IMG/VR virus record: IMGVR_UViG_3300024180_000005 | Location: 16,219 to 80,218 of that record | Strand: one strand, 5' to 3' | Origin: a virus | DNA length: 64,000 bases | Part shown: piece after piece, positions 1 through 64,000 of the stretch | Numbering within the stretch: position 1 is the first letter of the stretch | How the letters are laid out: the number at the start of each line of letters is the position of its first letter | The notes under the pieces: model-generated | Seen by the model: the letters and a program-made list of their open reading frames with translations, nothing else | Databases searched by the model: none | What the model was told of the DNA's origin: nothing | Translations under genes and position numbers: made by a program

Positions 1-2
1 TG

Positions 3-707
3 AGAATTAAGGTGGTTCTTAATATAGATGAGATACTAAAAGGTTGTACTAAAAAATTAAAATATAAAAGACAAGTAAAATGTGATCCTTGTAATGGTCA
101 AGGTGGTACTGATATACGAGAGTGTTTAACTTGTAATGGTCGTGGACACAGAATCGTTGTTCAGAATACACCATTTGGTCAAATGAGAACCGAAACAACT
201 TGTCCAGATTGTAATGGTAGTGGTAAACAAATTAAAAATAAGTGTAATCATTGTCATGGTGAAGGAACTCAATTAAAAGAACAAGTTGTTGATGTTGAAA
301 TACCTGTTGGTGTTTCAACGGGTATGCAACTTACTATGCAACAATTTGGTAACTATATCAGAGATGGTATTGCAGGTGATTTACAGATAATAGTTGAAGA
401 GGCACAGGATTTTTCATACAAAAGAGAGAATAATAATATCATAGTTGAGAAAACCATTTCTGTTATTGATGCAATATGTGGATCACACATTAAAGTTTCA
501 ACACCAAATGGTGAAATGTCAGTTTATATAGAACCAGGAACAACACATGGTAAGACTCTAAGAATAGGTGGTAAAGGAATTCCTGATATACATTATGGAT
601 TAGGCGACTTATTTATCAGAATAAATATTAAAATACCAAAAAATATTGATTTAGACGAGAAACATCTTTTAGAGAAACTAAAAGATTCTAAAAACTTCCA
701 AGTCTAA
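3..707 (+). CDS. dnaJ: DnaJ chaperone, C-terminal part (5' end outside window)
   Basis: Four CxxCxGxG zinc-finger repeats followed by the DnaJ C-terminal domain (GDLQI, GKGIP, GDLFI); frame open to the window edge. Confidence 0.95.
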   Translation, partial: RIKVVLNIDEILKGCTKKLKYKRQVKCDPCNGQGGTDIRECLTCNGRGHRIVVQNTPFGQMRTETTCPDCNGSGKQIKNKCNHCHGEGTQLKEQVVDVEIPVGVSTGMQLTMQQFGNYIRDGIAGDLQIIVEEAQDFSYKRENNNIIVEKTISVIDAICGSHIKVSTPNGEMSVYIEPGTTHGKTLRIGGKGIPDIHYGLGDLFIRINIKIPKNIDLDEKHLLEKLKDSKNFQV

Positions 708-743
708 AAATGATATTTTTATATATAAATAAAAAATAATTTT

Positions 744-1178
744 ATGTTAAGTTTAAATAAAATATCAATATCATGTTCAGATTCTAAAGTATTAGATGAA
801 ATATTTAATATTTTAAATACAAAGTCTGTTGATTATGATATGAATAATTATCATCTATATTCTAAAAGCAATGTTAATTTTCTAGAATTATTTTTTGATG
901 GTACAAAACCTTATGATGAATTTGGATTTGAATGGGCATATATAGAATCTTGTGTTAAATCTGAATCTATTTTACTAAATATTTACTCGAATAATGGAAA
1001 TCTTTCGATTTGGGTGGCGGAATTACTCAAGAAATATAAAATGTATAAACCAATAGAATTTGAAATAGACATTTCAATAGAAATAACAAAGTCTGTTAAG
1101 TTTAAAAACTATGATATTAAAAAATATTGGATTGAAAGTGAATTACCAAAAGTAATTCAAAATAAAAAGGGTCTCTAA
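744..1178 (+). CDS. hypothetical protein
   Basis: 144-aa ORF after a TATATATA element; ends inside a terminator hairpin. Confidence 0.65.
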   Translation: MLSLNKISISCSDSKVLDEIFNILNTKSVDYDMNNYHLYSKSNVNFLELFFDGTKPYDEFGFEWAYIESCVKSESILLNIYSNNGNLSIWVAELLKKYKMYKPIEFEIDISIEITKSVKFKNYDIKKYWIESELPKVIQNKKGL

Positions 1179-1195
1179 TTAGAGACCCTTTTTTT
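1165..1195. terminator. bidirectional intrinsic terminator
   Basis: Palindrome AAAAAGGGTCTCT-AATT-AGAGACCCTTTTT between convergent genes. Confidence 0.85.
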
Positions 1196-1370
1196 AATAT
1201 ATTATTTTTTTATGTTTAGGTTTTCTATTATAATCCTTTACAGATTTATGTACCTTATGTTTAGAAACCCAGCCTGTTGAGTTTTCTAACTCTATCTCTC
1301 GAGATGTCTTTTTATAAACATTTAGTATTTCCTTTTGTGTTATTTTCCCTATTTTTATTATACCCTTCAT
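1194..1370 (-). CDS. small basic protein (58 aa), ArfA/BrfA-like C-terminal YxRKxKH motif; absent from ORF track
   Basis: Manual translation MKGIIKIGKITQKEILNVYKKTSREIELENSTGWVSKHKVHKSVKDYNRKPKHKKIIY; own TATATTTG promoter at 1392-1399 and downstream terminator. Confidence 0.7.
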   Translation of the reverse strand: MKGIIKIGKITQKEILNVYKKTSREIELENSTGWVSKHKVHKSVKDYNRKPKHKKIIY

Positions 1371-1391
1371 AGTTTCTATTCATTAGAAATA

Positions 1392-1399
1392 CAAATATA
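1392..1399 (-). promoter_or_regulatory. Bacteroidota-type -7 promoter box TAnnTTTG (representative of about 13 copies)
   Basis: TATATTTG here; also on - at 10164, 16899, 37422, 37985, 38551, 44006, 45288, 48487, 54058, on + at 63272, and TTTA variants at 42788 and 55668. Confidence 0.8.
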
Positions 1400-1424
1400 A
1401 TAAAAATTACTTTATTTAAAAAAT

Positions 1425-4400
1425 CTATTCATATAAAATTGATATACTTCTAGTATAAGAATTTGATGGATATGTTTTTAAAATTGATCCAGATCCATAA
1501 TAATTTCCACCATTTGGATAATTAGTATTATTACTATAATATGTTCCACTTGATGTAGTTACAAAGGCTCTGAAAAATATAATATTTGGCACATAATTAG
1601 TTTGTCCCAATGTACCACTTATAGGCCCTGATATGTTACCGGTATTGACTTCAAATGTAGTAGGTCCTATTGATGTAGAATATGTAAAATAATTAGATAT
1701 TGTTGGTGTGGTTGATGATGTTGCCCAACAAACTCCAGTATTTATTATTGTTTCTTCAGTATTTATTATATTTGAAAAAGTAATTGATATAATACCCGGG
1801 AAAAATTCACTAACATTTTGTACAATAGGATCTATATCAATACTTATTGTTGTATTGAATGTCCAATTTTCATCAGACCAAGGATTAGGACCTTGCCAGA
1901 TAGGTGTGTAACCAGTTTCCCACCCATTTTGCCAAGTGTTTATTATATCATAAACTCTTACGTGTCTAAATGCTCTAACTGATGCAGTAGAACTCTTTGA
2001 AACATCATCTTTTATCAAACCAGTTGAACTTAAACTTTTAAATTCATATGCATATGCAGTGTTTGTTCCAGATTCTGTAGATGACCAATATAATGGTTTA
2101 AGTAAATCACTACCTAAAACACTATCAATTACTTGTGATGCATTAAATGCGCTATTTAACTCAGTTATTGAGGGTAGATACCAATTCGTAAACCCACCTC
2201 CAGTATAGTCATCACATAATTTTGCAGCAGATGTTGTATGACCTGGTTGTGACATTATAGTATTACTATTAGATATACCATTGTGTTCAGAGGTGGCATT
2301 TGAAGCACTTGCAGAAACGTTACTAAAAACAGAAGAACTACTTATGTCTTCTAAAGACATAACTAAATAGTTAAATACGTTTGTTGGGTATTTCCACATA
2401 GCAACTATTATACCACCACCATAAAGTTCACCTATATACCTATAATTAGTTGGTTTTGTTAGGAAATAACTTTTATCAACCCATGTACAGAGTCCATTTT
2501 CATCTGACCTAAGTATCTTATTATTACCTTTACCTTCAATATCCAAAACAAGATTTTGTGATATTGAGAATGTTGGATTACCATTAAACTCATGTGAGAA
2601 AAATTTATTAGAGTCATTATATTCATCCTCATAAGAATGTTTAAAAGTATCATAGTTATTTTTAACCTCTTCATATGATAAAGTTTTATAGTAAACTCTA
2701 ACTTGTGCAACATCACCATTAAAGGGGTACCATTGTGTTGGGTATGTATATTGAAATCCTAAAGGCCTATCAGTACCCTGTCCATCTCCAATTGCGAAGT
2801 TAAAGTCATTACCACCAAATTTACTTTGTGTACCTGTATTATAAGATTCTACACTTTTTATACCATTTATGTAAACTTTAGAAAGTGTATTATTTGATAT
2901 GGTTTCGGTTGTAAAAACAACATGATACCATTTATTTAATTCTAAACCAGATGTTGATCTCAAATATGTTTGTTTGTTATTTATATAATTTGAAAATAAA
3001 ATTTTATCATTTTGGAATCCAAAATATGGTAGAACCTGACCCATAAACATATTTACCGATCCTGTTAGATTAGTATTAGGTGAGGAAACAGTGCCTGTAC
3101 ATCTAATCCAAGCTTCCCAACTCATATTTTCAGAAAGTATAATAGGATCATATTCTATTTTTGTGTTAAATCCATTAAATGTGAAGTACTTTCCTGGATA
3201 TGGAGTTTGACTACTAGAATAAGTAGGTGATACATAACCGCTAGTAGTAACTATATTACCATCCGTGTGATTGCCACTGAGTTCTATTATTGTATTACCC
3301 GAACCACTATATGAACTATTTGAATCAAAATTCATTTTTAAATTGTTTTGCATAACACTTGGTAAAATCTCATATCTCTTCTTCTCAATGTTATAATTCT
3401 TCATTATTTCGTCTTTTGTAAGTGACCTATTGTAGATTCTAAATATAGAAACATCCATATTCATAAAATATTTATCAACAGATTTCCAACCACCTATTCT
3501 ACCAAAACCACCATTAAAATTTGTATTACCTAAACTTTGTGTACCAATAACTTGAGATAAAACTTGTTCATTCCCGTTTATATAAATTTTATTATTACTA
3601 TATGATTCACCACTAACCATTTCGAAAACATAATGTGCCCATCTATCGATAATATTTAAATTCTGAACGGTTGTATTCGATATACCATATAAATCAGCAG
3701 CACCCGTATTAAAACCTAATCCACCACCAGATGTATAAACATCATAAATATTCCAACCAAAAATCATACTACCACTATATGGTGTTCCGTTTGGACCCAA
3801 TTTTAACCAGGCCTCAACGGTAATTTTTGTTGAATTTCCAATTGGTGCCTTAAAATCAACATAAGAACCTATATTACTAAAACTGGCAGAAGAAAATCTT
3901 AGAAATCCACTATCATCCGTAAAATAAACTGGCCCAGTTGCTTGATAACCACCATCTGTACCAGAAACAATTACTTCATCTATTGATGGTCCTGTATATA
4001 CCGATGATGATGTATATGATGCATTAGGTGCTGTTATTTTTATAGAAACAGTTTTTCCGTGATAAGAGTATAATGGTATTTTTATATCACTTGTACTCAA
4101 ACCGGTTCCTGTAACTTCTTTTAATAAAGTATATGGTGTTGAATATCCCTCTTTCTGAATTGAAATATAAACATTAATATTTGCACCTGAGGAATTTAAA
4201 ATAGAAGAAACATCAGATGTTTGAAACTGAATACTACTATCTTTATATTCAACTAAAAAGTATTTAGAAATAAAACTAGAAGTACCACCATTATTATACA
4301 TAATAGGAGTTGTAGTTACTGAGTTTGTAATATTAGTTAAATACCACTCATCATATATAAAGTTTCCTAATGCATCACGATAACTATTTCCAGAGTATGT

Positions 4401-5648
4401 TGTACCAGGTCCATTTATATTACTAATAGTAGGTAGTATATCGATTGTTGTACCCTCTGAAGATGTAGGTGGGTAAGATGATAAATTAAATGAATATGAT
4501 GATGTCATTCCTGAACTAACCAAATCTACCCATCTACTAGATGTTCCTAATAATTTATAAGTAGAATCTGAAAAAGACTTATCATTGGTTACATCTAAAT
4601 TTAAACACAAACCATCACCGACATATTTTGATTCTTTTCTTACTGCCCTTATTCTAGGTGGATTACTACCAAAATATGCATCTTCTTTTTTAGAAATCTT
4701 AAACCATCCATTGTCATTTGTATAACAAAATTCGGAAGAATATTCAGTTGATGACCAATATCCACTATAAGAAATTGTATCTATACTCTCTGAATTTAGA
4801 ATTTTATTTACAACACCTGATTGATTGTAAATAGTGTTCAATTCATAATATGATGGTAGATACCAATCATCATATCCACCTGCTCTATAATCCGCACAAA
4901 CTTGTGCGGCACTACCTGTTACTCCGTACTTACTAGACTCTTCCATAATTGATATAGTATTCAACCTACCATTATATAAACTTTGTGCATTTTCTCCAAT
5001 TAGAATTGTACTCATAGTTGAGGTAATAAAAGGATCAAAGGAAGTTCCGTCATAAATCCATTGTGAGTAAATAGATCCATTTTCATCAAAATAACCATCA
5101 GTACTTTTTAAATCCTCTAAAGATACTATCAAAACTTTTTCATCATCACCTTCTAACCAAACATCAATTACTATACCACCACCATAAAATTCACCTATAT
5201 AATGACCAAAATTAAATAATGATTTTATTGGTTTCCAATTAACTATACCCGAAGAATCTGATGTAAGAACTCTTTCTATTCCTTCATTTGCATCTTTGAT
5301 AAAAAGTGGATTTACTATTGTAACTCCATCGTCTGATAATTCATAACCACTATCCGAAACTCTAAATTGAACTGGTGTACTATATACATTTGAACCTAAA
5401 CCATTATCATATGCATAGGCAACCGCATAGTAAGTATTGTTAGGTATATTTTCAAAAGTTGCAGAGAATGTACCAACTTCATTATAAGATATGGATCTAA
5501 TAGTTCCACTTGTTACGGTAGAAAGATCCGTACTATATATAATACCACTATCAAGTATAATTTCACCAGAATTGACTGAAACACTATAAGAAAAGTCAAT
5601 TTTATTTTTTAATCTTCCTGTGGCTGATATTACATTTACAATTACCAT
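1425..5648 (-). CDS. large virion fibre/adhesin with two DUF1566-type (C-type lectin fold) and two LamG/ConA-like domains
   Basis: Two YIGExYGGGI..WYLPS..EL..YWSSTE..R(A)VR/RAFR modules; two LamG modules (EAW..W.H.V..KIYING..RIYNRSL); S/T/G/N rich. Confidence 0.8.
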   Translation of the reverse strand: MVIVNVISATGRLKNKIDFSYSVSVNSGEIILDSGIIYSTDLSTVTSGTIRSISYNEVGTFSATFENIPNNTYYAVAYAYDNGLGSNVYSTPVQFRVSDSGYELSDDGVTIVNPLFIKDANEGIERVLTSDSSGIVNWKPIKSLFNFGHYIGEFYGGGIVIDVWLEGDDEKVLIVSLEDLKSTDGYFDENGSIYSQWIYDGTSFDPFITSTMSTILIGENAQSLYNGRLNTISIMEESSKYGVTGSAAQVCADYRAGGYDDWYLPSYYELNTIYNQSGVVNKILNSESIDTISYSGYWSSTEYSSEFCYTNDNGWFKISKKEDAYFGSNPPRIRAVRKESKYVGDGLCLNLDVTNDKSFSDSTYKLLGTSSRWVDLVSSGMTSSYSFNLSSYPPTSSEGTTIDILPTISNINGPGTTYSGNSYRDALGNFIYDEWYLTNITNSVTTTPIMYNNGGTSSFISKYFLVEYKDSSIQFQTSDVSSILNSSGANINVYISIQKEGYSTPYTLLKEVTGTGLSTSDIKIPLYSYHGKTVSIKITAPNASYTSSSVYTGPSIDEVIVSGTDGGYQATGPVYFTDDSGFLRFSSASFSNIGSYVDFKAPIGNSTKITVEAWLKLGPNGTPYSGSMIFGWNIYDVYTSGGGLGFNTGAADLYGISNTTVQNLNIIDRWAHYVFEMVSGESYSNNKIYINGNEQVLSQVIGTQSLGNTNFNGGFGRIGGWKSVDKYFMNMDVSIFRIYNRSLTKDEIMKNYNIEKKRYEILPSVMQNNLKMNFDSNSSYSGSGNTIIELSGNHTDGNIVTTSGYVSPTYSSSQTPYPGKYFTFNGFNTKIEYDPIILSENMSWEAWIRCTGTVSSPNTNLTGSVNMFMGQVLPYFGFQNDKILFSNYINNKQTYLRSTSGLELNKWYHVVFTTETISNNTLSKVYINGIKSVESYNTGTQSKFGGNDFNFAIGDGQGTDRPLGFQYTYPTQWYPFNGDVAQVRVYYKTLSYEEVKNNYDTFKHSYEDEYNDSNKFFSHEFNGNPTFSISQNLVLDIEGKGNNKILRSDENGLCTWVDKSYFLTKPTNYRYIGELYGGGIIVAMWKYPTNVFNYLVMSLEDISSSSVFSNVSASASNATSEHNGISNSNTIMSQPGHTTSAAKLCDDYTGGGFTNWYLPSITELNSAFNASQVIDSVLGSDLLKPLYWSSTESGTNTAYAYEFKSLSSTGLIKDDVSKSSTASVRAFRHVRVYDIINTWQNGWETGYTPIWQGPNPWSDENWTFNTTISIDIDPIVQNVSEFFPGIISITFSNIINTEETIINTGVCWATSSTTPTISNYFTYSTSIGPTTFEVNTGNISGPISGTLGQTNYVPNIIFFRAFVTTSSGTYYSNNTNYPNGGNYYGSGSILKTYPSNSYTRSISILYE

Positions 5649-5663
5649 TTTATTTATTTTATT

Positions 5664-7157
5664 TTAATCAATAGAGAAAAGATATCCAAAATTACCCAGA
5701 ACATTATATTTGAACTTGGCAACTCTCTTACCAGTTCCTGGACCGGATGAATATATAACATCTATTTTTGTACCATAAGAATTTAAAGACATACTTGCAC
5801 CAGCAGTTGGATTTATCCATTGATATTGATTTGATGGATTTTTTATAGGTGTACCACCTTTATATAAATCAACATTCAAAATTACCAAAGGTGTTGAATC
5901 AAGTCTTGTTTGATCACCCATTACGAAATTGGGTACCCAAGATCCAACATACCAATGTGCCTTTGCTTCTATTTCTATTTCAGATTGACCAGGATAATAA
6001 TATTTAAAGGCATTTAAATTTATTAAAACGGTTTCATATCCAAATCCAGTATTATCATCAGCATGCCATAATATCGAATAAGTAGAACTTTGTGGATGTG
6101 TTGGGAAATCGGGCGTCCAACCACTACCAACATAGTAGGCACCATATCCAGATTCAGATGCAGGCTCATCAGGGTAAACCATTGTAGTCCTAGTATCCAA
6201 ATCAACCTCACCCGAAAATTGATAAGTCATAATTATATAATCTGCATCAAAATTAAATGATATTTGAGAGTCATCTGCAATTCTAAAAGGTCTAACCTTT
6301 GCAAAATTGGATTTAAATATAGCGGCTATATCTAAATTTCGAATAGAACTTGTACCGGCTAAAACACCCCATGAAGTTGATGCGCTATTCTCCGTAGAAG
6401 ACCAATAATAATCAGAATCATTTGATGAAACTAATCCCGTGTCTGTGTAACTACCACCAGGACCAGTATCGGTTGTTTCATTTTTCGTGTATTTAGTTTT
6501 ACCAAAGGTTAAAAGATTTATATTACTTGGTAATACTGAATCTGTTGTGTATGTATATTCAGGAAATGTAGGTAGTACCGTAATATTAACAACATCTAAT
6601 TTAGGTTCATTTTTATCATATGAGAAACTATCTAAAACTTTATTGAAAATAGAAGCATTGTTTATTAAATAATTAAGTTCATATATAGATGGTAGAAACC
6701 AATCATCCCATACTCCTGTTCCTAAGTCCGGATTAGAATAGTCTAAACATAATTGTGCTGCCGATGTTGTGGATTGTGTGCTTATTAGTAAACTATTACT
6801 CGCACCAAATGAATTATAACTAGCAGATGCTGATAAATTCTGTATATCAGACCATTCAAAGCCATAAATAAATGAGGTTACTCCACTTGAAACAACAGTA
6901 GTTGATATATTTTCAGTAGCCGCGATAAGACATCTTTCTAAACCATTTTCAGTCCATACTCCAACTACAACACCACCACCAAAAAACTCACCAATATAAT
7001 GATTATTTGGCTTATCGGAAACATAATCAGTTATTGTTTTCCAATTTGAATAACCATTCCCATCTGATATAAGTACTTTATCAGATGATTGTCCACCATC
7101 CTGAATAATTAGATTTTTATTTATAGTAAAGTTTGTTCTATTAATTGAATGTCCCAT
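5664..7157 (-). CDS. DUF1566-domain virion protein, paralogous module to 1425..5648
   Basis: KVLISDGNGYSNW, HYIGEFFGGGVVV, AAQLC, WFLPSIYEL, YWSSTE, VRPFR. Confidence 0.75.
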   Translation of the reverse strand: MGHSINRTNFTINKNLIIQDGGQSSDKVLISDGNGYSNWKTITDYVSDKPNNHYIGEFFGGGVVVGVWTENGLERCLIAATENISTTVVSSGVTSFIYGFEWSDIQNLSASASYNSFGASNSLLISTQSTTSAAQLCLDYSNPDLGTGVWDDWFLPSIYELNYLINNASIFNKVLDSFSYDKNEPKLDVVNITVLPTFPEYTYTTDSVLPSNINLLTFGKTKYTKNETTDTGPGGSYTDTGLVSSNDSDYYWSSTENSASTSWGVLAGTSSIRNLDIAAIFKSNFAKVRPFRIADDSQISFNFDADYIIMTYQFSGEVDLDTRTTMVYPDEPASESGYGAYYVGSGWTPDFPTHPQSSTYSILWHADDNTGFGYETVLINLNAFKYYYPGQSEIEIEAKAHWYVGSWVPNFVMGDQTRLDSTPLVILNVDLYKGGTPIKNPSNQYQWINPTAGASMSLNSYGTKIDVIYSSGPGTGKRVAKFKYNVLGNFGYLFSID

Positions 7158-7180
7158 TATCTATATATTCAAAAACCAAA

Positions 7181-7300
7181 TCAAAAAATAAATATTTTAT
7201 ATTCCCATTTTTTTGAACCACAGTCAAAAACTCTATTAATATAACCATCTTTAACCAACTTGTCTTTTCTATAATTAAATCTATGTACTCTAAAACCAAT
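7181..7300 (-). pseudogene. C-terminal remnant of a Hef-like homing endonuclease
   Basis: IGFRVHRFNYRKDKLVKDGYINRVFDCGSKKWEYKIFIF* with no start codon; matches the KLxKxGY..FDCG..(W/F)E tails of the endonucleases at 10281 and 18369, with an internal deletion. Confidence 0.7.
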
Positions 7301-7377
7301 TTAGATAAAATAGAGCTGGAGACTATGTTTATTTTATGTATTGTAGATTTAATATATATAAGAAACTAATATTTAAT

Positions 7378-8160
7378 ATGAGTGATGAATACATACCATA
7401 TCAAGGAGGTCTTACAATTGAAGAGTTTATTGATAGTGTCAATACTGAACTAACAATAGGTTGTTCTTTACCAAAGACATTACCAGATGCTATGATTAGG
7501 CAAATTGTCGAAAAAAGAGCAATGCCTTGGTTTTATAGAACTTATCAATATGCAGTTCAAAAAATGTATTTCTTGGTTAAGAAAGATGCATTCACTAGTG
7601 AAGAGTTTACAAAATATAATTATGTTAGTGTTCCTTGTGAAATACAATCAGTTACATATTTATATGAAGTAAGAGGAACTAGTCTTTTCCAATTAGGTAT
7701 AAATAGTCCTAACTTATCTGTAAACTTAGGGGTTACAAATCAACCATATTTATCGTCATATGTAACAACAATTGGTGAGTTAGGTACTTATAAAACATTA
7801 TTAGATAATATGTCTGATATGATGAACCAATTAAATAAATATACTCTTAAATATCAATTTAACCAGTTAAATCATAGATTACATATTTTAACAAATGTTG
7901 AATATGATGTGATTATGGAAGCATATGCTAATATACCACCGGAAAACCTTTACAACGATGATTTGTTTTTCAAATATTGTGTAGGATATGCAAAACAAGC
8001 ATTAGGGAATATGGTGGGAAGATATGATTTTTCTCTTCCCGGTGGTGTTAAGATACAAGCAGCAGACTTGGTTTCTCAAGGGAAAGAAGAGGTTAAAGAA
8101 GTTGAAGAGGAAGTGAAAGGTCAAAGTAATTCAAGTTTCTTTTTCATGGTTAAGAAATAA
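7378..8160 (+). CDS. neck/head-completion protein, T4 gp13-like
   Basis: YQFNQLNHRLHI, FFKYCVGYAKQALG..GRYDFSLPGGVKI..GKEEVKEVEEE; start moved to ATG 7378, downstream of AATATATA at 7351. Confidence 0.7.
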   Translation: MSDEYIPYQGGLTIEEFIDSVNTELTIGCSLPKTLPDAMIRQIVEKRAMPWFYRTYQYAVQKMYFLVKKDAFTSEEFTKYNYVSVPCEIQSVTYLYEVRGTSLFQLGINSPNLSVNLGVTNQPYLSSYVTTIGELGTYKTLLDNMSDMMNQLNKYTLKYQFNQLNHRLHILTNVEYDVIMEAYANIPPENLYNDDLFFKYCVGYAKQALGNMVGRYDFSLPGGVKIQAADLVSQGKEEVKEVEEEVKGQSNSSFFFMVKK

Positions 8161-8213
8161 CCAATTGATTATCAATAAGTTATTTTCAATATTAGGAAAT
8201 AGTTATGAAATTT

Positions 8214-8221
8214 AATATATA
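8214..8221 (+). promoter_or_regulatory. putative late promoter (A/T)ATATATA (representative)
   Basis: AATATATA-N4-ATG; same spacing before at least 11 other genes (see findings). Confidence 0.75.
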
Positions 8222-8225
8222 AAAA

Positions 8226-9005
8226 ATGATACTTAGATACGAACAACTTAATGAAAATAAGATGTGGTACAAAACAATACCACAGATATTAGAATGGATA
8301 GATTCAAAATCTGACCTTTATTGGATTTGGATAGACACAGAAACAACTGGCATAGGAGGTCCGAAAAAAGAACAACTTACACAAGTTTCCGCAATAGTTA
8401 CTAACTACAACTTCAATAATAATTCATTCAATGAGGTTGATACTTTTGATAGAAAGATCAAACTAACATCGGATATAAAATCTAGATATGATATACCTGG
8501 TGATAATAGTAGAAGAATTTTAAGTTTTAATCACTATGGATCTGGCGGTTACAAATATGAAGAAGAAAGTGAAGTCGTTTATGATTTCTTCAAATGGATA
8601 GAAGATTATTCACCTTGTTTAGGTATTGCACAAAATGCGAGTTTTGATATGAATATGTTAGCAGGTAGATCCGATAATAAAATAAAATTTGAAGTATTCG
8701 ATACTAAGATGTTGATTCAATTATATTATTTACCACTTTTACAAAAACTGGGAGAAACTGACTCTAAATATTCAGAAATTGTAAGTTCTATAGGAACTTC
8801 AACAAGAGATAATGGATTGATTTCTTCTTCTATGGCGAAGATTGGTCCGGCACTTGGTCTAAGTATGGATAACTATCATGATGCGATTACAGATTGTAGA
8901 ATCACTATTGAGATGTATAGAAAGATTGTTGATTTTTTAAAAGAGAATAAACATATCGATATAAGCAAATATCAAAACGATAGAATCAGAACAATAAGAA
9001 AATGA
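8226..9005 (+). CDS. DEDDh (DnaQ-like) 3'-5' exonuclease with N-terminal tag-like peptide
   Basis: IDTETTG, NASFD, HDAITD; begins MILRYEQLNE. Confidence 0.85.
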   Translation: MILRYEQLNENKMWYKTIPQILEWIDSKSDLYWIWIDTETTGIGGPKKEQLTQVSAIVTNYNFNNNSFNEVDTFDRKIKLTSDIKSRYDIPGDNSRRILSFNHYGSGGYKYEEESEVVYDFFKWIEDYSPCLGIAQNASFDMNMLAGRSDNKIKFEVFDTKMLIQLYYLPLLQKLGETDSKYSEIVSSIGTSTRDNGLISSSMAKIGPALGLSMDNYHDAITDCRITIEMYRKIVDFLKENKHIDISKYQNDRIRTIRK

Positions 9006-9064
9006 AATACCTAAGATATAATGATGCTAGAGAAACTTTGATAGACAAGAAGTACAAAACTTAA
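9002..9064 (+). pseudogene. 20-codon stub starting with the MKYL tag
   Basis: ATGA overlap with upstream gene; MKYLRYNDARETLIDKKYKT* then terminator. Confidence 0.45.
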
Positions 9065-9070
9065 TATCAT

Positions 9071-9105
9071 AAATAAAGCCGGTCGAGTGACCGGCTTTAT
9101 TTTTT
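9071..9105. terminator. bidirectional intrinsic terminator
   Basis: AAATAAAGCCGGTC-GAGT-GACCGGCTTTATTTTT. Confidence 0.85.
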
Positions 9106-9170
9106 CGTTTATACTAATCAGAAACCATCTTCAAGAGTCAGTAAATATCTCTTTTCTTTACGTTCATAGT

Positions 9171-9485
9171 TTAGTAAAAAATATATTTTTCATCTTCTTT
9201 GATACAATAGATTGAGATTGGGTAGATTCTCAACTCATCATTACTTTCATCCACTATAAACCTCATAGAACCATCTATGATATCTGTGTTTACAATTTTA
9301 ATTGTTGCGTGATGTAATCCTTTCAGAACTGAATAGGTGATGTCGTCTAATTCTTCAGTAAGAACCATATAGTTATCCTTTCCTTGTATCTTACCGGATA
9401 ATCCATCGATAAAGTAAGCCTTTTCTATAATCTCTCTAAGTGAATCTGTTGCAGAACACTCTACTTTAATTTCATGTTTTACCAT
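9171..9485 (-). CDS. hypothetical protein
   Basis: 104-aa ORF with AAAC-N17-TATAA element upstream. Confidence 0.75.
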   Translation of the reverse strand: MVKHEIKVECSATDSLREIIEKAYFIDGLSGKIQGKDNYMVLTEELDDITYSVLKGLHHATIKIVNTDIIDGSMRFIVDESNDELRIYPISIYCIKEDEKYIFY

Positions 9486-9549
9486 TTCTTTTTATTTAGT
9501 TATTAAAAAATTTTATTTGAAATATTTATATTGATAAAATATATAAAGT

Positions 9550-9759
9550 TTAATTATGATAAACAATATTTATAGACGTTATATCTTCAATAGTAAAATT
9601 TACTATCTCTTTGAATAGTTCAAAACCTGTAAGACTCTCATAGTCATTTTGATTTTTGTTTATCTTTTTTATGATTGGGATAAGAGAATTTATCTGTTTG
9701 TGTGTAACCTCAATCTTTTCGCGACTATCTTCTGTATCTATTACTAAAAAACCTCTCAT
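9550..9759 (-). CDS. hypothetical protein
   Basis: 69-aa ORF, ATG start, co-oriented with neighbours. Confidence 0.6.
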   Translation of the reverse strand: MRGFLVIDTEDSREKIEVTHKQINSLIPIIKKINKNQNDYESLTGFELFKEIVNFTIEDITSINIVYHN

Positions 9760-9795
9760 ATAAGTTCTTATTTTTTCTTATATATAAGTTTTTTC

Positions 9796-10159
9796 TTACA
9801 CCAATATATTTTTTATTTCTTCAGAACCATCAGGATTCGCTGAATGTATTACGTATTCTGGAAATTTAGTTTTTCTTTCATTACAATAACTTAACAGAAA
9901 CTTAACACAATCTAATCCAGTATAAACTCTTCCTTCATCGATATCAAACCATTCTTCAATAGGCAAACTTTCTTTAAGTTCTGCGACATCTGCCAAGTCA
10001 TAATCGAATGCAACTAAATCAGGAACACCATTTTCTTCTATCCATTTTATGAACTGACCATAAGAACGTACAATGGAATATACGAAAATCCGTTATTTGC
10101 CACATATATGTAGCACAATCTCTGGGAATTCGCCAATCGTCTAAAAATAACCTTTTCAT
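9796..10159 (-). pseudogene. frameshifted cyclic-phosphate-processing receiver-domain protein
   Basis: MKRLFLDDWRIP..IFH in one frame, IVRSY..VAFDYDL..TGLDC..IHSANPDG in another; break near 10073; intact paralog at 42179. Confidence 0.75.
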
Positions 10160-10194
10160 ATTACAAACATACGGACAAATTTTAATATATATAG

Positions 10195-10282
10195 TATAAT
10201 CCGACTTAGGACCGGATATAGATTACGCCCCACGGGTACTATATGAAAACCACTGAATTCGCTCCTCGGTGGTTTTCTTTTT
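10195..10282 (+). ncRNA. candidate structured RNA of unknown class ending in a terminator-like hairpin
   Basis: GC-rich island with three stem-loops directly after AATATATA (10184); no ORF. Confidence 0.45.
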
Positions 10283-12017
10283 AGAGAATAATTTCAAATT
10301 TAATCTGACCACAATCAAATATTTTATAGGCACCAAAATTATCCTCCATTATCTTTGATTCTGAAAGGTTTTTATCATATCCCATTTTTATCAATTTTGA
10401 TTTTTTCCATTTTTGTTTATTTGATCTTTTTTTATCAATTAAGTATGAGTAGTTTGGATAACTAGTACTTTTAACATAAAATCCCAATTTATAATATAAA
10501 TCACCTATTGACCAAGAAACATCAGAGAAGGATATAATCCTTTTTACATCATAATTTTTAATGAAATATTTCATTAGTCTGGATGCACCACCTATAACAT
10601 TAATATTTTTTTTATTACAAAACCTTGATAAGTTCCACTCATCACTCAACATGCTTTTCCTACCCTCGAAATGATCAAATGTCATTAAACTAACCAACTC
10701 ATCATCGTAATATAAACCAATTTTCTTAGAGGCTGATGTATAACCTTGTATATGATTCTCATCTAGAAATTCTCTATACTCACTTATATCTATAACCTCT
10801 TTTATAATACATTTTCTGGCATATATTTTATTTTTAGTTAGACCTAACCAATTTGTGATTTGTGATTTTATAATATCCTTTTTAAGATTCCAATCATCTT
10901 CCCAAATATGAATTATTCTAATTTCTCTTTCTTTAAAGTATTTGGTTTTATCAAGGTGGTAGTTTTTATCTTTAAATAATTCAGAGTGCCAATAAAGACC
11001 ATTAAATTCAAATCCTATTTTCAAATCAGGTAAATAAATATCTATTTCCAAACCATCCCTATAACTCTGAATTATTTCACCATCATATATACCTTTTATA
11101 TAATCTAAAATTTCAATTTCTTTAAATGATGATGTTTTATTGACCGGATAACAAATTGTACATTGTTTATTATCTAGTTTAAGTCTTGAGTGATATAAAT
11201 GTGAATTTGTTTCATAATAATGATCATTTTCTACACACTTAATTAGGTGTTTACCCTTACCTAAGTATTTAAAATAGTTTTTATCACTATTTAAATTTGT
11301 TTTTATACTAGATGATCTATATTTTTCAAAAATGAGTTCTCTATATTTTTCAGATTTAGTGAAATTATCAACACCATATTTTTCTAAATTGGTTTTCTTT
11401 ATTCTTTTGATAAAATCTTCGGTTTTAGTATAACTATCAAAACCGTATTTTTTATTTGAAGTTTCTTTTATTTTATTTTTAATAATTTCTGATTTGAATG
11501 GATTATCGACTCCGTAATTTTCAAATGTTGTTTTCACCTTTTTCTTTTTAACACTTTCAATCTTTGATATATTATCAACACCATATTTTTCAATACATGT
11601 TTCTTTGTATTTTAAATTTATTGATTCATAATCTAAATTTTCTTTTGATTTTGATATCTTATCTTTAACAGTATCTAGAATTGACGTATTTTCAACACCA
11701 TATTTTTCTAAATTATTTTTCTTATAATTATATAATTTTTTATCTTTTAAAATAGGATCATTATTTGAACAAGATTTTGAACAATATTCTCTATAACCTC
11801 TTTTATATGATAAAAATTTAACATCACCATCACAGACTTTACAAGTAGGTTTATTATTTTTAATTAAATATACTTTCTCTGAAATTGAATCACCTGGACA
11901 TTTATCTAAAAAAGAATATAAATTATTTAAGTTTTTAGATACCCATTGCTCTTTAACCGAATTTAATTCTATTTTAGATAAATATATTTCATATTCTTTT
12001 TTAACTATTTCATTCAT
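10281..12017 (-). CDS. Hef-like free-standing homing endonuclease (EKYGV repeats + Vsr-like PD-(D/E)XK + GNAT-like C-domain)
   Basis: Repeated NLEKYGVxN; EIDIYLP..FEFNGLYWHS..IIHIWEDDW; IYARKC..NHIQG..LSRFC..VIGGAS..LYYKLGF; start at 12017 by promoter spacing. Confidence 0.8.
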   Translation of the reverse strand: MNEIVKKEYEIYLSKIELNSVKEQWVSKNLNNLYSFLDKCPGDSISEKVYLIKNNKPTCKVCDGDVKFLSYKRGYREYCSKSCSNNDPILKDKKLYNYKKNNLEKYGVENTSILDTVKDKISKSKENLDYESINLKYKETCIEKYGVDNISKIESVKKKKVKTTFENYGVDNPFKSEIIKNKIKETSNKKYGFDSYTKTEDFIKRIKKTNLEKYGVDNFTKSEKYRELIFEKYRSSSIKTNLNSDKNYFKYLGKGKHLIKCVENDHYYETNSHLYHSRLKLDNKQCTICYPVNKTSSFKEIEILDYIKGIYDGEIIQSYRDGLEIDIYLPDLKIGFEFNGLYWHSELFKDKNYHLDKTKYFKEREIRIIHIWEDDWNLKKDIIKSQITNWLGLTKNKIYARKCIIKEVIDISEYREFLDENHIQGYTSASKKIGLYYDDELVSLMTFDHFEGRKSMLSDEWNLSRFCNKKNINVIGGASRLMKYFIKNYDVKRIISFSDVSWSIGDLYYKLGFYVKSTSYPNYSYLIDKKRSNKQKWKKSKLIKMGYDKNLSESKIMEDNFGAYKIFDCGQIKFEIIL

Positions 12018-12138
12018 ATTGTATATATAAGCCATAACATCTCTCCTATAAAAGAAAGCCAGTATTGTTTAATATAATTTAACATTAAAATAATAAACAA
12101 ATAAGTTAAAAAAATATATATAACTTAAATAAAAATTT

Positions 12139-13104
12139 ATGGAAAATACAGAGAACATATTAAAAGAAAACCCGGGAAGATTCGTTCTATTCCCTATTGA
12201 ACACAATGACATCTGGGAAATGTATAAAACTGCGGAACATTCATTTTGGACTGCAGAAGAGATTGATTTAGCACAGGACTTAACAGACTGGGATAATAAA
12301 CTTAATGATGATGAAAGACACTACATTAAAAATGTATTGGCATTTTTTGCAGCATCGGATGGAATCGTAAATGAGAATTTGGCAGAAAATTTTGTTAAAG
12401 AGGTTCAATATGCAGAAGCGAAAAGTTTTTATGGTTTCCAAATTGCAATGGAGAATGTTCATTCTGAGACTTACTCTCTTTTAATTGATACCTATATTAA
12501 AGATGAAAAAGAAAAGGATCATTTATTCAATGCAATCGATACTGTTCCTTCTGTTAAGAAGAAAGCTGATTGGGCACTTAAATGGATTGAATCAGAATCA
12601 TTTGCAGAGCGTTTAATCGCTTTCGCAGCGGTAGAAGGTATCTTCTTCTCAGGATCATTCTGTTCTATCTTCTGGTTGAAGAAAAGAGGTTTGATGCCAG
12701 GATTAGCTTTCTCAAATGAGTTGATTTCAAGAGATGAAGGTTTACATTGTGAGTTTGCTTGTTTATTACATAACAAACACATAGTAAATAAAGTTTCTCA
12801 AGAAAGAATTACTCAGATCATTACGGAAGCGGTTGAGATTGAAAAAGAGTTCGTAACAGATTCTTTACCGGTATCACTTATTGGTATGAATGCAAAGTTG
12901 ATGCAACAATACATTGAGTTCGTTGCCGACTATTGGTTAAGTGAGTTAGGTTGTCAAAAGGTTTATAACACCGAAAATCCATTCGATTTTATGGATATGC
13001 TTTCTTTACAAAATAAGAGCAATTTTTTTGAAAAAAGAGTTTCTGAATACCAAAAAACATCAGATAAGAATATCGACTTTGATAATATGGATGATGACTT
13101 TTAA
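12139..13104 (+). CDS. nrdB: ribonucleotide reductase class Ia beta subunit
   Basis: [59 protein letters not shown]. Confidence 0.97.
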
Positions 13105-13173
13105 AAACTTACCGTTTAAGTCAATTAAAACCTACTTTTAGTAGGTTTTTTTATATAAAAAAAAATATAAAAT

Positions 13174-14019
13174 ATGAATGTTCTTTCATTATTCGATGGT
13201 ATGTCTTGTGGACATATTGCATTAGACAAACTTGGAATCGAAGTTGATCAATACTTTGCATCTGAAATAGAAGATGCATCTATTAAAGTAACTATGAAAA
13301 ATTATCCAAATACTATACAACTTGGTGATGTTACTAAAGTAGAGGGTAAAGATTTACCAAAAATTGATTTATTGATTGGTGGAAGTCCTTGTCAATCATT
13401 TTCAAATGCAGGAAATGGTTCAGGATTTGATGGTAAGAGTGGATTATTTTATGAATGGGTAAGACTTTTAAAAGAAACTAATCCTAAATACTTTATGTTG
13501 GAAAATGTAAAGATGAAAAAAGAATGGCAAGATGTTATTACTGATATTTTAGGTGTAAAACCAATTCTTATCAATAGTAATATTTTTTCCGCTCAGAATC
13601 GTCAGAGACTTTATTGGACTAATATTCCAATGGATCCTTTACCCGATGATAAAGAGATTTATATCGAAGACATATTAGAGACCAACTTTGATTCAAAGTA
13701 TTGGTTACCTGAAAAGAATGCAGGATTGTTGAGTAAAAAAGTCGATATAACTGGTGCTCCCAATATTTGTTGTATAGATGTCTATAACAAGAGATATAAA
13801 AAAGATAGAAAAAGCCCTACTCTCACACACCCTTGTCATAACTCTCTAAGACTTTTACAAGATGGTAAATTCAGAAAGCTTACACCGATTGAATGTGAAA
13901 GACTTCAGAATGTACCGGATGGTTATACAGAAGGTGTTGCAGATACACATCGATATGCAATGCTTGGAAACGGCTGGACCGTGGATGTCATAGCACATAT
14001 ATTTAAAAACCTCGACTAA
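13174..14019 (+). CDS. dcm: DNA cytosine-C5 methyltransferase
   Basis: LSLFDG, GGSPCQ, LENV, QNRQRLYW, ERLQ, LGNGW. Confidence 0.95.
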   Translation: MNVLSLFDGMSCGHIALDKLGIEVDQYFASEIEDASIKVTMKNYPNTIQLGDVTKVEGKDLPKIDLLIGGSPCQSFSNAGNGSGFDGKSGLFYEWVRLLKETNPKYFMLENVKMKKEWQDVITDILGVKPILINSNIFSAQNRQRLYWTNIPMDPLPDDKEIYIEDILETNFDSKYWLPEKNAGLLSKKVDITGAPNICCIDVYNKRYKKDRKSPTLTHPCHNSLRLLQDGKFRKLTPIECERLQNVPDGYTEGVADTHRYAMLGNGWTVDVIAHIFKNLD

Positions 14020-14032
14020 ACGAGGTTTTTTT
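14006..14032 (+). terminator. intrinsic terminator
   Basis: AAAAACCTCG-ACTAAA-CGAGGTTTTTTT. Confidence 0.8.
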
Positions 14033-14057
14033 GTTTTTGAAAAATAATATATAACTT

Positions 14058-14348
14058 ATGAAGATATTAAGATTTGAAGATTTTGAAATGACGAATGAGG
14101 CATTACCAAGACAACAATCAGTAAATCAGTTAAAAAAAGTTATGAAGATGTCTGCTAAAACAGATATCGGAAATCGTATCTCTGATATGAACAAGCAAGG
14201 TGCTAATATACAATATATTCAAAACCCTATTGATTCGGGTATTGAGTCATATGAAGATTATGAAAAGCATAATAAAAAATTCGTTTCTTCTTGGAATTTA
14301 AAAGGTATGTTGAGTCCATTTAAAGTAAAGAAAGTTAAAGATATATAA
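14058..14348 (+). CDS. tagged hypothetical protein, first gene of tag array 1
   Basis: Starts MKILRFEDF; AATATATA-N4-ATG. Confidence 0.8.
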   Translation: MKILRFEDFEMTNEALPRQQSVNQLKKVMKMSAKTDIGNRISDMNKQGANIQYIQNPIDSGIESYEDYEKHNKKFVSSWNLKGMLSPFKVKKVKDI

Positions 14349-14362
14349 AAATAAAACGAGAT

Positions 14363-14683
14363 ATGAAATACTTAAAAAGGTTTAATGAGGCGATAAATGA
14401 AGAATATTTTTCACTGACTGATAAATATAATGAGTTGCCTGATGATATGATATTTCCAAGAACCGAAGGACATGATGAGTGGTTGAAGAATACACCAACC
14501 CATATCAAATTACTTTCGATGCTTTGTGGGTTATTAGATGCTGATTTAGTAGAAAGATTTCAACTCGATAATACTTTTTTTGTGGCTTTGAAAAATGAGT
14601 ATGAGTATACTGGATTTGAATTAACAAAAGATGAGGTTATAGAATCTTGTCATAAACTTAAAAAGGAAGGATTTTTAAAATAA
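14363..14683 (+). CDS. tagged hypothetical protein
   Basis: Starts MKYLKRFNEAINEE. Confidence 0.8.
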   Translation: MKYLKRFNEAINEEYFSLTDKYNELPDDMIFPRTEGHDEWLKNTPTHIKLLSMLCGLLDADLVERFQLDNTFFVALKNEYEYTGFELTKDEVIESCHKLKKEGFLK

Positions 14684-14686
14684 GAT

Positions 14687-15214
14687 ATGAAGAACATAAA
14701 GACATATGAAGGATTTTTTGACTTCTTTAAAAAGAAGAAGTCTGAAGACGACCAGATTGGAGAAGACTATCTAAAAAGACTTAAGAATTTAAAATCCTTT
14801 TTAGAAAAAGGAGGTGTATCTCCATATGAGATTGTTTCTAAACACGACATTGATGAGGATAGTAAATATCTTAGATATACTTTAACATTTGACGACGGTG
14901 CCATAAGAATTTGTAAGGTAGAGGCCGATAAAAAATATAGACAAGGATGGAATCTACAAACACAGAAAGAATTCATCGAACGAGGGTGTGTAAAGAAGAA
15001 CAATCATGTTCTTTATTTACTTGATATCAAAAGAGTAGAAGAATGTCTTTTAGCAGACTGGACTATATTGGAAGATATTTTCGAAATGGCAGAATGGTGC
15101 TTCAACAAAAACCAGAAAAACATTAGAATAAACAAGATAAAAGGTGATATGAACCCATCAGCGGATCTATTAGATGATGATATTTGGGGTGATACTCCTT
15201 TAGACAGAAGGTAA
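14687..15214 (+). CDS. tagged hypothetical protein
   Basis: Starts MKNIKTYEGF. Confidence 0.8.
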   Translation: MKNIKTYEGFFDFFKKKKSEDDQIGEDYLKRLKNLKSFLEKGGVSPYEIVSKHDIDEDSKYLRYTLTFDDGAIRICKVEADKKYRQGWNLQTQKEFIERGCVKKNNHVLYLLDIKRVEECLLADWTILEDIFEMAEWCFNKNQKNIRINKIKGDMNPSADLLDDDIWGDTPLDRR

Positions 15215-15217
15215 ACT

Positions 15218-16126
15218 ATGAAATACTTAAAACTATACGAACAATTTAGACTTATCTTGGAAAAATTAGATAGTCAAGGAAAAAAATTATTTTTACTATG
15301 TGGACCAAGTGCTACTGGTAAAACTTATTTAGCTGGTCAAATCGGAATTGAACACTGGACGAAATCAACAGATTTTAAAGGTAATTGTCTAATTACAACT
15401 GATGGTGAAGATGGTGAACAAGAAAAAATTACTGAGTTATTGGAAGCAAAAGGTTGTCCTAAGTTAGCAGAGATATCAAAATCTGATATAAACAATATTG
15501 GTGGAGTTTTTATGATTGCTTATGTAGGTGATGGTGTAGATAAAAAATGGTTTGACCAGTGGAAGAATGAAGCTGATGAAGAAGAAAAGAGTATTCTAAA
15601 TCCATTATTTGAGATTCTTACTAAAGAAAATACTTTTTGTCCACAAACGATTACACAACAAGATAGTAGAGTTTTAAAACTAGCACTAATTTCTTATTTA
15701 TGGGGACCTGGTACAATTTTATTTGATGATGTTAGACCAACAATCACTAAGTTTTATGATGACATAACAGAGTATATTATTTATACACCGATTACTACTT
15801 ATTTAAGTGATAATCTAGTGAAGAGAACTTCTGGTGAACCTGATATGAATATAAAAGGTAAGATTGAAAAGTTTTTTGAATGGTTTCAATTATCAGAAAC
15901 TCCTGATACTTCATTTCCTGATGATAAAAAATACACATTGGACGAGATTGAAGAATCTATGGAAACAATAAAAACAAAAATAACTATTGAAGATTTTATC
16001 ACTATTTCTAAAATAACTGATAAAATGAAAGAAGATGGTTTCTACTTTAAAAAGGGTGGAATTCAAGGAGATAAAGATAAAAGTCCTGTGTTTAATTCAA
16101 GAGGTGGTGATAGTTTATCACTATAA
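15218..16126 (+). CDS. tagged P-loop NTPase/kinase-like protein
   Basis: Starts MKYLKLYEQFRLILE; Walker A GPSATGKT; ILFDD. Confidence 0.75.
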   Translation: MKYLKLYEQFRLILEKLDSQGKKLFLLCGPSATGKTYLAGQIGIEHWTKSTDFKGNCLITTDGEDGEQEKITELLEAKGCPKLAEISKSDINNIGGVFMIAYVGDGVDKKWFDQWKNEADEEEKSILNPLFEILTKENTFCPQTITQQDSRVLKLALISYLWGPGTILFDDVRPTITKFYDDITEYIIYTPITTYLSDNLVKRTSGEPDMNIKGKIEKFFEWFQLSETPDTSFPDDKKYTLDEIEESMETIKTKITIEDFITISKITDKMKEDGFYFKKGGIQGDKDKSPVFNSRGGDSLSL

Positions 16127-16144
16127 AATTTTAATATATAAACT

Positions 16145-16432
16145 ATGAGATATTTAAAAACATTTGAAAACTACAATGATAAGACTTTGGCAAGGGAGAT
16201 TGCAGAAGACTTACTACCAAGATTACAAAAAATCAGAGATGAAAAAGGAATCTTTACTGCAAGTATGTTTGATAACTACATGGAAGAAAGAAAAGGTGAT
16301 CTTAAGTTAACTGATGAAGTTATGGCAGAACTTGTTGATTTGGGATTCCAATTCGATTATGATGATTCGGAAGATGAAGACTTTGACGATGATTTAGATG
16401 CAGATTCAATATTTAATTATAACTTAAATTGA
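16145..16432 (+). CDS. tagged acidic hypothetical protein
   Basis: Starts MRYLKTFEN; AATATATA-N4-ATG. Confidence 0.8.
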   Translation: MRYLKTFENYNDKTLAREIAEDLLPRLQKIRDEKGIFTASMFDNYMEERKGDLKLTDEVMAELVDLGFQFDYDDSEDEDFDDDLDADSIFNYNLN

Positions 16433-16496
16433 ATATTAAAAAAATAAATAAATAATATGAAATTACCTATATTATTAAACCATAAATGAAATACTT

Positions 16497-16526
16497 AAAA
16501 AAAGACTCATTTTGAGTCTTTTTTTT
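16497..16526. terminator. bidirectional terminator preceded by an empty tag stub (ATG 16486, MKYLKKDSF*)
   Basis: AAAAAAAGACTCA-TTT-TGAGTCTTTTTTTT. Confidence 0.8.
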
Positions 16527-16547
16527 ATATAAATTTTTGAACTCATA

Positions 16548-16685
16548 TTATTGTATAATTAGTTTCATAATTGAGTTATCTTCTATCCATGCACATTTAA
16601 CCATATTACCACCCATTTCTTCGTACATCATATCTTCCGGAAGTTCATTGAACTCTTTTTCTGTAAAGTTTTTAACTTTTTCCAT
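16548..16685 (-). CDS. small hypothetical protein (45 aa), absent from ORF track
   Basis: MEKVKNFTEKEFNELPEDMMYEEMGGNMVKCAWIEDNSIMKLIIQ; A-rich leader. Confidence 0.55.
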   Translation of the reverse strand: MEKVKNFTEKEFNELPEDMMYEEMGGNMVKCAWIEDNSIMKLIIQ

Positions 16686-16701
16686 TATTTATCGATTTTT
16701 A

Positions 16702-16872
16702 TTATTTTAATACCATATACTTAACACCATCAACAATCTTAGTAATATACTTACCAGTTTCTTTTTTCTCTACTTTCTTAGTAGCTCTTTTAGTAGCAGT
16801 TTTACCTTTAACACTTTTATCTGTTTCACCATATTTTTGTTTGATAAACTCTTTCATTGAAATTCTTTCCAT
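16702..16872 (-). CDS. small basic hypothetical protein (56 aa), absent from ORF track
   Basis: MERISMKEFIKQKYGETDK..KIVDGVKYMVLK; TATCTTTG promoter at 16899-16906. Confidence 0.65.
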   Translation of the reverse strand: MERISMKEFIKQKYGETDKSVKGKTATKRATKKVEKKETGKYITKIVDGVKYMVLK

Positions 16873-16977
16873 AATTATCTTATTTTTTTAGTGTTTAACA
16901 AAGATAAATAATTTATTCAAATACAAAACATATTTTAAAACCTATTATATAAAACTCATAAATAAAAAATAAATAAA

Positions 16978-17205
16978 ATGGAAAAACACGATTTACATCA
17001 CGAGTTTCCTCAACACGAGGAAAGAATTCATGAATTAAAGATTTCTAATAATCATTTCAAGAAGTTATTTGGCGAGTATCACCAAATAAATAAAGATATA
17101 CATAGACTTGAAGTTAGTGAAAACTTTACTGATGATGAACTAACAAAGATTAAACAAAAAAGACTTCATTTAAAAGATGAATTATTTAGTATTATAAACT
17201 CTTAA
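16978..17205 (+). CDS. YdcH/DUF465 family protein
   Basis: HEFP..IHELK..HFKKLF.EYH..IHRLE..KQKRLHLKDEL. Confidence 0.85.
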   Translation: MEKHDLHHEFPQHEERIHELKISNNHFKKLFGEYHQINKDIHRLEVSENFTDDELTKIKQKRLHLKDELFSIINS

Positions 17206-17309
17206 ATATAAGAAAAATTATTTAAATAACCTAAACTTTTATACAAAAATTTAATATAAATAATAACTAGACAAGGTGTTTAGTAAATAAAACAAATAAA
17301 AAGCAAATT

Positions 17310-18272
17310 ATGGCAAATGAAATGGATGACTTATTCAATGGAGGATTGGATAGTAAAATGGACTTCTTAAACGAAGCAAAATCGAGTAACAACAATGACG
17401 GAATCTACAGAGTAGATCTTAAATTGACAAAAGATGAGAAAAAGGGATGGAGATCTGTAGTAAGATTTTTACCTAACTTAACACAAGAGGGTAAGATAGG
17501 GCAATCTGCGATCGAGAAGATCTCGCATTACGTAGATATTAAATCTGCAAGAGAGTTAAGTGGATGGTTTGATTCTGCGAAAAACTTTAATGAGAAATGT
17601 CCTTTAACTGATTTATACTACCAGATGCAGAATTCTAAAAATGCAGTTTTGATGGAGAAATCAAAACAGTTAAAGTATTCTAAAAAATACTACTCTTATG
17701 TTTTAGTATTAGAAGATGAACAACAACCAGAATTAGTTGGTAAGATTATGGTTTTCCAGTACGGTAAAACTATTAAAGATAAAATCATGGCTGAGAAAAA
17801 CGGAGAAATATCTGGAGTTCCTTGTAATGTTTTTGACTTATCAGCTGGAAAGGATTTCGTTCTTGTTGTTAAGAAAATTCAAACTGGTGATGAAACATAC
17901 CCTGATTACAAAATGAGTATGTTTAAAGGAGAAACAACATCTTTACCTATTTACAAAAATGGTATTTTCAAAAATGCACCTTTAGAAGATGGTAAAATCG
18001 CACCGAATGCACAAGCGGTTGTTAAAAATTTCTTATTAGAAAGAAGTGTTGACTTGGAAGATTTCTCACCAAAAAGATTGACTGAGGAGCAACAAGTTAA
18101 AATTACTGAGATTTCAAACTTTTTAACTGGTAAAGCAAGTTCTTCATTTAGTGGATCTAAAGAGTCTAAACCATCATCAGAAGATTTTTCTTTTGAGGAA
18201 AACTTTTCTGAGAAAGCAACTGCAACATCTACAACCTCTACAGAAGAGGATGATTTCTTTGCAGACCTTTAA
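17310..18272 (+). CDS. gp32: single-stranded DNA-binding protein, T4 gp32-like
   Basis: VRFLP, YYSYVLVLED..PE.VGK..FQYGKTIKDKI, FDL..GKDF, YPDY..S.F, acidic tail DDFFADL. Confidence 0.9.
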   Translation: MANEMDDLFNGGLDSKMDFLNEAKSSNNNDGIYRVDLKLTKDEKKGWRSVVRFLPNLTQEGKIGQSAIEKISHYVDIKSARELSGWFDSAKNFNEKCPLTDLYYQMQNSKNAVLMEKSKQLKYSKKYYSYVLVLEDEQQPELVGKIMVFQYGKTIKDKIMAEKNGEISGVPCNVFDLSAGKDFVLVVKKIQTGDETYPDYKMSMFKGETTSLPIYKNGIFKNAPLEDGKIAPNAQAVVKNFLLERSVDLEDFSPKRLTEEQQVKITEISNFLTGKASSSFSGSKESKPSSEDFSFEENFSEKATATSTTSTEEDDFFADL

Positions 18273-18286
18273 TTTTCATTTGAAAC

Positions 18287-18326
18287 ACAAAAAAAAACTC
18301 TAATTTTCATTAGAGTTTTTTTTTGT
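18287..18326 (+). terminator. intrinsic terminator
   Basis: ACAAAAAAAAAACTCTAAT-TTTC-ATTAGAGTTTTTTTTGT. Confidence 0.75.
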
Positions 18327-18368
18327 TTCAAATATATAACAGGGTATACCACTTTTAATATATAAAAT

Positions 18369-20330
18369 ATGATAATTAGTAAACTAGTATTAGTTAAAAG
18401 TTCCAAATATTATAAAAACTTGGGATATGATATAGATGATAAGTATATAAAAGTTGATATATTACATTTACCAAAAGGATCACATGTTATGATTTTATCA
18501 AAGTGTGATTATTGTAATAATGAGAAAGAAGTTTCATATAAAAACTATAATAGGAATATATCAATAAATGGTAAATTTTCGTGTTCTATAAAATGTGGAG
18601 TTTTAAAATCAAAGGAAACAAATTTAGAAAAATATGGTGTTGAATCAACGAATCAATTAGATTCAAAGAAATATAAATCTAAAAAGAGTCTGTTAAAAAA
18701 ATATGGTGTTGATCATGTTTCAAAATTAGAATCTAGTAAAAAATCCAAAAGTATTAAAATGTTATCTAAATCTAATGAAATATCCAATAATATTAAAAAA
18801 TATTGGGAAAGCTTAGAAAGAGATGATATTGAAAGAATAAATAATAAGAGGGAATTAAGTAATATAAAGAAATATGGTTTTAAAAATGTTTCACAAGTTG
18901 AATTATTTAAAGAAAAGGTTAAGAAGACTAACTTAGAGAAATATGGTGGTTATACATATCAATCTAATATTTTGATGAGTAAGGTAATTGATACAAACTT
19001 GGAGAAATATGGTGTAACACATTCATCTAGTAATACTAAAATTAAAGAAAAGGTTAAGAAGACTAACTTAGAGAAATATGGCTTTGAATGTGTCAGTAAA
19101 TCACCTATAATTAAAAAGAAGATAATTGATACAAATTTAGAGAAGTATGGCGTTGAAAACATTATGTTTTTACCAAACATTGTTAAGAATTTGAATGATA
19201 AGTTTTATAAAAAATACAAAGTAAATAGTTATTTTAAAACAGATGAATTTAAAAATAGTATAAAGTATAATCCGGTTGCAAATGAGATTTTCAGAAAAAA
19301 TCTTATAATTAACAATCATGAAAATTATATAAGTTATATTTCTAATAATATCTCTGAATTTAAATGTGATTGTGGTAATTCTCATACTTTTCAAATAAGT
19401 AGTGTTAATTTCCATAATAGAAATAATTCAAATCTACCTTTATGTACAATATGTTTCCCAATTGGTGAAAACTCATCTCTTAAAGAAATTGAATTAAGAA
19501 ATTATATAAATTCAATTTATGAGGGTAAAATAATAAGTTCGTATAGAGATGGTTTAGAAATAGATATTTATTTACCTGATTTGAAAATAGGTTTTGAATT
19601 CAATGGTCTATATTGGCATTCCGAAGAGTATAAAGATAGAAACTATCACATAGATAAAACAAATTATTTTAAAAATAGAGGTATAAGAATAATACACATC
19701 TGGGAAGATGATTGGGACAACAAAAAAGAAATAATTAAAAGTCAAATTATAAATTGGATTGGATCATCAACTAATAAAATATATGCAAGAAAGTGTGAGA
19801 TTAGAGAAGTTGGTCAGTTAGATTATAAACTTTTTTTAGATAATAATCATATACAAGGTTTCATAAGATCAAAAATAAGAATTGGTTTATATTATAAAGA
19901 TGAATTGGTTAGTTTGATGACATTTGATAATTTAGAAGGTAGAAGAGTAATGCAAGAAGGTGGGTGGAATTTATCTAGGTTCTGTAATAAATTAAATATA
20001 AATGTAATCGGAGGGGCTTCTAAGTTATTAAAACATTTCATAAAATATTATAAACCAAATAGGATAATTAGTTATGCAGACTTAAGTTGGAGTAATGGGA
20101 AGCTTTATTATAAATTAGGATTTGAATTATCTAATATATCAAAGCCTGATTATAAGTATATAAACGAGAGTGTTCGTATAAACAAACAAAAATTTACAAA
20201 AAGTAGGTTAAGAAAACTAGGATATAATACTTCCAGAACAGAAGATGAAATAACTAAGGAATTGGGTTTATCAAAAATATATGGTTGTGGTCAATTAAAA
20301 TTTGAACTTTTACTAGATAAATTACTATAA
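18369..20330 (+). CDS. Hef-like homing endonuclease, paralog of 10281..12017
   Basis: Zn-ribbon N-terminus, many TNLEKYG repeats, identical core SYRDGLEIDIYLPDLKIGFEFNGLYWHSE, GNAT-like C-domain. Confidence 0.8.
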   Translation: MIISKLVLVKSSKYYKNLGYDIDDKYIKVDILHLPKGSHVMILSKCDYCNNEKEVSYKNYNRNISINGKFSCSIKCGVLKSKETNLEKYGVESTNQLDSKKYKSKKSLLKKYGVDHVSKLESSKKSKSIKMLSKSNEISNNIKKYWESLERDDIERINNKRELSNIKKYGFKNVSQVELFKEKVKKTNLEKYGGYTYQSNILMSKVIDTNLEKYGVTHSSSNTKIKEKVKKTNLEKYGFECVSKSPIIKKKIIDTNLEKYGVENIMFLPNIVKNLNDKFYKKYKVNSYFKTDEFKNSIKYNPVANEIFRKNLIINNHENYISYISNNISEFKCDCGNSHTFQISSVNFHNRNNSNLPLCTICFPIGENSSLKEIELRNYINSIYEGKIISSYRDGLEIDIYLPDLKIGFEFNGLYWHSEEYKDRNYHIDKTNYFKNRGIRIIHIWEDDWDNKKEIIKSQIINWIGSSTNKIYARKCEIREVGQLDYKLFLDNNHIQGFIRSKIRIGLYYKDELVSLMTFDNLEGRRVMQEGGWNLSRFCNKLNINVIGGASKLLKHFIKYYKPNRIISYADLSWSNGKLYYKLGFELSNISKPDYKYINESVRINKQKFTKSRLRKLGYNTSRTEDEITKELGLSKIYGCGQLKFELLLDKLL

Positions 20331-20339
20331 TAAATAAAT

Positions 20340-20410
20340 GCAGTGTTAGCATAAGTAATGCGCTATACTACCAGTATAGAGATTCTGTTCAAATCAGAAC
20401 ACTTGCTCTA
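20340..20410 (+). tRNA. atypical tRNA-Gly, anticodon ACC (possibly degenerate)
   Basis: D arm GCAT/ATGC, anticodon arm CTATA-CTACCAG-TATAG, T arm TTCTG-TTCAAAT-CAGAA, acceptor GCAGTG/CACTTGC with 1-nt bulge, U discriminator, CTA in place of CCA. Confidence 0.75.
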
Positions 20411-20426
20411 AAAAATAAAAATCATT

Positions 20427-21386
20427 ATGAGTCTAAATAATAAGACATTTAAAGACAACAAAACCGGTGAAATTATAAAAGTAATTGATTCGTTTGAAAA
20501 TATAGCAATTCTAGAAAATAAAACTAAAATTGATAAAAGGAGACTTATGGATCCAAATCATTTTACAGAACAAATAGATCCTTCTTCATTTTTCAATACA
20601 CAAAATGCATATGATGATTTATTTGAGAAAATAAAAACCATTCCAACGGATAGATTACCTGATGATAATGGTGAGATTAAACCAGTAGTAAATATCGATA
20701 GTAGGTATACACCACCTGTAGAAGATGATAGTGCGGTGATATATGGTACTATTGATGATGAGAAGGAAGAGTTGGCTAGAAAATATGGAGTTAATAATGT
20801 TAATACTGAATCTACTTCTCGACAAAATGAAGTTTTTGCTAAAATACTTGGGGATAGTGAAGAATTAAATGAGTTACCTTTTGTAGATTCAAAATCTTTT
20901 ACCAATGAGGAACCACATGTTCAAAGTGTTGATGTTGATAGTAATAACGAAAAGGTATATTTACAACCCAAAGAAGATCCCATTTACACAATGTTTAGAG
21001 GTGTTAAAAGATCAGTAAACTTCAACCTTGATTTGAAATTGGAAAATAAAATACCAAGATTAGATTTCATAGAAATGATGGAAGACTCATACGAAAAAAG
21101 TATTATTGACTTTTTGGCCGAGGAATTTATGAATGAATTATTAAAAGACCCAAAGGTTTTAAAAGAAAGTATAAAGGCGAAAATAAGTGAAATGGTTTAT
21201 AAGAAAAAAACTACAAGAAAGTCAGTTGCTAAAAAGCCAGTTGCTAAAAAATCAGTTGCTAAAAAGCCAGTTGCTAAAAAATCAGTTACCAAACCAATTT
21301 CGAGTAAAAGAAATCTTAAAAGAGACTTAACAGACTCGACAAAAGATATAAATATAGTAAAAAAAGAGACTGAGCAAAATGATTGA
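20427..21386 (+). CDS. hypothetical protein with histone-like (S/P)VAKK tail
   Basis: 319-aa ORF; C-terminal KSVAKKPVAKKSVAKKPVAKK. Confidence 0.8.
   Translation: MSLNNKTFKDNKTGEIIKVIDSFENIAILENKTKIDKRRLMDPNHFTEQIDPSSFFNTQNAYDDLFEKIKTIPTDRLPDDNGEIKPVVNIDSRYTPPVEDDSAVIYGTIDDEKEELARKYGVNNVNTESTSRQNEVFAKILGDSEELNELPFVDSKSFTNEEPHVQSVDVDSNNEKVYLQPKEDPIYTMFRGVKRSVNFNLDLKLENKIPRLDFIEMMEDSYEKSIIDFLAEEFMNELLKDPKVLKESIKAKISEMVYKKKTTRKSVAKKPVAKKSVAKKPVAKKSVTKPISSKRNLKRDLTDSTKDINIVKKETEQND
21222..21288 (+). repeat. 15-bp coding tandem repeat, about 4.5 copies
   Basis: Alternating TCAGTTGCTAAAAAG / CCAGTTGCTAAAAAA. Confidence 0.9.
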
Positions 21387-21780
21387 TGAGAGATTTTTAA
21401 CAGCTGCAATAAATATTAGAAGAACCTATTTAAAACTAACTTCTAATTTAGATTTATATAAAAATAAGGCAGAAGTAACTTTATTAAAGTTAGAGAAGGC
21501 ATACGATGATCTTGAGAAATTAAATATAAGGATAAAAGAAGGTAAAAAAAATGGGTCGGATGATGAAGTTAAAGACGACTTGTTAAAAATATTCTCAGAA
21601 ATTGAGGATGAGGGTAATAGAATCGAGAAATTTTTAGAACCTTTAAATAAAGAAATTGAAAAGTTGGCAATTGAAGAACAGCAGTTATATAGCAATATTT
21701 GTAAGGCTCATTCAAATTTATCTGAAGATGATATAGTAGATATTGTCAGAAAAAGATTGACAAAAGAAAACCTCTTGTAG
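21379..21780 (+). CDS. coiled-coil hypothetical protein
   Basis: 133-aa ORF overlapping the upstream stop; E/K/L heptads; followed by a hairpin terminator near 21765-21802. Confidence 0.75.
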   Translation: MIDERFLTAAINIRRTYLKLTSNLDLYKNKAEVTLLKLEKAYDDLEKLNIRIKEGKKNGSDDEVKDDLLKIFSEIEDEGNRIEKFLEPLNKEIEKLAIEEQQLYSNICKAHSNLSEDDIVDIVRKRLTKENLL

Positions 21781-21831
21781 TAGCGAGAGGTTTTCTTTTT
21801 TTATATATAATAAAAAGATTTCAACTCTCAA

Positions 21832-23769
21832 ATGGCTAAAATTTCAAAATATGTTAAGTTAGATAGAGATATATTATTAGAATATATCTATAATGATGGT
21901 AACATGATTAGTGACCAGTATAAAATACTGGTTGACTCAAGAGATAACAGAAGATCGTATATAGCAGGAGACTTAAGTGGTACAGGTAATACAAATATTA
22001 AAGGTCAAGAGAATCAACTTTTTAAGTTAGATTCTGTTTCTGGAAAATATGGTATCGTAAACCCAGATTATTACTCATATCTTCAGTATAAAGAATTTTC
22101 TTCTAGTATTCCTGTTAGACATGATACTATTAAAGTTCATATACCAATAAATTGGACTTTTGGTGAACACTTAGGTTTCTATATCAGAGTTTATACTTTA
22201 GATGAGACCAATACAAACCCATTTGAGATTTCCAATTTCTATTTTGATATGACAAATGTTTCTCAGCAATATTTGTTAAACTATTCTACACCACCTTTAT
22301 TATTTCAAGAAAAACTTTGGGGAAAAACTATAGAAATAGAGGTTCCGGCTATAAATGAAATCGCAACTCAAAAAGTTGATGGTAGTCCAAAAGAAGATAG
22401 TATAAATTACAACCTTACAAATGGTATCGGTTTGAGTATAACTGCACCAATTTTTATCGACTTTTTCTTCATTGATGGTATACAAAAAGTTAATGGTATA
22501 TCAACATACATACTTGCAGGAAAAGTAACAACTACAATCCCACAAACTCCAGAATTTGAAAGATTAGGTCTTGTTGTAAAACACTCGACGGAAGGGGACT
22601 TTTTTGAAATTCACGGAACCTATAATGATAATATTGCAGAATTCAAAAAGTTCATAGATGATTCATTTACTATGGGACATAGATACTATGTACAATATAA
22701 CATAACAACATATGAACAAAATATTCGTGGGAAAACAACAACTGTAACTGTTCATGATGGTTTTAATGAAACAATAGAATATAGACCAATTATAAAATTT
22801 TCTACTACAACCGCAATAATAGATGTTGAGATGAGACTTATCGATTCTGTTGATGATTCGTATATTCTAAGGAGAGCATCATATGGTATGTTACAAGATG
22901 AAGTTTCTAAATATAGTACAAATATGTTAAAAATAAATTTAACAAATGCCACAAAGCCTAAAATCTATAATGTTAAAAATGCAATTGATGCATCTTTACT
23001 AGGTGTTACTAACGCAATGGGTAGGACTACAACACCAAGAGGTAGAACAAATAATATGGCATCAAGTGGTGCAGGATTCAATGTTGGTATAGCAGTAAAT
23101 AAAGGTGACTTAGGAAGTGGAAATAGTTTTGGTGCAGGTGTTGGTAATAATGGTGGTGTATTTGGTGGTAATTCTAATACTACACAAGTACAAACAATAA
23201 AGGTTCCTTATCCAGTCCTTGTAGATAAATTTAACATAATAGGTAAATCAGAAAATTCTGTTTTTAATAATAATACCTTCTATGGAAATGCAAAAATGCA
23301 AATAAAGATATACCCATTTGATAATATAATTAAATTTATAATTGCATCGGGTGATCCATTGAAGCCAGACTATTTAGATATGACAGGTTTAGGTGAGATA
23401 AAACTTGTTTTTAAAAATGATAACACAACACAGGAGTTTCCATTGATGATAGAATCAAGTGATATAAATCTTAAATTAGGACAAATTGTGTTTAAATTAC
23501 CACAAAGTAAAGTTTTAAGTGTTAAAAAGATATATGAATCAGGTGTAAATATATTTTATATAACATCATTTAATCAGGGAAATACTTCTGTAGTTTATAC
23601 TGGATTATATCAAATATTTGATAATCTTAAAAATGTTTCAGATCTTAATAAAGATTCTGTGGTAGTTGGTAATTCGGCTATAAATCAAGATCCTAAATTA
23701 CCTAGAGAAACCGCAGTGGTTACTAGAAAATTAATAACAAGTGAAACGGCACCTACTAAAAAGGGTTAG
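21832..23769 (+). CDS. putative virion structural protein
   Basis: 645-aa beta-rich ORF after TATATATA, Gly/Asn linker, upstream of a tail gene. Confidence 0.6.
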   Translation: MAKISKYVKLDRDILLEYIYNDGNMISDQYKILVDSRDNRRSYIAGDLSGTGNTNIKGQENQLFKLDSVSGKYGIVNPDYYSYLQYKEFSSSIPVRHDTIKVHIPINWTFGEHLGFYIRVYTLDETNTNPFEISNFYFDMTNVSQQYLLNYSTPPLLFQEKLWGKTIEIEVPAINEIATQKVDGSPKEDSINYNLTNGIGLSITAPIFIDFFFIDGIQKVNGISTYILAGKVTTTIPQTPEFERLGLVVKHSTEGDFFEIHGTYNDNIAEFKKFIDDSFTMGHRYYVQYNITTYEQNIRGKTTTVTVHDGFNETIEYRPIIKFSTTTAIIDVEMRLIDSVDDSYILRRASYGMLQDEVSKYSTNMLKINLTNATKPKIYNVKNAIDASLLGVTNAMGRTTTPRGRTNNMASSGAGFNVGIAVNKGDLGSGNSFGAGVGNNGGVFGGNSNTTQVQTIKVPYPVLVDKFNIIGKSENSVFNNNTFYGNAKMQIKIYPFDNIIKFIIASGDPLKPDYLDMTGLGEIKLVFKNDNTTQEFPLMIESSDINLKLGQIVFKLPQSKVLSVKKIYESGVNIFYITSFNQGNTSVVYTGLYQIFDNLKNVSDLNKDSVVVGNSAINQDPKLPRETAVVTRKLITSETAPTKKG

Positions 23770-23837
23770 AGGAATCTAAAATTAAATATATATAGAAATT
23801 ACAATTTAATTGTAAATAAAAAATAGTCCCATTAGTT

Positions 23838-24437
23838 ATTCGTCTTTCCAGTCAGTCCTCCCAATTTGTCTTTAATTTACCGCAAGATTTCTTAAAGCCA
23901 GAAACTATAGATACATATCAACCCGTCTTAGAGAAGAATTGGGTACAATATGAGAATGTTATAGATTATCTTAATTCTACTATTAAGTCTGTTAATTTTC
24001 CAGGAATATCATTTGATATGCCAAAGCAAATATTAATGAGAGGTAAAGAAAGACAATTTAAACCTGCACAAAATGTTCAAGATATAACAACAACTCATGA
24101 GTTGACTGTTACATTTAGATCAGTAGATGCCGATTTAAATTATTGGCTTATGTTTGATGTATTGACTAAACATTACCTTGATGTTGAAAACGCATTCTTA
24201 AATCCATTTACTATAACTTGTGTAGATATACATAGGGACGCATTATATGTGATAAGATTTTATGAGATTATATTAAAATCTTTGTCGGATAATACCTTTA
24301 ATTATTCACAACAAAAAGTTGTTGCTAAAGACTTTACAATGACCTTCCACTTTAATTTCTATGATATAGAGTTTATCTTGGATAAGAGTAAGGTTCTGGA
24401 ACTTGGTGCATTACCTCAGATTATTCAACGTCTTTAA
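23838..24437 (+). CDS. T4 gp3-like tail terminator/tube-fold protein with probable non-ATG (ATT) start
   Basis: Frame open at least 60 codons upstream of ATG 24018 (IRLSSQSSQFVFNLP..KSVNFPGISF); SVNFPGI..ELTVTF..D..LNYW resembles gp3. Confidence 0.6.
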   Translation: MRLSSQSSQFVFNLPQDFLKPETIDTYQPVLEKNWVQYENVIDYLNSTIKSVNFPGISFDMPKQILMRGKERQFKPAQNVQDITTTHELTVTFRSVDADLNYWLMFDVLTKHYLDVENAFLNPFTITCVDIHRDALYVIRFYEIILKSLSDNTFNYSQQKVVAKDFTMTFHFNFYDIEFILDKSKVLELGALPQIIQRL

Positions 24438-24594
24438 TCTTATTATAAAGTTTATCAATAGAGTTCTTTCTTTTCCAAGATTTTGAAGAAGCCATATTCT
24501 GAATATTTTTTATTATATCAGCATCTATGTTCTTTGCGAGTTCTTCAGAAAGAATCTTCAGAAGTTCATCTTCTACGTTTATGTTATCTTTCAT
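24421..24594 (-). CDS. small protein (57 aa) with major-capsid spine-helix-like segment; absent from ORF track
   Basis: MKDNINVEDELLKILSEELAKNIDADIIKNIQ..KRKNSIDKLY; ATGA overlap with the upstream acetyltransferase. Confidence 0.65.
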   Translation of the reverse strand: MKDNINVEDELLKILSEELAKNIDADIIKNIQNMASSKSWKRKNSIDKLYNKIKDVE

Positions 24595-25115
24595 ATTAAA
24601 TTAAATCTACTAAATAAATCATCAAAATTAGATGAACATAAAAGAGGTGATATTTCATTAATTATTTGTTCATCCATATACCACCACTTTAGTTTTAATA
24701 AATTACTTATTATTTCATCACCAAAACGATATTTAATAACTTTTGCCGGATTACCACCAACTATTGAATATGAGGGAACATCTTTAACAACATGTGAATT
24801 ATTTGCTATAACTGAACCATCACCAATTTTAACACCACTCATTATAGTTGTGTTGGTTCCTATCCAAACATCATTACCTATTATAACATCACCATTAGTT
24901 TTAGGATGGCCTTGTCCATTAAATCTATCAAATGTTCCTAACTCAACATGACCAAAAGGATATGTAGTTACCCAATCAGTTCTATGGTTACCACCTAAAA
25001 ATACTTTTATATTACCACCAATAGAACAAAATGATCCAATATGTAATTGAGAACCTTCTCCCCAAGAAAATAAATTAATGTTATTATGTCCATATGTATA
25101 TCTACCAACTTTCAT
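24591..25115 (-). CDS. CatB/Vat-related hexapeptide O-acetyltransferase
   Basis: IGSFCSIG, NHRTDWVTTYPF, IGNDVWIG, VKIGDGSVI, IVGGNPAKVIKYRF. Confidence 0.92.
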   Translation of the reverse strand: MKVGRYTYGHNNINLFSWGEGSQLHIGSFCSIGGNIKVFLGGNHRTDWVTTYPFGHVELGTFDRFNGQGHPKTNGDVIIGNDVWIGTNTTIMSGVKIGDGSVIANNSHVVKDVPSYSIVGGNPAKVIKYRFGDEIISNLLKLKWWYMDEQIINEISPLLCSSNFDDLFSRFNLI

Positions 25116-25209
25116 TATTTTATTTTTGAGTACTTTGGATTCAGACTATTTAATAGATTAGTTATTGCAACTATTAATAATTAGTGGTATAATTGTGACT
25201 ACTCAAATT

Positions 25210-25791
25210 TTATTTTCTTTTTAATACAGTTAAACCGTTATTATTTTCATATTTTTCATATATTAACCATTTACTACCATTTTCTGTTTCTAAGAAATCT
25301 AAAACCGCATTCCATAATCCGTTTTTATTTGTAGATTTATTCTTAATATCATCACTCGCATGTTCATATATTTCTTCATCAACTAAACCAAATGATGTTG
25401 TATCATGTAAAATTATATATTTTGATGACTTATTTGAGTGCAAATTCAATTCTTGTATTAATTGGTTATAGGTATGTAAAGTATCAATAAATAATAAATC
25501 TGTTTTTTCTATTTCAATATTCAAAACATCAGATTCTATAAAAGTATAATCAATGCCATATTTATTTGCAATTTCAACCACATCATTTATTTTTTGGTTT
25601 TTTACAATATCATAGCTAATCATTTTTTTTGGATTGGACATCAACAAAGGCCAAGTTGATGAAACCCATCTAACTCCCATCTCAGTTATATGATCACATT
25701 CTTTACCATATTTTAATAAAGTAGGTAAATGTTCATTGATATCAGATGAAATATTACACTGTTCTTTATAAATTAATTCTATTTCTTTCAT
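25210..25791 (-). CDS. class I SAM-dependent methyltransferase (Methyltransf_24-like)
   Basis: SDINEHL, EMGVR, DLLFIDTLHTY, IILHDT, NNGLTVL. Confidence 0.8.
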   Translation of the reverse strand: MKEIELIYKEQCNISSDINEHLPTLLKYGKECDHITEMGVRWVSSTWPLLMSNPKKMISYDIVKNQKINDVVEIANKYGIDYTFIESDVLNIEIEKTDLLFIDTLHTYNQLIQELNLHSNKSSKYIILHDTTSFGLVDEEIYEHASDDIKNKSTNKNGLWNAVLDFLETENGSKWLIYEKYENNNGLTVLKRK

Positions 25792-25869
25792 TTTAATATT
25801 ATATTTTTTATTTATTGGTTGTGTTTACTCAATATTTACTATCTTTATAAGATAGTTTAATGGTAAAGT

Positions 25870-26634
25870 TTACGATAATAATTTAAAGTTTTTATACTTT
25901 TCCATTATTTTATTATATAGATTCTCATCTAAACTTATATTTTTTAAATCTGACCATTTTTCTATTATTAAAATAGGGTATTCTTTATAGTAAGAAATAT
26001 TTATACTATTCGTGACGACTGGAATCGATTTAAAGTATATAGACTCCCAAGTCTTATGACAATCTATACCATTACCATTTGGTGATATAACAAAATAACT
26101 TTTAGATATCTCACGTAAGTAGGACTCAAAATCAACTCTTTCTGAATTTTTAATTGGATATATACTATTTAAACATGTTGTTCTTTCATTCATATTAGTA
26201 TTAATATCTATATTACAATATACGTTATTTACTTTTTTATTATTTTCTATCATTACCTTTTTTATAATATCGGTATTACCGTGTGGCCACCTAATATTCG
26301 CAATTCCAATTGGAATAGAAAATAATTTATAATGTAAAAAGTTAATATTCTGACCATACCATTTTAGTAAATAATCATTATTCATTATTGATAAATAACT
26401 ATCATTTATAGAAAGATCACTATTATGTGTATATAATATAAATTTATTTTTAATATTTGGAAGAATAATTGATTTAAAATCATTTAACATATCTGTTTTA
26501 ACAAATATCTTCATCCCATCAAATTGATTAACTTTATTAATATCAAATTGATAAAACTCATCGTATATAAAATCACATTTCTTTCTATATCCCATCCCAG
26601 TTATAAAAGGAAGTGAATCTTTTGTTAAATCCAT
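25870..26634 (-). CDS. exostosin/GT47-like glycosyltransferase
   Basis: THNSD, IPIGI, FVISPNGNGIDCHKTWESIY..IPVV. Confidence 0.75.
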   Translation of the reverse strand: MDLTKDSLPFITGMGYRKKCDFIYDEFYQFDINKVNQFDGMKIFVKTDMLNDFKSIILPNIKNKFILYTHNSDLSINDSYLSIMNNDYLLKWYGQNINFLHYKLFSIPIGIANIRWPHGNTDIIKKVMIENNKKVNNVYCNIDINTNMNERTTCLNSIYPIKNSERVDFESYLREISKSYFVISPNGNGIDCHKTWESIYFKSIPVVTNSINISYYKEYPILIIEKWSDLKNISLDENLYNKIMEKYKNFKLLS

Positions 26635-27344
26635 AGGTTATTAATCATTTTATCTATTTCCAATTTATATTGTGAATATGGTCTAAGTGAGTGACAATCT
26701 ATATAATATCCCTTTTTTAAGGTATCAATATCATAAACCCAATTAGATCTATCAATCCTATTCATAGCCATACCATATTTCCAACCTCTCTCAGTTAGAT
26801 ATATTTTATCTCTATAATTAAACTCATTAACACATTTACCGAAATAAAGTTCATCAGTATCCCATCCCTGTTCAAACTTTGACAACCTATCACAATATTC
26901 ACCAAATTCACATTTTAAATCCAAAACATCGTTAAATATCTGACCTTTGCCAACATTATAGCATAACGGATATCTAGTTGTGTTATAAGCATCTGAACTT
27001 AATATAGCCAAACTATCATCATTTAGTTCATTAACTATATTATTAAAATAATAATGACTGAGAGGTAGCATATCTATATCGGATGTTATACAAACATCAT
27101 CTAGGTAATATTTTGTTATATACATTCTAACAATTTGTGACTGAAAGGCTGTTGAATAACCATCAACTGATTTTACTTCATGTATTATATGGTCGTCATT
27201 ATCGGTAACTAAATCCTTATCAGATATTAAAACTAATATAGGTTTTATTTTAATTAATTTAATCCAAAGATCCCTAACAATTGGCCAGAAATCCAAATAC
27301 ATAGGATTACTATCAGAAGCTACTATCGCGTAATCAATTTTCAT
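26625..27344 (-). CDS. putative glycosyltransferase
   Basis: DxD in SDIDMLP, WDTDE, IDCH; cluster context. Confidence 0.55.
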   Translation of the reverse strand: MKIDYAIVASDSNPMYLDFWPIVRDLWIKLIKIKPILVLISDKDLVTDNDDHIIHEVKSVDGYSTAFQSQIVRMYITKYYLDDVCITSDIDMLPLSHYYFNNIVNELNDDSLAILSSDAYNTTRYPLCYNVGKGQIFNDVLDLKCEFGEYCDRLSKFEQGWDTDELYFGKCVNEFNYRDKIYLTERGWKYGMAMNRIDRSNWVYDIDTLKKGYYIDCHSLRPYSQYKLEIDKMINNLWI

Positions 27345-27353
27345 TTATATGTA

Positions 27354-28016
27354 TTAAGTTTTTAATTTTTTTAATTTATTTTCTAATTCATTCATTATTC
27401 TAACATCACCAGTTCTATCACCAATAGTTTTACATCTAAAATGAAAATAATCAAAAATATTATCCGGGACCGGAGTATTTTTTATATCCAACCTTTTAGA
27501 AAAAGTTGGATAAATTCCAATATCTCTTAATAAACAAGCAAGTGCTACATCATCTATAAACTGATGATTCCATTTATTTCTATTTTCTACTACTTTTTCA
27601 ACTAAATCTTTGGATATAAAATATCCACAACCACTAGCGAAATTTATATCACCATGATTACCTATAATACCGTTATAAAACTCATTAAAAGGTTTATCAT
27701 CTAAATAGTCAACTAACTTCTCAATATTAACATAACTGCTACTATTGGTCCTAAAGATATAATCAAAATTATTACCTTTTAATAAAATCTCAAAAGCTCT
27801 AATAGTTTTATACCCTATATTATTATAACCTTCCGGATAGTTTGTTATTATTTTATCTTCATAAATGTACTCATCTTGCCCACCATGGTAAAAAAATACT
27901 TTTACATTATCTAGATTATGATTTGCCCAAGTTTTTTTTATACAATTCTCCAACATAACATAAGGTTCTTGATAATGACTCAATACCAATATTATTACAT
28001 TTTTTCTATTTGACAT
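27354..28016 (-). CDS. GT31-like (galactosyltransferase fold) glycosyltransferase
   Basis: IKKTW, YKTIRAF, YIFRTNSSSY, FASGCGY.IS.D, DDVALA. Confidence 0.65.
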   Translation of the reverse strand: MSNRKNVIILVLSHYQEPYVMLENCIKKTWANHNLDNVKVFFYHGGQDEYIYEDKIITNYPEGYNNIGYKTIRAFEILLKGNNFDYIFRTNSSSYVNIEKLVDYLDDKPFNEFYNGIIGNHGDINFASGCGYFISKDLVEKVVENRNKWNHQFIDDVALACLLRDIGIYPTFSKRLDIKNTPVPDNIFDYFHFRCKTIGDRTGDVRIMNELENKLKKLKT

Positions 28017-28020
28017 TATC

Positions 28021-28695
28021 CTAAAAATTTTTTATTATTTTCCAAAAATCAGGATGTCTCTCATTATTTGAATCAAAAACATCACCAACAAATTCATAAT
28101 CTACTCTTTTAGATGGGAATAATCTAGTCTCTCCACCAAAATTCAAACCAAATTCTGAATGCTCCATCGCCGTATTGGTGATAAGTGAATAAACACATTT
28201 TCCTAAAAAGTCTTGATCAATTCCCTTTCTCTGAAACTGATTCCAACCTTCAATTAATTTAATTATTTCAATTTTTCTCATTAATCCATTTCGTGAACCC
28301 CACATACCACCCAAAATAGGAACCGTATGATAAGGGTGATCTCTCATTATGTGAAAATCTTTATCTGATTCTAGCCACTCATTTACGGCATTTACTTCTC
28401 TCTCAGATATTCTAGAGTCACAATCTCTGGATAAAAATATATCAACATCTAAATCCTCAGATGCCCAGAATCGCCAAAACATACCGTGGAATGAGTCCTT
28501 TGAATCCACTAATATAACCTCAACATTATCACCTTTAATTGTTTCTATTAATTCTGTTTTTGAATTTTTATCAATATAAAATCTACAAATCCAACCGGGA
28601 TAATAAATTTTAGACAATTCTATATTTTTTAGTGCACCAACCCAATACATTGGGTCATCACCCCAAAGACTATAAGCTATTATATTTTTAGACAT
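28021..28695 (-). CDS. putative glycosyltransferase
   Basis: YSLWG, MFWRF, SRDCDSR, HIMRDHPYH, ILGGMWG, DQDFL. Confidence 0.6.
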   Translation of the reverse strand: MSKNIIAYSLWGDDPMYWVGALKNIELSKIYYPGWICRFYIDKNSKTELIETIKGDNVEVILVDSKDSFHGMFWRFWASEDLDVDIFLSRDCDSRISEREVNAVNEWLESDKDFHIMRDHPYHTVPILGGMWGSRNGLMRKIEIIKLIEGWNQFQRKGIDQDFLGKCVYSLITNTAMEHSEFGLNFGGETRLFPSKRVDYEFVGDVFDSNNERHPDFWKIIKNF

Positions 28696-29428
28696 TTAAT
28701 AAATTTATTTTTTCTATAACACGATCAAACCTAGATTTATTAGGTATTTTATGAATAGGAGAAACTATGCTATCAACAAATCTTTCTCTTTGATGCCACA
28801 TATGTATTATAGTATTATTTAGTAGATTTGTTGTCTGAAATTCCTCACCAAAAACAGGTTCTAAATATTTAAATTTTATTCCATTGTCTTTCAAAACCCA
28901 CATAAAATCATAATAAGGCTCTGTTTCTGGCTTCCAAATCATACCCAAAGGTTTACCAGAAGATCCAAATTCCATATTATACTCATAGTGTGAATGATTT
29001 CTTTTCTCATATGGATAATCCTCTATCCATTCCTTTTTAAATTGTGGAATTTTTTTCCTATTATGCCAAGTGTCTATACATTTTCTATTCATTATCATAA
29101 AAAATGAATTAAGCGCCATGTGATTACCACTCCTATACTCAAAATGACCATCTGGAGGTCCGGCAATATCAATATTATTATCTTCCATTTCTTTAATAAG
29201 ATTTATTATCTCATCATTAGATGTTATAAAACAATCTTCGTCTATATGTACATACCAATCTGATTCAAAATCTTTTGAAAAGTTCAACCAATCATACCAA
29301 ACCATAAACCATCCCTTTCTACCATCGAATTTAATATGATTAGAATCTGGGAAATTTTTTCTTATACATTCATCTTGTGTTTTTTGTATATCTGAAAATG
29401 TACTTGTTGTAAAAAATGTTATTTTCAT
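28688..29428 (-). CDS. putative glycosyltransferase
   Basis: HIDEDCF DxD motif; cluster context. Confidence 0.5.
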   Translation of the reverse strand: MKITFFTTSTFSDIQKTQDECIRKNFPDSNHIKFDGRKGWFMVWYDWLNFSKDFESDWYVHIDEDCFITSNDEIINLIKEMEDNNIDIAGPPDGHFEYRSGNHMALNSFFMIMNRKCIDTWHNRKKIPQFKKEWIEDYPYEKRNHSHYEYNMEFGSSGKPLGMIWKPETEPYYDFMWVLKDNGIKFKYLEPVFGEEFQTTNLLNNTIIHMWHQRERFVDSIVSPIHKIPNKSRFDRVIEKINLLNV

Positions 29429-30156
29429 ATTTTAATATTTATTTTTGTTGTTTCGATGAATTTTTTTATCTGTGTACAAAATAATCCATCCTTCCCTCTT
29501 AAATAATCATCTGGATTAGAAGTTATAGAATCATCTATTCTCCAAACACCACCTAATTTAATCATATCAGAATAAAAGAAACTTGCAAATTCGGTCCAAC
29601 TGATATAATCATAGTTTGTCTTATGTGTACGGTGGTTTATAATCTCATTTTCTATATGATATATTTTAATCCCTAAACGATTAGCAACCATAGGTAACCA
29701 AAAATCCCACCATGGCATTCCAATTACATAGTTTTTATTGTAAAAAAGTTCAATATTTTTTTTATCAAAAATAAACAAATCATATCCATCGGGAAATGGG
29801 TAAGAAGGGACATCACCCAATTCCCATCTCGTTGCTATAACTAAGGAATCATCAAAGAATTTATTTAGTTTTATTTTTTTATTAAGTATAATATCAGAGT
29901 TAACTATAGCACATTTATCAGTATTAGTCAATTTTATAGCATCTAATATAGCATCTAATCTTACCAAAGTTTTTTTATCAACCTGAAATGTTTTTCTGGT
30001 CTTAACTATGTTAACATCAGGATATAAATCTTTTATAATTTCTATCTCTTCTTCCGTATTTACGGTATAAACATCATATTCCTTACACCAAGAATCGATT
30101 GCCTCTTTTTGTGCATCAAAATTACCATATGGGTTTATTGTTGTAAATACTTTCAT
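29425..30156 (-). CDS. putative glycosyltransferase
   Basis: VNSDII, GYDLFIF, GMPWWDFW, H..H. Confidence 0.55.
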   Translation of the reverse strand: MKVFTTINPYGNFDAQKEAIDSWCKEYDVYTVNTEEEIEIIKDLYPDVNIVKTRKTFQVDKKTLVRLDAILDAIKLTNTDKCAIVNSDIILNKKIKLNKFFDDSLVIATRWELGDVPSYPFPDGYDLFIFDKKNIELFYNKNYVIGMPWWDFWLPMVANRLGIKIYHIENEIINHRTHKTNYDYISWTEFASFFYSDMIKLGGVWRIDDSITSNPDDYLRGKDGLFCTQIKKFIETTKINIKI

Positions 30157-30860
30157 TAATTAACTTCCAATCTTTTTTCAACAGACATAGATTGTCTATT
30201 CTTCCAAGTAATATCATCTTCACCCCATTTAGCATTATAAGCTTGGTCTGCTTGGTCTGCTTCTCTTTTACCGGCAGCGTAATGTAAATGTTCAAACATC
30301 GTCTCATCGTTCAACCTATCGTCGTAAAGTAGGTTTAAATCTTTTAAATTATTATATAACTCACAGTCGCTAAACATGTGGTTGTATGCGGGATGGTATA
30401 TAACTCCATTCATTTTTCTTAAACAACCATAAGTCATTATAGGAATAGTAATGGCAGGATGTAACATATTAGATGAGTCTGGTAATTGATAGCCATCTCT
30501 AACCATCAATCCAACATCTCCTTTCCCTTCTAACTTATTAGTTAAGTACGTGTCCCATCCTTGTGGTGCCATAAAGTCATCGCTTGCAAAGATAACAATA
30601 TCACTATCTTCACATTTACCCATCTTAATACCTAAGTTAGAAGATAATTGATAGGATGGATAACAAACACCAATCTTATTTGTATTTAATGTAATTAAAA
30701 AGTTATTTTTTAAATAATCTTTTAATTCTGTAGCCTGTTGTTCCCAATTAACCGCAACGTAGGTTTGTATATTTGATGGATTATCTGCTCGTTTAATCCA
30801 TTCAGTGTGCATTTCTTTAAATTGTTGAGGGCGAATTGTTGCCCATAAAATGTGTATCAT
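30156..30860 (-). CDS. GT2-like glycosyltransferase
   Basis: ATIRP, FASDDF, GWD, YNHMFSDCEL, FEHLH. Confidence 0.65.
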   Translation of the reverse strand: MIHILWATIRPQQFKEMHTEWIKRADNPSNIQTYVAVNWEQQATELKDYLKNNFLITLNTNKIGVCYPSYQLSSNLGIKMGKCEDSDIVIFASDDFMAPQGWDTYLTNKLEGKGDVGLMVRDGYQLPDSSNMLHPAITIPIMTYGCLRKMNGVIYHPAYNHMFSDCELYNNLKDLNLLYDDRLNDETMFEHLHYAAGKREADQADQAYNAKWGEDDITWKNRQSMSVEKRLEVN

Positions 30861-30929
30861 AAAATTTATTTTATTTTTCTGGAATTTTAATAGAATAAAG
30901 AGTTTGAATTTAATTACTTATTTATATAA

Positions 30930-30966
30930 AAAAAGAAAGAGAGAGTTTTAAACTCTCTCTTTTTTA
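30930..30966. terminator. intrinsic terminator after clpC, overlapping an AAAC-N18-TATAA promoter for the glycosylation cluster
   Basis: AAAGAGAGAGTTT-T-AAACTCTCTCTTT. Confidence 0.7.
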
Positions 30967-33084
30967 TTATTCATCTTTTTTCTTTCTTGGCTTCCTAGTG
31001 GCCTTTTCTATAATAACAAATGATTCATCATCTTCTTTGTTATAATCTAGTAAGAATTTTGTCCCTTCTTTTGGATTATTCTCAATGATATAATCTGTTA
31101 CAATATCATCAACCCATCTTTGAATTGCCCTCTTTAAAGGTCTAGCACCATATTTAGGATCATACCCTACTTCAACTAAGTGATCTTTCAAAGTTTCAGT
31201 TATTTCAGTTGGGTAACCAATATCTGCAGCCCTTTTAACAGTTTTAACTAACTCTAAGTCTACAATTTTAAGAATCTCTTCTTTACCTAAATCTCTGAAG
31301 TAGATAATTTCATCAATTCTGTTGATAAACTCTGGTGCGAATTTGTTTTTCAACTCTTTCTCTAGGATACCTTTGATTTCTTCATCTCTTACATTTTCTT
31401 TATTCTTTGTAGAGAATCCAACTCCTGTACCGAAATCTTTAACTAATCGAGTACCTACATTTGAAGTCATTAAGATAATACAGTTTTTAAAACTTACTTT
31501 TCTTCCGTGTGAATCGGTAACTTGACCATCATCTAACATCTGTAAGAATAGGTTAAATACTTCTGGATGTGCTTTCTCAATCTCATCAAAAAGAATAACT
31601 GAATAAGGCTTTCTTCTAATTCTATCAAGAACATTGGTATCTTCATAGCCAACATATCCTGGTGCAGAACCTTGTATTTTAGATAAAGAGATTTTATCCA
31701 TATATTCTGACATATCTAATCGAATCAAAGAATCTTCAGAATCAAATAAATATTTTGCAATTTGTTTAGCTAACTCGGTTTTACCAACTCCCGAATTACC
31801 AATAAGCATTCCAGAAAAAACCGGCTTGTTAGCATCTTTCATACCAACTCTACCTCTTTGAATTGCTCTTACAACTTTCTTAACGGCATCATCTTGACCA
31901 ATAACCTTTCCACAAATCTCAGAACCCATCTTAGCAAGTCTTGTATTTTCTTTCTCACCAACTTTTTGTAAAGGAATACCAGTCATCATAGAGACTACTT
32001 GTGCAACATTATCCTCGGTAACTATTTGTTTATTTCTAGAAGATTCTTCTTCCCAGTCTTTTCTTGCCTTTTCTAAACTCTCATTTAATTGACGTTCAAC
32101 ATCTCTTAATTTAGCAGCATCTTCATATTTCTGTGATCGAATAACTTCATTTTTCTTCTCTTTTATATCGGCTATTTTATTCTCAATATCTGTAATTTCT
32201 TTAGGAACTACAATATTTGAAATATGTACTCTTGATCCGGCCTCATCTAGTGCATCAATTGCCTTATCTGGTAAAAATCTATCGGTAATATATCGATCTG
32301 TTAAATCAACACAAGCCTTAATTGCTTCTGTTGTATATTCAACATTATGGTGAGACTCATATTTATCTTTAATATTATTTAAGATTTCCATACTTTCTTC
32401 AGAAGAAGCAGCCTCAATTGTAACTTTTTGGAATCTTCTTTCTAAAGCACCATCTTTCTCAATATGTTTTCTATACTCATCAAGTGTAGTTGCACCAATG
32501 ATTTGTATCTCACCTCTTGCCAATGCTGGTTTAAACATATTAGATGCATCCATTGATCCAGAAGCACCACCGGCACCAATCATTGTATGAATTTCGTCGA
32601 TAAATAAAATAACATCCGTATTTTTCTCCATCTCTGTCATAAGAGCTTTAATTCTTTCTTCAAATTGTCCTCTATATTTAGTACCAGCAACCATTGACGC
32701 CAAGTCTAGCATAACAACTCTTTTATTGAAGAGAATTCTACTTACTTTTCTTTGAATAATTCTTAAAGCTAATCCTTCTGCTATAGAAGATTTACCTACA
32801 CCTGGTTCACCAATTAAAATTGGATTATTCTTTTTTCTTCTTGCTAAAATTTGAGAAACTCTTTCGATTTCTTTCTCTCTTCCAACAATTGCATCAAGTT
32901 TACCATCTTCTGCCATTTTAGTCAAATCTCGACTATATGTATCTAGAACCGGAGTTTTAGACTTTGCGTCAGTTTTTTTACCTGAACTATAAGAACTATC
33001 ATCATCATCATCATCAAATGTCGCCTTCATATTTGGCAATCCTTTAAGGTATTCATCCCCTTTTGATTTTTTATTATTTCCCAT
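30967..33084 (-). CDS. clpC: ClpC-type AAA+ chaperone lacking the N-terminal Clp repeat domain
   Basis: Two AAA modules (GEPGVGKS/FIDEIH; GNSGVGKT/FDEIEKAH), UVR M-domain (YEDAAKLRD), ClpP loop VGF, GARPLKR. Confidence 0.93.
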   Translation of the reverse strand: MGNNKKSKGDEYLKGLPNMKATFDDDDDDSSYSSGKKTDAKSKTPVLDTYSRDLTKMAEDGKLDAIVGREKEIERVSQILARRKKNNPILIGEPGVGKSSIAEGLALRIIQRKVSRILFNKRVVMLDLASMVAGTKYRGQFEERIKALMTEMEKNTDVILFIDEIHTMIGAGGASGSMDASNMFKPALARGEIQIIGATTLDEYRKHIEKDGALERRFQKVTIEAASSEESMEILNNIKDKYESHHNVEYTTEAIKACVDLTDRYITDRFLPDKAIDALDEAGSRVHISNIVVPKEITDIENKIADIKEKKNEVIRSQKYEDAAKLRDVERQLNESLEKARKDWEEESSRNKQIVTEDNVAQVVSMMTGIPLQKVGEKENTRLAKMGSEICGKVIGQDDAVKKVVRAIQRGRVGMKDANKPVFSGMLIGNSGVGKTELAKQIAKYLFDSEDSLIRLDMSEYMDKISLSKIQGSAPGYVGYEDTNVLDRIRRKPYSVILFDEIEKAHPEVFNLFLQMLDDGQVTDSHGRKVSFKNCIILMTSNVGTRLVKDFGTGVGFSTKNKENVRDEEIKGILEKELKNKFAPEFINRIDEIIYFRDLGKEEILKIVDLELVKTVKRAADIGYPTEITETLKDHLVEVGYDPKYGARPLKRAIQRWVDDIVTDYIIENNPKEGTKFLLDYNKEDDESFVIIEKATRKPRKKKDE

Positions 33085-33114
33085 ATTTTTAGTTTAAAGT
33101 TATTTTTATTATAG

Positions 33115-33462
33115 TTACTTTTTTATAAAAGTTGTTTTATTATTATTTAATATCTCATCGATTAAATTATCTCTTATATCAGATTTACTATGTATATATA
33201 TATTTTCACATCTGATACTTATAGACATATTTCGATTAAATTCTATATCGATTGTCTTTATATATGAATGACTTGATTTAAATTTCATTGTATATATTTC
33301 AAATATTTTTCCTCGATCATATAAACTTATAAATTCATCATAATATTCTGGATGATTCTTAATATCAAATTTTAGATACATAATTGCACAATTCTCAAAT
33401 GAGAGTTGTGTTTCACATTCCAAAACATAGAAATTTTTATCACCAATCTTTATACAATTCAT
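33115..33462 (-). CDS. hypothetical protein with C-terminal RxxxIDxIL motif
   Basis: ..DIRDNLIDEILN; ATGA coupling to upstream gene. Confidence 0.7.
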   Translation of the reverse strand: MNCIKIGDKNFYVLECETQLSFENCAIMYLKFDIKNHPEYYDEFISLYDRGKIFEIYTMKFKSSHSYIKTIDIEFNRNMSISIRCENIYIHSKSDIRDNLIDEILNNNKTTFIKK

Positions 33463-34019
33463 GCTAATTTTACCTTATTTGGATTTAAAAAATCTCTTAG
33501 AAATACATTCTTCTCACCACCAACAAATTTTACCCATTCGGAGTAGATCATCTTTTCTTTGCCAGTTGAATGTAAAAAGTATCCGTCTTTTCTCATTTTT
33601 TCTATCTTACTACTATTCATCATACTATCTTGAAGATATGAAAAGTGGTTTTCCATAACCCAATCTCCAAAATCTAAATAAACTTTTCTATTAAATACTC
33701 TTTCATCTATAATAAAAGTAATTGCAGTCATTTGATCACCCAAATCTGGTTCGTTGAACGAGGAACATATAACACCATTTTCTAATAGAGTATTGTATGT
33801 TTGATTAAGTGTTCCTAATCTCTCAGTATTATTATTAGTAGTACCACCATTAAGTAGAATTACAGTTTTCCAATATTTGGCCCAATCTAAATAATCATTT
33901 GAGTTAAAATTTACCAGACTATATTCAGTTAAAGCATGGGAGAATTGTATTCCCATTTGTATACCAGTTAGTTGGTAGTTGACAAATCCATACATTCTCA
34001 ATTCTAATTTATTTTCCAT
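33459..34019 (-). CDS. peptidyl-tRNA hydrolase II (Pth2)-like protein
   Basis: MYGFV..GIQ..HA..W...KTVILLNGG..FNEPDL..TAI pattern. Confidence 0.6.
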   Translation of the reverse strand: MENKLELRMYGFVNYQLTGIQMGIQFSHALTEYSLVNFNSNDYLDWAKYWKTVILLNGGTTNNNTERLGTLNQTYNTLLENGVICSSFNEPDLGDQMTAITFIIDERVFNRKVYLDFGDWVMENHFSYLQDSMMNSSKIEKMRKDGYFLHSTGKEKMIYSEWVKFVGGEKNVFLRDFLNPNKVKLA

Positions 34020-34083
34020 ATAATCTTATATATATGAAGAATAGAAAGTTTAATATATACAGAAAGGAAAACAATAAAATACA

Positions 34084-35017
34084 ATGGATATAATAGTTAG
34101 ATTAAAAAACCATAATACTAAACTATCAATTTCTAATTTAGAATTATATAAAAATGATAGTTCTAAACTAAATTTTAGATGTGAGTGTGGTTATGAATGG
34201 TCTGCAGTATACAGAGATATATTGAGATCAAAAAGAAATAATGGTTGTGTAAAATGTCAAAAAAGAAGTAAATCTGAAAGAGTATATACTTTATCAAATG
34301 ATGTTTATTTAAAAAGAGTTAATGAATATTGGGGGGGATAAGATTGAAGTTTTGGAAGAGTATAAAAAGGGAGAAGATAAAATTAAAATTTTATGTAAAG
34401 TTTGTGATAATGTATGGAATCCAACTGCTAGATCATTATTGAGAGGAAACGGATGTCCAAAATGTGGACATGAGAAAACAAAATTATCTCGTATTAAAAG
34501 TAATGAAAAATATTTAGAAGAGTTGAAATATGTTCATGATGATAGAATAACTTTAATCGATAAATATATTAATAGTAATACAAAAGTTAATTTCAAGTGT
34601 TGTTTGTGTGATAATACATGGTTAGCCAATCCTAACATGATATTAAGAGGAAGAGGTTGTCCAAAGTGTAAATTTTCCAAAGGTGAGTTATTAATTTCAA
34701 AATTATTAAAAGATATAGATATAGAATTTAAGGAACAATTTATTATAAAAGGATTAAAAACTAACAAAGGTGGTACACCTAGATTTGATTTCGCAATTTT
34801 TGAAAACAATGTTTTAACAAAAATTATTGAATATGATGGAATTTTACATTTTGAACCTGTTAATAAATTTGGAGGATTAAAAAGACTAAAAGAACAAAAA
34901 GAAGTTGATGATTTTAAAAATAAATATTGTATCAAAAATAATATTAAAATGATAAGGATACCATATTATGACATTTCAAAAATAGACATTGAATATCTAA
35001 AAAATAAAATTATTTGA
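34084..35017 (+). pseudogene. zinc-ribbon repeat + Vsr/DUF559-like homing endonuclease split at a G7 run
   Basis: ORFs 34084..34341 and 34322..35017 fuse as YWGDKIEV if one G of 34331-34337 is removed; CxxC..W..GCPKC repeats; SKGE..FDF..IEYDG.H..D..KN.YC..IRI.Y. Confidence 0.75.
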
Positions 35018-35489
35018 TACGACTAGAAAGACTTCTATTACTAAATTGCTTCAAACCGCTAACTTCTAATAGACTTTTCTTCTCTATAAATTCGGGTATT
35101 ATAAGATCATAATCTTCAGTAGGTATCTCTACCTCTGCAACTATCATATGACATTTATTCGAAAAAATATCTACTTCCCATTTCAAATCAGAGTCTAAAT
35201 ATATTCTTCTTTCTTTAGTTATATATCTACCGTTAGATTTCTTACACTCTTTAACAAATGAGTCGAATTCGTATTTTGATAAGTCTATTTCTTCTTCAAT
35301 ATTCGATATATCAGAAACTCTTGTCTTTACCGTATGAACCCATTTGATACCAGATATGTTAGACTCCATTGATCTAGCTCGTTCCCAAATACCATCTACT
35401 TTAAGATACCATTGTTTGATTTTTATAACCTCATCTGGTTTTAAATCCGGAACTCCTTTTAATAAAAACTTTCTTTCAATCTCTATCAT
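35010..35489 (-). CDS. CYTH-domain (triphosphate tunnel) protein
   Basis: EIERKFL, K.R, WEVDIF, AEVEI, FSNRSL. Confidence 0.88.
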   Translation of the reverse strand: MIEIERKFLLKGVPDLKPDEVIKIKQWYLKVDGIWERARSMESNISGIKWVHTVKTRVSDISNIEEEIDLSKYEFDSFVKECKKSNGRYITKERRIYLDSDLKWEVDIFSNKCHMIVAEVEIPTEDYDLIIPEFIEKKSLLEVSGLKQFSNRSLSSRIK

Positions 35490-35934
35490 CTTCGCTAATA
35501 TGTTTTTTTACCCAATCTTCTAACTTTTCAAAGTAATATGAAATTGATATCAAACCAATAGTAAGAACTATTGGTGTTAAAATAAGTCCCATTCCACATA
35601 ATATACCTATTGCAGATATAGTCCAAATAAGGGTTGCGGTAGTCAATCCGGTTATTTTATCTTTATTTTGTATAATTGCACCTGCACCCAAGAAACCAAT
35701 TCCAGTTACTATAGTAGATAACATTCTTGTTGGATCAGCCAAATTATAATACTCTGCTGCAAGGAAAGATGTTATTGTAAAAATGGATGAACCAACACAT
35801 ATAAGTATATTTGTTCTTATTCCTGCTACCTTATTTCGTTTCTCTCTTTCGAGTCCTACTAATGCACCACATATAGTGGCAACACCAACTTTTGGTAATA
35901 CACTCAATAGTGTAATTATTTCATTTATAAACAT
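35476..35934 (-). CDS. mgtC: MgtC/SapB family membrane protein
   Basis: GLERE..AGIRT, DPTR, TGIGFLGAGAI, GLTTA..W. Confidence 0.92.
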   Translation of the reverse strand: MFINEIITLLSVLPKVGVATICGALVGLEREKRNKVAGIRTNILICVGSSIFTITSFLAAEYYNLADPTRMLSTIVTGIGFLGAGAIIQNKDKITGLTTATLIWTISAIGILCGMGLILTPIVLTIGLISISYYFEKLEDWVKKHISEDDRD

Positions 35935-36010
35935 AATACTATTTATAAAAAATTATGTTTTGTGTTTTAAAAATAGTAAAATTTAATATTACACATTTAA
36001 TATATATGAT

Positions 36011-36445
36011 ATGAAATATTTAAGATTTTTTGAAGCAAAGGACGATTTGGAAAAAGACCATATACTAACTTCTTTAAAAGCATATATGAAAGAGGTTGAC
36101 AAAAACTGGAACTATATAACTCCACTAGATCTCAAAAAAGATTTGGACAAAGATCCGAATAAATACTTTCTACTTGATATAAGAAAACCAGAAGATTTCA
36201 ATACTGGTCACATTAAAGGTTCAAAGAATATCTTTTGGAAAGAATTGCTTGAAAATTTAGACAAACTTCCTAAAGATAAAAAAATAGTTTTAATATGTTA
36301 TGTTGGACATACATCAAGTCAAATGTTGATTTCTCTTCGCATGTTAGGATATGATGTTATATCATTGAAATTTGGAATGGGAGTTTCCCCAGTAGAAGGA
36401 GTGCCTGTTTCGGGGTGGCTTGATTATGGATTTCCTGTAAAATAA
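36011..36445 (+). CDS. tagged rhodanese-domain protein
   Basis: Starts MKYLRFFEA; LDIR..F..GHIKGS.NI, CYVGHTS; AATATATA-N4-ATG. Confidence 0.85.
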   Translation: MKYLRFFEAKDDLEKDHILTSLKAYMKEVDKNWNYITPLDLKKDLDKDPNKYFLLDIRKPEDFNTGHIKGSKNIFWKELLENLDKLPKDKKIVLICYVGHTSSQMLISLRMLGYDVISLKFGMGVSPVEGVPVSGWLDYGFPVK

Positions 36446-36484
36446 AAAATCAGACTATTCATCCGATTCTTTCAGTTTCTTATC

Positions 36485-36805
36485 TCATTTTCTTGTTTCT
36501 CCTACGAAAACTATATTATGGTCTCTTACCAGTCTTTCTAAATGAAGATTGTCTTTTTTATATAGATAGAACTTCCCTTCTTTGTATGTCTCAACGAATA
36601 AATATTCTTCACCGTGTAGCTCGACTCCGTATAACCTATCTTCTTTACCAATACCAATCTCTGTATGGTCATTTCGTTTAAGCCAAGTAAGTATTCCGTT
36701 GCCTTCTTCATTTGTCATTATATCGATATATTTAAAAATATACATATCTTCTAATTCGTCTAATATCCATTTTTTTGAATCAACTTCAAAATATACTTTT
36801 TTCAT
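36485..36805 (-). CDS. hypothetical protein
   Basis: 106-aa ORF coupled to upstream gene. Confidence 0.7.
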   Translation of the reverse strand: MKKVYFEVDSKKWILDELEDMYIFKYIDIMTNEEGNGILTWLKRNDHTEIGIGKEDRLYGVELHGEEYLFVETYKEGKFYLYKKDNLHLERLVRDHNIVFVGETRK

Positions 36806-37050
36806 ATTCCTAATTCATTTATTTTAAAATCTCTTGTTTCATCCAGATCCAATGTTCTTAGATGTCTTTCATGTACAACTATGTCGTATTCTTCATCATC
36901 TAAAGAAAAGAAAACTCTTATATAGTTTTTGTTTTCAAAAGTAGCTTTATAGATACAACCAGATTTTAGAGGTTCATAGCAAAATTCTCTGATTTCGTTA
37001 TCATCCGATATTAATTTTACATACATATTACATTCCAATTTTTTTCTCAA
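36802..37050 (-). CDS. hypothetical protein with C-terminal RDFKINEL motif
   Basis: Ends DETRDFKINELGI; true start may be an internal Met. Confidence 0.7.
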   Translation of the reverse strand: MRKKLECNMYVKLISDDNEIREFCYEPLKSGCIYKATFENKNYIRVFFSLDDEEYDIVVHERHLRTLDLDETRDFKINELGI

Positions 37051-37399
37051 CTATAGTCTCAAGTAATCTTTCCATCTCAGAAGACATTTCTACTTCAACA
37101 TCATCAATAAGGAATCTGTTGATAGAAACAACTGCTTCGTCTAAACAAAAATCAGATGCAGGTGGAGTCCAATAGTCGCCAGGACATTCGTCAAAATATC
37201 CACATAAATTAAGTGAGTATTCTATAACAACACAAACATCTTCGTTTCCAACTGGATTAAAAGAGATCCACTCTTCATCTAAAGAAACAGAACCTTCATT
37301 TTCCAATATCAAATCAGGGAATTTATCACATTTTTTAAAATCACCATCAGAGAATGTTAAGTTGTTGAAATCAATTGTGTATGTTTGCTCTAGATTCAT
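37028..37399 (-). CDS. acidic hypothetical protein
   Basis: 123-aa ORF with PGDYWTPP; TATATTTG promoter at 37422. Confidence 0.75.
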   Translation of the reverse strand: MNLEQTYTIDFNNLTFSDGDFKKCDKFPDLILENEGSVSLDEEWISFNPVGNEDVCVVIEYSLNLCGYFDECPGDYWTPPASDFCLDEAVVSINRFLIDDVEVEMSSEMERLLETIVEKKIGM

Positions 37400-37468
37400 A
37401 TCTTTTTCGTTTTTGTTTCTACAAATATAAACACTAAAAGCCGAATAGACAACTATTCGGCATAAAAA

Positions 37469-37960
37469 TTATAAACTTTTACTTTCTTTTCTAAGGAATG
37501 TTAGGTAATCAAACTTCTTAAACTTATTATTGACTTTATCTTTATATCTCTCTGATAAGTAAACTTCATTATTTAATCCTAGTTGTTCTACCCATTTAAT
37601 GAAAAATTCATTTGCTTCATTAAAGTCAGTTGTTCTTAAACTGGCTTCATTATAAGGTTCTATCCCATTTATAACATTCCTATTAATGTGTTTAGTAACA
37701 GTTACTTGATAGTATTTAGTTGTACCATTTGCATCCAATTCCTCTTGTGTAAAGTTTTTTTTCACATTATGAGTACCACGATATCCAGCCTCATTAAATG
37801 ATTCTGAGAACGAGATATGTATTTTATCTCTTCTAAGCTTATTGAATTTACTAGCTAATGCTATCTCACTTCTATGTCTAAAGATTTCAAATAGTGATTG
37901 TATAACCCATCCACCTTTAATTTTCTTAGCTCTTTCTATTACTGTTCCATCATTTGTCAT
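37469..37960 (-). CDS. hypothetical protein
   Basis: Start moved to ATG 37960 because a TATATTTG promoter lies at 37985-37992. Confidence 0.7.
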   Translation of the reverse strand: MTNDGTVIERAKKIKGGWVIQSLFEIFRHRSEIALASKFNKLRRDKIHISFSESFNEAGYRGTHNVKKNFTQEELDANGTTKYYQVTVTKHINRNVINGIEPYNEASLRTTDFNEANEFFIKWVEQLGLNNEVYLSERYKDKVNNKFKKFDYLTFLRKESKSL

Positions 37961-38063
37961 CCGTAGTGTATTTTTATATTCTAACAAATATAATCATTTT
38001 ATAAAATTCTCTAAAGAAACGACTTATAAAACCAAATAATTTAATTTTTTTCATACTATCTGG

Positions 38064-38546
38064 TTAAGTTAAAAATATGATTGAATCGTATTTTTCTTCC
38101 TCAGAAGGTGTTTGATATGAATCTATCATAGATTTTATAACAAATGGTGGTATCCATTTATTTTCATTGATATTCCTAATCTCATTTCTTTTATTATATT
38201 CTTCCTCGGATAATATTGGAAATACAACTGCAATACGTGAAAAGTTTTTATCAAAGTTATTCAAAGTTGATAGTCTTCTTTTAATAACCATATTAGTCAT
38301 GTCTATAATAACATTCTCTTTTAAAGAATTTGCTTGTTTTAATCGTAATGATAGTACTCGATCGACTTCTTTGTGATCGACCTCTTTAAATGCTAAATTA
38401 TAGTCTCTAGATCCAAAAACTTCCATTACTATCTCGTCACGAGATATAACTTTAGTATCTGAGTAATTTTGTTTTATGTATGTTGATTTGCCCGAAAGTG
38501 TAGGTCCAATCATGATCATAACAAATGGTTCTTTAATATTTTTCAT
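38064..38546 (-). CDS. polynucleotide-kinase-like P-loop protein (AAA_33)
   Basis: GPTLSGKST, ISRDEI, VIIDMTN..R, P...E. Confidence 0.8.
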   Translation of the reverse strand: MKNIKEPFVMIMIGPTLSGKSTYIKQNYSDTKVISRDEIVMEVFGSRDYNLAFKEVDHKEVDRVLSLRLKQANSLKENVIIDMTNMVIKRRLSTLNNFDKNFSRIAVVFPILSEEEYNKRNEIRNINENKWIPPFVIKSMIDSYQTPSEEEKYDSIIFLT

Positions 38547-38597
38547 AAATCAAAGATAAGTAATCTTTTTCGAATGAACAAATTTAATATATAAAAT

Positions 38598-39395
38598 ATG
38601 AGTGGAATAGTAAGTAAACAAATTTTAAATAAAAACATTTTATTTTATTTCGATGCTGCAAATAAAAAATCATACGATGGTTTTAGTAATTTAGGATATA
38701 GTCTTGTTTTAGGGACAACCGCATCTTTATTAACCGGAGTTACCTGGAGTTCAAGTAATGTAGGAGTTATGAATTTCAATGGTACTTATTCAATCGGTTT
38801 AACAACATATGCGGTAGATTCATGGATTAGTTGTGGTGATAGAATACCTGTTATTGCACCAAGTTTCCCGATAACATTAGAAGCATGGATAAAACCAAGA
38901 AAACTTAATGGTGGGACAGGTCCTGTTACTCAAGGAATTTTTGCATTAGATTCTATGGAACAGTTTCCCGGAAATTATTATGGTGTTGAAATTGTAATAA
39001 CTCCAAATGATGGTTCTGATACTATGAATTTAGGTGCTGGATATTATAATGGTAGTGGGTATGGTGTTGGTTCAAGAAGATCCGGGACTACTAGTATTAG
39101 ACCTGTTATATGTGGTGTTTGGAATCATGTTGTTGCGGTGATTGCGGGTTTAAATGATATAAGATTATATGTAAATGGTGTTAGTGTTTCAAGTACACTT
39201 TCTGGTTCAGGCACGAGCTTAGTATGGAGTGGTGGTTTAGGTAAAACTGTTATAGGTAAAACTGCTGGCTACTATAAATATATTTTTGATGGTGACATTG
39301 CGATGGTTAGAGCATATAATGAATCATTAAGTATTGATGATGTTAAAAGTCAATATAATCTACATACCATAAGATTTGGATTAAAATCAATATAA
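38598..39395 (+). CDS. LamG/ConA-like domain virion protein
   Basis: FDAAN..SY, ITLEAWIKP, WNHVVAV, LYVNG, FDGDIAMVRAYN. Confidence 0.8.
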   Translation: MSGIVSKQILNKNILFYFDAANKKSYDGFSNLGYSLVLGTTASLLTGVTWSSSNVGVMNFNGTYSIGLTTYAVDSWISCGDRIPVIAPSFPITLEAWIKPRKLNGGTGPVTQGIFALDSMEQFPGNYYGVEIVITPNDGSDTMNLGAGYYNGSGYGVGSRRSGTTSIRPVICGVWNHVVAVIAGLNDIRLYVNGVSVSSTLSGSGTSLVWSGGLGKTVIGKTAGYYKYIFDGDIAMVRAYNESLSIDDVKSQYNLHTIRFGLKSI

Positions 39396-39401
39396 ATAAA
39401 G

Positions 39402-41162
39402 ATGATTGAAAAATATAATGAGTTTATTTTAGAAAGGATGATTAAAGAGTCTACTCTTTATGTATCTCCTGATATACTTAAAAGGTTACAAAGTATTAAT
39501 AGTGAAATATCAAATGATTTATTAAACCAGTTAGGACAAAATGTAAAACCAGATGTGACTTTCTTAGATGGAAGTGATAAGGATGGTGAACTCACTTTCA
39601 TCACTATGAGGAATGCCGTTAAAAAACTTTCAAACCTTTATAATGGAAATGATAGTCTTGTTAAAAATATTGAGAATCCGGTTGGTGTAAATGCCACAAA
39701 GTATGCAATGGATGTTTCTAAAATGTTGATGAGTGATGATCCTGGATTCTGGACTCAATCAAGAAACCCTATAAAAATAGGAAAACTTATAAGAAAAATA
39801 TTCCCTGGTAAATATTCAGATGTCGATATTGAAAAGTTTGTAAATGAATTTAAGAGTTCTAGTGAAAAGGATGCTGAAAAATTTATATTAGTAGAAGGAG
39901 AAGATATTGATAAATATTATTGGTACGAAAGTTATCGAGAGGAAAAAGGTGATTTAGGAAGATCTTGTATGTCTAGAAAGAAGAACTTATTCGATATCTA
40001 TGTTAAAAATCCAGATGTTTGTAAACTTTTAGTTCTTTTAGAGAATGATAAAGTAATAGGAAGATCACTTATTTGGAAAATATTTAGTAATAATAAATCT
40101 AATGATATTGAGTATTTTATGGATAGACAATATACTATTGAACAATCAGATGTTGTTAAATTTCAAAAATATGCAAGTAATAAGGGTTGGGCTTACAAAA
40201 CATATAATAACCACTATAGCTTTTCAAAAATAACATTCAATGGTGAAGAGTTTTATTGTGATATTATCGTTAAAGTGGATCCCGAAGATTATGAATATTA
40301 TCCTTATATGGATACTTTCAGAAGATACAATTTTATAACTGGTGAACTTTTCAATGATGACGATATATCTAATAATGGTGGTCAATATCTATTAGATGAT
40401 ACTGAGGGTGATTTTACTGAAATAGAAGATGGTAAATGGTCTGAATTTCTTCAGCGTATGGTTAATAGTGAAAATGCGGTTTGGTCGGAACCATACGGTG
40501 ATTATTTAGATGAGACTAGTTCGGTTTATATAGCAAGTGGAGATTTTGAAGGTTGGTATTATGAGGAGGATGATGATATCATATACTCGGATTGGGAAGA
40601 ACGTTATATTCATATAGACGATTGTTTTTATTCTAATGATATGGATGAATATATTTTAAGTGAAAATGCAGTAGAAGGTGTTTATAAGATATTAGATGAT
40701 CTTACTTTTGAAGTAAGTTTCTATCATGAACGTGATGATGAATTGATGACTGTGGATAAGGAATTAGACTGGTATAAAGTTCTTTGTGAAAAAAATAGTA
40801 ATTGGACTAATGTTGATTTTATAAAAAATGACTTAATGAAAAATAACTATAAAAGTTTTCCTAAAAAATTCCTAGTTCATGTTTATAAAGCTGAGGAAGA
40901 AGAAGTGTATCTAACCGTAAGGGATGCTAAGATATTAGGTTTTAAATTTGATAAAGAAGATAAAAAAGAAATATGTGACTTTGAATATCATAAAAAATTA
41001 GAAGATGCTAAACTATTAAGTATTTTGATTGATAAACTTGTAAATGATCTTATTCCAAATACAGAAAATATTGCAGATGAAGGAGAAGATGATATGAAGA
41101 AAATGTATCAAGATCGTATTGATAGAGTTTGGAATAGAATGCCAAATAGTTATGAGGGATAA
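39402..41162 (+). CDS. tagged phage protein with SCM/GRSLIW/MDRQY/PYMDT motifs and acidic repeats
   Basis: Starts MIEKYNEFILE; conserved-looking core followed by repeated (V/I)xSxxxxxY units. Confidence 0.75.
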   Translation: MIEKYNEFILERMIKESTLYVSPDILKRLQSINSEISNDLLNQLGQNVKPDVTFLDGSDKDGELTFITMRNAVKKLSNLYNGNDSLVKNIENPVGVNATKYAMDVSKMLMSDDPGFWTQSRNPIKIGKLIRKIFPGKYSDVDIEKFVNEFKSSSEKDAEKFILVEGEDIDKYYWYESYREEKGDLGRSCMSRKKNLFDIYVKNPDVCKLLVLLENDKVIGRSLIWKIFSNNKSNDIEYFMDRQYTIEQSDVVKFQKYASNKGWAYKTYNNHYSFSKITFNGEEFYCDIIVKVDPEDYEYYPYMDTFRRYNFITGELFNDDDISNNGGQYLLDDTEGDFTEIEDGKWSEFLQRMVNSENAVWSEPYGDYLDETSSVYIASGDFEGWYYEEDDDIIYSDWEERYIHIDDCFYSNDMDEYILSENAVEGVYKILDDLTFEVSFYHERDDELMTVDKELDWYKVLCEKNSNWTNVDFIKNDLMKNNYKSFPKKFLVHVYKAEEEEVYLTVRDAKILGFKFDKEDKKEICDFEYHKKLEDAKLLSILIDKLVNDLIPNTENIADEGEDDMKKMYQDRIDRVWNRMPNSYEG

Positions 41163-41178
41163 AATGTAAAGGTGATTA

Positions 41179-41892
41179 TTATTTGATTGATAATACTCTC
41201 ACCTTTGCATTTTTTGTACTGAATATTCTATGATAACCATCGATAATTTTCCATTTATCACCTGACTTCTTTACAACTCCTCTAATACCACTATAGATTT
41301 TATCAGAATAAAAATTCAATTCCTTCTTAGATACTTTATCTAAATGACCTTTCGATCCAAATATTATGTCTGTCTTATCTATTGTAATAGATTCATAGTT
41401 TGCATCAACAATCTCTGGTAGAACTTTACCATACTCTAAATTCAAAAGATATTCTACCTTCTCTTTTAAAGTAGAAAGAGAGAATACTAAAAAAAGTTCT
41501 GACTCGATTTTATCTGCGATATTTTCTTTAATTTTAACATCACCTATTTCATCACCATAATAACCACCTTCAATTTCGATATCCCAGTTTTGGTTTTCCC
41601 ATATTTTATATGATCTTAGTATTCTATCAATCGTATAAATATCTATGTCTTTACCTACTCCATAAAGTACTTCGTTGATTGCGTTATTTCTGTCTGCTAC
41701 TTTACCTTGCTCAAAGAAATCGTCATATATTTTTTTAACAATAAAAGATACGTCTACTGATTCAATACACACATCATAAATACTACCACATCTACATATA
41801 CCTTCATCATCACATCCATAATTTTCACAATCATAGCTGTTACTATAGTCTACATAAACGCCGTTGTATTGAAATGTTATATCTTTGAGCAT
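41179..41892 (-). CDS. hypothetical protein with C-terminal ParB/Srx-like motif
   Basis: Cys cluster CENYGC..CRC; IIDGYHR. Confidence 0.65.
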   Translation of the reverse strand: MLKDITFQYNGVYVDYSNSYDCENYGCDDEGICRCGSIYDVCIESVDVSFIVKKIYDDFFEQGKVADRNNAINEVLYGVGKDIDIYTIDRILRSYKIWENQNWDIEIEGGYYGDEIGDVKIKENIADKIESELFLVFSLSTLKEKVEYLLNLEYGKVLPEIVDANYESITIDKTDIIFGSKGHLDKVSKKELNFYSDKIYSGIRGVVKKSGDKWKIIDGYHRIFSTKNAKVRVLSIK

Positions 41893-42182
41893 CTTCTTCT
41901 TAATTTATATTTTTTACCTTCTATAAGTTTAAAACCATAGAATTTACCATCCTTCATTTTGAAGTATATACTTTTTAAGGCATCTGCCGGTAAATCATGC
42001 CAACCAGAATGTACCAACTCTTCTTCACAAAATGGATACCAAGCATTTAATCTATTTACTTTTCTACCATCTATTAAATTGATTGGCTCATCAAAGTATA
42101 AGAAACGTGAATCCCCTAAAGTTTCGTTTTTCTTATAAATAGTCTTTATTCTACCTACTAAATGTGCTTTTATAAAATTCAT
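41877..42182 (-). CDS. hypothetical protein
   Basis: 101-aa ORF coupled to neighbours. Confidence 0.65.
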   Translation of the reverse strand: MNFIKAHLVGRIKTIYKKNETLGDSRFLYFDEPINLIDGRKVNRLNAWYPFCEEELVHSGWHDLPADALKSIYFKMKDGKFYGFKLIEGKKYKLRRRCSKI

Positions 42183-42598
42183 ACATTTTCCCCCTCTACA
42201 AATCCTTTGTGATAATATCTGAAATCATCATATTTAATACCTTCTACTTTATCTAAGTAATTAGTTATTGCACCAATTATATTTTGACGACCATTAGTAT
42301 TGTCTGAATGAACGTACCAACTTTTAGGAAATGGTTTATCATTATCTAAGCAATATCCGATTACATAATCAACTGCATTCTTTCCGGTCATTTCTTTTCC
42401 TTCTTTATCAAAACAAGCCAAATCGTGGTCGAAAGAGATTAAGTCAATGTCGTCGAATTTAGTGTTTATAACGTCTGTAAAGTCGTCATATGTTCTAACA
42501 ATAGTCCAGTCTGAATCTTTAGAATAAGCGGCTCCTAACCCTTTAGAAGAGTTGTGTGCCATACCTGTGGATCTGATATCATCTAAAAATAATTTCAT
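42179..42598 (-). CDS. cyclic-phosphate-processing receiver-domain protein
   Basis: LFLDDIR, W.IVR.Y..F, ISFDHDL, TG, VHSDN..G..NI. Confidence 0.75.
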   Translation of the reverse strand: MKLFLDDIRSTGMAHNSSKGLGAAYSKDSDWTIVRTYDDFTDVINTKFDDIDLISFDHDLACFDKEGKEMTGKNAVDYVIGYCLDNDKPFPKSWYVHSDNTNGRQNIIGAITNYLDKVEGIKYDDFRYYHKGFVEGENV

Positions 42599-42599
42599 C

Positions 42600-42770
42600 T
42601 TAGTCTAAATAAATGTTTAATTTTTCTGTAAAGTAGTAATCTAAAAATACACCCTGGTGTATCAACTGTTCATATTCATAAAGATTTGTACAAGTTGACA
42701 ATCTATCGATAATAAAGTTTGCGTAGATTTGTCCAAAATATTTTGCTATTGATTTTAATTTAGTTTTCAT
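42600..42770 (-). CDS. small hypothetical protein
   Basis: Start moved to ATG 42770, downstream of a TATCTTTA box. Confidence 0.6.
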   Translation of the reverse strand: MKTKLKSIAKYFGQIYANFIIDRLSTCTNLYEYEQLIHQGVFLDYYFTEKLNIYLD

Positions 42771-42855
42771 ATTATTGTTTTTTTTTATAAAGATACGAAT
42801 TTTATATGACTTGAACAAGTTATTATTCAAAAAACATGTAACATCATGATATACT

Positions 42856-43488
42856 TTATAACTTTAATATTTTGTTTTGTTCCTTACCCAATATTTCGAA
42901 TCTCTTCCAGTATCCAGAGCTTATAGACTCTTTGTCTAGTCCTGTATAATATACGGTACCACCAATATCTACTTTAATTATCTTTGGCACATCAAAGTTT
43001 TTGACGTTTTTGTATTTTTCACAAAGTTTTAAATCCGATAATTGTTCGATATAATTGAAAACATGACGATCAAATGAAGATTTCATTCTTTCCAATCTTC
43101 TAAGTTCTTCACCAAGCTCGAATTTTCTTTTGTTATTTAAGATAAAGTCTATCTTTTCTTCTCTACACTTTACAATATCCTTTGAAAAAGTAACTCTATC
43201 TGTTGAGTAGGACCATCCAAAATTGTCGTCTTTTCTTATAGAGTATTTACAAGTGATTCCATCTCTATCAAAGAAGACATGAATTTCACCGCTTTCCATT
43301 GGTTCAACTTCATTTATTATCTTATTCATAAATTCAGAAAATTCTTGTCTTCTTTTAAGTGATCTTTCTTCAACACGAAGATATAGGTCATGTATATCTT
43401 TTAAAGTCCATTCTTTTGGATCTCTGTTGAATTTTAATTTAAACTCATATTCTTTCAAGAAATTTACTCCAAGATTTTTATTATACAT
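42856..43488 (-). CDS. hypothetical protein with internal REEKIDFIL motif
   Basis: 210-aa ORF in operon. Confidence 0.75.
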   Translation of the reverse strand: MYNKNLGVNFLKEYEFKLKFNRDPKEWTLKDIHDLYLRVEERSLKRRQEFSEFMNKIINEVEPMESGEIHVFFDRDGITCKYSIRKDDNFGWSYSTDRVTFSKDIVKCREEKIDFILNNKRKFELGEELRRLERMKSSFDRHVFNYIEQLSDLKLCEKYKNVKNFDVPKIIKVDIGGTVYYTGLDKESISSGYWKRFEILGKEQNKILKL

Positions 43489-43491
43489 ATT

Positions 43492-43734
43492 TTATTTTTT
43501 TAAAGTCTCATCAATTCTTATATCTCTTTCAATCACTTCTTTATTTTGTTTGTACCAAATTCTAAAGTCACATCCATAATATATGAGCTCTTTTATAGTT
43601 CTACCATCTTCTTCGTATTCAGCACTACATGTTTGACCAATCATGAATCTATTAAAACTTTCTTTCCAGATATCCGGAATTTCAGATTCTCTAATATCTC
43701 TACATTCTTCGTATATTTCTTTTAAATTTTTCAT
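43492..43734 (-). CDS. hypothetical protein with C-terminal RDIRIDETL motif
   Basis: 80-aa ORF, ATGA coupling. Confidence 0.7.
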   Translation of the reverse strand: MKNLKEIYEECRDIRESEIPDIWKESFNRFMIGQTCSAEYEEDGRTIKELIYYGCDFRIWYKQNKEVIERDIRIDETLKK

Positions 43735-43988
43735 ATCGTTTCTTCTTCAGATTTTAAATTTTGTGCAACAGATAATGTCCCGGATAAAACCTGTACCATG
43801 TCTTTGTTGTATCTATTATCTTTTATAGAGATTTCAATGTCCTCTATAATCTTTTCGATTGTTTGTCCTTTTTCTTTAAGCATCTCTTTTTGTCCACTAC
43901 AAGGAACCATACAGAATTTTGTTCTTGGCATACCATTCTCTATTTCGTAGAGGCATTGACATTTTGGTTTATTAAGAGTTTTGTCCAT
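43731..43988 (-). CDS. hypothetical protein
   Basis: 85-aa ORF, four Cys; TATATTTG promoter at 44006. Confidence 0.7.
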   Translation of the reverse strand: MDKTLNKPKCQCLYEIENGMPRTKFCMVPCSGQKEMLKEKGQTIEKIIEDIEISIKDNRYNKDMVQVLSGTLSVAQNLKSEEETI

Positions 43989-44064
43989 TTTATTTTTTTA
44001 GAGTACAAATATACGAATATATAACAAACAATAAAAGAGCTTCGGCTCTTTTATTTAGAATATT

Positions 44065-45267
44065 TTAGTGCCAAATATCATCACTATAATCGTAACTATC
44101 AAAATCATTTTTCAAACCCATATAGTCACCTAAATCATCACCTTCTGAATAATCTAACTCTGGTAAGAATTCTAACAAATCATTTCTATCACATTCTGTT
44201 TTGTGTTCACCTGTTTCATAGTATGCAGTAAGACTTAGTCCATCCCAATCAATACTTTTAAACACAATATCTAATGATAAAAGTAAGTCTTCGATAAGAA
44301 CTTTTTCGTGTTCGATTCTTTCTTCACATAAATCTACTTTTACTACTTTTTTAGAATATTTTTTAATCTCTATACTAGAGACATATCCATATTTATTATC
44401 ATAGAACCAAACTTGTTCAGTTTTTTCTTTTGCTTTACCCCAACTAGGTTTAGTTTTAGTGTAAGAGAAATCATCCTCATCATCATAATATCTTGAATAA
44501 GATCCATAAGACGAGCTATAATAAGATTTATATTCAGTTGTACCTGGTTCACGCTCTACTGGTAATGCATTCCAATCTACTTTTAGACAAGCTTCTGCAA
44601 GCTTTTCTAAGTGTTTTATATCCTGTCTTTCAGAGAATGTATGTTCGCTATAATAACCAACAGAGATGTTTGTACATTCTGCATAGATATCAACAAATTG
44701 AACAGAGTCTGTTAAGACACCAGTATCATCATTTTCATATTTGAAGGTTGGTTCTACATCATTTAATGCTTTTGATAATGCAGTACCGAAAGTATCTGAA
44801 CAACATCTTGCACTACTTTGAAAAGTAATGATTGAATTAGTTCCTCTACGGTCAAATGAAATAACTTTATTTATACCTTCAATCTTTTTAATTTTTTGTG
44901 CTTCCGCAACTTTTCTAGAACCAATACAACCAACTTCTTCACCTAAGAAGAAGTAGTAAAGTCCAGGTATGTTATTCTCAATCATATTTAACATCACAGT
45001 AACACCTGCTTTATCATCTGCACCTAAAATAGATTTACCATCTGTTTTGATTATATCACCTTCAAATACGTGAGTTATATCAGTAAGTGCAGAAGTTGCG
45101 GTATCTAAGTGTGCAGTGAACATAACATCAGATTTACCAATTTTGATGAATAAATTTCCAAATTCATCAGTTTTTAAACCATCCACTAAAAGTGTAAATA
45201 ATTCAGTTTCTGTTCCGTGTGGATATGTTCTTGTTGTTAGCTCTAAAAATTTATCTCTAATATTCAT
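44065..45267 (-). CDS. M28/M20-family zinc peptidase
   Basis: AHLDT, LGADDKAG, GEEVG, SFDR, TD, NISVGYY.EH; start moved to 45267 after promoter at 45288. Confidence 0.88.
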   Translation of the reverse strand: MNIRDKFLELTTRTYPHGTETELFTLLVDGLKTDEFGNLFIKIGKSDVMFTAHLDTATSALTDITHVFEGDIIKTDGKSILGADDKAGVTVMLNMIENNIPGLYYFFLGEEVGCIGSRKVAEAQKIKKIEGINKVISFDRRGTNSIITFQSSARCCSDTFGTALSKALNDVEPTFKYENDDTGVLTDSVQFVDIYAECTNISVGYYSEHTFSERQDIKHLEKLAEACLKVDWNALPVEREPGTTEYKSYYSSSYGSYSRYYDDEDDFSYTKTKPSWGKAKEKTEQVWFYDNKYGYVSSIEIKKYSKKVVKVDLCEERIEHEKVLIEDLLLSLDIVFKSIDWDGLSLTAYYETGEHKTECDRNDLLEFLPELDYSEGDDLGDYMGLKNDFDSYDYSDDIWH

Positions 45268-45363
45268 AATATATCTTGTTTGTTTTACAAATATAAGGAT
45301 AAAATAGTTATTCACAAAATTTAGAAAGATTTTAAATAGATTTTATTTTTTAATATATAACTT

Positions 45364-47607
45364 ATGAAAAAAAACTCTGATCTTTTAAATGGTACTATAC
45401 AAATTTTTGATAAATTTGATATCACTGCAAGTAATGGTGATACTACAGAAACACCTACTTTCACAACAATTGGAAGTGAATACATATTAAGTTTTACAAG
45501 TTTAGAAAAAGTTTTAAATTTTAAAACTTTTCGGTATGATACATTAGGAATGACTAGTAATAGATACTTAGAAAATTCTTATAGAATTTCGAGGGATGGT
45601 AATAGTTGGACAGAATGGATGCCATTAAATAGAAATATTGACAACTTTCCTTTGATAGACCCTAATGATTTACTCTTCTTAGATGTTAAATGGGTTAGAT
45701 CAGGAAGTTCTGAGATTGGAACAATAAGAATTTTAGAATATTTTTTAGAAGGAGAACTTGATAGAAATGTAGTTGATGATGGTAGTGTAATTCAATTAAA
45801 ACCAGGTAAAGAAGTAATAATGAAGGCACCTTATATATATAAGGTTTTTTCGGTAAGTGATATAGAAGTTATTTCTGGATATGATTTAAGTAATGTGGTA
45901 ATAAAATTTAGATATTCACAAGATAGTGAAAGAACATGGTCTAATTGGGAATTATTTACAAAAGAAAATATAATAACTACTAGGATAAATCCGATTAGAT
46001 TTTTTCAGATAGAATATAGTATAGTAAATAATGGTACAACAAATGTTTCTATACAAGATGTTAATATAATTGGAGATATTCAAAATGTTAGTAATGATTA
46101 TTTTAAAACAAATCTTATGGGTATAAGAGAGTGTTGTAAATCAAACTTAACAGGATATACTGATGAAAATGGAAATTGGGTAGAAGGAACTGGGGCTAAT
46201 ATAGGCTCACTTGGTAATTCATTATCTGGTGATTCTTGCACTACTGATAGTTCTTTACCAGTAATGTCTAGTGATGAAAAGGCAAACCTTTATAATCCAT
46301 ATCAACAAAATACTGCAATGGATCTTTTGAATAAGTTAAGTACTGATGCACAACAAGTTTTTGGACACGAAACTATATACTTTTGTACAGATCCTGATAA
46401 AAAAGGACAGGATCACACTATGCATGAGTATCAATTATTTAATGTTGTTTGTGAAGGTAATATAAAAGTATCTGTTGATGGTAATAATTTCCCGGATAGT
46501 CAAATAGTTATGAATCAATTTGATTTAAATTTATTTGAACAAATGGAAGTTCATATAACTAAAAAGGCATTTAAAGAAATATTTGGACCTCAAAGAAGAC
46601 CTTCAAAAGAAGACTTCTTATATTTCTGTAACCTTAATAGAATGTATCAAGTTGATCATGCACAACAATTTAGAAACTTTAATAATTCTGCGGTTTATTA
46701 TAAATTACATTTGAAAAAATACAGTCAAAAGGCAAATGTACAGGCTGGTACTCCGGATATTGCAGATACTTTAAAACAACTTACTAATAATAGTACACTT
46801 GATTCTCTTATGGGTATCGAAAAAACTCAAGATAAAGCAGCAGTTGCAAATAAGGATCAATTAAAAACATTAAGTAAGGACCCAATAAGACTTGATTATA
46901 AGGTACAAATTGATAAAGAATTGATTGAAAACTCTAGTACAATAATATCAAAATCAAATTATGACATGGCATCAGTTGATTATAGAACTACTGGTGTTAG
47001 TTATAAAAATTTAGATGCACAATTAAGAGTTTCCGATAATATAGGATATTATGTTTGGTTTAACATACATAATTATATACAAGGTGAGTTATATAACTTA
47101 TTTAACTACTATGATGATGCTAATTCATTGGGTTGGAGAGCTGATATAATAGATGATGATATAGTATTTATGGCAAATGATACTGAATATAAATTTCATT
47201 TAAAAGGAAATCCAACTAATGATGTTATTGCATTAGATGAAGATGTTTGGTATTGTTATGTGCTTAATGTTGACCAACGAAGTAGAGAATTATCACAGTG
47301 GATTTATAAAAGAGATATTTATGATGAATCTGCAGGTGGTTCTGCAATAAGTACCATTTTACAAAATGTTTATAAAGATACACAAACTATTACACCTTTT
47401 GAATATCTTATTGAGGGTAATTATTGTAGTATATTAGGATCTGATATGAAAATAACAAATATTAGATTATTCTTAGATATTATACCAGAAAGTTATCATA
47501 ATAAAATATTGAATCAATATATAATAGGTGATGATTCTAAACATATGGTTTTCGCAGATAATGCGACCACTAGAATTTATCTACCGAATTTTCCATATAA
47601 CGAATAA
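45364..47607 (+). CDS. virion neck protein with T4 gp14-like central domain
   Basis: FKEIFG..RPSKEDFLYF..RMYQV..F..YYKL.L.KY; flanking beta-rich domains; AATATATA-N4-ATG. Confidence 0.6.
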   Translation: MKKNSDLLNGTIQIFDKFDITASNGDTTETPTFTTIGSEYILSFTSLEKVLNFKTFRYDTLGMTSNRYLENSYRISRDGNSWTEWMPLNRNIDNFPLIDPNDLLFLDVKWVRSGSSEIGTIRILEYFLEGELDRNVVDDGSVIQLKPGKEVIMKAPYIYKVFSVSDIEVISGYDLSNVVIKFRYSQDSERTWSNWELFTKENIITTRINPIRFFQIEYSIVNNGTTNVSIQDVNIIGDIQNVSNDYFKTNLMGIRECCKSNLTGYTDENGNWVEGTGANIGSLGNSLSGDSCTTDSSLPVMSSDEKANLYNPYQQNTAMDLLNKLSTDAQQVFGHETIYFCTDPDKKGQDHTMHEYQLFNVVCEGNIKVSVDGNNFPDSQIVMNQFDLNLFEQMEVHITKKAFKEIFGPQRRPSKEDFLYFCNLNRMYQVDHAQQFRNFNNSAVYYKLHLKKYSQKANVQAGTPDIADTLKQLTNNSTLDSLMGIEKTQDKAAVANKDQLKTLSKDPIRLDYKVQIDKELIENSSTIISKSNYDMASVDYRTTGVSYKNLDAQLRVSDNIGYYVWFNIHNYIQGELYNLFNYYDDANSLGWRADIIDDDIVFMANDTEYKFHLKGNPTNDVIALDEDVWYCYVLNVDQRSRELSQWIYKRDIYDESAGGSAISTILQNVYKDTQTITPFEYLIEGNYCSILGSDMKITNIRLFLDIIPESYHNKILNQYIIGDDSKHMVFADNATTRIYLPNFPYNE

Positions 47608-47621
47608 AAAAAAGAGATATT

Positions 47622-47789
47622 TTAATTATCTCTTTTTTGAGTTCTAATTCTCCAAGCTTCTAAGTCTCTTTCCATGAATTTTCTAATTCTTTTGGAAATA
47701 TTTATTGAATTTTCATCACAGAATTTTCTATATTCTTCTAGAAGTTTATCCGGTAATCTTAGTGAGAACATTTTATCTTTTGCTGGCAT
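47622..47789 (-). CDS. ribbon-helix-helix (Arc/CopG-like) DNA-binding protein (55 aa), absent from ORF track
   Basis: MPAKDKMFSLRLPDKLLEEYRKFCDENSINISKRIRKFMERDLEAW..; alternating beta strand FSLRL then two helices. Confidence 0.75.
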   Translation of the reverse strand: MPAKDKMFSLRLPDKLLEEYRKFCDENSINISKRIRKFMERDLEAWRIRTQKRDN

Positions 47790-47832
47790 AATGTATATAC
47801 GATTTTAAAGTATATATACAAATCTATACTCC

Positions 47833-48174
47833 CTATTCTATATTTTTTTCAACATAGGTAACAATCTCTCCCGTACTGAATCCCTTTTCTATTAAAAGTG
47901 GCAGAGAGGAATCTTTACACCAAGCATAAACCGTATAACCCTTGTAATTTTCATTTACATATTCCCATCTAGTTTCCCAAAGTTTTCGATAGATTCCTTT
48001 TCTACGATGTCCTTCATCGACCCAGGCATCCATGAATTTTATTTTGTTATTATTTTCGAAGGTCATAAATATATGTCCTATTGCATCTTCTCCACCTTCA
48101 TACGCCATCCACATTTCTAAGTTCTGTGCATTCGTCTTAAGCCTAACTATTTTAAGGCTTGTATTCTCTCCCAT
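47833..48174 (-). CDS. GNAT acetyltransferase
   Basis: AWV..HRRKGIY motif A; LL.EKGF. Confidence 0.8.
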   Translation of the reverse strand: MGENTSLKIVRLKTNAQNLEMWMAYEGGEDAIGHIFMTFENNNKIKFMDAWVDEGHRRKGIYRKLWETRWEYVNENYKGYTVYAWCKDSSLPLLIEKGFSTGEIVTYVEKNIE

Positions 48175-48279
48175 TTATTTTACAGATTATTTATAATAAT
48201 CTATATATTTATTATGAAATAAAAAAAAGTAGCCATTTGACTACTTTTATGATTTATTTTTGATGGTTGGTAAATATTT

Positions 48280-48462
48280 TTACTTTTTGTTTACTTGTTC
48301 ACAAAATAGTTGTTCTGTATATTGAATGGGTGTTGATAATGTATTTATACCTTTTGACTTCATCTCTAAATAATCATCCATTGAGAATCCTTCTGGTAAG
48401 TTTTCCAAATCGAAGCCATATTCATTTTGTAATTCGATAACTAAATCTTTAATGCGTCCCAT
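48280..48462 (-). CDS. small hypothetical protein
   Basis: MGRIKDL.. after TATATTTG at 48487. Confidence 0.6.
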   Translation of the reverse strand: MGRIKDLVIELQNEYGFDLENLPEGFSMDDYLEMKSKGINTLSTPIQYTEQLFCEQVNKK

Positions 48463-48505
48463 AAATATTTTTTTAAGTTTGTTGTACAAATATAAGGATA
48501 ATATT

Positions 48506-49162
48506 CTATTTATACAACATTAAACTAACATCAATTGAAGAAGAAACATCCATTTCACAGTAATCTTTAATTTCTTCTAATCTACCAATGTGATAGTATT
48601 CGTGTACTAAAGATCCATCCATGCTTACTTTAGGACTTGAAACTCCCAACTCATAACACATTTCTTCAAAACTATATGAATATGCGAACTTTTGTTTCCA
48701 ATCGTCTGCCATATCTACAATTCTCATCTCCCATGGTTTCTTTTCATAAGGACGTAGAATATCCGCTGGTGTGATCCCATATTTATGTAGCTTGTGTAGA
48801 ACCCATGGTATGTCAAAATGTAGAATTCGAAACCCTGAAAGACTAAAGTTTTTAGTTTCTATCTTCTTCAATAGATCATTGAAGCTTTCTACAATATATC
48901 TTTCGTCTTCACCATAGAAGCTCTTAATTTGTTTTTGACCGTTATTATCTAGGTATCCGAATGAGATGCAACAGATTCTACCATAAGTAGACATTATACC
49001 TGATTGATCTAGATAAGAATCTTCTAATGAGAATTTTTCATCCCATCTCATTCTTTTCCATTTTCCTTCAAATAGTTTTGCACCACGTTCATCGTGTTCT
49101 TTAAAGTCGGTGAAGTTTTTGTACTCACCGGTCGTTTCAATATCAAAGTGAAATAACTCCAT
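48506..49162 (-). CDS. stand-alone PolB-like 3'-5' exonuclease
   Basis: FDIET, GRICCIS, FDIP, SPK..MDGS.V, IKDYCEMDV. Confidence 0.85.
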   Translation of the reverse strand: MELFHFDIETTGEYKNFTDFKEHDERGAKLFEGKWKRMRWDEKFSLEDSYLDQSGIMSTYGRICCISFGYLDNNGQKQIKSFYGEDERYIVESFNDLLKKIETKNFSLSGFRILHFDIPWVLHKLHKYGITPADILRPYEKKPWEMRIVDMADDWKQKFAYSYSFEEMCYELGVSSPKVSMDGSLVHEYYHIGRLEEIKDYCEMDVSSSIDVSLMLYK

Positions 49163-49211
49163 AGAGTTTATATGATATTTGATAAGAAAAGTCCTTTTTG
49201 ATATATAAATA

Positions 49212-49790
49212 ATGAAATTTATAAGAACGTTTAATGATAGACATAATGTTGATTCTGTATCATATGCTGATATTTCGGAATATATTAGAGAAGAGATTCA
49301 ATTGGGTATTGTTAAACCATTTAATATTGAACATAGTTTATATAAATCGGGTGATTATATATGTTCATCATTTAAAATAAATGATAGAGATGTTGTAGTT
49401 TCATCTATTGTTATAGATAATTCTGAAACGCATTGTGTTGGTTGTGGTCAAAATTATAAAACTTTATCGGATTGTATAAATCAATATGGTATAAAATCAA
49501 ATGAGTATTTAGTTATAGGATTTGGTGAATATTTGGAAGGATTTTATAATGATGATAGTACATTTTTTCGAAAAATGGCAACTATAGTCGAAATTATAAA
49601 ATCTATGGTTTTATATCATAATTTGAATTATATAATTTTTAATTCTGTTGAGAATGTTGATTATAAAAGGAGAGATAAATTTTATGAACTTTTTTTATCA
49701 TATAATAATATTGAAAATTATAAGATTAAATCAAAAATAGATATTGGTGGTGAGATATTATCTGATTTTTATTTTTTAAAGGTTTCATAG
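49212..49790 (+). CDS. tagged hypothetical protein
   Basis: Starts MKFIRTFND; GATATATA-N4-ATG. Confidence 0.7.
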   Translation: MKFIRTFNDRHNVDSVSYADISEYIREEIQLGIVKPFNIEHSLYKSGDYICSSFKINDRDVVVSSIVIDNSETHCVGCGQNYKTLSDCINQYGIKSNEYLVIGFGEYLEGFYNDDSTFFRKMATIVEIIKSMVLYHNLNYIIFNSVENVDYKRRDKFYELFLSYNNIENYKIKSKIDIGGEILSDFYFLKVS

Positions 49791-49853
49791 TCTTTTTGTT
49801 TGTCAGTAGGATGTAAAAAAACCAGGTTGTATCGCTAGTAACTTTGTGTAAAA

Positions 49854-49928
49854 TTAACTACATAATGGTTGTAAGTTTGTGTAGTGATTTAATTTTATTA
49901 TATCTTCTTCTGTTTTTGCTGATGATAT
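49854..49928 (-). pseudogene. C-terminal remnant of an HNH endonuclease
   Basis: ISSAKTEEDIIKLNHYTNLQPLCS*, no start; typical post-DHxxP segment of phage HNH/EndoVII-like enzymes. Confidence 0.65.
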
Positions 49929-49941
49929 AGATTAAATTATG

Positions 49942-50133
49942 TTAATATATTCTTTTAAATAATTCGTGAATATCTAATGTACCTTCTCTATATTTAAATT
50001 CTTTTAGTCGTCTATCTGGAAATTTATCATTTCTCCATTTAGAAGAGACTGATTTATTAACCTCGAAATATTCTTCGAGTTTTTTGGAATATTTTCGTTG
50101 TATATAGAACTCTATGAAAAATATATCTATCAT
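49942..50133 (-). CDS. small protein coupled to the MTase, possibly HTH-like
   Basis: 63-aa ORF with ATGA overlap; LEEYFEVNKSVSSKWR. Confidence 0.6.
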   Translation of the reverse strand: MIDIFFIEFYIQRKYSKKLEEYFEVNKSVSSKWRNDKFPDRRLKEFKYREGTLDIHELFKRIY

Positions 50134-51770
50134 TTTTGTAAAATTAATTTTTGTTCATCTTCTGTTAAATTAAAATATTCAAATAGAAGATCATCTGTCC
50201 ATTGTCGGTCTAATTCGACCAATGGTATCCACTTGAAAGTATCAGGTTTCATATTTTGTGTATTTTTTCTAAGTGATAAGAAAAAGTTACAAAATTTTGT
50301 ATTCATATATGATATTAGTGATTTAGATTCATTTTCTGAATTTGTTAACAATGTCATATAAGTATTTGAGCAAACTTCATTCGGGTATCCAATTATTTTA
50401 TTACCAAAATTACCAAGATTATTAGATGATCCTGCTGCATATGGTGTAAAGACTTTAAATTTGTCTATTAGATTTCTGGATGAACCAGATAGTTCATCAG
50501 GGTTTATATATTTTTTAAGTCCTTTATTTTTAGAAACATAACATAATATGTTGTTATCGGATTTAATATTATCTAATTTACTATCATTAAAATTCATCCA
50601 AAATGATTTGGATTTTGCTATCGATTTTAATGAATTATTCATATTTTCTAATATTTTATCCAATAAATTATAATATTTTAGATCAACAAAAATATCGTAT
50701 TTATTAAGTTTTGTTATTTTACCATCTATATCGACTAATCCATTATGTTTTTTATCTATCATAAAATATGAAACACCACCTTTGATCTCAACACTATTTC
50801 CAAATATTTTTGTAGCATCATCAAAGTGTCTTATTAATTTTATATCATTTCTAGAAAACATCATATTTCTAAAATTATCTAATCCAAAACCACCTGCCAA
50901 CCATCTACTTGGTGTTATGAATAAAATTTTATCAGAAAATTCTATAGATTTTTCAATAAATTCATTATAAATTGGTCTGGCTCTTTTACTACCTTCTATG
51001 GTTTCTTGATATGGTGGATTACTTAAACATAAACTAAATCTATCTACTCCCCATACTTCTCTCATGTGTATATCAAATCCATTTTCTAAGTATGATCCAC
51101 AATATACATTTAAGTCATATTCGTCATATAAATCTGCGGTACATAACCAATTAAACATTTTTGAATTTTGTAATTCACAAGCATATATCATATTTTCAAT
51201 TATGAATTTGTATCTTTCATCTTCATCGATAAAATGTGTTCTTAGACCATGCATAAATTTATAAACAACACACCATAAAAATATTCCGGAACCATTTGAT
51301 GTTTCTAAAATAGTTTTAATATTACCATTTTCATCATATGGAGAGCACCAGAAATCCTCAGAAATTTGTAAAATCATTTCCTTAACCATAAAGAAAGGAG
51401 TTAACACTTCACCAAAATCTTTTTTTAAGATATCTTTTTTTGTATATTCATCTCTGAAAATAGTTAGTATTTCCTGAACCATTTCCATTTTGCTTGGTTT
51501 TTTTTGTAAAATTAGCGCAATCTTTGAAGAAAAATCTTTCTCTTTGTCGAGAGTTCTCATTATTCTAAGTCTTTTTTCAAATGGATTTAAATCAGAGTTT
51601 AATAGATTTAATAATCTTACTTTTTCTTCTTCTGATAAATTATTATCATCCTCTATAGTTTGAGAAGTTATTATTTCTTCAAATATATTTTTGTTATGAT
51701 TTATATTGTATTCGGTAAGTGCTGTCGAGAAGGTCATTCCAAAACTTATATTACTTTTACTTAGTTGCAT
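50130..51770 (-). CDS. Eco57I-like N6-adenine DNA methyltransferase with TRD
   Basis: FGEVLTP, LETSNGSGIF, SNPPY, FITPSRW, F..VEIKGGV.YF, W.D..L.EYFNL. Confidence 0.88.
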   Translation of the reverse strand: MQLSKSNISFGMTFSTALTEYNINHNKNIFEEIITSQTIEDDNNLSEEEKVRLLNLLNSDLNPFEKRLRIMRTLDKEKDFSSKIALILQKKPSKMEMVQEILTIFRDEYTKKDILKKDFGEVLTPFFMVKEMILQISEDFWCSPYDENGNIKTILETSNGSGIFLWCVVYKFMHGLRTHFIDEDERYKFIIENMIYACELQNSKMFNWLCTADLYDEYDLNVYCGSYLENGFDIHMREVWGVDRFSLCLSNPPYQETIEGSKRARPIYNEFIEKSIEFSDKILFITPSRWLAGGFGLDNFRNMMFSRNDIKLIRHFDDATKIFGNSVEIKGGVSYFMIDKKHNGLVDIDGKITKLNKYDIFVDLKYYNLLDKILENMNNSLKSIAKSKSFWMNFNDSKLDNIKSDNNILCYVSKNKGLKKYINPDELSGSSRNLIDKFKVFTPYAAGSSNNLGNFGNKIIGYPNEVCSNTYMTLLTNSENESKSLISYMNTKFCNFFLSLRKNTQNMKPDTFKWIPLVELDRQWTDDLLFEYFNLTEDEQKLILQK

Positions 51771-51833
51771 ATATTGATTTTATTTTTATGTTAAGTTACA
51801 AACTTTTTTATATTATATATAAAAAAGTTTACT

Positions 51834-54041
51834 TTACTTTTTAAAAAGTAAAAGATAATCATCATCGTCTAATTGTTTGATTATATTTACTTTTTCTTCT
51901 TCTTCCTTATTCTTTATCTGTTCTTCTAAATTTATTTTAATCTGAATCTCTTCTTCCTGTATTTCTACTTTAACCCGTTCAATCATTTTTTTAAATTTAG
52001 CGGAGTCAAAATTGACATTTATATCAATCGTTTTTTCGTAATTTGGTTTTTCATATTTTTTACCACCTTTTCCTTCATCATCGATTACCGAAATATCCCA
52101 TTGTTCTTCCGGAATTCCTTGATCAAGTAAAAATTTAATAATCATCTTAACTCTATTTGAGAAGGTATCTTCATTCACTGCTAAGTAAATGACATTATAA
52201 TATTTTTCCCATCCATCGGGACTATCTAAAGAAATTAGGCCTTTTTCGAATTTTATGGTATCTGAATATAATGCTCTATCAGGTCTTCCTATAGATTGTT
52301 GTAATGAAATTATATTCATCTCTCTACCTATTAAACCACCATGTAAATTTGGTAGATTTATACCTTCTTTTGCAACAGAGTGTTGATGTAATATATTACC
52401 ACCGGACAATTTAATATATTCTATTATTTTTTCTCTATCATCAGTACTGGTCTCTGATGCCATGAAGTGATTTTTAACATCTGGTAAATGTTTAATCATT
52501 TCTTTACTATTTGCTATGTATCTACATCCTTCAACATGATCACCAAAAGTAATCAAATTTGGTTTTTCGTAATACTTACAAAGATCTTTATATGCAACAA
52601 TGGAAGAAACTGCTTCAATTTGTGCCTTATCTATATCTAACTTTATTCTTGTCGCGTCTCTTTTTGTTTCATTTGAATTTGATATAGATTTAATCTTTAA
52701 CAGTTTAAAGATTAATTTTGGTGCTACGAACCCTCTTTCTCTTAAATCATTTCTATTGACTTTTGCCAATAATGAACCAAATAAATCTTCATTAAATGAG
52801 CTTAATATTTCACCAAACTTATTTGATGCACTATAAAATATAGTTCCATCACATCTATCTTCATTATTTTTTAAATAATCTGCAATTTCGAGCTGGGTTT
52901 TTCTATCAGATGATGTAGATATAATATTGTGATATTCGTCTATTAGTTCTATTCCTATTTTTATATTTTTTTCTTTTAACTTTTCAACTATATTAGAATA
53001 TTTAAGACCTTGTGATTTCATAGTTGAAAATATGATAACTTTTCTACCCTGACTTCTTTCATTAATAATAAAATCTATTGCTTTTTGTGTATCTAATGTT
53101 TGTAAAACATTTGCAACTAAATCATTGTATCGTGGATTACTACCTGATCTTATAATTAAACATGATACGTTTGACTTAGTGATTTCACCATTCAATTCTT
53201 TGTGACCAAACATTTTCCATTGATAAAATTCTTTAAATGTTTGACTAATAAGAGATATAGTAGGTAGTATCATTACACAAATATCTTTATTGTACTTTTT
53301 AAATGCTCTGTCAACATTATAAAATTGACATAATGTTTTTCCCGCACCTGTTGTTGCATCAACTCTTCCTTTTGTTAAAGTACCATCTAAAACTCTTTCT
53401 GTTCCTAAATATCCCTTTTCTTTGTGACCATCCATTATCCATAATTGAACCTCTCTTGGTTTATATGGATCTTCAAAGAAATCAACTACTGAGTCTTTTA
53501 TACATTGTCTAAAATCATCCCAAAATTTTGGATCTCTTAGTATATAATCTTCTTGTGTACTTCTACCAATAACTCTTCTCGCATTTCTAGCACCTTTGAA
53601 TTTATAGTCAAATAAGTCTTCATTATCATCAAAGTTAATGAAAAGTATATTATTGTCTTTATCAATACCTAGATTCCTAGCCATCTCACCATTTGATCCT
53701 AAATCACCAATTTTAAATTGGTGATTTGGATTACTTCTCCATTTAGACTGTATTTGACCAGGTAAATCATTAAAATCGGTATATGTGAAATCATATCCAA
53801 CATTAAATGCATCATCACTGGTATCTGTTATTTGTCTTATACCTAATAGTGGATTTTCATTTCTTAGACAAAAGAATTGTGTAAATATTTCAAATGCCAT
53901 ACCGACTCTATCATTATATTCTGATGGATTTGACTCACCATATTTTTTAATAGAGTCATTCATATCTGAATATGAATTAACATTATCAAATACATTATCT
54001 TTTTCAATTTTATAAACCGATAAGTGAGTTATTTTTTTCAT
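51834..54041 (-). CDS. SF2 (ResIII-like) helicase with N-terminal Mrr-like nuclease domain
   Basis: FE..D.G.D..QSK nuclease pattern; TTGAGKT, PTISL.SQ, DEYH, SAS, EGINLP, QQSIGR. Confidence 0.8.
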   Translation of the reverse strand: MKKITHLSVYKIEKDNVFDNVNSYSDMNDSIKKYGESNPSEYNDRVGMAFEIFTQFFCLRNENPLLGIRQITDTSDDAFNVGYDFTYTDFNDLPGQIQSKWRSNPNHQFKIGDLGSNGEMARNLGIDKDNNILFINFDDNEDLFDYKFKGARNARRVIGRSTQEDYILRDPKFWDDFRQCIKDSVVDFFEDPYKPREVQLWIMDGHKEKGYLGTERVLDGTLTKGRVDATTGAGKTLCQFYNVDRAFKKYNKDICVMILPTISLISQTFKEFYQWKMFGHKELNGEITKSNVSCLIIRSGSNPRYNDLVANVLQTLDTQKAIDFIINERSQGRKVIIFSTMKSQGLKYSNIVEKLKEKNIKIGIELIDEYHNIISTSSDRKTQLEIADYLKNNEDRCDGTIFYSASNKFGEILSSFNEDLFGSLLAKVNRNDLRERGFVAPKLIFKLLKIKSISNSNETKRDATRIKLDIDKAQIEAVSSIVAYKDLCKYYEKPNLITFGDHVEGCRYIANSKEMIKHLPDVKNHFMASETSTDDREKIIEYIKLSGGNILHQHSVAKEGINLPNLHGGLIGREMNIISLQQSIGRPDRALYSDTIKFEKGLISLDSPDGWEKYYNVIYLAVNEDTFSNRVKMIIKFLLDQGIPEEQWDISVIDDEGKGGKKYEKPNYEKTIDINVNFDSAKFKKMIERVKVEIQEEEIQIKINLEEQIKNKEEEEKVNIIKQLDDDDYLLLFKK

Positions 54042-54069
54042 AATTTTTTAATTTTAACAAATATAGTAA

Positions 54070-54573
54070 TTATTTCAATATACTATTTATTTTTTGCTCT
54101 CTAATATCAATAAAATGTTTATTGAACTCTTTTATAGTCAAATAGACTCGACCACCTCTATCATCGAATATGATAACATCATCCTTACCAAGGAAAGAAT
54201 CGTATATGATTACATAGTTGTATTGTATCGTCTCGTAAAAGTTATATCCACCCTTTGCTCTCTGTTCTTTATTCTTGAATCTCTTTATACAAACACATAT
54301 TCTGGTATCATATGTTTTCCCACCAGTCCTATATTTCTCTGTTTTTAACTTTCTCTTCTTTAAAATCTGTATTTTATTGAAATCAATTATACGATTGTGT
54401 ATAATCTTCCTCGCTTTCTGAAACTCCTTTATAAAAGAATCTTCTAATCCCCTTTCTCTAATAAATTTCTCAGGTGAAAATTTGAAGACTTCCTCTAATA
54501 GAAATTTATTACTCTTACATATCTCTATGGTCTTGAGCATCTCGATCCATTTATTATAGTCTTCTAATGCCAT
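54070..54573 (-). CDS. hypothetical protein with C-terminal REQKINSIL motif
   Basis: Ends FNKHFIDIREQKINSILK; ATG 54573 taken as likely start. Confidence 0.7.
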   Translation of the reverse strand: MALEDYNKWIEMLKTIEICKSNKFLLEEVFKFSPEKFIRERGLEDSFIKEFQKARKIIHNRIIDFNKIQILKKRKLKTEKYRTGGKTYDTRICVCIKRFKNKEQRAKGGYNFYETIQYNYVIIYDSFLGKDDVIIFDDRGGRVYLTIKEFNKHFIDIREQKINSILK

Positions 54574-54577
54574 ATCT

Positions 54578-54694
54578 TTAAATATCATCACCGAAGTGTT
54601 CTTTTAGCATTTCGTGTGAATAACCTTCTCTTTTTAATTTTCTATATTCTAGAAAATTCTCTCTTGTCCATATTTCATTATATAAATTTCCCAT
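54578..54694 (-). CDS. 38-aa ORF or truncated gene
   Basis: MGNLYNEIWTRENFLEYRKLKREGYSHEMLKEHFGDDI*; fills the gap between co-oriented genes. Confidence 0.45.
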   Translation of the reverse strand: MGNLYNEIWTRENFLEYRKLKREGYSHEMLKEHFGDDI

Positions 54695-54707
54695 TAATGT
54701 TTATTCT

Positions 54708-55001
54708 TTATTTTATTAAATTTTGAAAATGAGATATGATTTTATCATCAAAAACCTCATCATATATCTTATCAATATATTCTAACTCTATAAAAAAGTG
54801 ATAATATTTATCCATAACATCTATTATAAGATAACCATCTAACATATTATTATAGAAATCATCATCAGCTTCTTTCTTAAAATTCAATATATATTTTGGG
54901 TTACAAGACTTATAATAGAATTCTTTTAATTCATCTAACTCATTTAAATAATACTTTATATTATCCACTGAGTTAAAATATATATATTTAAAATCTTCCA
55001 T
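54708..55001 (-). CDS. hypothetical protein
   Basis: 97-aa ORF. Confidence 0.55.
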   Translation of the reverse strand: MEDFKYIYFNSVDNIKYYLNELDELKEFYYKSCNPKYILNFKKEADDDFYNNMLDGYLIIDVMDKYYHFFIELEYIDKIYDEVFDDKIISHFQNLIK

Positions 55002-55093
55002 TATTTTATTGTTGTTATTTCGTTATACTTTTCAGTGAAATTTCTATTAATAATTTATTTTTTATCAGTACTATTTAAATCATCTGTTAAATA

Positions 55094-55663
55094 TTAAAGA
55101 AATACCATTATCTTCTTTTTCATTCCAAGTTTCTTTAATCCTTCAGATGGTTTACACTTAACAAAGTTTTTTAAGCCAGTCATTTCACCATTTGTTCCTA
55201 ACTTTTCGGATAAATCCATATCATCAAGTACAACCCATTTATCCGGTTTGTTTTCCTCAATGTATTTCATAATCTCTATAGATCGTTGTTCTTCGATAGT
55301 ATATCCCTTTTTATCAAAATCAGTTGAATATAATTCAGTCATACCTATCGGAACTTTTATAACACCCATTTGTTTATAGAAGTCCTGCATCTCTTCTAAG
55401 GTACAATGTAAACGCCAATCTGAACTAACTACAATATCAGCATCACTTTCAAGTAATATATCATTTAAAACTCGTACTGCATCTACTTTATTAAAATCAT
55501 CAAATCGAACAACAATTGGTACGTGACTTTGGTCTTGATTAGTATAATATACTGCGTTGTCTGGATTTTCTAAATTCCAACGTTTTATCTTAGTGAAACG
55601 AGTGCCTTGTTCGCGTCGCATACACATAACACCATCATGATCCAGAAACAATATTTTTTTCAT
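55094..55663 (-). CDS. HAD phosphatase, Swiss-army-knife RNA-repair type
   Basis: ILFLDHDGV, IVVSSDWR, R..EI..Y, WVVLDD, GL. Confidence 0.8.
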   Translation of the reverse strand: MKKILFLDHDGVMCMRREQGTRFTKIKRWNLENPDNAVYYTNQDQSHVPIVVRFDDFNKVDAVRVLNDILLESDADIVVSSDWRLHCTLEEMQDFYKQMGVIKVPIGMTELYSTDFDKKGYTIEEQRSIEIMKYIEENKPDKWVVLDDMDLSEKLGTNGEMTGLKNFVKCKPSEGLKKLGMKKKIMVFL

Positions 55664-55735
55664 AATGTAAATATAATAAATTATTTATTCTTTAACAAAT
55701 TTAATATACCTCATAAAGTATTATTTTTCAATAAA

Positions 55736-55763
55736 CAAAAAACCCTCTCTAAAAGAGAGGGTT
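55736..55763 (-). terminator. intrinsic terminator
   Basis: AACCCTCTCT-TTT-AGAGAGGGTT-TTTTG on - strand. Confidence 0.85.
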
Positions 55764-55836
55764 CGGGCCAAATTTCTTTCGAAATCTTTTGTTTTTCGGC
55801 TCCACCACCTTGTTTTATGACTACAAGGAAACCATG
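55764..55836 (-). ncRNA. candidate structured 3'-UTR RNA of unknown class
   Basis: CCTTGT/ACAAGG hairpin, GGTGGTGGAG linker, GCCGAA/TTTGGC stem enclosing TTTC-GAAA-GAAA. Confidence 0.4.
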
Positions 55837-55843
55837 TTTTATA

Positions 55844-56014
55844 TTACTTTGCAGCTTTTTCAGATTCAACTGATGCTGCTCTGTAAGGAGTAACTAACTT
55901 TTTAATCTCTCCTAATGCTTTTCTAGCATCAGCGTTAGATTTCTTAGTAGTCTTATTATGATTAGCTTCAAATTGCTCCCATAATGTTTTCAAGTTCTCA
56001 TAGATTTCTTGCAT
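55844..56014 (-). CDS. Hc1-like (Bacteroidota 'histone H1') small basic protein (56 aa), absent from ORF track
   Basis: MQEIYENLKTLWEQFEANHNKTTKKSNADARKALGEIKKLVTPYRAASVESEKAAK; ARKAL.E.KK...YR.AS signature. Confidence 0.75.
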   Translation of the reverse strand: MQEIYENLKTLWEQFEANHNKTTKKSNADARKALGEIKKLVTPYRAASVESEKAAK

Positions 56015-56093
56015 AATTATTATTTTTATTTTTTAGGGTTAAAGTACCCTTGACTTATTATTATATTTATTTTTATTAAATAAGTTTAACTTT

Positions 56094-57317
56094 TTATTCG
56101 AATAAATCCGATGCATCAGCTGAATCTGTGAATCCATTTGTATCATCTTCTTCTTCATCTCCCATTACTTTGTTGAATTCATTTTCAACCTCTTCAATTT
56201 CATCCAGTGATTTGAATCTAAAGTAATCATTTACGATTGGTGCCATTCTATTTAAAACATCTTCTGTGAAGACCTCTTGTGTGAATAGTTGTTTTTTAGT
56301 AACTGATTTACCTAAATGATTCACATACCATCTATTACCACCTGGGTTGAAAGTCATTTCACCGGTAGCCTTATTTACATCCATTTTACCTTTTGCTATA
56401 CCAATCTGTTCGAAATATTCTGGTCTACAGAAAGCGTCTAATCCACTATACTTATTCAAACCATTTAAGAATGAAATATCAAATCTTATTTTCTTTGGTT
56501 TTGCCAAACGATTTTTTTGTGTTTTGAATAGTACTGAAATACCTGATTGACCTAAATCCATCTCATCCTCATTTCCATCTTTCAATTTCGACTTACTCAA
56601 AAATCCCAAAACCGATGCAGAATAAACCAAGCCCATTCCACCCTTACTAATTTCTTTTGGAAAAAGATCCTGACTTAGATAAGTGTGGTTACAACAAACC
56701 ATTGGTATATCAAGGTATCCAAGGTCAGAACTTATACTTCTGAATAAGGCATTTAATCCCTTTGCTCTTGTCATATCTTGTTTCATTGAACCTTTTAATA
56801 AATCTTCTTTCTCTTTATTGGATGACATCATACCAATAGAGTCTAATACTATTAATATCTTAGGAATTTCGAGTCCTCCTAATTTAGCATCTTTTAGTTC
56901 ATCTAATAATTGAGTCAATGACATATTGATGTCTTCAACTTTATTTGATCTAATCAATCTAAGTTTATCAGGAGTGTTTTCTATTCCAAATTTTGTGATA
57001 CCATCTAAATCAATACTATTTTCAGTATCAATGTATATTACTGAATATCCATCTTTTTGTGCAGATTTACAAATTGAGTATGCAATGAATGATTTCCCTG
57101 CACCTGATTCACCAAGGAGTCCAAATATACGTCCTCCTAAAATACCACCACCTACTAATTTCGCAGATAATGCAGCGTCTAATAAATAACATCCTGTTGA
57201 GACAAATGATTTCTCCTTAACTTCTTTTTCTATTACGATTGGAACACTTTTTGCTATATTGTCTAATATAGATCCAACCTTACTAAATTCAAATTTTTTT
57301 ATTTCCTTTTTTGCCAT
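56094..57317 (-). CDS. uvsX: UvsX/RecA-like recombinase
   Basis: STGCYLLDAALS, GESGAGKS, IDTE, VLDSIG, DMTRAK, NHTY, GGMG..YSAS, KNR. Confidence 0.93.
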   Translation of the reverse strand: MAKKEIKKFEFSKVGSILDNIAKSVPIVIEKEVKEKSFVSTGCYLLDAALSAKLVGGGILGGRIFGLLGESGAGKSFIAYSICKSAQKDGYSVIYIDTENSIDLDGITKFGIENTPDKLRLIRSNKVEDINMSLTQLLDELKDAKLGGLEIPKILIVLDSIGMMSSNKEKEDLLKGSMKQDMTRAKGLNALFRSISSDLGYLDIPMVCCNHTYLSQDLFPKEISKGGMGLVYSASVLGFLSKSKLKDGNEDEMDLGQSGISVLFKTQKNRLAKPKKIRFDISFLNGLNKYSGLDAFCRPEYFEQIGIAKGKMDVNKATGEMTFNPGGNRWYVNHLGKSVTKKQLFTQEVFTEDVLNRMAPIVNDYFRFKSLDEIEEVENEFNKVMGDEEEDDTNGFTDSADASDLFE

Positions 57318-57440
57318 TTTTAAATTATTTTTTTATACATTATATATTCGGTATAGTACACTCCCTTTTAAAATAAAAATATGTGTCGAAGACAAAGTTA
57401 TAAACTGGGTAGGAAGAAGATATTATTTTATATATAAGAT

Positions 57441-58676
57441 ATGAAAAGGATGTCTAATGAATATTTTATAATTAAATCAAAGGAAATATGGGGTGATAAG
57501 TATGACTACTCACTCGTTGAGTATAAAAACATGAAGACTAAAATAAAAATAATCTATAATGATTGGATTTTCTTACAAAAGGCAGAGGATCACTTATTAG
57601 GTAAGATGTGTGAATTGAGATGGAACACTGATCGTTTTATTTTTGAATCCAAAAAAATACATGGTGATAATTATGACTATAGTAAGAGCGTTTTTAAAAA
57701 CATGAATACAAAAGTAATTTTGTTAAAAAATGGGGTTGAGTATTTACAAAGACCAGATAAGCATTTACAGGGTAAAAAGCCAGAAAGAGTTAGAAGACTT
57801 AGAAGTAATAATGATTTTATAGATGAGGCTAGATCAATTTGGGGATATAAATATGATTATTCATTAGTTGATTATAAAGGATCACATAAAGAAGTTTTGA
57901 TTAAACATGATGATATAATTTATAGACAAAAACCTGTTCAACATTTGCTTGGTTATAATTGTGAAAGAGATACTATAAAAAATCAAGAAGACTTTTTGAG
58001 AAAATGTTATGAAAAACATGGTACTAAATATGATTATTCGTTGGTTGAATATACGGGAAGTCAGAATAAAGTCAAAATAATATTTGAGGGGAAAGTATAT
58101 GAACAAAAAGCAGGTGCACACATTCATTCATCCGGATTGGTTGAAAGAGTAATATTAAAAAAGACAACAAAACAATTTATAAAAGAGGCAAATGAAATAC
58201 ATAATTTTAGATATGATTATTCAAAAGTAAAATATTTAAACAATCAGACAAAAGTAATAATATTTTGTAAAATACATGGTGAATTTGAACAGGTATCATC
58301 ATCACATTTGAGTGGAGCAGGTTGTCCACATTGTTCTGAGTCCAAAGGTGAAAAAAAAATCTCTAAGTTTTTAGATCTTAATGAGATTGAATATGATAGA
58401 CAAAAGAAATTTGATGGTTGTATTGGTATAAGATATAAACTACCTTTTGATTTCTATCTACCTAAATATAGAACTGCTATAGAGTTTGATGGTAAGCAAC
58501 ATTATGAGCCTATTGAATATTTCGGTGGCTTAGAAGCATACAATCGATTGAAAGTAAATGACAAGATAAAGTCTGACTATTGTGAGGACAACTATATTGA
58601 TTTGATAAGAATCAGATATGACCAGATTGATAGAGTGTTTGAAATATTGAAAGAGAGTTTAAAGAATAAGATTTAA
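57441..58676 (+). CDS. homing endonuclease with KYDYSxVxY (DUF723-like) repeats and Vsr/DUF559-like nuclease
   Basis: Five (H/W)GxxYDYS-type repeats; GCPHC.ESKGE..PFDFYLP..IEFDG.QH..D.IK..YC..LIRI.Y. Confidence 0.85.
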   Translation: MKRMSNEYFIIKSKEIWGDKYDYSLVEYKNMKTKIKIIYNDWIFLQKAEDHLLGKMCELRWNTDRFIFESKKIHGDNYDYSKSVFKNMNTKVILLKNGVEYLQRPDKHLQGKKPERVRRLRSNNDFIDEARSIWGYKYDYSLVDYKGSHKEVLIKHDDIIYRQKPVQHLLGYNCERDTIKNQEDFLRKCYEKHGTKYDYSLVEYTGSQNKVKIIFEGKVYEQKAGAHIHSSGLVERVILKKTTKQFIKEANEIHNFRYDYSKVKYLNNQTKVIIFCKIHGEFEQVSSSHLSGAGCPHCSESKGEKKISKFLDLNEIEYDRQKKFDGCIGIRYKLPFDFYLPKYRTAIEFDGKQHYEPIEYFGGLEAYNRLKVNDKIKSDYCEDNYIDLIRIRYDQIDRVFEILKESLKNKI

Positions 58677-59329
58677 CTTTCCTTCAAAAGACCTAATTTA
58701 ATTTGATCTATCCTATCTTTCTCCATCCACTGGAGCTCACTATATTTCGGATATATAAAACCAGAATTATTATTATTATAGAGTCTTAAAGGTAAGTCGT
58801 CTGAATCGATAAGATCTAATACTTTTTTGACATCTTCTTTTGATACGGATATTCTTCTGGTTCTGTTTCCTAAATGGAAGACACTCTTTGTGGAACCTGA
58901 TCTCCCTCGCAGACTTTTTCCGATCCAAAGATTTTTTTCTTGTCCGCTTTCTAGGTTTCCGGAAACATAAAATCCTCCGGTAGGATCATTCCAATTGAAG
59001 CTTGTTATTGTACCTAAATAGAATTTATGTTTAACACCATCCATTTCTATATCAATCGAATGTTCTCCTAAAGTAGGCTTTATCTCTACTTCGAAGCTGG
59101 CGTTACCTGTAAGTTCGTTAAAGTATGTTTTTGATCTTAAGACTTTTTGTTCGTCGCTCAATTTCGCCAACATCTCTTCGAACCAGCTAGATATATCAGA
59201 GTGGACGAACTGTCCTTTGTATTTTCCTTTAAGAATAAGTCCTTCTTCTTCGACTTCGAAGCCATTATCAGTGAAGTCGTATGTGTAGTCGCTTGACCAG
59301 TCTTCGTTTATCTTCTTGATTCTTTTCAT
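58673..59329 (-). CDS. tagged hypothetical protein, last gene of tag array 2
   Basis: Starts MKRIKKINED. Confidence 0.8.
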   Translation of the reverse strand: MKRIKKINEDWSSDYTYDFTDNGFEVEEEGLILKGKYKGQFVHSDISSWFEEMLAKLSDEQKVLRSKTYFNELTGNASFEVEIKPTLGEHSIDIEMDGVKHKFYLGTITSFNWNDPTGGFYVSGNLESGQEKNLWIGKSLRGRSGSTKSVFHLGNRTRRISVSKEDVKKVLDLIDSDDLPLRLYNNNNSGFIYPKYSELQWMEKDRIDQIKLGLLKES

Positions 59330-59331
59330 TA

Positions 59332-59775
59332 TTACTTCTTTATTTCGATTACAAAGTAGTCTTTACCTTGTATTTGATCTATTAAAGGTTGATGTAGTGC
59401 AGTTACTACCAAATAATCTGGATATTCATCCTTTAACTTTTCTATATTTGAACCGAGTTCATCTAAAAAATAAGCGAATGTTTTGTTATACTCTACAAAT
59501 TTAGAAAAATCACCTTTGAAACCATAATTTGGTGTATGTTTGATATCCAACTGAGGACAGTTTATGAATATAAATACGTTTGTAACATTTTCTGAAGTGA
59601 CTTCACTATCTTCTATCTGATTCATTGCACCAATATCTGATACTTTATTCCAATATGTTATCTCACCAACTTCTTTATCAGCTTCGATCATGTCAATAAA
59701 GCAGAATTTGATATATTCGATATCCAATCCTTCTTCTATGCTTTCGTTAAACTTCTTCAGATGTTTCATTTTCAT
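59332..59775 (-). CDS. tagged hypothetical protein
   Basis: (MK)MKHLKKFNESIEEGLDIEYI. Confidence 0.8.
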   Translation of the reverse strand: MKMKHLKKFNESIEEGLDIEYIKFCFIDMIEADKEVGEITYWNKVSDIGAMNQIEDSEVTSENVTNVFIFINCPQLDIKHTPNYGFKGDFSKFVEYNKTFAYFLDELGSNIEKLKDEYPDYLVVTALHQPLIDQIQGKDYFVIEIKK

Positions 59776-60181
59776 TTATTTATTTTTATATACTTATATC
59801 TAATACTATGCACCTTTGGTAGGTCTTCATGTCTCCTTCTTGTAGCTCACAGTGGAAGGCTATCTTGTAGCTTGGGTATTCGTCTCTCAGCCTGGAAATG
59901 GCAGATCTTAGATTTTTAGAGAACTCGTCGACCTTTTCTATTCCGGCGAAATACTCTTCCTCGCTTTCTATGTCCATGTTGATAACAGGTTCATAGCAAT
60001 AGAAAGTGCACTCTGTCTTTCCTCTGCCATCTATCTCCACCTCTTCAGCTTCATCCCAGACCATAGTGTCTATCTCTCCCGCAGCACTATCGTCTTCTAT
60101 AAGCTCTATGAAGCATTGTCTTATGTACTCGATATCCAATACTTCTTCTATACTTTCGTTAAACTTCTTCAGATGTTTCAT
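59717..60181 (-). repeat. 53-bp direct repeat (59717-59769 and 60129-60181) covering the tag-coding DNA
   Basis: 51 of 53 positions identical by manual alignment. Confidence 0.9.
59786..60181 (-). CDS. tagged hypothetical protein, paralog of 59332..59775
   Basis: Start moved to 60181: MKHLKKFNESIEEVLDIEYI; shared L.DEYP.Y. Confidence 0.8.
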   Translation of the reverse strand: MKHLKKFNESIEEVLDIEYIRQCFIELIEDDSAAGEIDTMVWDEAEEVEIDGRGKTECTFYCYEPVINMDIESEEEYFAGIEKVDEFSKNLRSAISRLRDEYPSYKIAFHCELQEGDMKTYQRCIVLDISI

Positions 60182-60344
60182 CTTCTTCTCCTTCTTCGTT
60201 TTCTTCTTCCCACTCTTTTTGCATTCTTTCCTTCTCCTCCTTTTCATCAAGATAGTTAGGTAGAATTATTTCTACAGGAGTTTCACTATTCCATTTGTTT
60301 GCAAACTTCTTTGGAAAGTTTTTATATGTTTCTAAATATTTCAT
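60159..60344 (-). CDS. tagged small acidic protein
   Basis: Start moved to 60344 (TAATG overlap): MKYLETYKNF.. Confidence 0.65.
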   Translation of the reverse strand: MKYLETYKNFPKKFANKWNSETPVEIILPNYLDEKEEKERMQKEWEEENEEGEEDETSEEV

Positions 60345-61066
60345 TATCTTTTTACTAATTTTAGTACTACTTGCTGGTCTCCACCGCTTATATTGAACTT
60401 CAGTCCGTCTTCCCAAGCTTCGTTTCTAATCTCAATCAGAACTCTTCTTCTTTCATTGTCGGTATTGTCTAAGTTCATTGTTCCTCGTCCTACCTTGATT
60501 AGTGTGTCAGATATCCCGTAAGAGTAATCGTTCTTTTTTGCAAATCTTGCATCAAGCCAGTTTCCTTTTAAAGTAACTCTTTTGTGTCCCATAGATTTTA
60601 ACCAATCTTGTACTCTTGTCAGATATCCGTCTATCTTATCCACCATAGATTCTTCTTGTTTAGCGAAACCACCCATTATGATGAAAGTTATGGTAAGGCC
60701 TTTGTAATCCATTCCTATGTTGAAGTTTATATCTTTTTCTTCACTTAGGTCGTAGAATCTTTCTATCTCATTTATAACTTCTTTTATCTTCTCGAAAGAA
60801 GTCAGACATTTTTCCATTCCTATATTTATACCATCTAGCTTTCCTAAAGAAAGGGTAACCATTTTGGCTTTTCTGTATTTACTAACATCTTTCATATAAG
60901 GAGTTACATCCTTAACGTGGTTATCAACTATAACCACATTCTTTATAGTTAAAGAATCTGGATTTTCATCAGTATAGTCAGTAAATAACTGTCTAATATC
61001 TAAATCGGTATGTTCATCAAACTCTCTGACTTCTTGGCTTTCTATGAATCTTCTTAGGTATTTCAT
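60344..61066 (-). CDS. tagged hypothetical protein
   Basis: Start moved to 61066: MKYLRRFIES; junction TAA-G-ATG. Confidence 0.8.
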   Translation of the reverse strand: MKYLRRFIESQEVREFDEHTDLDIRQLFTDYTDENPDSLTIKNVVIVDNHVKDVTPYMKDVSKYRKAKMVTLSLGKLDGINIGMEKCLTSFEKIKEVINEIERFYDLSEEKDINFNIGMDYKGLTITFIIMGGFAKQEESMVDKIDGYLTRVQDWLKSMGHKRVTLKGNWLDARFAKKNDYSYGISDTLIKVGRGTMNLDNTDNERRRVLIEIRNEAWEDGLKFNISGGDQQVVLKLVKR

Positions 61067-61067
61067 C

Positions 61068-61388
61068 TTATCTAAATTTATTTGGATATATAGTCCTCCA
61101 TTCATGTCCCTGTGGAACGTCCGATGCCCTAACTCCAAAAACTTTCTTTTCTGGACTGGTGTCTTTGCCATCCATTAAGAAGTTGTTGTTACTCGCCCAA
61201 ACCTCCATAGTTCTATTGATTGGTTGTCCGTCAGAAAATGGAAATCGGATTCCCGTTTTATTATCTATTTTAGAAATTCTTCTATCTGGAGAAATAGAAA
61301 CGGTTATCACAAGTTTAGGATTTCTCTTACTTGTGAAAACTATTTCATGTTTACCAAATTCTTCGTTGAATTTCTTTAGATGTTTCAT
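61068..61388 (-). CDS. tagged hypothetical protein
   Basis: Start moved to 61388: MKHLKKFNEE; junction TAA-G-ATG. Confidence 0.8.
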   Translation of the reverse strand: MKHLKKFNEEFGKHEIVFTSKRNPKLVITVSISPDRRISKIDNKTGIRFPFSDGQPINRTMEVWASNNNFLMDGKDTSPEKKVFGVRASDVPQGHEWRTIYPNKFR

Positions 61389-61389
61389 C

Positions 61390-61821
61390 TTATTTGAAGT
61401 CACTGAATTTTCTCAATCCTTCGAATTGAGCTTGATCCATAGATTCATCTTCTAAACCTTCTTCAGATTCTTCAGATTCTAAATCTTCTAAACCTTCTTC
61501 AGAATCTAAATCTTCTAAACCTTCTTCAGAATCTTGTGCATTATGGAAATCAGCCAATACCTCAGTTATTTTAGCTTTAAGTTCTTCTGGATCACAATCT
61601 TCACCACACTCTTCAATAGTCGCAAGAACTCTGTTTACAACTTCTTCAAGTTCTAAACTTTCTTCTTCTTCAGTTTCTTCACCACCAAATGCTTGTGCGT
61701 CTTGTGCGTCTTGTGCGTCTTGATCAGCAAAGATTTCATCATTTTTCATTTGATCTGCTTCTTCATCTGCGAAAAAGTTATCAGCAAAGTATTCGAATTT
61801 TTTAAGATTTTTCATAATCAT
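61390..61821 (-). CDS. highly acidic tagged protein, prohead-core/scaffold-like
   Basis: MKNLKKFE.. at N-terminus, LRKFSDF at C-terminus; three EEGLED repeats and DAQ x3 (9-bp repeat near 61692-61720). Confidence 0.75.
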   Translation of the reverse strand: MIMKNLKKFEYFADNFFADEEADQMKNDEIFADQDAQDAQDAQAFGGEETEEEESLELEEVVNRVLATIEECGEDCDPEELKAKITEVLADFHNAQDSEEGLEDLDSEEGLEDLESEESEEGLEDESMDQAQFEGLRKFSDFK

Positions 61822-61926
61822 AATAAGTTTTTTTTTGTTTTTTATATAGTATATATTAAGTTATAAAACCAAAAAAAATGTCACCTTTTGAGTGACATTT
61901 ATGATTATTTTTATAATATTCTTTAT

Positions 61927-63222
61927 TTATAAGAATTTCTTATTTGAGATGTTTGGTTTAATACCCATTGAGTCTTGGTATTTTCCCCAATTAAGTATAG
62001 ACTCTGTTTTACTAGCCAATTTATTGGATATTTTTGAATGTAACTTGTTTGTTTTTGTGTCCTTTGCCATACTGAATAGTTTAGATATTTTCTTTAATAA
62101 CTTCTTAGATTCAAATTTAAACATTTTTTCCTTATTAGAGAAATAATAATCACTATTTTTTATATCTTTTTTAAGATTTTTCAAGAAATTTTGAAAAAAA
62201 TCATTTTTTATATCTAAATCTGGATCTTCTTCGGCTTTCTTACCAGTTAAAAGTTCTAAAAATGGATCACTATCATATTTAGGATCTCTTAATAATCCAG
62301 AAAGTGAATCTAATTTTGACCCAATTATATTATTTAAAATTAAATCTTTTAGAGTTTCAATAACTTCTTCATCTGATTGATTATCTACTCGTATATCACT
62401 AGATTCTAATCTATCTCTTATTGAATCAATACTTTCTAAAAGTTTGTCATCAAACTTCTGATAAGTCCATTCCGACATTTCTTTTAAAATTTTCCATGTT
62501 TTATTATTAGTTATAAAATTTAAAAAGTCATCTTTAGTTACACCCTGTACTTCCATTCTAGACGCAATCTCTGCGGATCTAACAATAGATTCTGTTTTTG
62601 ATATGAAGTATAAGTAATAAAAAAATTCATCCACTGCGGGTATTCCAAATCTTAATTTACTTATTGCACTATATTTAGCAACATCTTCGAAATCTTTACC
62701 ACCTTTTATAAAAGATAAATCATAAGAGTGCATTAGTTCGTGTCCTAATGTTGAAACTACTTGTGCCTTATTACTTAATAAAATATCCTTAACCGATTTT
62801 GTCCAAAAATCCTTTTTAGTACTCCTTGACCAAGGGAAATCAAATTTTATACCTAAATTTATTTTACCATCACTAAGATATTCGATATGAAAGTTTTTTC
62901 TATCAATTTTAGTGTTTGGGTTAAAGTATGCACCAATAATCCCAGCATTATTACTATCTTTTCTGTTTACTTCATCGATAAGTATTTTAATATTAAATTC
63001 ATTTATCTCAAAATCATTTATTTTACCGGATAGTGCTAAGTCGAAACTTAACTCTATTTCATTCGCATCAACAGTATATTTATCGCTAACTTCTCTGTTA
63101 AATAAAATGTTTTTCATACCCAATCTTTCTATTATAGAATCATATAGTTTTTGTGCCAAATCGGTTATACCGGTTGGGACACCAACTGCCTCATTTAAAT
63201 CAAATCTTTTTAAATACTTCAT
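61927..63222 (-). CDS. tagged zincin-like (HExxH) protein
   Basis: Starts MKYLKRFDLNEA; LGHELMHSYD with downstream Y....E. Confidence 0.75.
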   Translation of the reverse strand: MKYLKRFDLNEAVGVPTGITDLAQKLYDSIIERLGMKNILFNREVSDKYTVDANEIELSFDLALSGKINDFEINEFNIKILIDEVNRKDSNNAGIIGAYFNPNTKIDRKNFHIEYLSDGKINLGIKFDFPWSRSTKKDFWTKSVKDILLSNKAQVVSTLGHELMHSYDLSFIKGGKDFEDVAKYSAISKLRFGIPAVDEFFYYLYFISKTESIVRSAEIASRMEVQGVTKDDFLNFITNNKTWKILKEMSEWTYQKFDDKLLESIDSIRDRLESSDIRVDNQSDEEVIETLKDLILNNIIGSKLDSLSGLLRDPKYDSDPFLELLTGKKAEEDPDLDIKNDFFQNFLKNLKKDIKNSDYYFSNKEKMFKFESKKLLKKISKLFSMAKDTKTNKLHSKISNKLASKTESILNWGKYQDSMGIKPNISNKKFL

Positions 63223-63298
63223 ATCTTTTAATTATTTATAGTGTATATATTATTTTTAAATATTTATTTTGTATATTTGTAAAAAGATTAAAAATTAA

Positions 63299-63907
63299 AT
63301 GAAATACGATAAACAAAACATATTATTTATAAGTGATCAACATGTAGCTCATAAGAAAGTTATTGAATATGATAAAAGACCATTTAAAGATATTGATGAA
63401 ATGCATATGGAATTCATTAAAAGATGGAATTCAGTAGTTGGTGATGATGATATTGTTTACAACTTAGGTGATCTTTCTTTTGGTGGTACTGAAATTACTA
63501 AATGGTTTGTTCATAGTCTTAAAGGTAAGATTATTCATATTATGGGTAACCATGATAAAATGAAAGATATTATAAAGTTAGATAGAATGGATGAAGTACA
63601 TGAGTATGGTACTGAAATTTGGGTAAAGGATGAAGAAACTGATGGTCTTAGAGGATGTCACGGGTATCAACATATTATAATGAGTCACTATCCAATCTTT
63701 TCTTGGAATAGAAGTCACTATGGTAGTTGGCATCTACATGGCCATACACACGGGTCTTTGATGGCTACCCAACAAGAGTATTATAAAAGAAAAGTAATGG
63801 ATGTTGGATGTCCTTGTATTGACTACACTCCAATTTCCTATGCTGAGGTAAGAAAAATAATGAAAAATAAAAAAGTAGGAGTTGTTGATCACCACGGAGA
63901 GAAATAA
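63299..63907 (+). CDS. calcineurin-like metallophosphoesterase
   Basis: SDQH, WN..V..D..Y.LGD, GNHD, SHYP, HLHGHTH, DVG. Confidence 0.9.
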   Translation: MKYDKQNILFISDQHVAHKKVIEYDKRPFKDIDEMHMEFIKRWNSVVGDDDIVYNLGDLSFGGTEITKWFVHSLKGKIIHIMGNHDKMKDIIKLDRMDEVHEYGTEIWVKDEETDGLRGCHGYQHIIMSHYPIFSWNRSHYGSWHLHGHTHGSLMATQQEYYKRKVMDVGCPCIDYTPISYAEVRKIMKNKKVGVVDHHGEK

Positions 63908-63911
63908 AACT

Positions 63912-64000
63912 ATGATAGAAAGATGGGATTGTATGGTAGTAGTTTGTATCGAACCAATCGAAGGACTTCGTGTTGGTAGTACATATAAAGTAAAAGGCCA
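63912..64000 (+). CDS. hypothetical protein, runs off window
   Basis: MIERWDCMVVVCIEPIEGLRVGSTYKVKG.. Confidence 0.55.
   Translation, partial: MIERWDCMVVVCIEPIEGLRVGSTYKVKG

Follow-up and report, generated by a model that had tools for sequence, protein, structure and literature searches.

A short N-terminal tag on unrelated proteins of uncultured marine giant phages, possibly a detachable label for loading into the phage head

On a genome fragment from an uncultured giant phage of marine origin, about one-fifth of the genes encode a common N-terminus of 8–11 residues. We give roughly even odds (a probability of about 0.5) to the hypothesis that this shared N-terminus is a short detachable tag that shares ancestry with the capsid-targeting sequence (CTS) of phage T4 or came to resemble it by convergence; at similar odds, loading of the tagged proteins into the head followed by clipping of the tag appears to be the best reading of the sequences. 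If this is true, the likeness to the detachable label of T4 implies that the heads of these phages may carry, and deliver into the host, an exceptionally large complement of accessory proteins. The window analyzed here is a stretch of 64,000 nt, to whose positions all coordinates refer, and the contig reaches 16 kb further upstream (80 kb in total).

A preliminary description of this DNA listed 17 such N-termini in the window, and all 17 are present where it placed them and with the peptides it gave. Of the 17, 15 fall into a single class of motif (type A, M-K-[YH]-[LI]-[KR]-x-[FY]-[NE]-E), scoring 10–22 bits each against a position matrix, alongside a T4-like type B class (MIEKYNEFILE at 39402) and a degenerate tag (MILRYEQLNEN at 8226, whose ending QLNEN is kept in its orthologue). 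Four further tagged genes lie upstream of the window (window coordinates -14023, -12574, -11254, and -5022), and two stubs (9002-9064 and 16486-16515) consist of the tag only. The strict pattern M[KR].[LI][KRE].[FY] occurs at nine first-ATG starts and at four downstream Met that are likely the true starts; these 13 observed starts compare with 0.13 on average, and never more than 2, in within-protein shuffles, and the pattern matches 16 of the 3103 ATGs in all six frames.

On the plus strand, the degenerate tag opens a 259-aa DEDDh exonuclease (8226..9005; RNase_T, phrog_192), which has TAATATATA ending 4 nt 5' of its ATG and an orthologue in the 642-kb relative LR756502.1 with the N-terminus MVSIKRFGQLNENN; the stub at 9002..9064, reading MKYLRYNDARETLIDKKYKT before its stop, overlaps the exonuclease stop codon. 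The plus-strand array is headed by a 96-aa gene (14058..14348, MKILRFEDFE; promoter box ending 4 nt from the ATG) and continues with genes of 106 aa (14363..14683, MKYLKRFNEAINEE, 22.4 bits) and 175 aa (14687..15214, MKNIKTYEGF; body with three tagged relatives in LR756502.1), a 302-aa P-loop protein (15218..16126, MKYLKLYEQF; P-loop at about residues 28–35, weak PhoH/AAA_16 matches), and a gene of 95 aa (16145..16432, MRYLKTFENY; box end likewise 4 nt from the ATG). At its end, the stub MKYLKKDSF (16486..16515) runs into the terminator, a hairpin plus T-run, that closes the array. Also on the plus strand are a 144-aa rhodanese (36011..36445, MKYLRFFEAK; Rhodanese match over residues 38–123, 4 nt between box end and ATG), the 586-aa conserved protein with the type B tag (39402..41162; weak GNAT-like domain, 549 homologues, Y5 and F8 invariant), and a 192-aa gene (49212..49790, MKFIRTFNDR) in which Asp replaces the Glu of other tags and GATATATA ends 4 nt 5' of the ATG. 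The minus-strand array is headed by a 431-aa gene (61927..63222, MKYLKRFDLNEA) with TAATATATA 21 nt upstream, and comprises genes of 141 aa (61390..61815, MKNLKKFEYF), 106 aa (61068..61388, MKHLKKFNEE), and 240 aa (60344..61066, MKYLRRFIES), a short 61-aa ORF (60159..60344, MKYLETYKNF) that shares 23 nt with the start of the next gene and is called with the least certainty, two paralogues of 131 aa (59786..60181, MKHLKKFNESIEEV) and 145 aa (59332..59769, MKHLKKFNESIEEG), and a closing gene of 218 aa (58673..59329, MKRIKKINED).

The tag is a clade-wide feature carried by 7–17% of genes, and the local system of about 17 proteins originally proposed was thus too low in scale. In LR756502.1, 125–170 of the 983 genes are tagged; high scores are reached by 98–131 of the 983 N-termini versus 8 of 3804 internal Met, and 170 of the N-termini have at least five similar N-termini, a number that falls to 0 in shuffles. 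The tag is present in LR745206.1, LR756504.1, and LR756500.1, occurs in over 120 IMG/VR stretches, and is maintained across clades with UvsX identity of only 36–72%.

Behind the tag, the bodies in the window are unrelated save for the pair 59769/60181 (BLASTP, E<1e-3), as first described, and the notion of a portable label is upheld: unrelated proteins carry the tag, and homologues exist with and without it. The 146 tagged proteins form 113 BLAST clusters (101 of the 146 are singletons), and the domains that bear the tag are rhodanese, P-loop, DEDDh exonuclease, lysozyme, SET, HNH, and GNAT; among rhodanese orthologues, one conserved body stands behind varying N-terminal extensions or none. 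The AlphaFold2 model of the 39402 protein predicts a helix at residues 2–13, with pLDDT <50 over residues 1–13 despite the invariant Y5 and F8, and that of the 36011 rhodanese predicts coil at residues 1–11 (pLDDT 63 vs. ~90 elsewhere), such that the tag is modeled as unpacked and outside the fold in both. It is hardly credible that all tagged proteins are a diverged single paralogous family with the N-terminus lying within a common fold: the arrays suggest duplication, and in LR756502.1 one BLAST cluster holds 18 tagged paralogues beside several small clusters, yet as a general explanation such a family is contradicted by the clearly different folds, the singleton bodies, the tag lying outside both predicted folds, and the homologous bodies that lack a tag.

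Conservation of the tag is at the level of the peptide, not the nucleotide sequence. Leu is encoded in tags by TTA, CTA, CTT, and TTG, Lys by AAA and AAG, and His by CAC and CAT, and there is no added AT bias (GC3 is 0.24 in tag codons, compared with 0.21 when untagged genes are read at the corresponding codons and 0.23 across gene bodies); synonymous codons are free to vary, which argues against a translation enhancer conserved only as nucleotide sequence. The claim that ATATATA elements head the tagged units is borne out in part: 7 of the 17 window tags have [AG]ATATATA ending exactly 4 nt before the ATG, and others lie inside arrays headed by a gene that has one. In LR756502.1, the AATATATA box lies upstream of 63/125 tagged versus 137/858 untagged genes (p=4e-16) and the host-type TAnnTTTG upstream of 3/125 versus 92/858 (p=0.002); tagged genes are hence depleted for host-type, early-like promoters and enriched for the phage promoter class. 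In relatives, AATATATA also precedes the portal, protease, and capsid genes, and two tagged genes lie immediately 5' of the portal gene in LR756502.1. In the window, it precedes uvsX and the gene for the ribonucleotide reductase small subunit as well, so this class cannot be called strictly late.

The same box ends 0–9 nt 5' of the ATG in 54 of 125 tagged and 69 of 858 untagged genes of LR756502.1, a strong association of tagged genes with a near-leaderless arrangement that leaves room for a possible expression-related role. We nevertheless consider it unlikely that late, near-leaderless mRNAs use the N-terminal peptide, or the sequence encoding it, as an expression element, one that would help initiation, early elongation, or protein stability and be shared via a promoter-plus-start cassette. 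Beyond the box positions, which favor it in both genomes, genes of AT-rich genomes often begin with Lys at position 2 and with AT-rich codons; however, every tag position shows synonymous codon variation with GC3 not lowered, approximately half of the tagged genes are array-internal and without the box, many untagged genes have the box at 4 nt (such as 38598, 45364, 57441, 18369, and 5664-7157), and the hydrophobic residues at 4 and 7 and the Glu at 8–11 are also conserved, across distant clades.

Head genes are absent from the 80-kb contig and were found in relatives only, which encode a T4-type portal (196 bits), a Gp23 capsid protein (99 bits), and a Peptidase_S77-like N-domain (20–23 bits, under the Pfam cut-off of 27) fused to a scaffold-like region of 12–14 repeats Y[ST]EY[IL]AE[NS]LDKNIx; each repeat is 14 residues long (YSEYIAE...) and similar to the T4 tag. 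The tag-like motif recurs at likely processing sites, as a conserved [LI]-N-E-S C-terminal to the protease domain and, in the capsid protein, as a conserved [IM]-N-E-N around residue 45; hydrophobic-N-E-[SAN] is ~14-fold enriched in the protease-scaffold ORF. Against a uniform cleavage motif, hydrophobic-x-E falls within the first 16 residues of only ~10 of the 17 tags in the window; the remainder have K/T-[FY]-E or, at 49212, Asp for Glu. LR756501.1 has the same scaffold repeats and another tag form (variants MIKTFDEFINES and MIKKYIQFINEA, nearer to T4 MKTYQEFIAE than the 39402 tag is), so the repeat leaves the type A part MK[HY]LK unexplained.

We hypothesize that the tagged genes would be transcribed with the head genes from the phage-specific AATATATA promoter class, many of them probably as near-leaderless mRNAs, and that the putatively amphipathic tag (hydrophobic at positions 4 and 7, with a basic face) would bind the scaffold core as the prohead assembles, such that the attached protein is enclosed. 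A gp21-type prohead protease would then clip after the tag Glu (at the slash in ...[FY]-N-E/S, ...[IL]-F-E/S, or ...[FY]-I-x-E/), and the mature proteins would remain inside the head until they pass into the host alongside the DNA. The prohead-loading label envisaged at the outset is partly supported: it accords with a portable, peptide-level, T4-CTS-like tag, with the T4-type head module of relatives, and with the preference of tagged genes for the promoter class that head genes also have; that this class, as noted, is not confined to late genes counts against it.

It is conceivable, though doubtful, that the tag instead directs proteins to, or docks them on, some partner distinct from the prohead core (such as the Hsp70 system encoded by the phage itself, a different part of the virion, or a hub in the cytoplasm) and that the proteins act inside the infected cell. 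Hsp70 proteins prefer basic-hydrophobic-basic cores, which the tag core K-Y-L-K-R-F resembles, and genes on the contig include ones for a ClpB-type ATPase and, judging by N-terminal sequences only, for DnaK-like and DnaJ-like proteins. A tag conserved yet unpacked in the models would suit a short linear binding motif, the tagged bodies lie on the acidic side (median pI 5.1 vs. 5.9) and include ordinary enzymes, and a title cited in PMC10052503 has the N-terminus of the T4 head protein directing proteins to GroEL. The conserved acidic end (N-E-S or F-E-S), however, is unexpected for an Hsp70 site and matches the motifs at the likely processing sites of the protease-scaffold and capsid proteins, the tag variants grade into the T4 CTS, and no partner was identified.

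The T4 CTS is removed by a single cut of the prohead protease (PMC5694885). Like it, the tag described here occupies the extreme N-terminus, is ~10 residues long, starts with M-K, has hydrophobic or aromatic residues at 4 and 7-8 and a terminal Glu followed by a small residue, and is borne by unrelated, fast-changing small proteins that are frequently clustered, with T4-type portal, capsid, and gp21-like protease genes present (here in relatives); type B tags (MIEKYNEFILE and MIKTFDEFINES of LR756501.1) have K-x-[YF]-x-x-F-I-x-E in common with MKTYQEFIAE. In contrast, T4 tags a handful of proteins and these phages 7–17% of all genes, a scale for which we know of no precedent; the commonest form, MK[HY]LK[KR][FY]NE, is unlike the T4 sequence; the tagged bodies are mostly acidic, unlike the internal proteins of T4, which have been described as highly basic; protease and scaffold share an ORF that contains CTS-like repeats in tandem; and, for many tagged genes, a promoter box precedes the ATG by 4 nt. 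The giant phages phiKZ, 201phi2-1, and SPN3US, which have dozens of head-internal proteins, carry N-terminal propeptides on inner-body and ejection proteins, removed after Glu by a T4-related prohead protease, and the paralogues gp53 and gp54 have identical N-termini and diverged bodies (PMC5694885, PMC10052503). Those propeptides differ in being mostly ~80–160 residues long, without a single shared short motif, and in their cleavage motif, (S/A/G)-x-E. Among SPN3US head proteins, ~8 were first reported as cleaved and 42 as uncleaved (PMC5694885, PMC10052503).

The tagged repertoire is almost wholly different between the contig and LR756502.1. In polymorphic toxins, N-terminal trafficking domains serve as address labels on effector repertoires, and the likeness extends to a conserved N-terminal module with variable C-terminal cargo, arrays, cassette-like turnover, and remnants; their modules, however, are folded domains tied to secretion machines, whereas the label here is a phage-encoded peptide of 9–11 residues, and toxin domains were not detected. 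The tag could also be a historical by-product of new genes arising by tandem duplication or recombination at a promoter-start-tag cassette whose 5' end persists, the tag-coding DNA acting as a recombination handle for cassette swapping. We regard this as very unlikely on its own, and it may be compatible with head loading, explaining how the tag spread and not why it is maintained. The differing repertoires agree with it, as do the tandem arrays with 3–18 nt spacers and overlapping ATGA junctions, the stubs at 9002 and 16486, and the second, internal tags contained in two ORFs of LR756502.1; a neutral relic would nonetheless decay, whereas the peptide is kept in distant clades and in the IMG/VR stretches counted above while codons drift and bodies diverge beyond recognition.

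All 17 of the N-termini that the preliminary description had grouped under one shared tag are present as described, and 15 of them belong to a single class (herein referred to as type A: M-K-[YH]-[LI]-[KR]-x-[FY]-[NE]-E), the other two being the T4-like MIEKYNEFILE (type B) of a 586-aa protein (39402-41162, plus strand) and the degenerate MILRYEQLNEN of the DEDDh exonuclease starting at 8226. Four further tagged genes lie on the same contig upstream of the window. A strict pattern (M[KR].[LI][KRE].[FY]) matched 13 true starts, whereas shuffling within proteins predicts 0.13, and the claim that the bodies are non-homologous except for one pair also holds, BLASTP finding only the proteins that start at 59769 and 60181 to be related. 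Otherwise unrelated proteins of one phage share this short, extreme N-terminal peptide with strong enrichment at true starts, and the bodies of 146 tagged proteins fall into 113 clusters; that the tagged proteins form a single, diverged paralogous family is contradicted as a general explanation and we regard it as extremely improbable. The window also holds two tag-only stubs, MKYLRYNDARETLIDKKYKT (9002-9064) and MKYLKKDSF (16486-16515), each followed directly by a stop codon and the second running into a hairpin and T-run terminator, both of which may be remnants of lost cargo genes.

The window corresponds to positions 16219-80218 of a virus contig that is 80.2 kb long and has ~28% G+C. It encodes gp32, a UvsX/RecA-like protein, the small subunit of ribonucleotide reductase and a C5 DNA methylase, alongside a ClpB-type ATPase, helicases, glycosyltransferases and Laminin_G_3 fibre-like proteins. 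Its UvsX shares 72% and 70% identity with those of the uncultured huge phages LR756502.1 (642 kb) and LR745206.1 (635 kb), 53% with LR756504.1, 46% with LR756501.1 (735 kb), 36% with LR756500.1 and 31% with Lak phages. The stretch is present in seawater metagenomes, and parts of the tagged array occur in seawater DNA runs and in six RNA-labelled runs. Its huge-phage relatives by UvsX and its presence in seawater metagenomes identify the window as a fragment of a marine megaphage.

The tag is abundant throughout these relatives. A matrix derived from the window recovers it at 98-131 of 983 N-termini in LR756502.1, compared with 8 of 3804 internal methionines (most of which are probably true starts), and de novo comparison yields 170 genes in this phage (none in shuffles), 63 of 940 genes in LR756504.1 (none in shuffles) and 35-62 of 550 genes in the first 400 kb of LR756501.1 (0-1 in shuffles). 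The last of these phages has a variant of its own, M-[IV]-K-x-[FY]-x-x-[FY]-[IV]-[NK]-E-[SA], such as MIKTFDEFINES. A strict DNA pattern matched 33 times in LR745206.1 and 10 times in LR756500.1, with zero matches in either control, and type-A patterns returned no match in Lak-A2 (control also 0). At least 120 stretches in IMG/VR carry the strict nine-residue form; in ten IMG/VR contigs (120-508 kb) the number of matches is 4-19 per contig versus 0-1 in controls, and the IMG/VR loci analysed contain 286 strong tags in 1.06 Mb. The tagged repertoire is almost wholly different between the 80-kb contig and LR756502.1. High-scoring tags also occur inside three LR756502.1 ORFs (22663-23577, minus strand, at residue 125; 42885-43721, minus strand, at residue 94; and 96696-98024, plus strand, at residue 433), which may be fused neighbouring genes or polyproteins.

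Synonymous codons are used at every conserved position of the tag (Leu as TTA, CTA, CTT or TTG; Lys as AAA or AAG; His as CAC or CAT; Phe as TTT or TTC), and the GC3 of tag codons (0.24) is no lower than elsewhere; selection therefore acts on the peptide. Conservation at the nucleotide level only, which the preliminary description had held to be incompatible with a capsid-loading role, is contradicted by the same codon variety and GC3. Promoter classes provide a proxy for timing. In LR756502.1, the AATATATA box occurs within 60 nt upstream of 63/125 tagged and 137/858 other genes (p=4e-16), mostly ending 0-9 nt before the ATG of tagged genes, and it is also found upstream of the portal, protease and capsid genes, at a distance of 20-30 nt. 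In this phage, 3/125 tagged versus 92/858 other genes follow a host-type TAnnTTTG box (p=0.002), a depletion that speaks against the motif being equally common on early genes, another of the observations that, according to the preliminary description, would refute capsid loading. In the window, however, uvsX and the reductase gene are likewise preceded by the AATATATA box, which thus marks a phage-specific rather than a strictly late class. Alternatively, the tag could serve expression or stability as an element of late, near-leaderless mRNAs; however, the codon evidence and the existence of untagged genes with the same promoter arrangement weaken this explanation, and we consider it rather unlikely. 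In the window, many genes, both tagged and untagged, have [AT]ATATATA ending precisely 4 nt upstream of the ATG (38598, 45364, 57441, 18369 and, on the minus strand, 7157, among others), a spacing that implies mRNAs with no leader or almost none.

Three observations favour a tag that is portable rather than part of a common fold. First, the tag precedes different folds: a rhodanese, a P-loop protein and a DEDDh exonuclease in the window, and lysozyme, SET, HNH and GNAT domains in LR756502.1. Second, homologues exist with and without it, the tagged LR756502.1 gene 493761 being homologous to an untagged contig gene at -6516, and the tagged gene 221232 to the untagged gene 530608. Third, homologues of the rhodanese (36011-36445, plus strand) share a body from about residue 15-20; what stands before it may be a type-A tag, an MKKFxQFINE-like tag, a different extension or nothing at all. 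AlphaFold2 models agree: residues 1-11 of the rhodanese are modelled as coil with a pLDDT of 63 (~90 for the remainder), and the invariant N-terminal helix of the 39402 protein (residues 1-13) has a pLDDT below 50; this pattern is characteristic of short binding motifs. A relic or recombination handle of a gene-birth cassette would explain the spread of the tag but not its retention, and we deem this origin improbable. The M-[KR]-I-x-[KR]-[IV]-[AS] start of many rhodanese homologues was considered as a third tag and rejected, with just 0-2 matches in each of five reference megaphages, and tblastn of the rhodanese against named phages found no useful relative.

Tagged proteins are small (median ~150 aa), hydrophilic (median GRAVY of the bodies -0.52) and more acidic than other proteins; more than 90% lack a Pfam family, and searches of Pfam and PHROGs could not account for most tagged bodies. 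The 39402 protein and the product of contig -12574..-11273 are members of one conserved family, which includes several paralogues and is represented by 549 homologues in databases and by seven matching ORFs in LR756502.1. A beta-rich repeat region accompanies a weak GNAT-like domain in this family, and Foldseek of the 39402 model gave weak GNAT-like matches only.

The capsid-targeting sequence (CTS) of T4, MKTYQEFIAE, and the diverse internal proteins that bear it are well known (PMC3012670, PMC5694885). Type B (MIEKYNEFILE and the LR756501.1 variants) resembles the T4 CTS, the LR756501.1 form very closely, and type A shares with it the initial M-K, hydrophobic residues at positions 4 and 7 and Glu at 8-9 but lacks the F-I-x-E core, although peptides of this length are too short for homology to be established. 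SPN3US and other giant phages instead use long propeptides (PMC5694885, PMC10052503); those of phiKZ and SPN3US span ~80-160 residues with (S/A/G)-x-E sites, whereas conservation of the tag ends after ~10-14 residues and the known domains of tagged proteins begin at about residues 15-38, which rules out a propeptide of this type. A Sec, Tat or lipoprotein signal peptide was likewise rejected, as the tag has no hydrophobic core of 10-20 residues, the residues after it are acidic or polar (N-E-S, F-E-S), and the bodies are hydrophilic.

Head genes (portal, Gp23 and Peptidase_S77-like) are absent from the 80-kb contig and were seen in its relatives only. In LR756502.1, a portal of T4 type matched at 196 bits and a capsid protein (Gp23) at 99 bits, with two tagged genes directly upstream of the portal gene and a 699-aa ORF (225272-227371) between the portal and capsid genes. 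The first 140 residues of this ORF weakly match the T4 prohead protease family (Peptidase_S77; 20-23 bits, below the cut-off of 27), and the remainder has ~12 tandem 14-residue repeats (Y[ST]EY[IL]AE[NS]LDKNIx) in a scaffold-like region, with an acidic tract after them; LR745206.1, LR756504.1 and LR756501.1 share this fusion, the repeats numbering 12-14 across the set. The repeat core SEYIAE resembles QEFIAE of the T4 tag and contains (I/L)-x-E, the motif of the T4 protease. Two conserved motifs stand at likely processing sites, [LI]-N-E-S after the protease domain and [IM]-N-E-N at around residue 45 of the capsid proteins; the commonest tag ending is [FY]-N-E-S, and hydrophobic-N-E-[SAN] occurs at 0.31 per 1000 internal residues proteome-wide versus three times in the 699-aa ORF. 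Glu at tag position 8-11 is near-universal, and hydrophobic-x-E is found in ~10 of the 17 window tags, the others having K/T-[FY]-E and, in one case, Asp.

The best-supported reading, to which we assign a probability of about one half, takes the peptide as a capsid-targeting tag of T4 type that has expanded to more genes than in any precedent and from which the prohead protease probably cuts the protein free after Glu. Three points weigh against head loading: the bodies are acidic, the cleavage context is loose and the timing proxy is imperfect. A docking peptide for some other partner, such as the phage's own Hsp70 system, is a considerably less probable function. Extending the head-loading reading, we hypothesize, as somewhat less likely than not, that across a whole clade of 300-735-kb phages lineage-specific variants of a T4-like CTS may bring 60-170 different accessory proteins per genome, a set with rapid turnover, into the head to be injected along with the DNA, and that the leaderless promoter, start codon and tag would form a gene-capture cassette that makes new genes virion cargo, so that the injected set could be read from sequence.

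The CTS is known from T4, and the number of genes that carry a similar tag here is without precedent; a full-text literature search for the tag strings found the motif mentioned nowhere, and the marine megaphage paper contains neither "N-terminal" nor "motif." If the tag loads heads, it would allow the proteins that uncultured giant phages inject to be listed from sequence alone and would imply a far larger first-strike toolkit than any studied phage brings into the cell, with anti-defence proteins, host-modifying enzymes and lysozyme as candidate members. It would also link the T4 CTS to the repeat unit of the protease-scaffold protein, suggesting a docking mode, and would make tag and protease testable as a protein-loading system. 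Even with another role, it is a strongly conserved short motif on 7-17% of genes in a widespread phage clade.

In the window, Shine-Dalgarno-like sequences are absent and TAnnTTTG-like boxes precede some genes, which together point to a putative host of Bacteroidota type. These boxes, a second promoter-like class of the Bacteroidota -7 box type, precede a different gene set from the AATATATA box (for example, upstream of 63299 and, on the minus strand, of 54041, 48462, 45267, 43988, 37960, 37399 and 1370), suggesting early genes read by the host polymerase. The contig also carries a chaperone set of DnaK-like and DnaJ-like proteins (both recognized only by the sequence of the N-terminus) and a double AAA+ ATPase of ClpB type, identified by Pfam, at contig -9368..-7476, contig -348..707 and window 30967-33084. 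Finally, a sugar-modifying run occupies 24591-30860 (minus strand) and comprises, besides several similar-sized ORFs without assignment, a hexapeptide acyltransferase, a galactosyltransferase and an RXYLT1-like protein.

Follow-up and report, generated by a model that had tools for sequence, protein, structure and literature searches.

A short C-terminal helix shared by otherwise dissimilar small proteins in a clade of giant phages

Otherwise differing proteins in giant uncultured phages share the same ten-residue terminal helix, which appears to be an undescribed address label (no paper on it was found in the literature). In the window analysed here, a stretch of 64,000 nt (positions 16,219 to 80,218 of the IMG/VR record IMGVR_UViG_3300024180_000005, a partial jumbo-phage genome with LR756502.1, of 642 kb, as a relative), the motif at or near the C-terminus of these proteins is a real, portable label, which is restricted to a single clade of giant phages and is under selection at the protein level. 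The explanation that we favour, with about even confidence, is that of a portable C-terminal address tag acting as a docking helix for one shared hub; the other readings are weighed below together with the evidence that bears on each of them.

The motif and its enrichment at protein ends

The initial annotation had listed six peptides of the window as variants of one C-terminal motif. All six were found in place on the minus strand (Table 1), and a single motif, R-[DE]-x-[KR]-[IL]-[DN]-x-[ILV]-[LG], accommodates five of them, which score 10.6-17.5 bits with an iterated motif HMM. The sixth, KRKNSIDKLY, is rejected as a member of the family (1.8 bits with the first HMM and below 4 bits with the iterated one). 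Its mini-gene weakly resembles major capsid protein families (PF07068, E 2.5e-4, below the cut-off; phrog_138, E 1.1e-3). The shared minus strand, to which attention had also been drawn, holds for the listed genes and is uninformative, because 57 of the 85 ORFs in the window lie on that strand (p = 0.14 for five).

Table 1. Genes of the window discussed in the text, with the position of the motif and its HMM score
Coordinates	Strand	Feature	Motif encoded at	Residues after 9-mer	Bits (iterated HMM)	Remark
54070..54591	-	173-aa ORF ending IREQKINSILK-stop	54076-54102	1	15.6	class A
43492..43734	-	80-aa ORF ending ERDIRIDETLKK-stop	43501-43527	2	10.6	
42856..43488	-	210-aa ORF with CREEKIDFILN (residues 109-117)	43138-43164	93	13.1	internal
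36802..37050	-	82-aa ORF ending TRDFKINELGI-stop	36808-36834	1		class B, L-G-I-stop
33115..33462	-	115-aa Hcp/tail-tube-like protein with RDNLIDEIL (residues 97-105)	33148-33174	10		
24421..24594	-	57-aa mini-gene with KRKNSIDKLY			<4	listed as a weak case in the initial annotation
30967..33084	-	705-aa ClpC-like AAA+ unfoldase without Clp_N				candidate partner only, given as context

The whole contig (80,218 bp, 114 ORFs, 24,933 aa) was scanned with the pattern R[DE].[KRL]I[DN].[ILT][LG], which was drawn up after the hits were known and generalises nonetheless to a genome outside the initial annotation. Five of the 114 ORFs match, against 0.011 expected from composition anywhere in the protein, and four of these matches lie near the C-terminus, where the expectation within the last 21 residues is 0.0007; none of 300 per-protein shuffles attains either five matches or four near the C-terminus. 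A looser pattern, R[DE]..I[DN].[ILVT][LG], is found in 38 of 993 ORFs of LR756502.1, with at most 7 residues after the motif in 28 of the 38. At a threshold of 8 bits or more, the HMM returns 112 real matches, 85 of them C-terminal (at most 8 residues from the stop) and 27, about a quarter, internal, whereas shuffled proteomes give 3 matches and reversed ones 1, none of them C-terminal. The enrichment at protein ends relative to shuffles, on which the motif had been staked, is thus borne out both in count and in position.

Distribution in the phage clade

Tags at the C-terminus are carried by 143 of 993 ORFs in LR756502.1 and by 76 of 503 in G003, a 344-kb relative, that is, by about one protein in seven, with denominators that are approximate because the ORF sets come from our own greedy calling and not from a gene finder; the corresponding counts in shuffled proteomes average less than 0.3 and those in reversed proteomes are 0. 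Five relatives (271-483 kb) contain 6-16 matches apiece, and a DNA-pattern scan of IMG/VR returned 124 matches, 82 of them with at most 8 residues before the stop. In contrast, no match was found in four cultured jumbo phages of 346-490 kb.

Two forms of the tag can be told apart. Class A reads R-[DE]-x-K-I-[DN]-x-[IV]-L and is followed by 0-8 polar residues, while class B reads R-x-x-[KR]-L-x-x-[LI]-G-I and terminates exactly at the stop codon. Protein ends of the type [LIV]G[ILVF] number 41 of 993 in LR756502.1 (expected 3.6) and 49 of 503 in G003 (expected 1.9), and nearly all of these proteins have an Arg nine residues before the end. The pattern SID[DEK] is not enriched C-terminally here, 2 of its 51 occurrences being near a C-terminus.

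The clade also uses an N-terminal tag, which resembles the capsid-targeting sequence of T4. As called by a regular expression made for this analysis, it is present in 1 of 219 C-tagged ORFs and in 109 of 1277 others (Fisher p = 4e-7), a near mutual exclusion that agrees with the earlier proposal of two complementary labels and suggests an address function for the C-terminal one. The accompanying statement that none of the listed proteins carries the N-terminal tag is accurate for four of them, and the protein at 43492, which starts with MKNLKEIYEE, shows a weak resemblance only.

Dissimilar bodies and selection on the peptide

That the tagged bodies are unrelated, as had been claimed, is confirmed by an all-against-all BLASTP comparison of 43 of them, in which the sole significant pair was a pair of orthologs, and of the 107 tagged proteins of LR756502.1, 104 could be assigned to no Pfam family. 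The ORFs at 54070 and 43492 likewise match no family in Pfam or PHROG. Moreover, the two bodies that were modelled with AlphaFold differ in fold, the tag forming in both an extra helix at the end, beyond the last strand. The protein at 33115 (pLDDT 85.8) has its helix at residues 93-111, outside the core of residues 1-91 that aligns with Hcp and tube proteins (Z 10-12.3, VIA-align). The protein at 36802, which probably starts at the Met at 37026 and would then have 74 aa, and whose stop codon overlaps the ATG of the following gene, is modelled (pLDDT 90.8) as five strands followed by a helix at 61-71 (pLDDT about 89 for 61-70), with a weak SH3-like match in Foldseek (E 0.04, TM about 0.5).

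The tag is mostly kept by orthologs at 23-50% body identity. Those of the 54070 ORF end in DIREDKINSILK and DYRDHIINDLLN, and those of the 36802 ORF in EIRDYKLNKIGI, EYREEKLKQLGI and EVREYRINQIIC, each directly before the stop; in the LR756502.1 ortholog of the 42856 ORF, RDEKLTFIL aligns at the site of the internal copy at a body identity of 30%; and across 12 Hcp-like orthologs, only 23-87% identical, the Arg of the tag is one of five invariant columns. Over 22 ortholog pairs, identity in the core motif (94/154, 61%) is only moderately higher than in the bodies (1810/3805, 48%, a figure dominated by one long helicase pair). Between two genomes, tagged small proteins are conserved to the same extent as untagged ones matched for size (20 of 162 versus 84 of 633), so the tag does not set apart an evolutionary class of its own. 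Within the motif, positions 0, 1, 3, 4, 5, 7 and 8 are conserved and only 2 and 6 vary, the conserved ones occupying, by our own arithmetic, an arc of about 200 degrees on a helical wheel. The copies vary in their synonymous codons, and in 81 tags the codons at the motif positions mirror genome-wide synonymous usage, from which it follows that selection acts on the protein.

A proposed docking helix and its possible hub

How could such a peptide work? The tag would be one short amphipathic α-helix of about 10-13 residues, appended after the last structural element of each protein, whose Ile/Leu face (positions 4, 7 and 8) might insert into a hydrophobic groove of a shared receptor while the invariant Arg0, Asp/Glu1, Lys3 and Asn/Asp5 would provide specific polar contacts. 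Many accessory proteins of diverse kinds could thereby be gathered at the same machine or place, by a receptor that may come from the host or be a phage protein not recognised as such. The idea of a second docking label on diverse proteins, as the initial annotation put it, holds insofar as the tag is portable, used across the clade, placed on unrelated bodies and kept in orthologs; that the helix binds a partner, and that the receptor is a single one, is what we infer.

There are precedents for short motifs that lead to a common hub. The C-terminal tails of T4/RB69 gp43, gp33 and gp55 bind the sliding clamp, and the PIP-box of PCNA partners serves a similarly ring-shaped hub. The spacing D1-x-x-I4-x-x-I7-L8 of the phage tag resembles Q-x-x-h-x-x-a-a, but the tag lacks the Gln and the aromatic pair, has an invariant Arg and Lys instead, and sits on about 15% of all ORFs, far above any known clamp clientele; five related genomes yielded no gp45-like or β-clamp gene, although the control for the gp45 family matched nowhere either. 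Poxvirus ankyrin proteins, which form a large family, have variable binding bodies and a conserved C-terminal PRANC/F-box-like motif that docks to one host hub, and the phage proteins likewise combine variable bodies with a single short, conserved module at the C-terminus. Nevertheless, the poxvirus case concerns a eukaryotic virus, a longer module, a known hub and bodies that are all ankyrin repeats, whereas the phage bodies have different folds.

The helix might instead have no external receptor at all and serve as a general-purpose structural cap or as a means of self-association, for instance by closing small β-barrels or by driving the assembly of rings or bundles; it would then have been inherited with, or repeatedly copied onto, many fast-diverging small proteins. 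We consider this unlikely. In the SH3-like protein it directly follows the last β-strand and is confidently predicted, and could therefore pack on its own domain. Both modelled folds (Hcp/tube and Sm/SH3-like barrel) belong to classes in which ring formation is common; class B closes with L-x-x-L-G-I, a textbook helix C-cap known as the Schellman motif; and tagged genes show some clustering (21 neighbouring pairs versus 11.4 expected), which fits local duplication. However, the polar positions named above are conserved equally to the hydrophobic ones across more than 100 dissimilar bodies and at least two folds, which exceeds the need of a purely intramolecular cap. Furthermore, the four tagless cultured jumbo phages are also rich in small proteins, the Hcp/tube core aligns with solved proteins without the helix, and the exclusivity with the N-terminal tag suggests an address.

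Rather improbable, in our judgement, is a reading of the tag by Clp machinery, either as a built-in degradation signal for the timed removal of these small proteins by the phage ClpC or by host Clp ATPases with ClpP, or as the tether of adaptors that deliver bound targets for degradation. The ClpC-like protein of the window (57-91% identical to its counterparts in 11 related records) contains the Pfam domains AAA, AAA_lid_9, UVR, AAA_2 and ClpB_D2-small, lacks Clp_N, and retains a conserved G-V-G-F stretch, which we take to be of the ClpP-docking loop type. The tagged Hcp-like gene lies directly upstream of ClpC in the window, in LR756502.1, LR745206.1 and G003 and in 11 other records, being absent from that place only in the two most distant ones, and G005 has neither gene. 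The clade also encodes ClpP (1-3 copies each in LR756502.1, G001, G002, G003, G005 and G009), and Hsp70 is encoded on the contig as well. The initial annotation had named the phage ClpC as a possible hub, for which this adjacency is circumstantial evidence, but tags remain in G005 (89% complete, 6 matches) and G009 (83%, 8 matches), where no ClpC or AAA_2 match was found, and in G004 (94%, 11 matches), where no phage ClpP was found, so that neither protein would be a universal receptor. In addition, the four cultured jumbo phages encode a comparable ClpA/ClpC-like ATPase without the N-domain and yet no tag.

SspB-type tails (the ClpX-binding 'XB' peptide) and ssrA-type degradation tags are short C-terminal peptides that lead unrelated proteins to one AAA+ machine. 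The phage tag is similar in that a tagged protein is encoded beside ClpC and that its class B form runs to the very carboxyl terminus, just like ssrA-type tags. Unlike those disordered tails on linkers, it is a predicted helix directly after the fold and has no flexible linker of the kind by which degrons and tethers are commonly attached; its sequence is unrelated, it occurs in genomes without ClpC or without ClpP, and the phage ClpC offers no N-domain to which a tether could bind.

We regard as highly improbable that the tag serves in cargo loading or localisation, with proteins packaged or concentrated in the capsid interior, on a scaffold or in some other structure that the phage builds. 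Short terminal addresses of this sort are the T4 capsid-targeting sequence and the C-terminal cargo-loading peptides of encapsulins, both of which occur on unrelated proteins of viral or virus-like shells. The phage tag is equally short, C-terminal and found on many unrelated small proteins, it excludes the T4-like N-terminal tag that the clade has alongside, as though they were two alternative addresses, and giant capsids would have room for many internal proteins. Nonetheless, the tagged genes of the window sit among replication and accessory genes, none of them structural, and a T4-type late promoter word is not commoner upstream of tagged genes (4 of 143 versus 35 of 765), a weak test in that the clade's real late promoter may differ. 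Besides, the T4 sequence is N-terminal and cleaved, and encapsulin peptides are Gly/Ser-rich and borne on flexible linkers.

Hardly credible, finally, is that the peptide arises incidentally from a signal in the nucleotide sequence of gene ends (coupling or initiation for the next gene, a recombination site) or a nascent peptide acting on the terminating ribosome: among LR756502.1 ORFs of at most 260 aa, tagged genes do have shorter gaps to the next gene (median -1 versus 6 nt; at most 5 nt in 72% of 117 versus 49% of 464, where dubious greedy-called ORFs would inflate the gaps of the untagged set) and more TGA stops (46 of 139 versus 96 of 660), but the synonymous codon usage described above, which holds at every conserved position, largely refutes such a signal, positions 2 and 6 are unconstrained, anywhere from 0 to 8 residues follow the motif, with 27 of 112 matches lying farther from the stop, and the matches in long ORFs are all in the coding frame.

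Enrichment and two forms of the C-terminal tag

The short motif found at the end of several small proteins of the contig takes two forms: class A reads R-[DE]-x-K-I-[DN]-x-[IV]-L followed by 0-8 polar residues, and class B, represented in the window by TRDFKINELGI, reads R-x-x-[KR]-L-x-x-[LI]-G-I and ends exactly at the stop. The six peptides listed in the initial annotation were all located as described. With a strict pattern (R[DE].[KRL]I[DN].[ILT][LG]), five ORFs of the contig match against 0.011 expected, and none of 300 composition-preserving shuffles equalled five matches overall or four at the C-terminus. This pattern was drawn up after the hits had been seen, and therefore other genomes constitute the real test. 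In LR756502.1, a related phage genome of 642 kb, a looser pattern matches 38 of 993 ORFs, 28 of these with no more than seven residues beyond the 9-mer. A motif HMM, built from these matches and iterated once, gave 112 matches at >=8 bits in the 1107 ORFs of LR756502.1 and the contig taken together, 85 of them at most eight residues from the stop and 27 farther away (class A itself allowing 0-8 further residues), while at the same threshold the shuffled proteome gave three matches and the reversed one a single match, none of them C-terminal. The five members in the window score 10.6-17.5 bits; outside the window, the contig has two further candidates with lower scores (7.2 and 6.4 bits). The sixth peptide, which had been taken for a weak member, belongs to the mini-gene at 24421 and was dropped, as it scores below 4 bits.

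Class B is evident from the ends of the ORFs: 41 of 993 finish in [LIV]G[ILVF] in LR756502.1 (3.6 expected) and 49 of 503 in G003, a closer relative from IMG/VR of 344 kb (1.9 expected), with an Arg nine residues from the end in nearly all. When the HMM and both regular expressions are combined, C-terminal tags amount to 143 of 993 ORFs in LR756502.1 (14.4%), 76 of 503 in G003 (15.1%) and 4 of 114 in the window's contig, the shuffled means being below 0.3 and the reversed counts 0. Chance is excluded as the source of the motif. Tagged proteins have a median length of 115-120 aa, versus 147-165 aa for all ORFs.

Features of the window and its contig (window coordinates unless stated; a single number is a start)
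Position	Strand	Feature	Remarks
contig 6940-8724	-	Hsp70/DnaK, upstream of the window	PF00012, 817 bits
1-707	+	ORF	N-terminus like a DnaJ J-domain, by eye
10281-12035		HNH/homing-endonuclease locus	strong PHROG match
14363, 15218, 16145, 36011, 49212, 59332, 61927		ORFs with the N-terminal tag (examples, window-wide)	
18369-20330		HNH/homing-endonuclease locus	strong PHROG match
24421-24594	-	57-aa mini-gene	sub-threshold to major capsid protein families (PF07068 E 2.5e-4, phrog_138 E 1.1e-3); tail SWKRKNSIDKLY resembles a K-[YW]-R-S-I-D tail, which is not enriched in these genomes
25870-30860	-	seven ORFs in a row, 220-254 aa	no PHROG family; G003 orthologs for two
30967-33084	-	705-aa ATPase, ClpC-like	
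30967-33462	-	two-gene module, Hcp-like gene and ClpC	
33115	-	Hcp-like tagged protein	RDNLIDEIL; orthologs with twelve forms
34084-35017		HNH/homing-endonuclease locus	strong PHROG match; two adjacent ORFs (split)
36802		SH3-like tagged protein	RDFKINELGI; orthologs RDYKLNKIGI, REEKLKQLGI, REYRINQIIC
41179-41892	-	237-aa protein, conserved in two relatives, LR756502.1 and G003 (38-41% pairwise identity)	each of the three has a tag-like stretch inside: RNNAINEVL, RESRINELL, RNNTINSIL
42856		internal copy of the tag	REEKIDFIL; ortholog RDEKLTFIL
43492		tagged protein	
54070		tagged protein	REQKINSIL; orthologs REDKINSIL, RDHIINDLL
57441-58676		HNH/homing-endonuclease locus	strong PHROG match

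Distribution

The window, with a G+C content of about 28%, spans bases 16219-80218 of the 80,218-bp contig, which has a CheckV completeness of 16%. Non-overlapping ORFs of >=40 aa, called greedily, number 114 and cover 93% of the contig. The PHROG annotation of the 85 ORFs in the window points to replication and nucleotide metabolism (gp32-like SSB, UvsX-like recombinase, ribonucleotide reductase, helicase), together with several homing endonucleases, a few virion proteins and an ATP-dependent protease ATPase. The nearest named records are the uncultured "huge phages" LR756502.1 and LR745206.1 (635 kb), whose ClpC-like proteins are 70-71% identical to that of the window; G003 is closer, with a ClpC 84-86% identical (two measures) and a match for 58 of the 114 contig ORFs. 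Phage records gave no match either to 15 kb of window sequence (megablast) or to 54070 (tblastn).

Searched with a degenerate DNA pattern, class A has at least 124 matches in IMG/VR; among those listed, 82 have eight or fewer residues before the stop, and many come from contigs 100-480 kb long. Profile matches at E <=1 number 6-16 in each of five relatives that are near-complete (271-483 kb). Four cultured jumbo phages of 346-490 kb (RaK2, GAP32, Atu_ph07 and XbC2) gave no tag match, and all of them encode a ClpA/ClpC-like ATPase comparable to that of the window. With the relatives tagged and the cultured phages untagged, the tag belongs to one uncultured, AT-rich lineage.

One predicted terminal helix on unrelated bodies

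The claim that the bodies are unrelated was borne out by BLASTP of 43 upstream sequences, where the one significant pair consists of the orthologs encoded upstream of ClpC, followed by two further pairs at 4e-4 and 2e-3. Pfam assigns no family to 104 of 107 tagged proteins of LR756502.1, the other three being a helicase, whose match is internal, plus a zinc ribbon and a DUF2158, both sub-threshold, and neither Pfam nor PHROGs gave a match above cut-offs for the six window proteins. By eye, the small tagged proteins are diverse, comprising K-x-G-D-x-V barrels, V-V-C-I-N types, proteins with C-x-x-C pairs and all-helical ones.

Two families were modelled with AlphaFold. For 33115 (7 sequences, pLDDT 85.8), a beta-rich body is predicted to be followed by a helix at residues 93-111, along which the confidence drops and which contains the tag (97-105). 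Residues 1-91 of this predicted model align with Hcp and tail-tube proteins, including B. fragilis Hcp2-Hcp3, Hcp1 and the tube proteins of Mu, GTA and lambda, with VIA-align Z scores of 10-12.3 and an rmsd of ~1.8-2.3 A over 81-90 residues; 152 chains reach Z >=8, and Foldseek gives an E value of 4e-3. According to the model, the core has the beta-sandwich Hcp/tail-tube fold, and the tag helix lies outside the aligned part. For 36802 (4 sequences, pLDDT 90.8), five strands precede a tag-bearing helix at residues 61-71, and the barrel shows a weak resemblance to SH3-like domains (E ~0.04, TM ~0.5). Since the two bodies differ, the models describe two folds with one terminal helix, which in both starts 2-3 residues past the last strand.

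Searches for further homologs and solved structures covered several databases. A related-locus search of IMG/VR with 33115 gave no relative, and a word-indexed search returned only two close homologs; 54070 falls in the ESM Atlas only within unnamed viral clusters, its residues ~92-173 resembling viral proteins of 75-89 aa. Using a 19-column motif, a PDB sequence-profile search gave only internal acyl-CoA dehydrogenase matches (E ~5) and no solved tagged protein, and a 32-column profile, too short for a library of 1.84 billion representative proteins, gave there one match at E <=0.001, a 35-aa protein.

Comparison of orthologs (table) shows that the tag is kept while the bodies drift, and in a 12-sequence alignment of 33115 only five columns are invariant, the Arg of the tag among them. 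In 22 alignable cross-genome pairs, identity is modestly higher at the core positions (94/154) than in the bodies (1810/3805); only 28 cross-genome best hits were obtained for 141 tagged proteins. As for the proteins as a whole, conservation is no different between tagged and untagged ones of the same size, 20 of 162 and 84 of 633, respectively, having a G003 homolog.

Possible functions of the tag

Synonymous codons vary between tag copies, codon usage at each conserved position follows the genome-wide synonymous usage (81 tags), positions 2 and 6 of the motif are free in the column counts, and matches within long ORFs are in the coding frame in all cases. Taken together, these features place the constraint on the peptide. 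In class B, the final L-x-x-L-G-I corresponds to a well-known helix C-cap. Most of the helical wheel is taken up by conserved positions (0, 1, 3, 4, 5, 7 and 8), with only 2 and 6 free, a distribution more in keeping with a helix lying in the groove of a partner than with a cap exposed to solvent. We consider the chances about even that the tag is a portable docking helix for one receptor, and a helix with a structural or self-association role is rather unlikely. In huge phages, small ORFans that lack a functional handle make up most of the genes, and a label present on about one ORF in seven groups them, provides a simple bait for a common partner and leads to a testable idea of how many accessory proteins are organised in a very large virus. 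With a protease or a hub of the host as its receptor, the tag would constitute a natural recruitment module that could be transferred for use in bacteria; a phage structure as receptor would point to proteins being sorted within infected cells by more than the capsid-targeting sequences known so far.

The initial annotation named the phage ClpC as a possible hub. The 705-aa ATPase of the window contains AAA, AAA_lid_9, UVR, AAA_2 and ClpB_D2-small, all above Pfam cut-offs, and is by this domain content a ClpC-type protein (UVR middle domain and D2-small besides the two AAA+ modules). Pfam detected no Clp_N in it at E <=0.001; all 12 aligned ClpC orthologs have ~45 residues ahead of the first AAA module, the N-terminal part is acidic and of low complexity, and a G-V-G-F stretch is conserved. 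The N-domain and the resting state of ClpC are reportedly the topic of PMC12583610. In the window and 14 further records (among them LR756502.1, LR745206.1, G001, G002, G003, G004, G006, G011, G015, G021 and G023), the tagged Hcp-like gene is the one immediately upstream of ClpC; the most distant two ClpC genes (G020 and G026) lack it at that place, and G005 has neither gene. A protein of predicted Hcp/tube fold next to a ClpC devoid of the regulatory N-domain is an unusual conserved module, worth a biochemical look.

This adjacency, together with the ClpP encoded in the clade (1-3 genes in relatives) and the Hsp70 of the contig, favours a Clp-directed tag, i.e., a degron or an adaptor tether. 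Neither ClpC nor ClpP is favoured as a universal receptor: G005 (completeness 89%, 6 tag matches) and G009 (83%, 8 tag matches) have ClpP but no ClpC/AAA_2, and G004 (94%, 11 tag matches) has ClpC/AAA_2 but no ClpP, all completeness figures being estimates. Thus, in records 83-94% complete, the tag is used without a phage-encoded cognate unfoldase or protease, although host Clp enzymes could stand in where the phage ones are missing. An ssrA-like degradation tag would occupy the very C-terminus, its carboxylate free; class B ends exactly there, and class A has up to eight additional residues. An SspB-type XB tether has a flexible linker and the N-terminal domain of the unfoldase as receiver, unlike the tag helix, modelled so close to the last strand, and the phage ClpC, with no Clp_N. 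Prediction of a complex between ClpC and the Hcp-like protein (12-row alignments each) scored 0.00 in two runs without controls, which speaks neither for nor against. Overall, we regard a Clp-directed tag as unlikely.

A peptide for cargo loading or localisation is less probable still. Shared terminal tags are known from the T4 capsid-targeting sequence, clamp-binding tails, ssrA and XB peptides, encapsulin loading peptides and the poxvirus PRANC motif. The present one is notable for the scale on which it is used, for being helical, for having two forms and for excluding the N-terminal tag. The PIP-box consensus is Q-x-x-[ILM]-x-x-[FY]-[FY] and that of the beta clamp QL[SD]LF, whereas the tag columns are R, D/E, K, I, N/D, I/V/L and L, lacking both Gln and an aromatic pair; in five genomes, sliding clamps (PF02916, PF00712) gave no match, the PF02916 control giving none in any genome either. 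A full-text literature search returned, going by titles and the first lines of abstracts, no paper on the motif.

Finally, a nucleotide-level or ribosome-level signal is highly improbable given the constraint on the peptide, even though in LR756502.1 the median gap from tagged genes to the next gene is -1 nt versus 6 nt for untagged ORFs of <=260 aa, and TGA stops are more frequent in tagged (46/139, 33%) than in untagged ORFs (96/660, 15%), differences for which dense gene arrays, or doubtful ORFs among those counted as untagged, may be the sole cause. In the window, 36802 and the next gene overlap by ATGA. Regarding a T4-type late promoter word upstream, tagged genes are no different.

Relationship with the N-terminal tag

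A separate motif, approximately M-K-[YH]-[LI]-K-x-F-[NE]-E, stands at the start of many ORFs in the same contig and resembles the T4 capsid-targeting sequence. A two-address sorting code, with ~15% of ORFs carrying the C-terminal tag and ~5-9% the N-terminal one, is a tentative and rather improbable extension of the docking helix: the receptor of the C-terminal tag (a scaffold, a compartment built by the phage or a hub of the host) would gather a large set of fast-changing small effectors in one place, with the Hcp-like, putatively ring-forming protein as a dedicated client or gatekeeper. That the two labels are complementary, as the initial annotation proposed, is supported by their near-exclusivity. 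Counted with our own regular expression, the N-terminal tag is present in 86 of 993 ORFs of LR756502.1, which correspond to 1 of 143 C-tagged and 85 of 850 other ORFs (Fisher p 3e-5); in G003 the numbers are 0 of 76 and 24 of 427 (p 0.036), and the pooled ones 1 of 219 and 109 of 1277 (p 4e-7).
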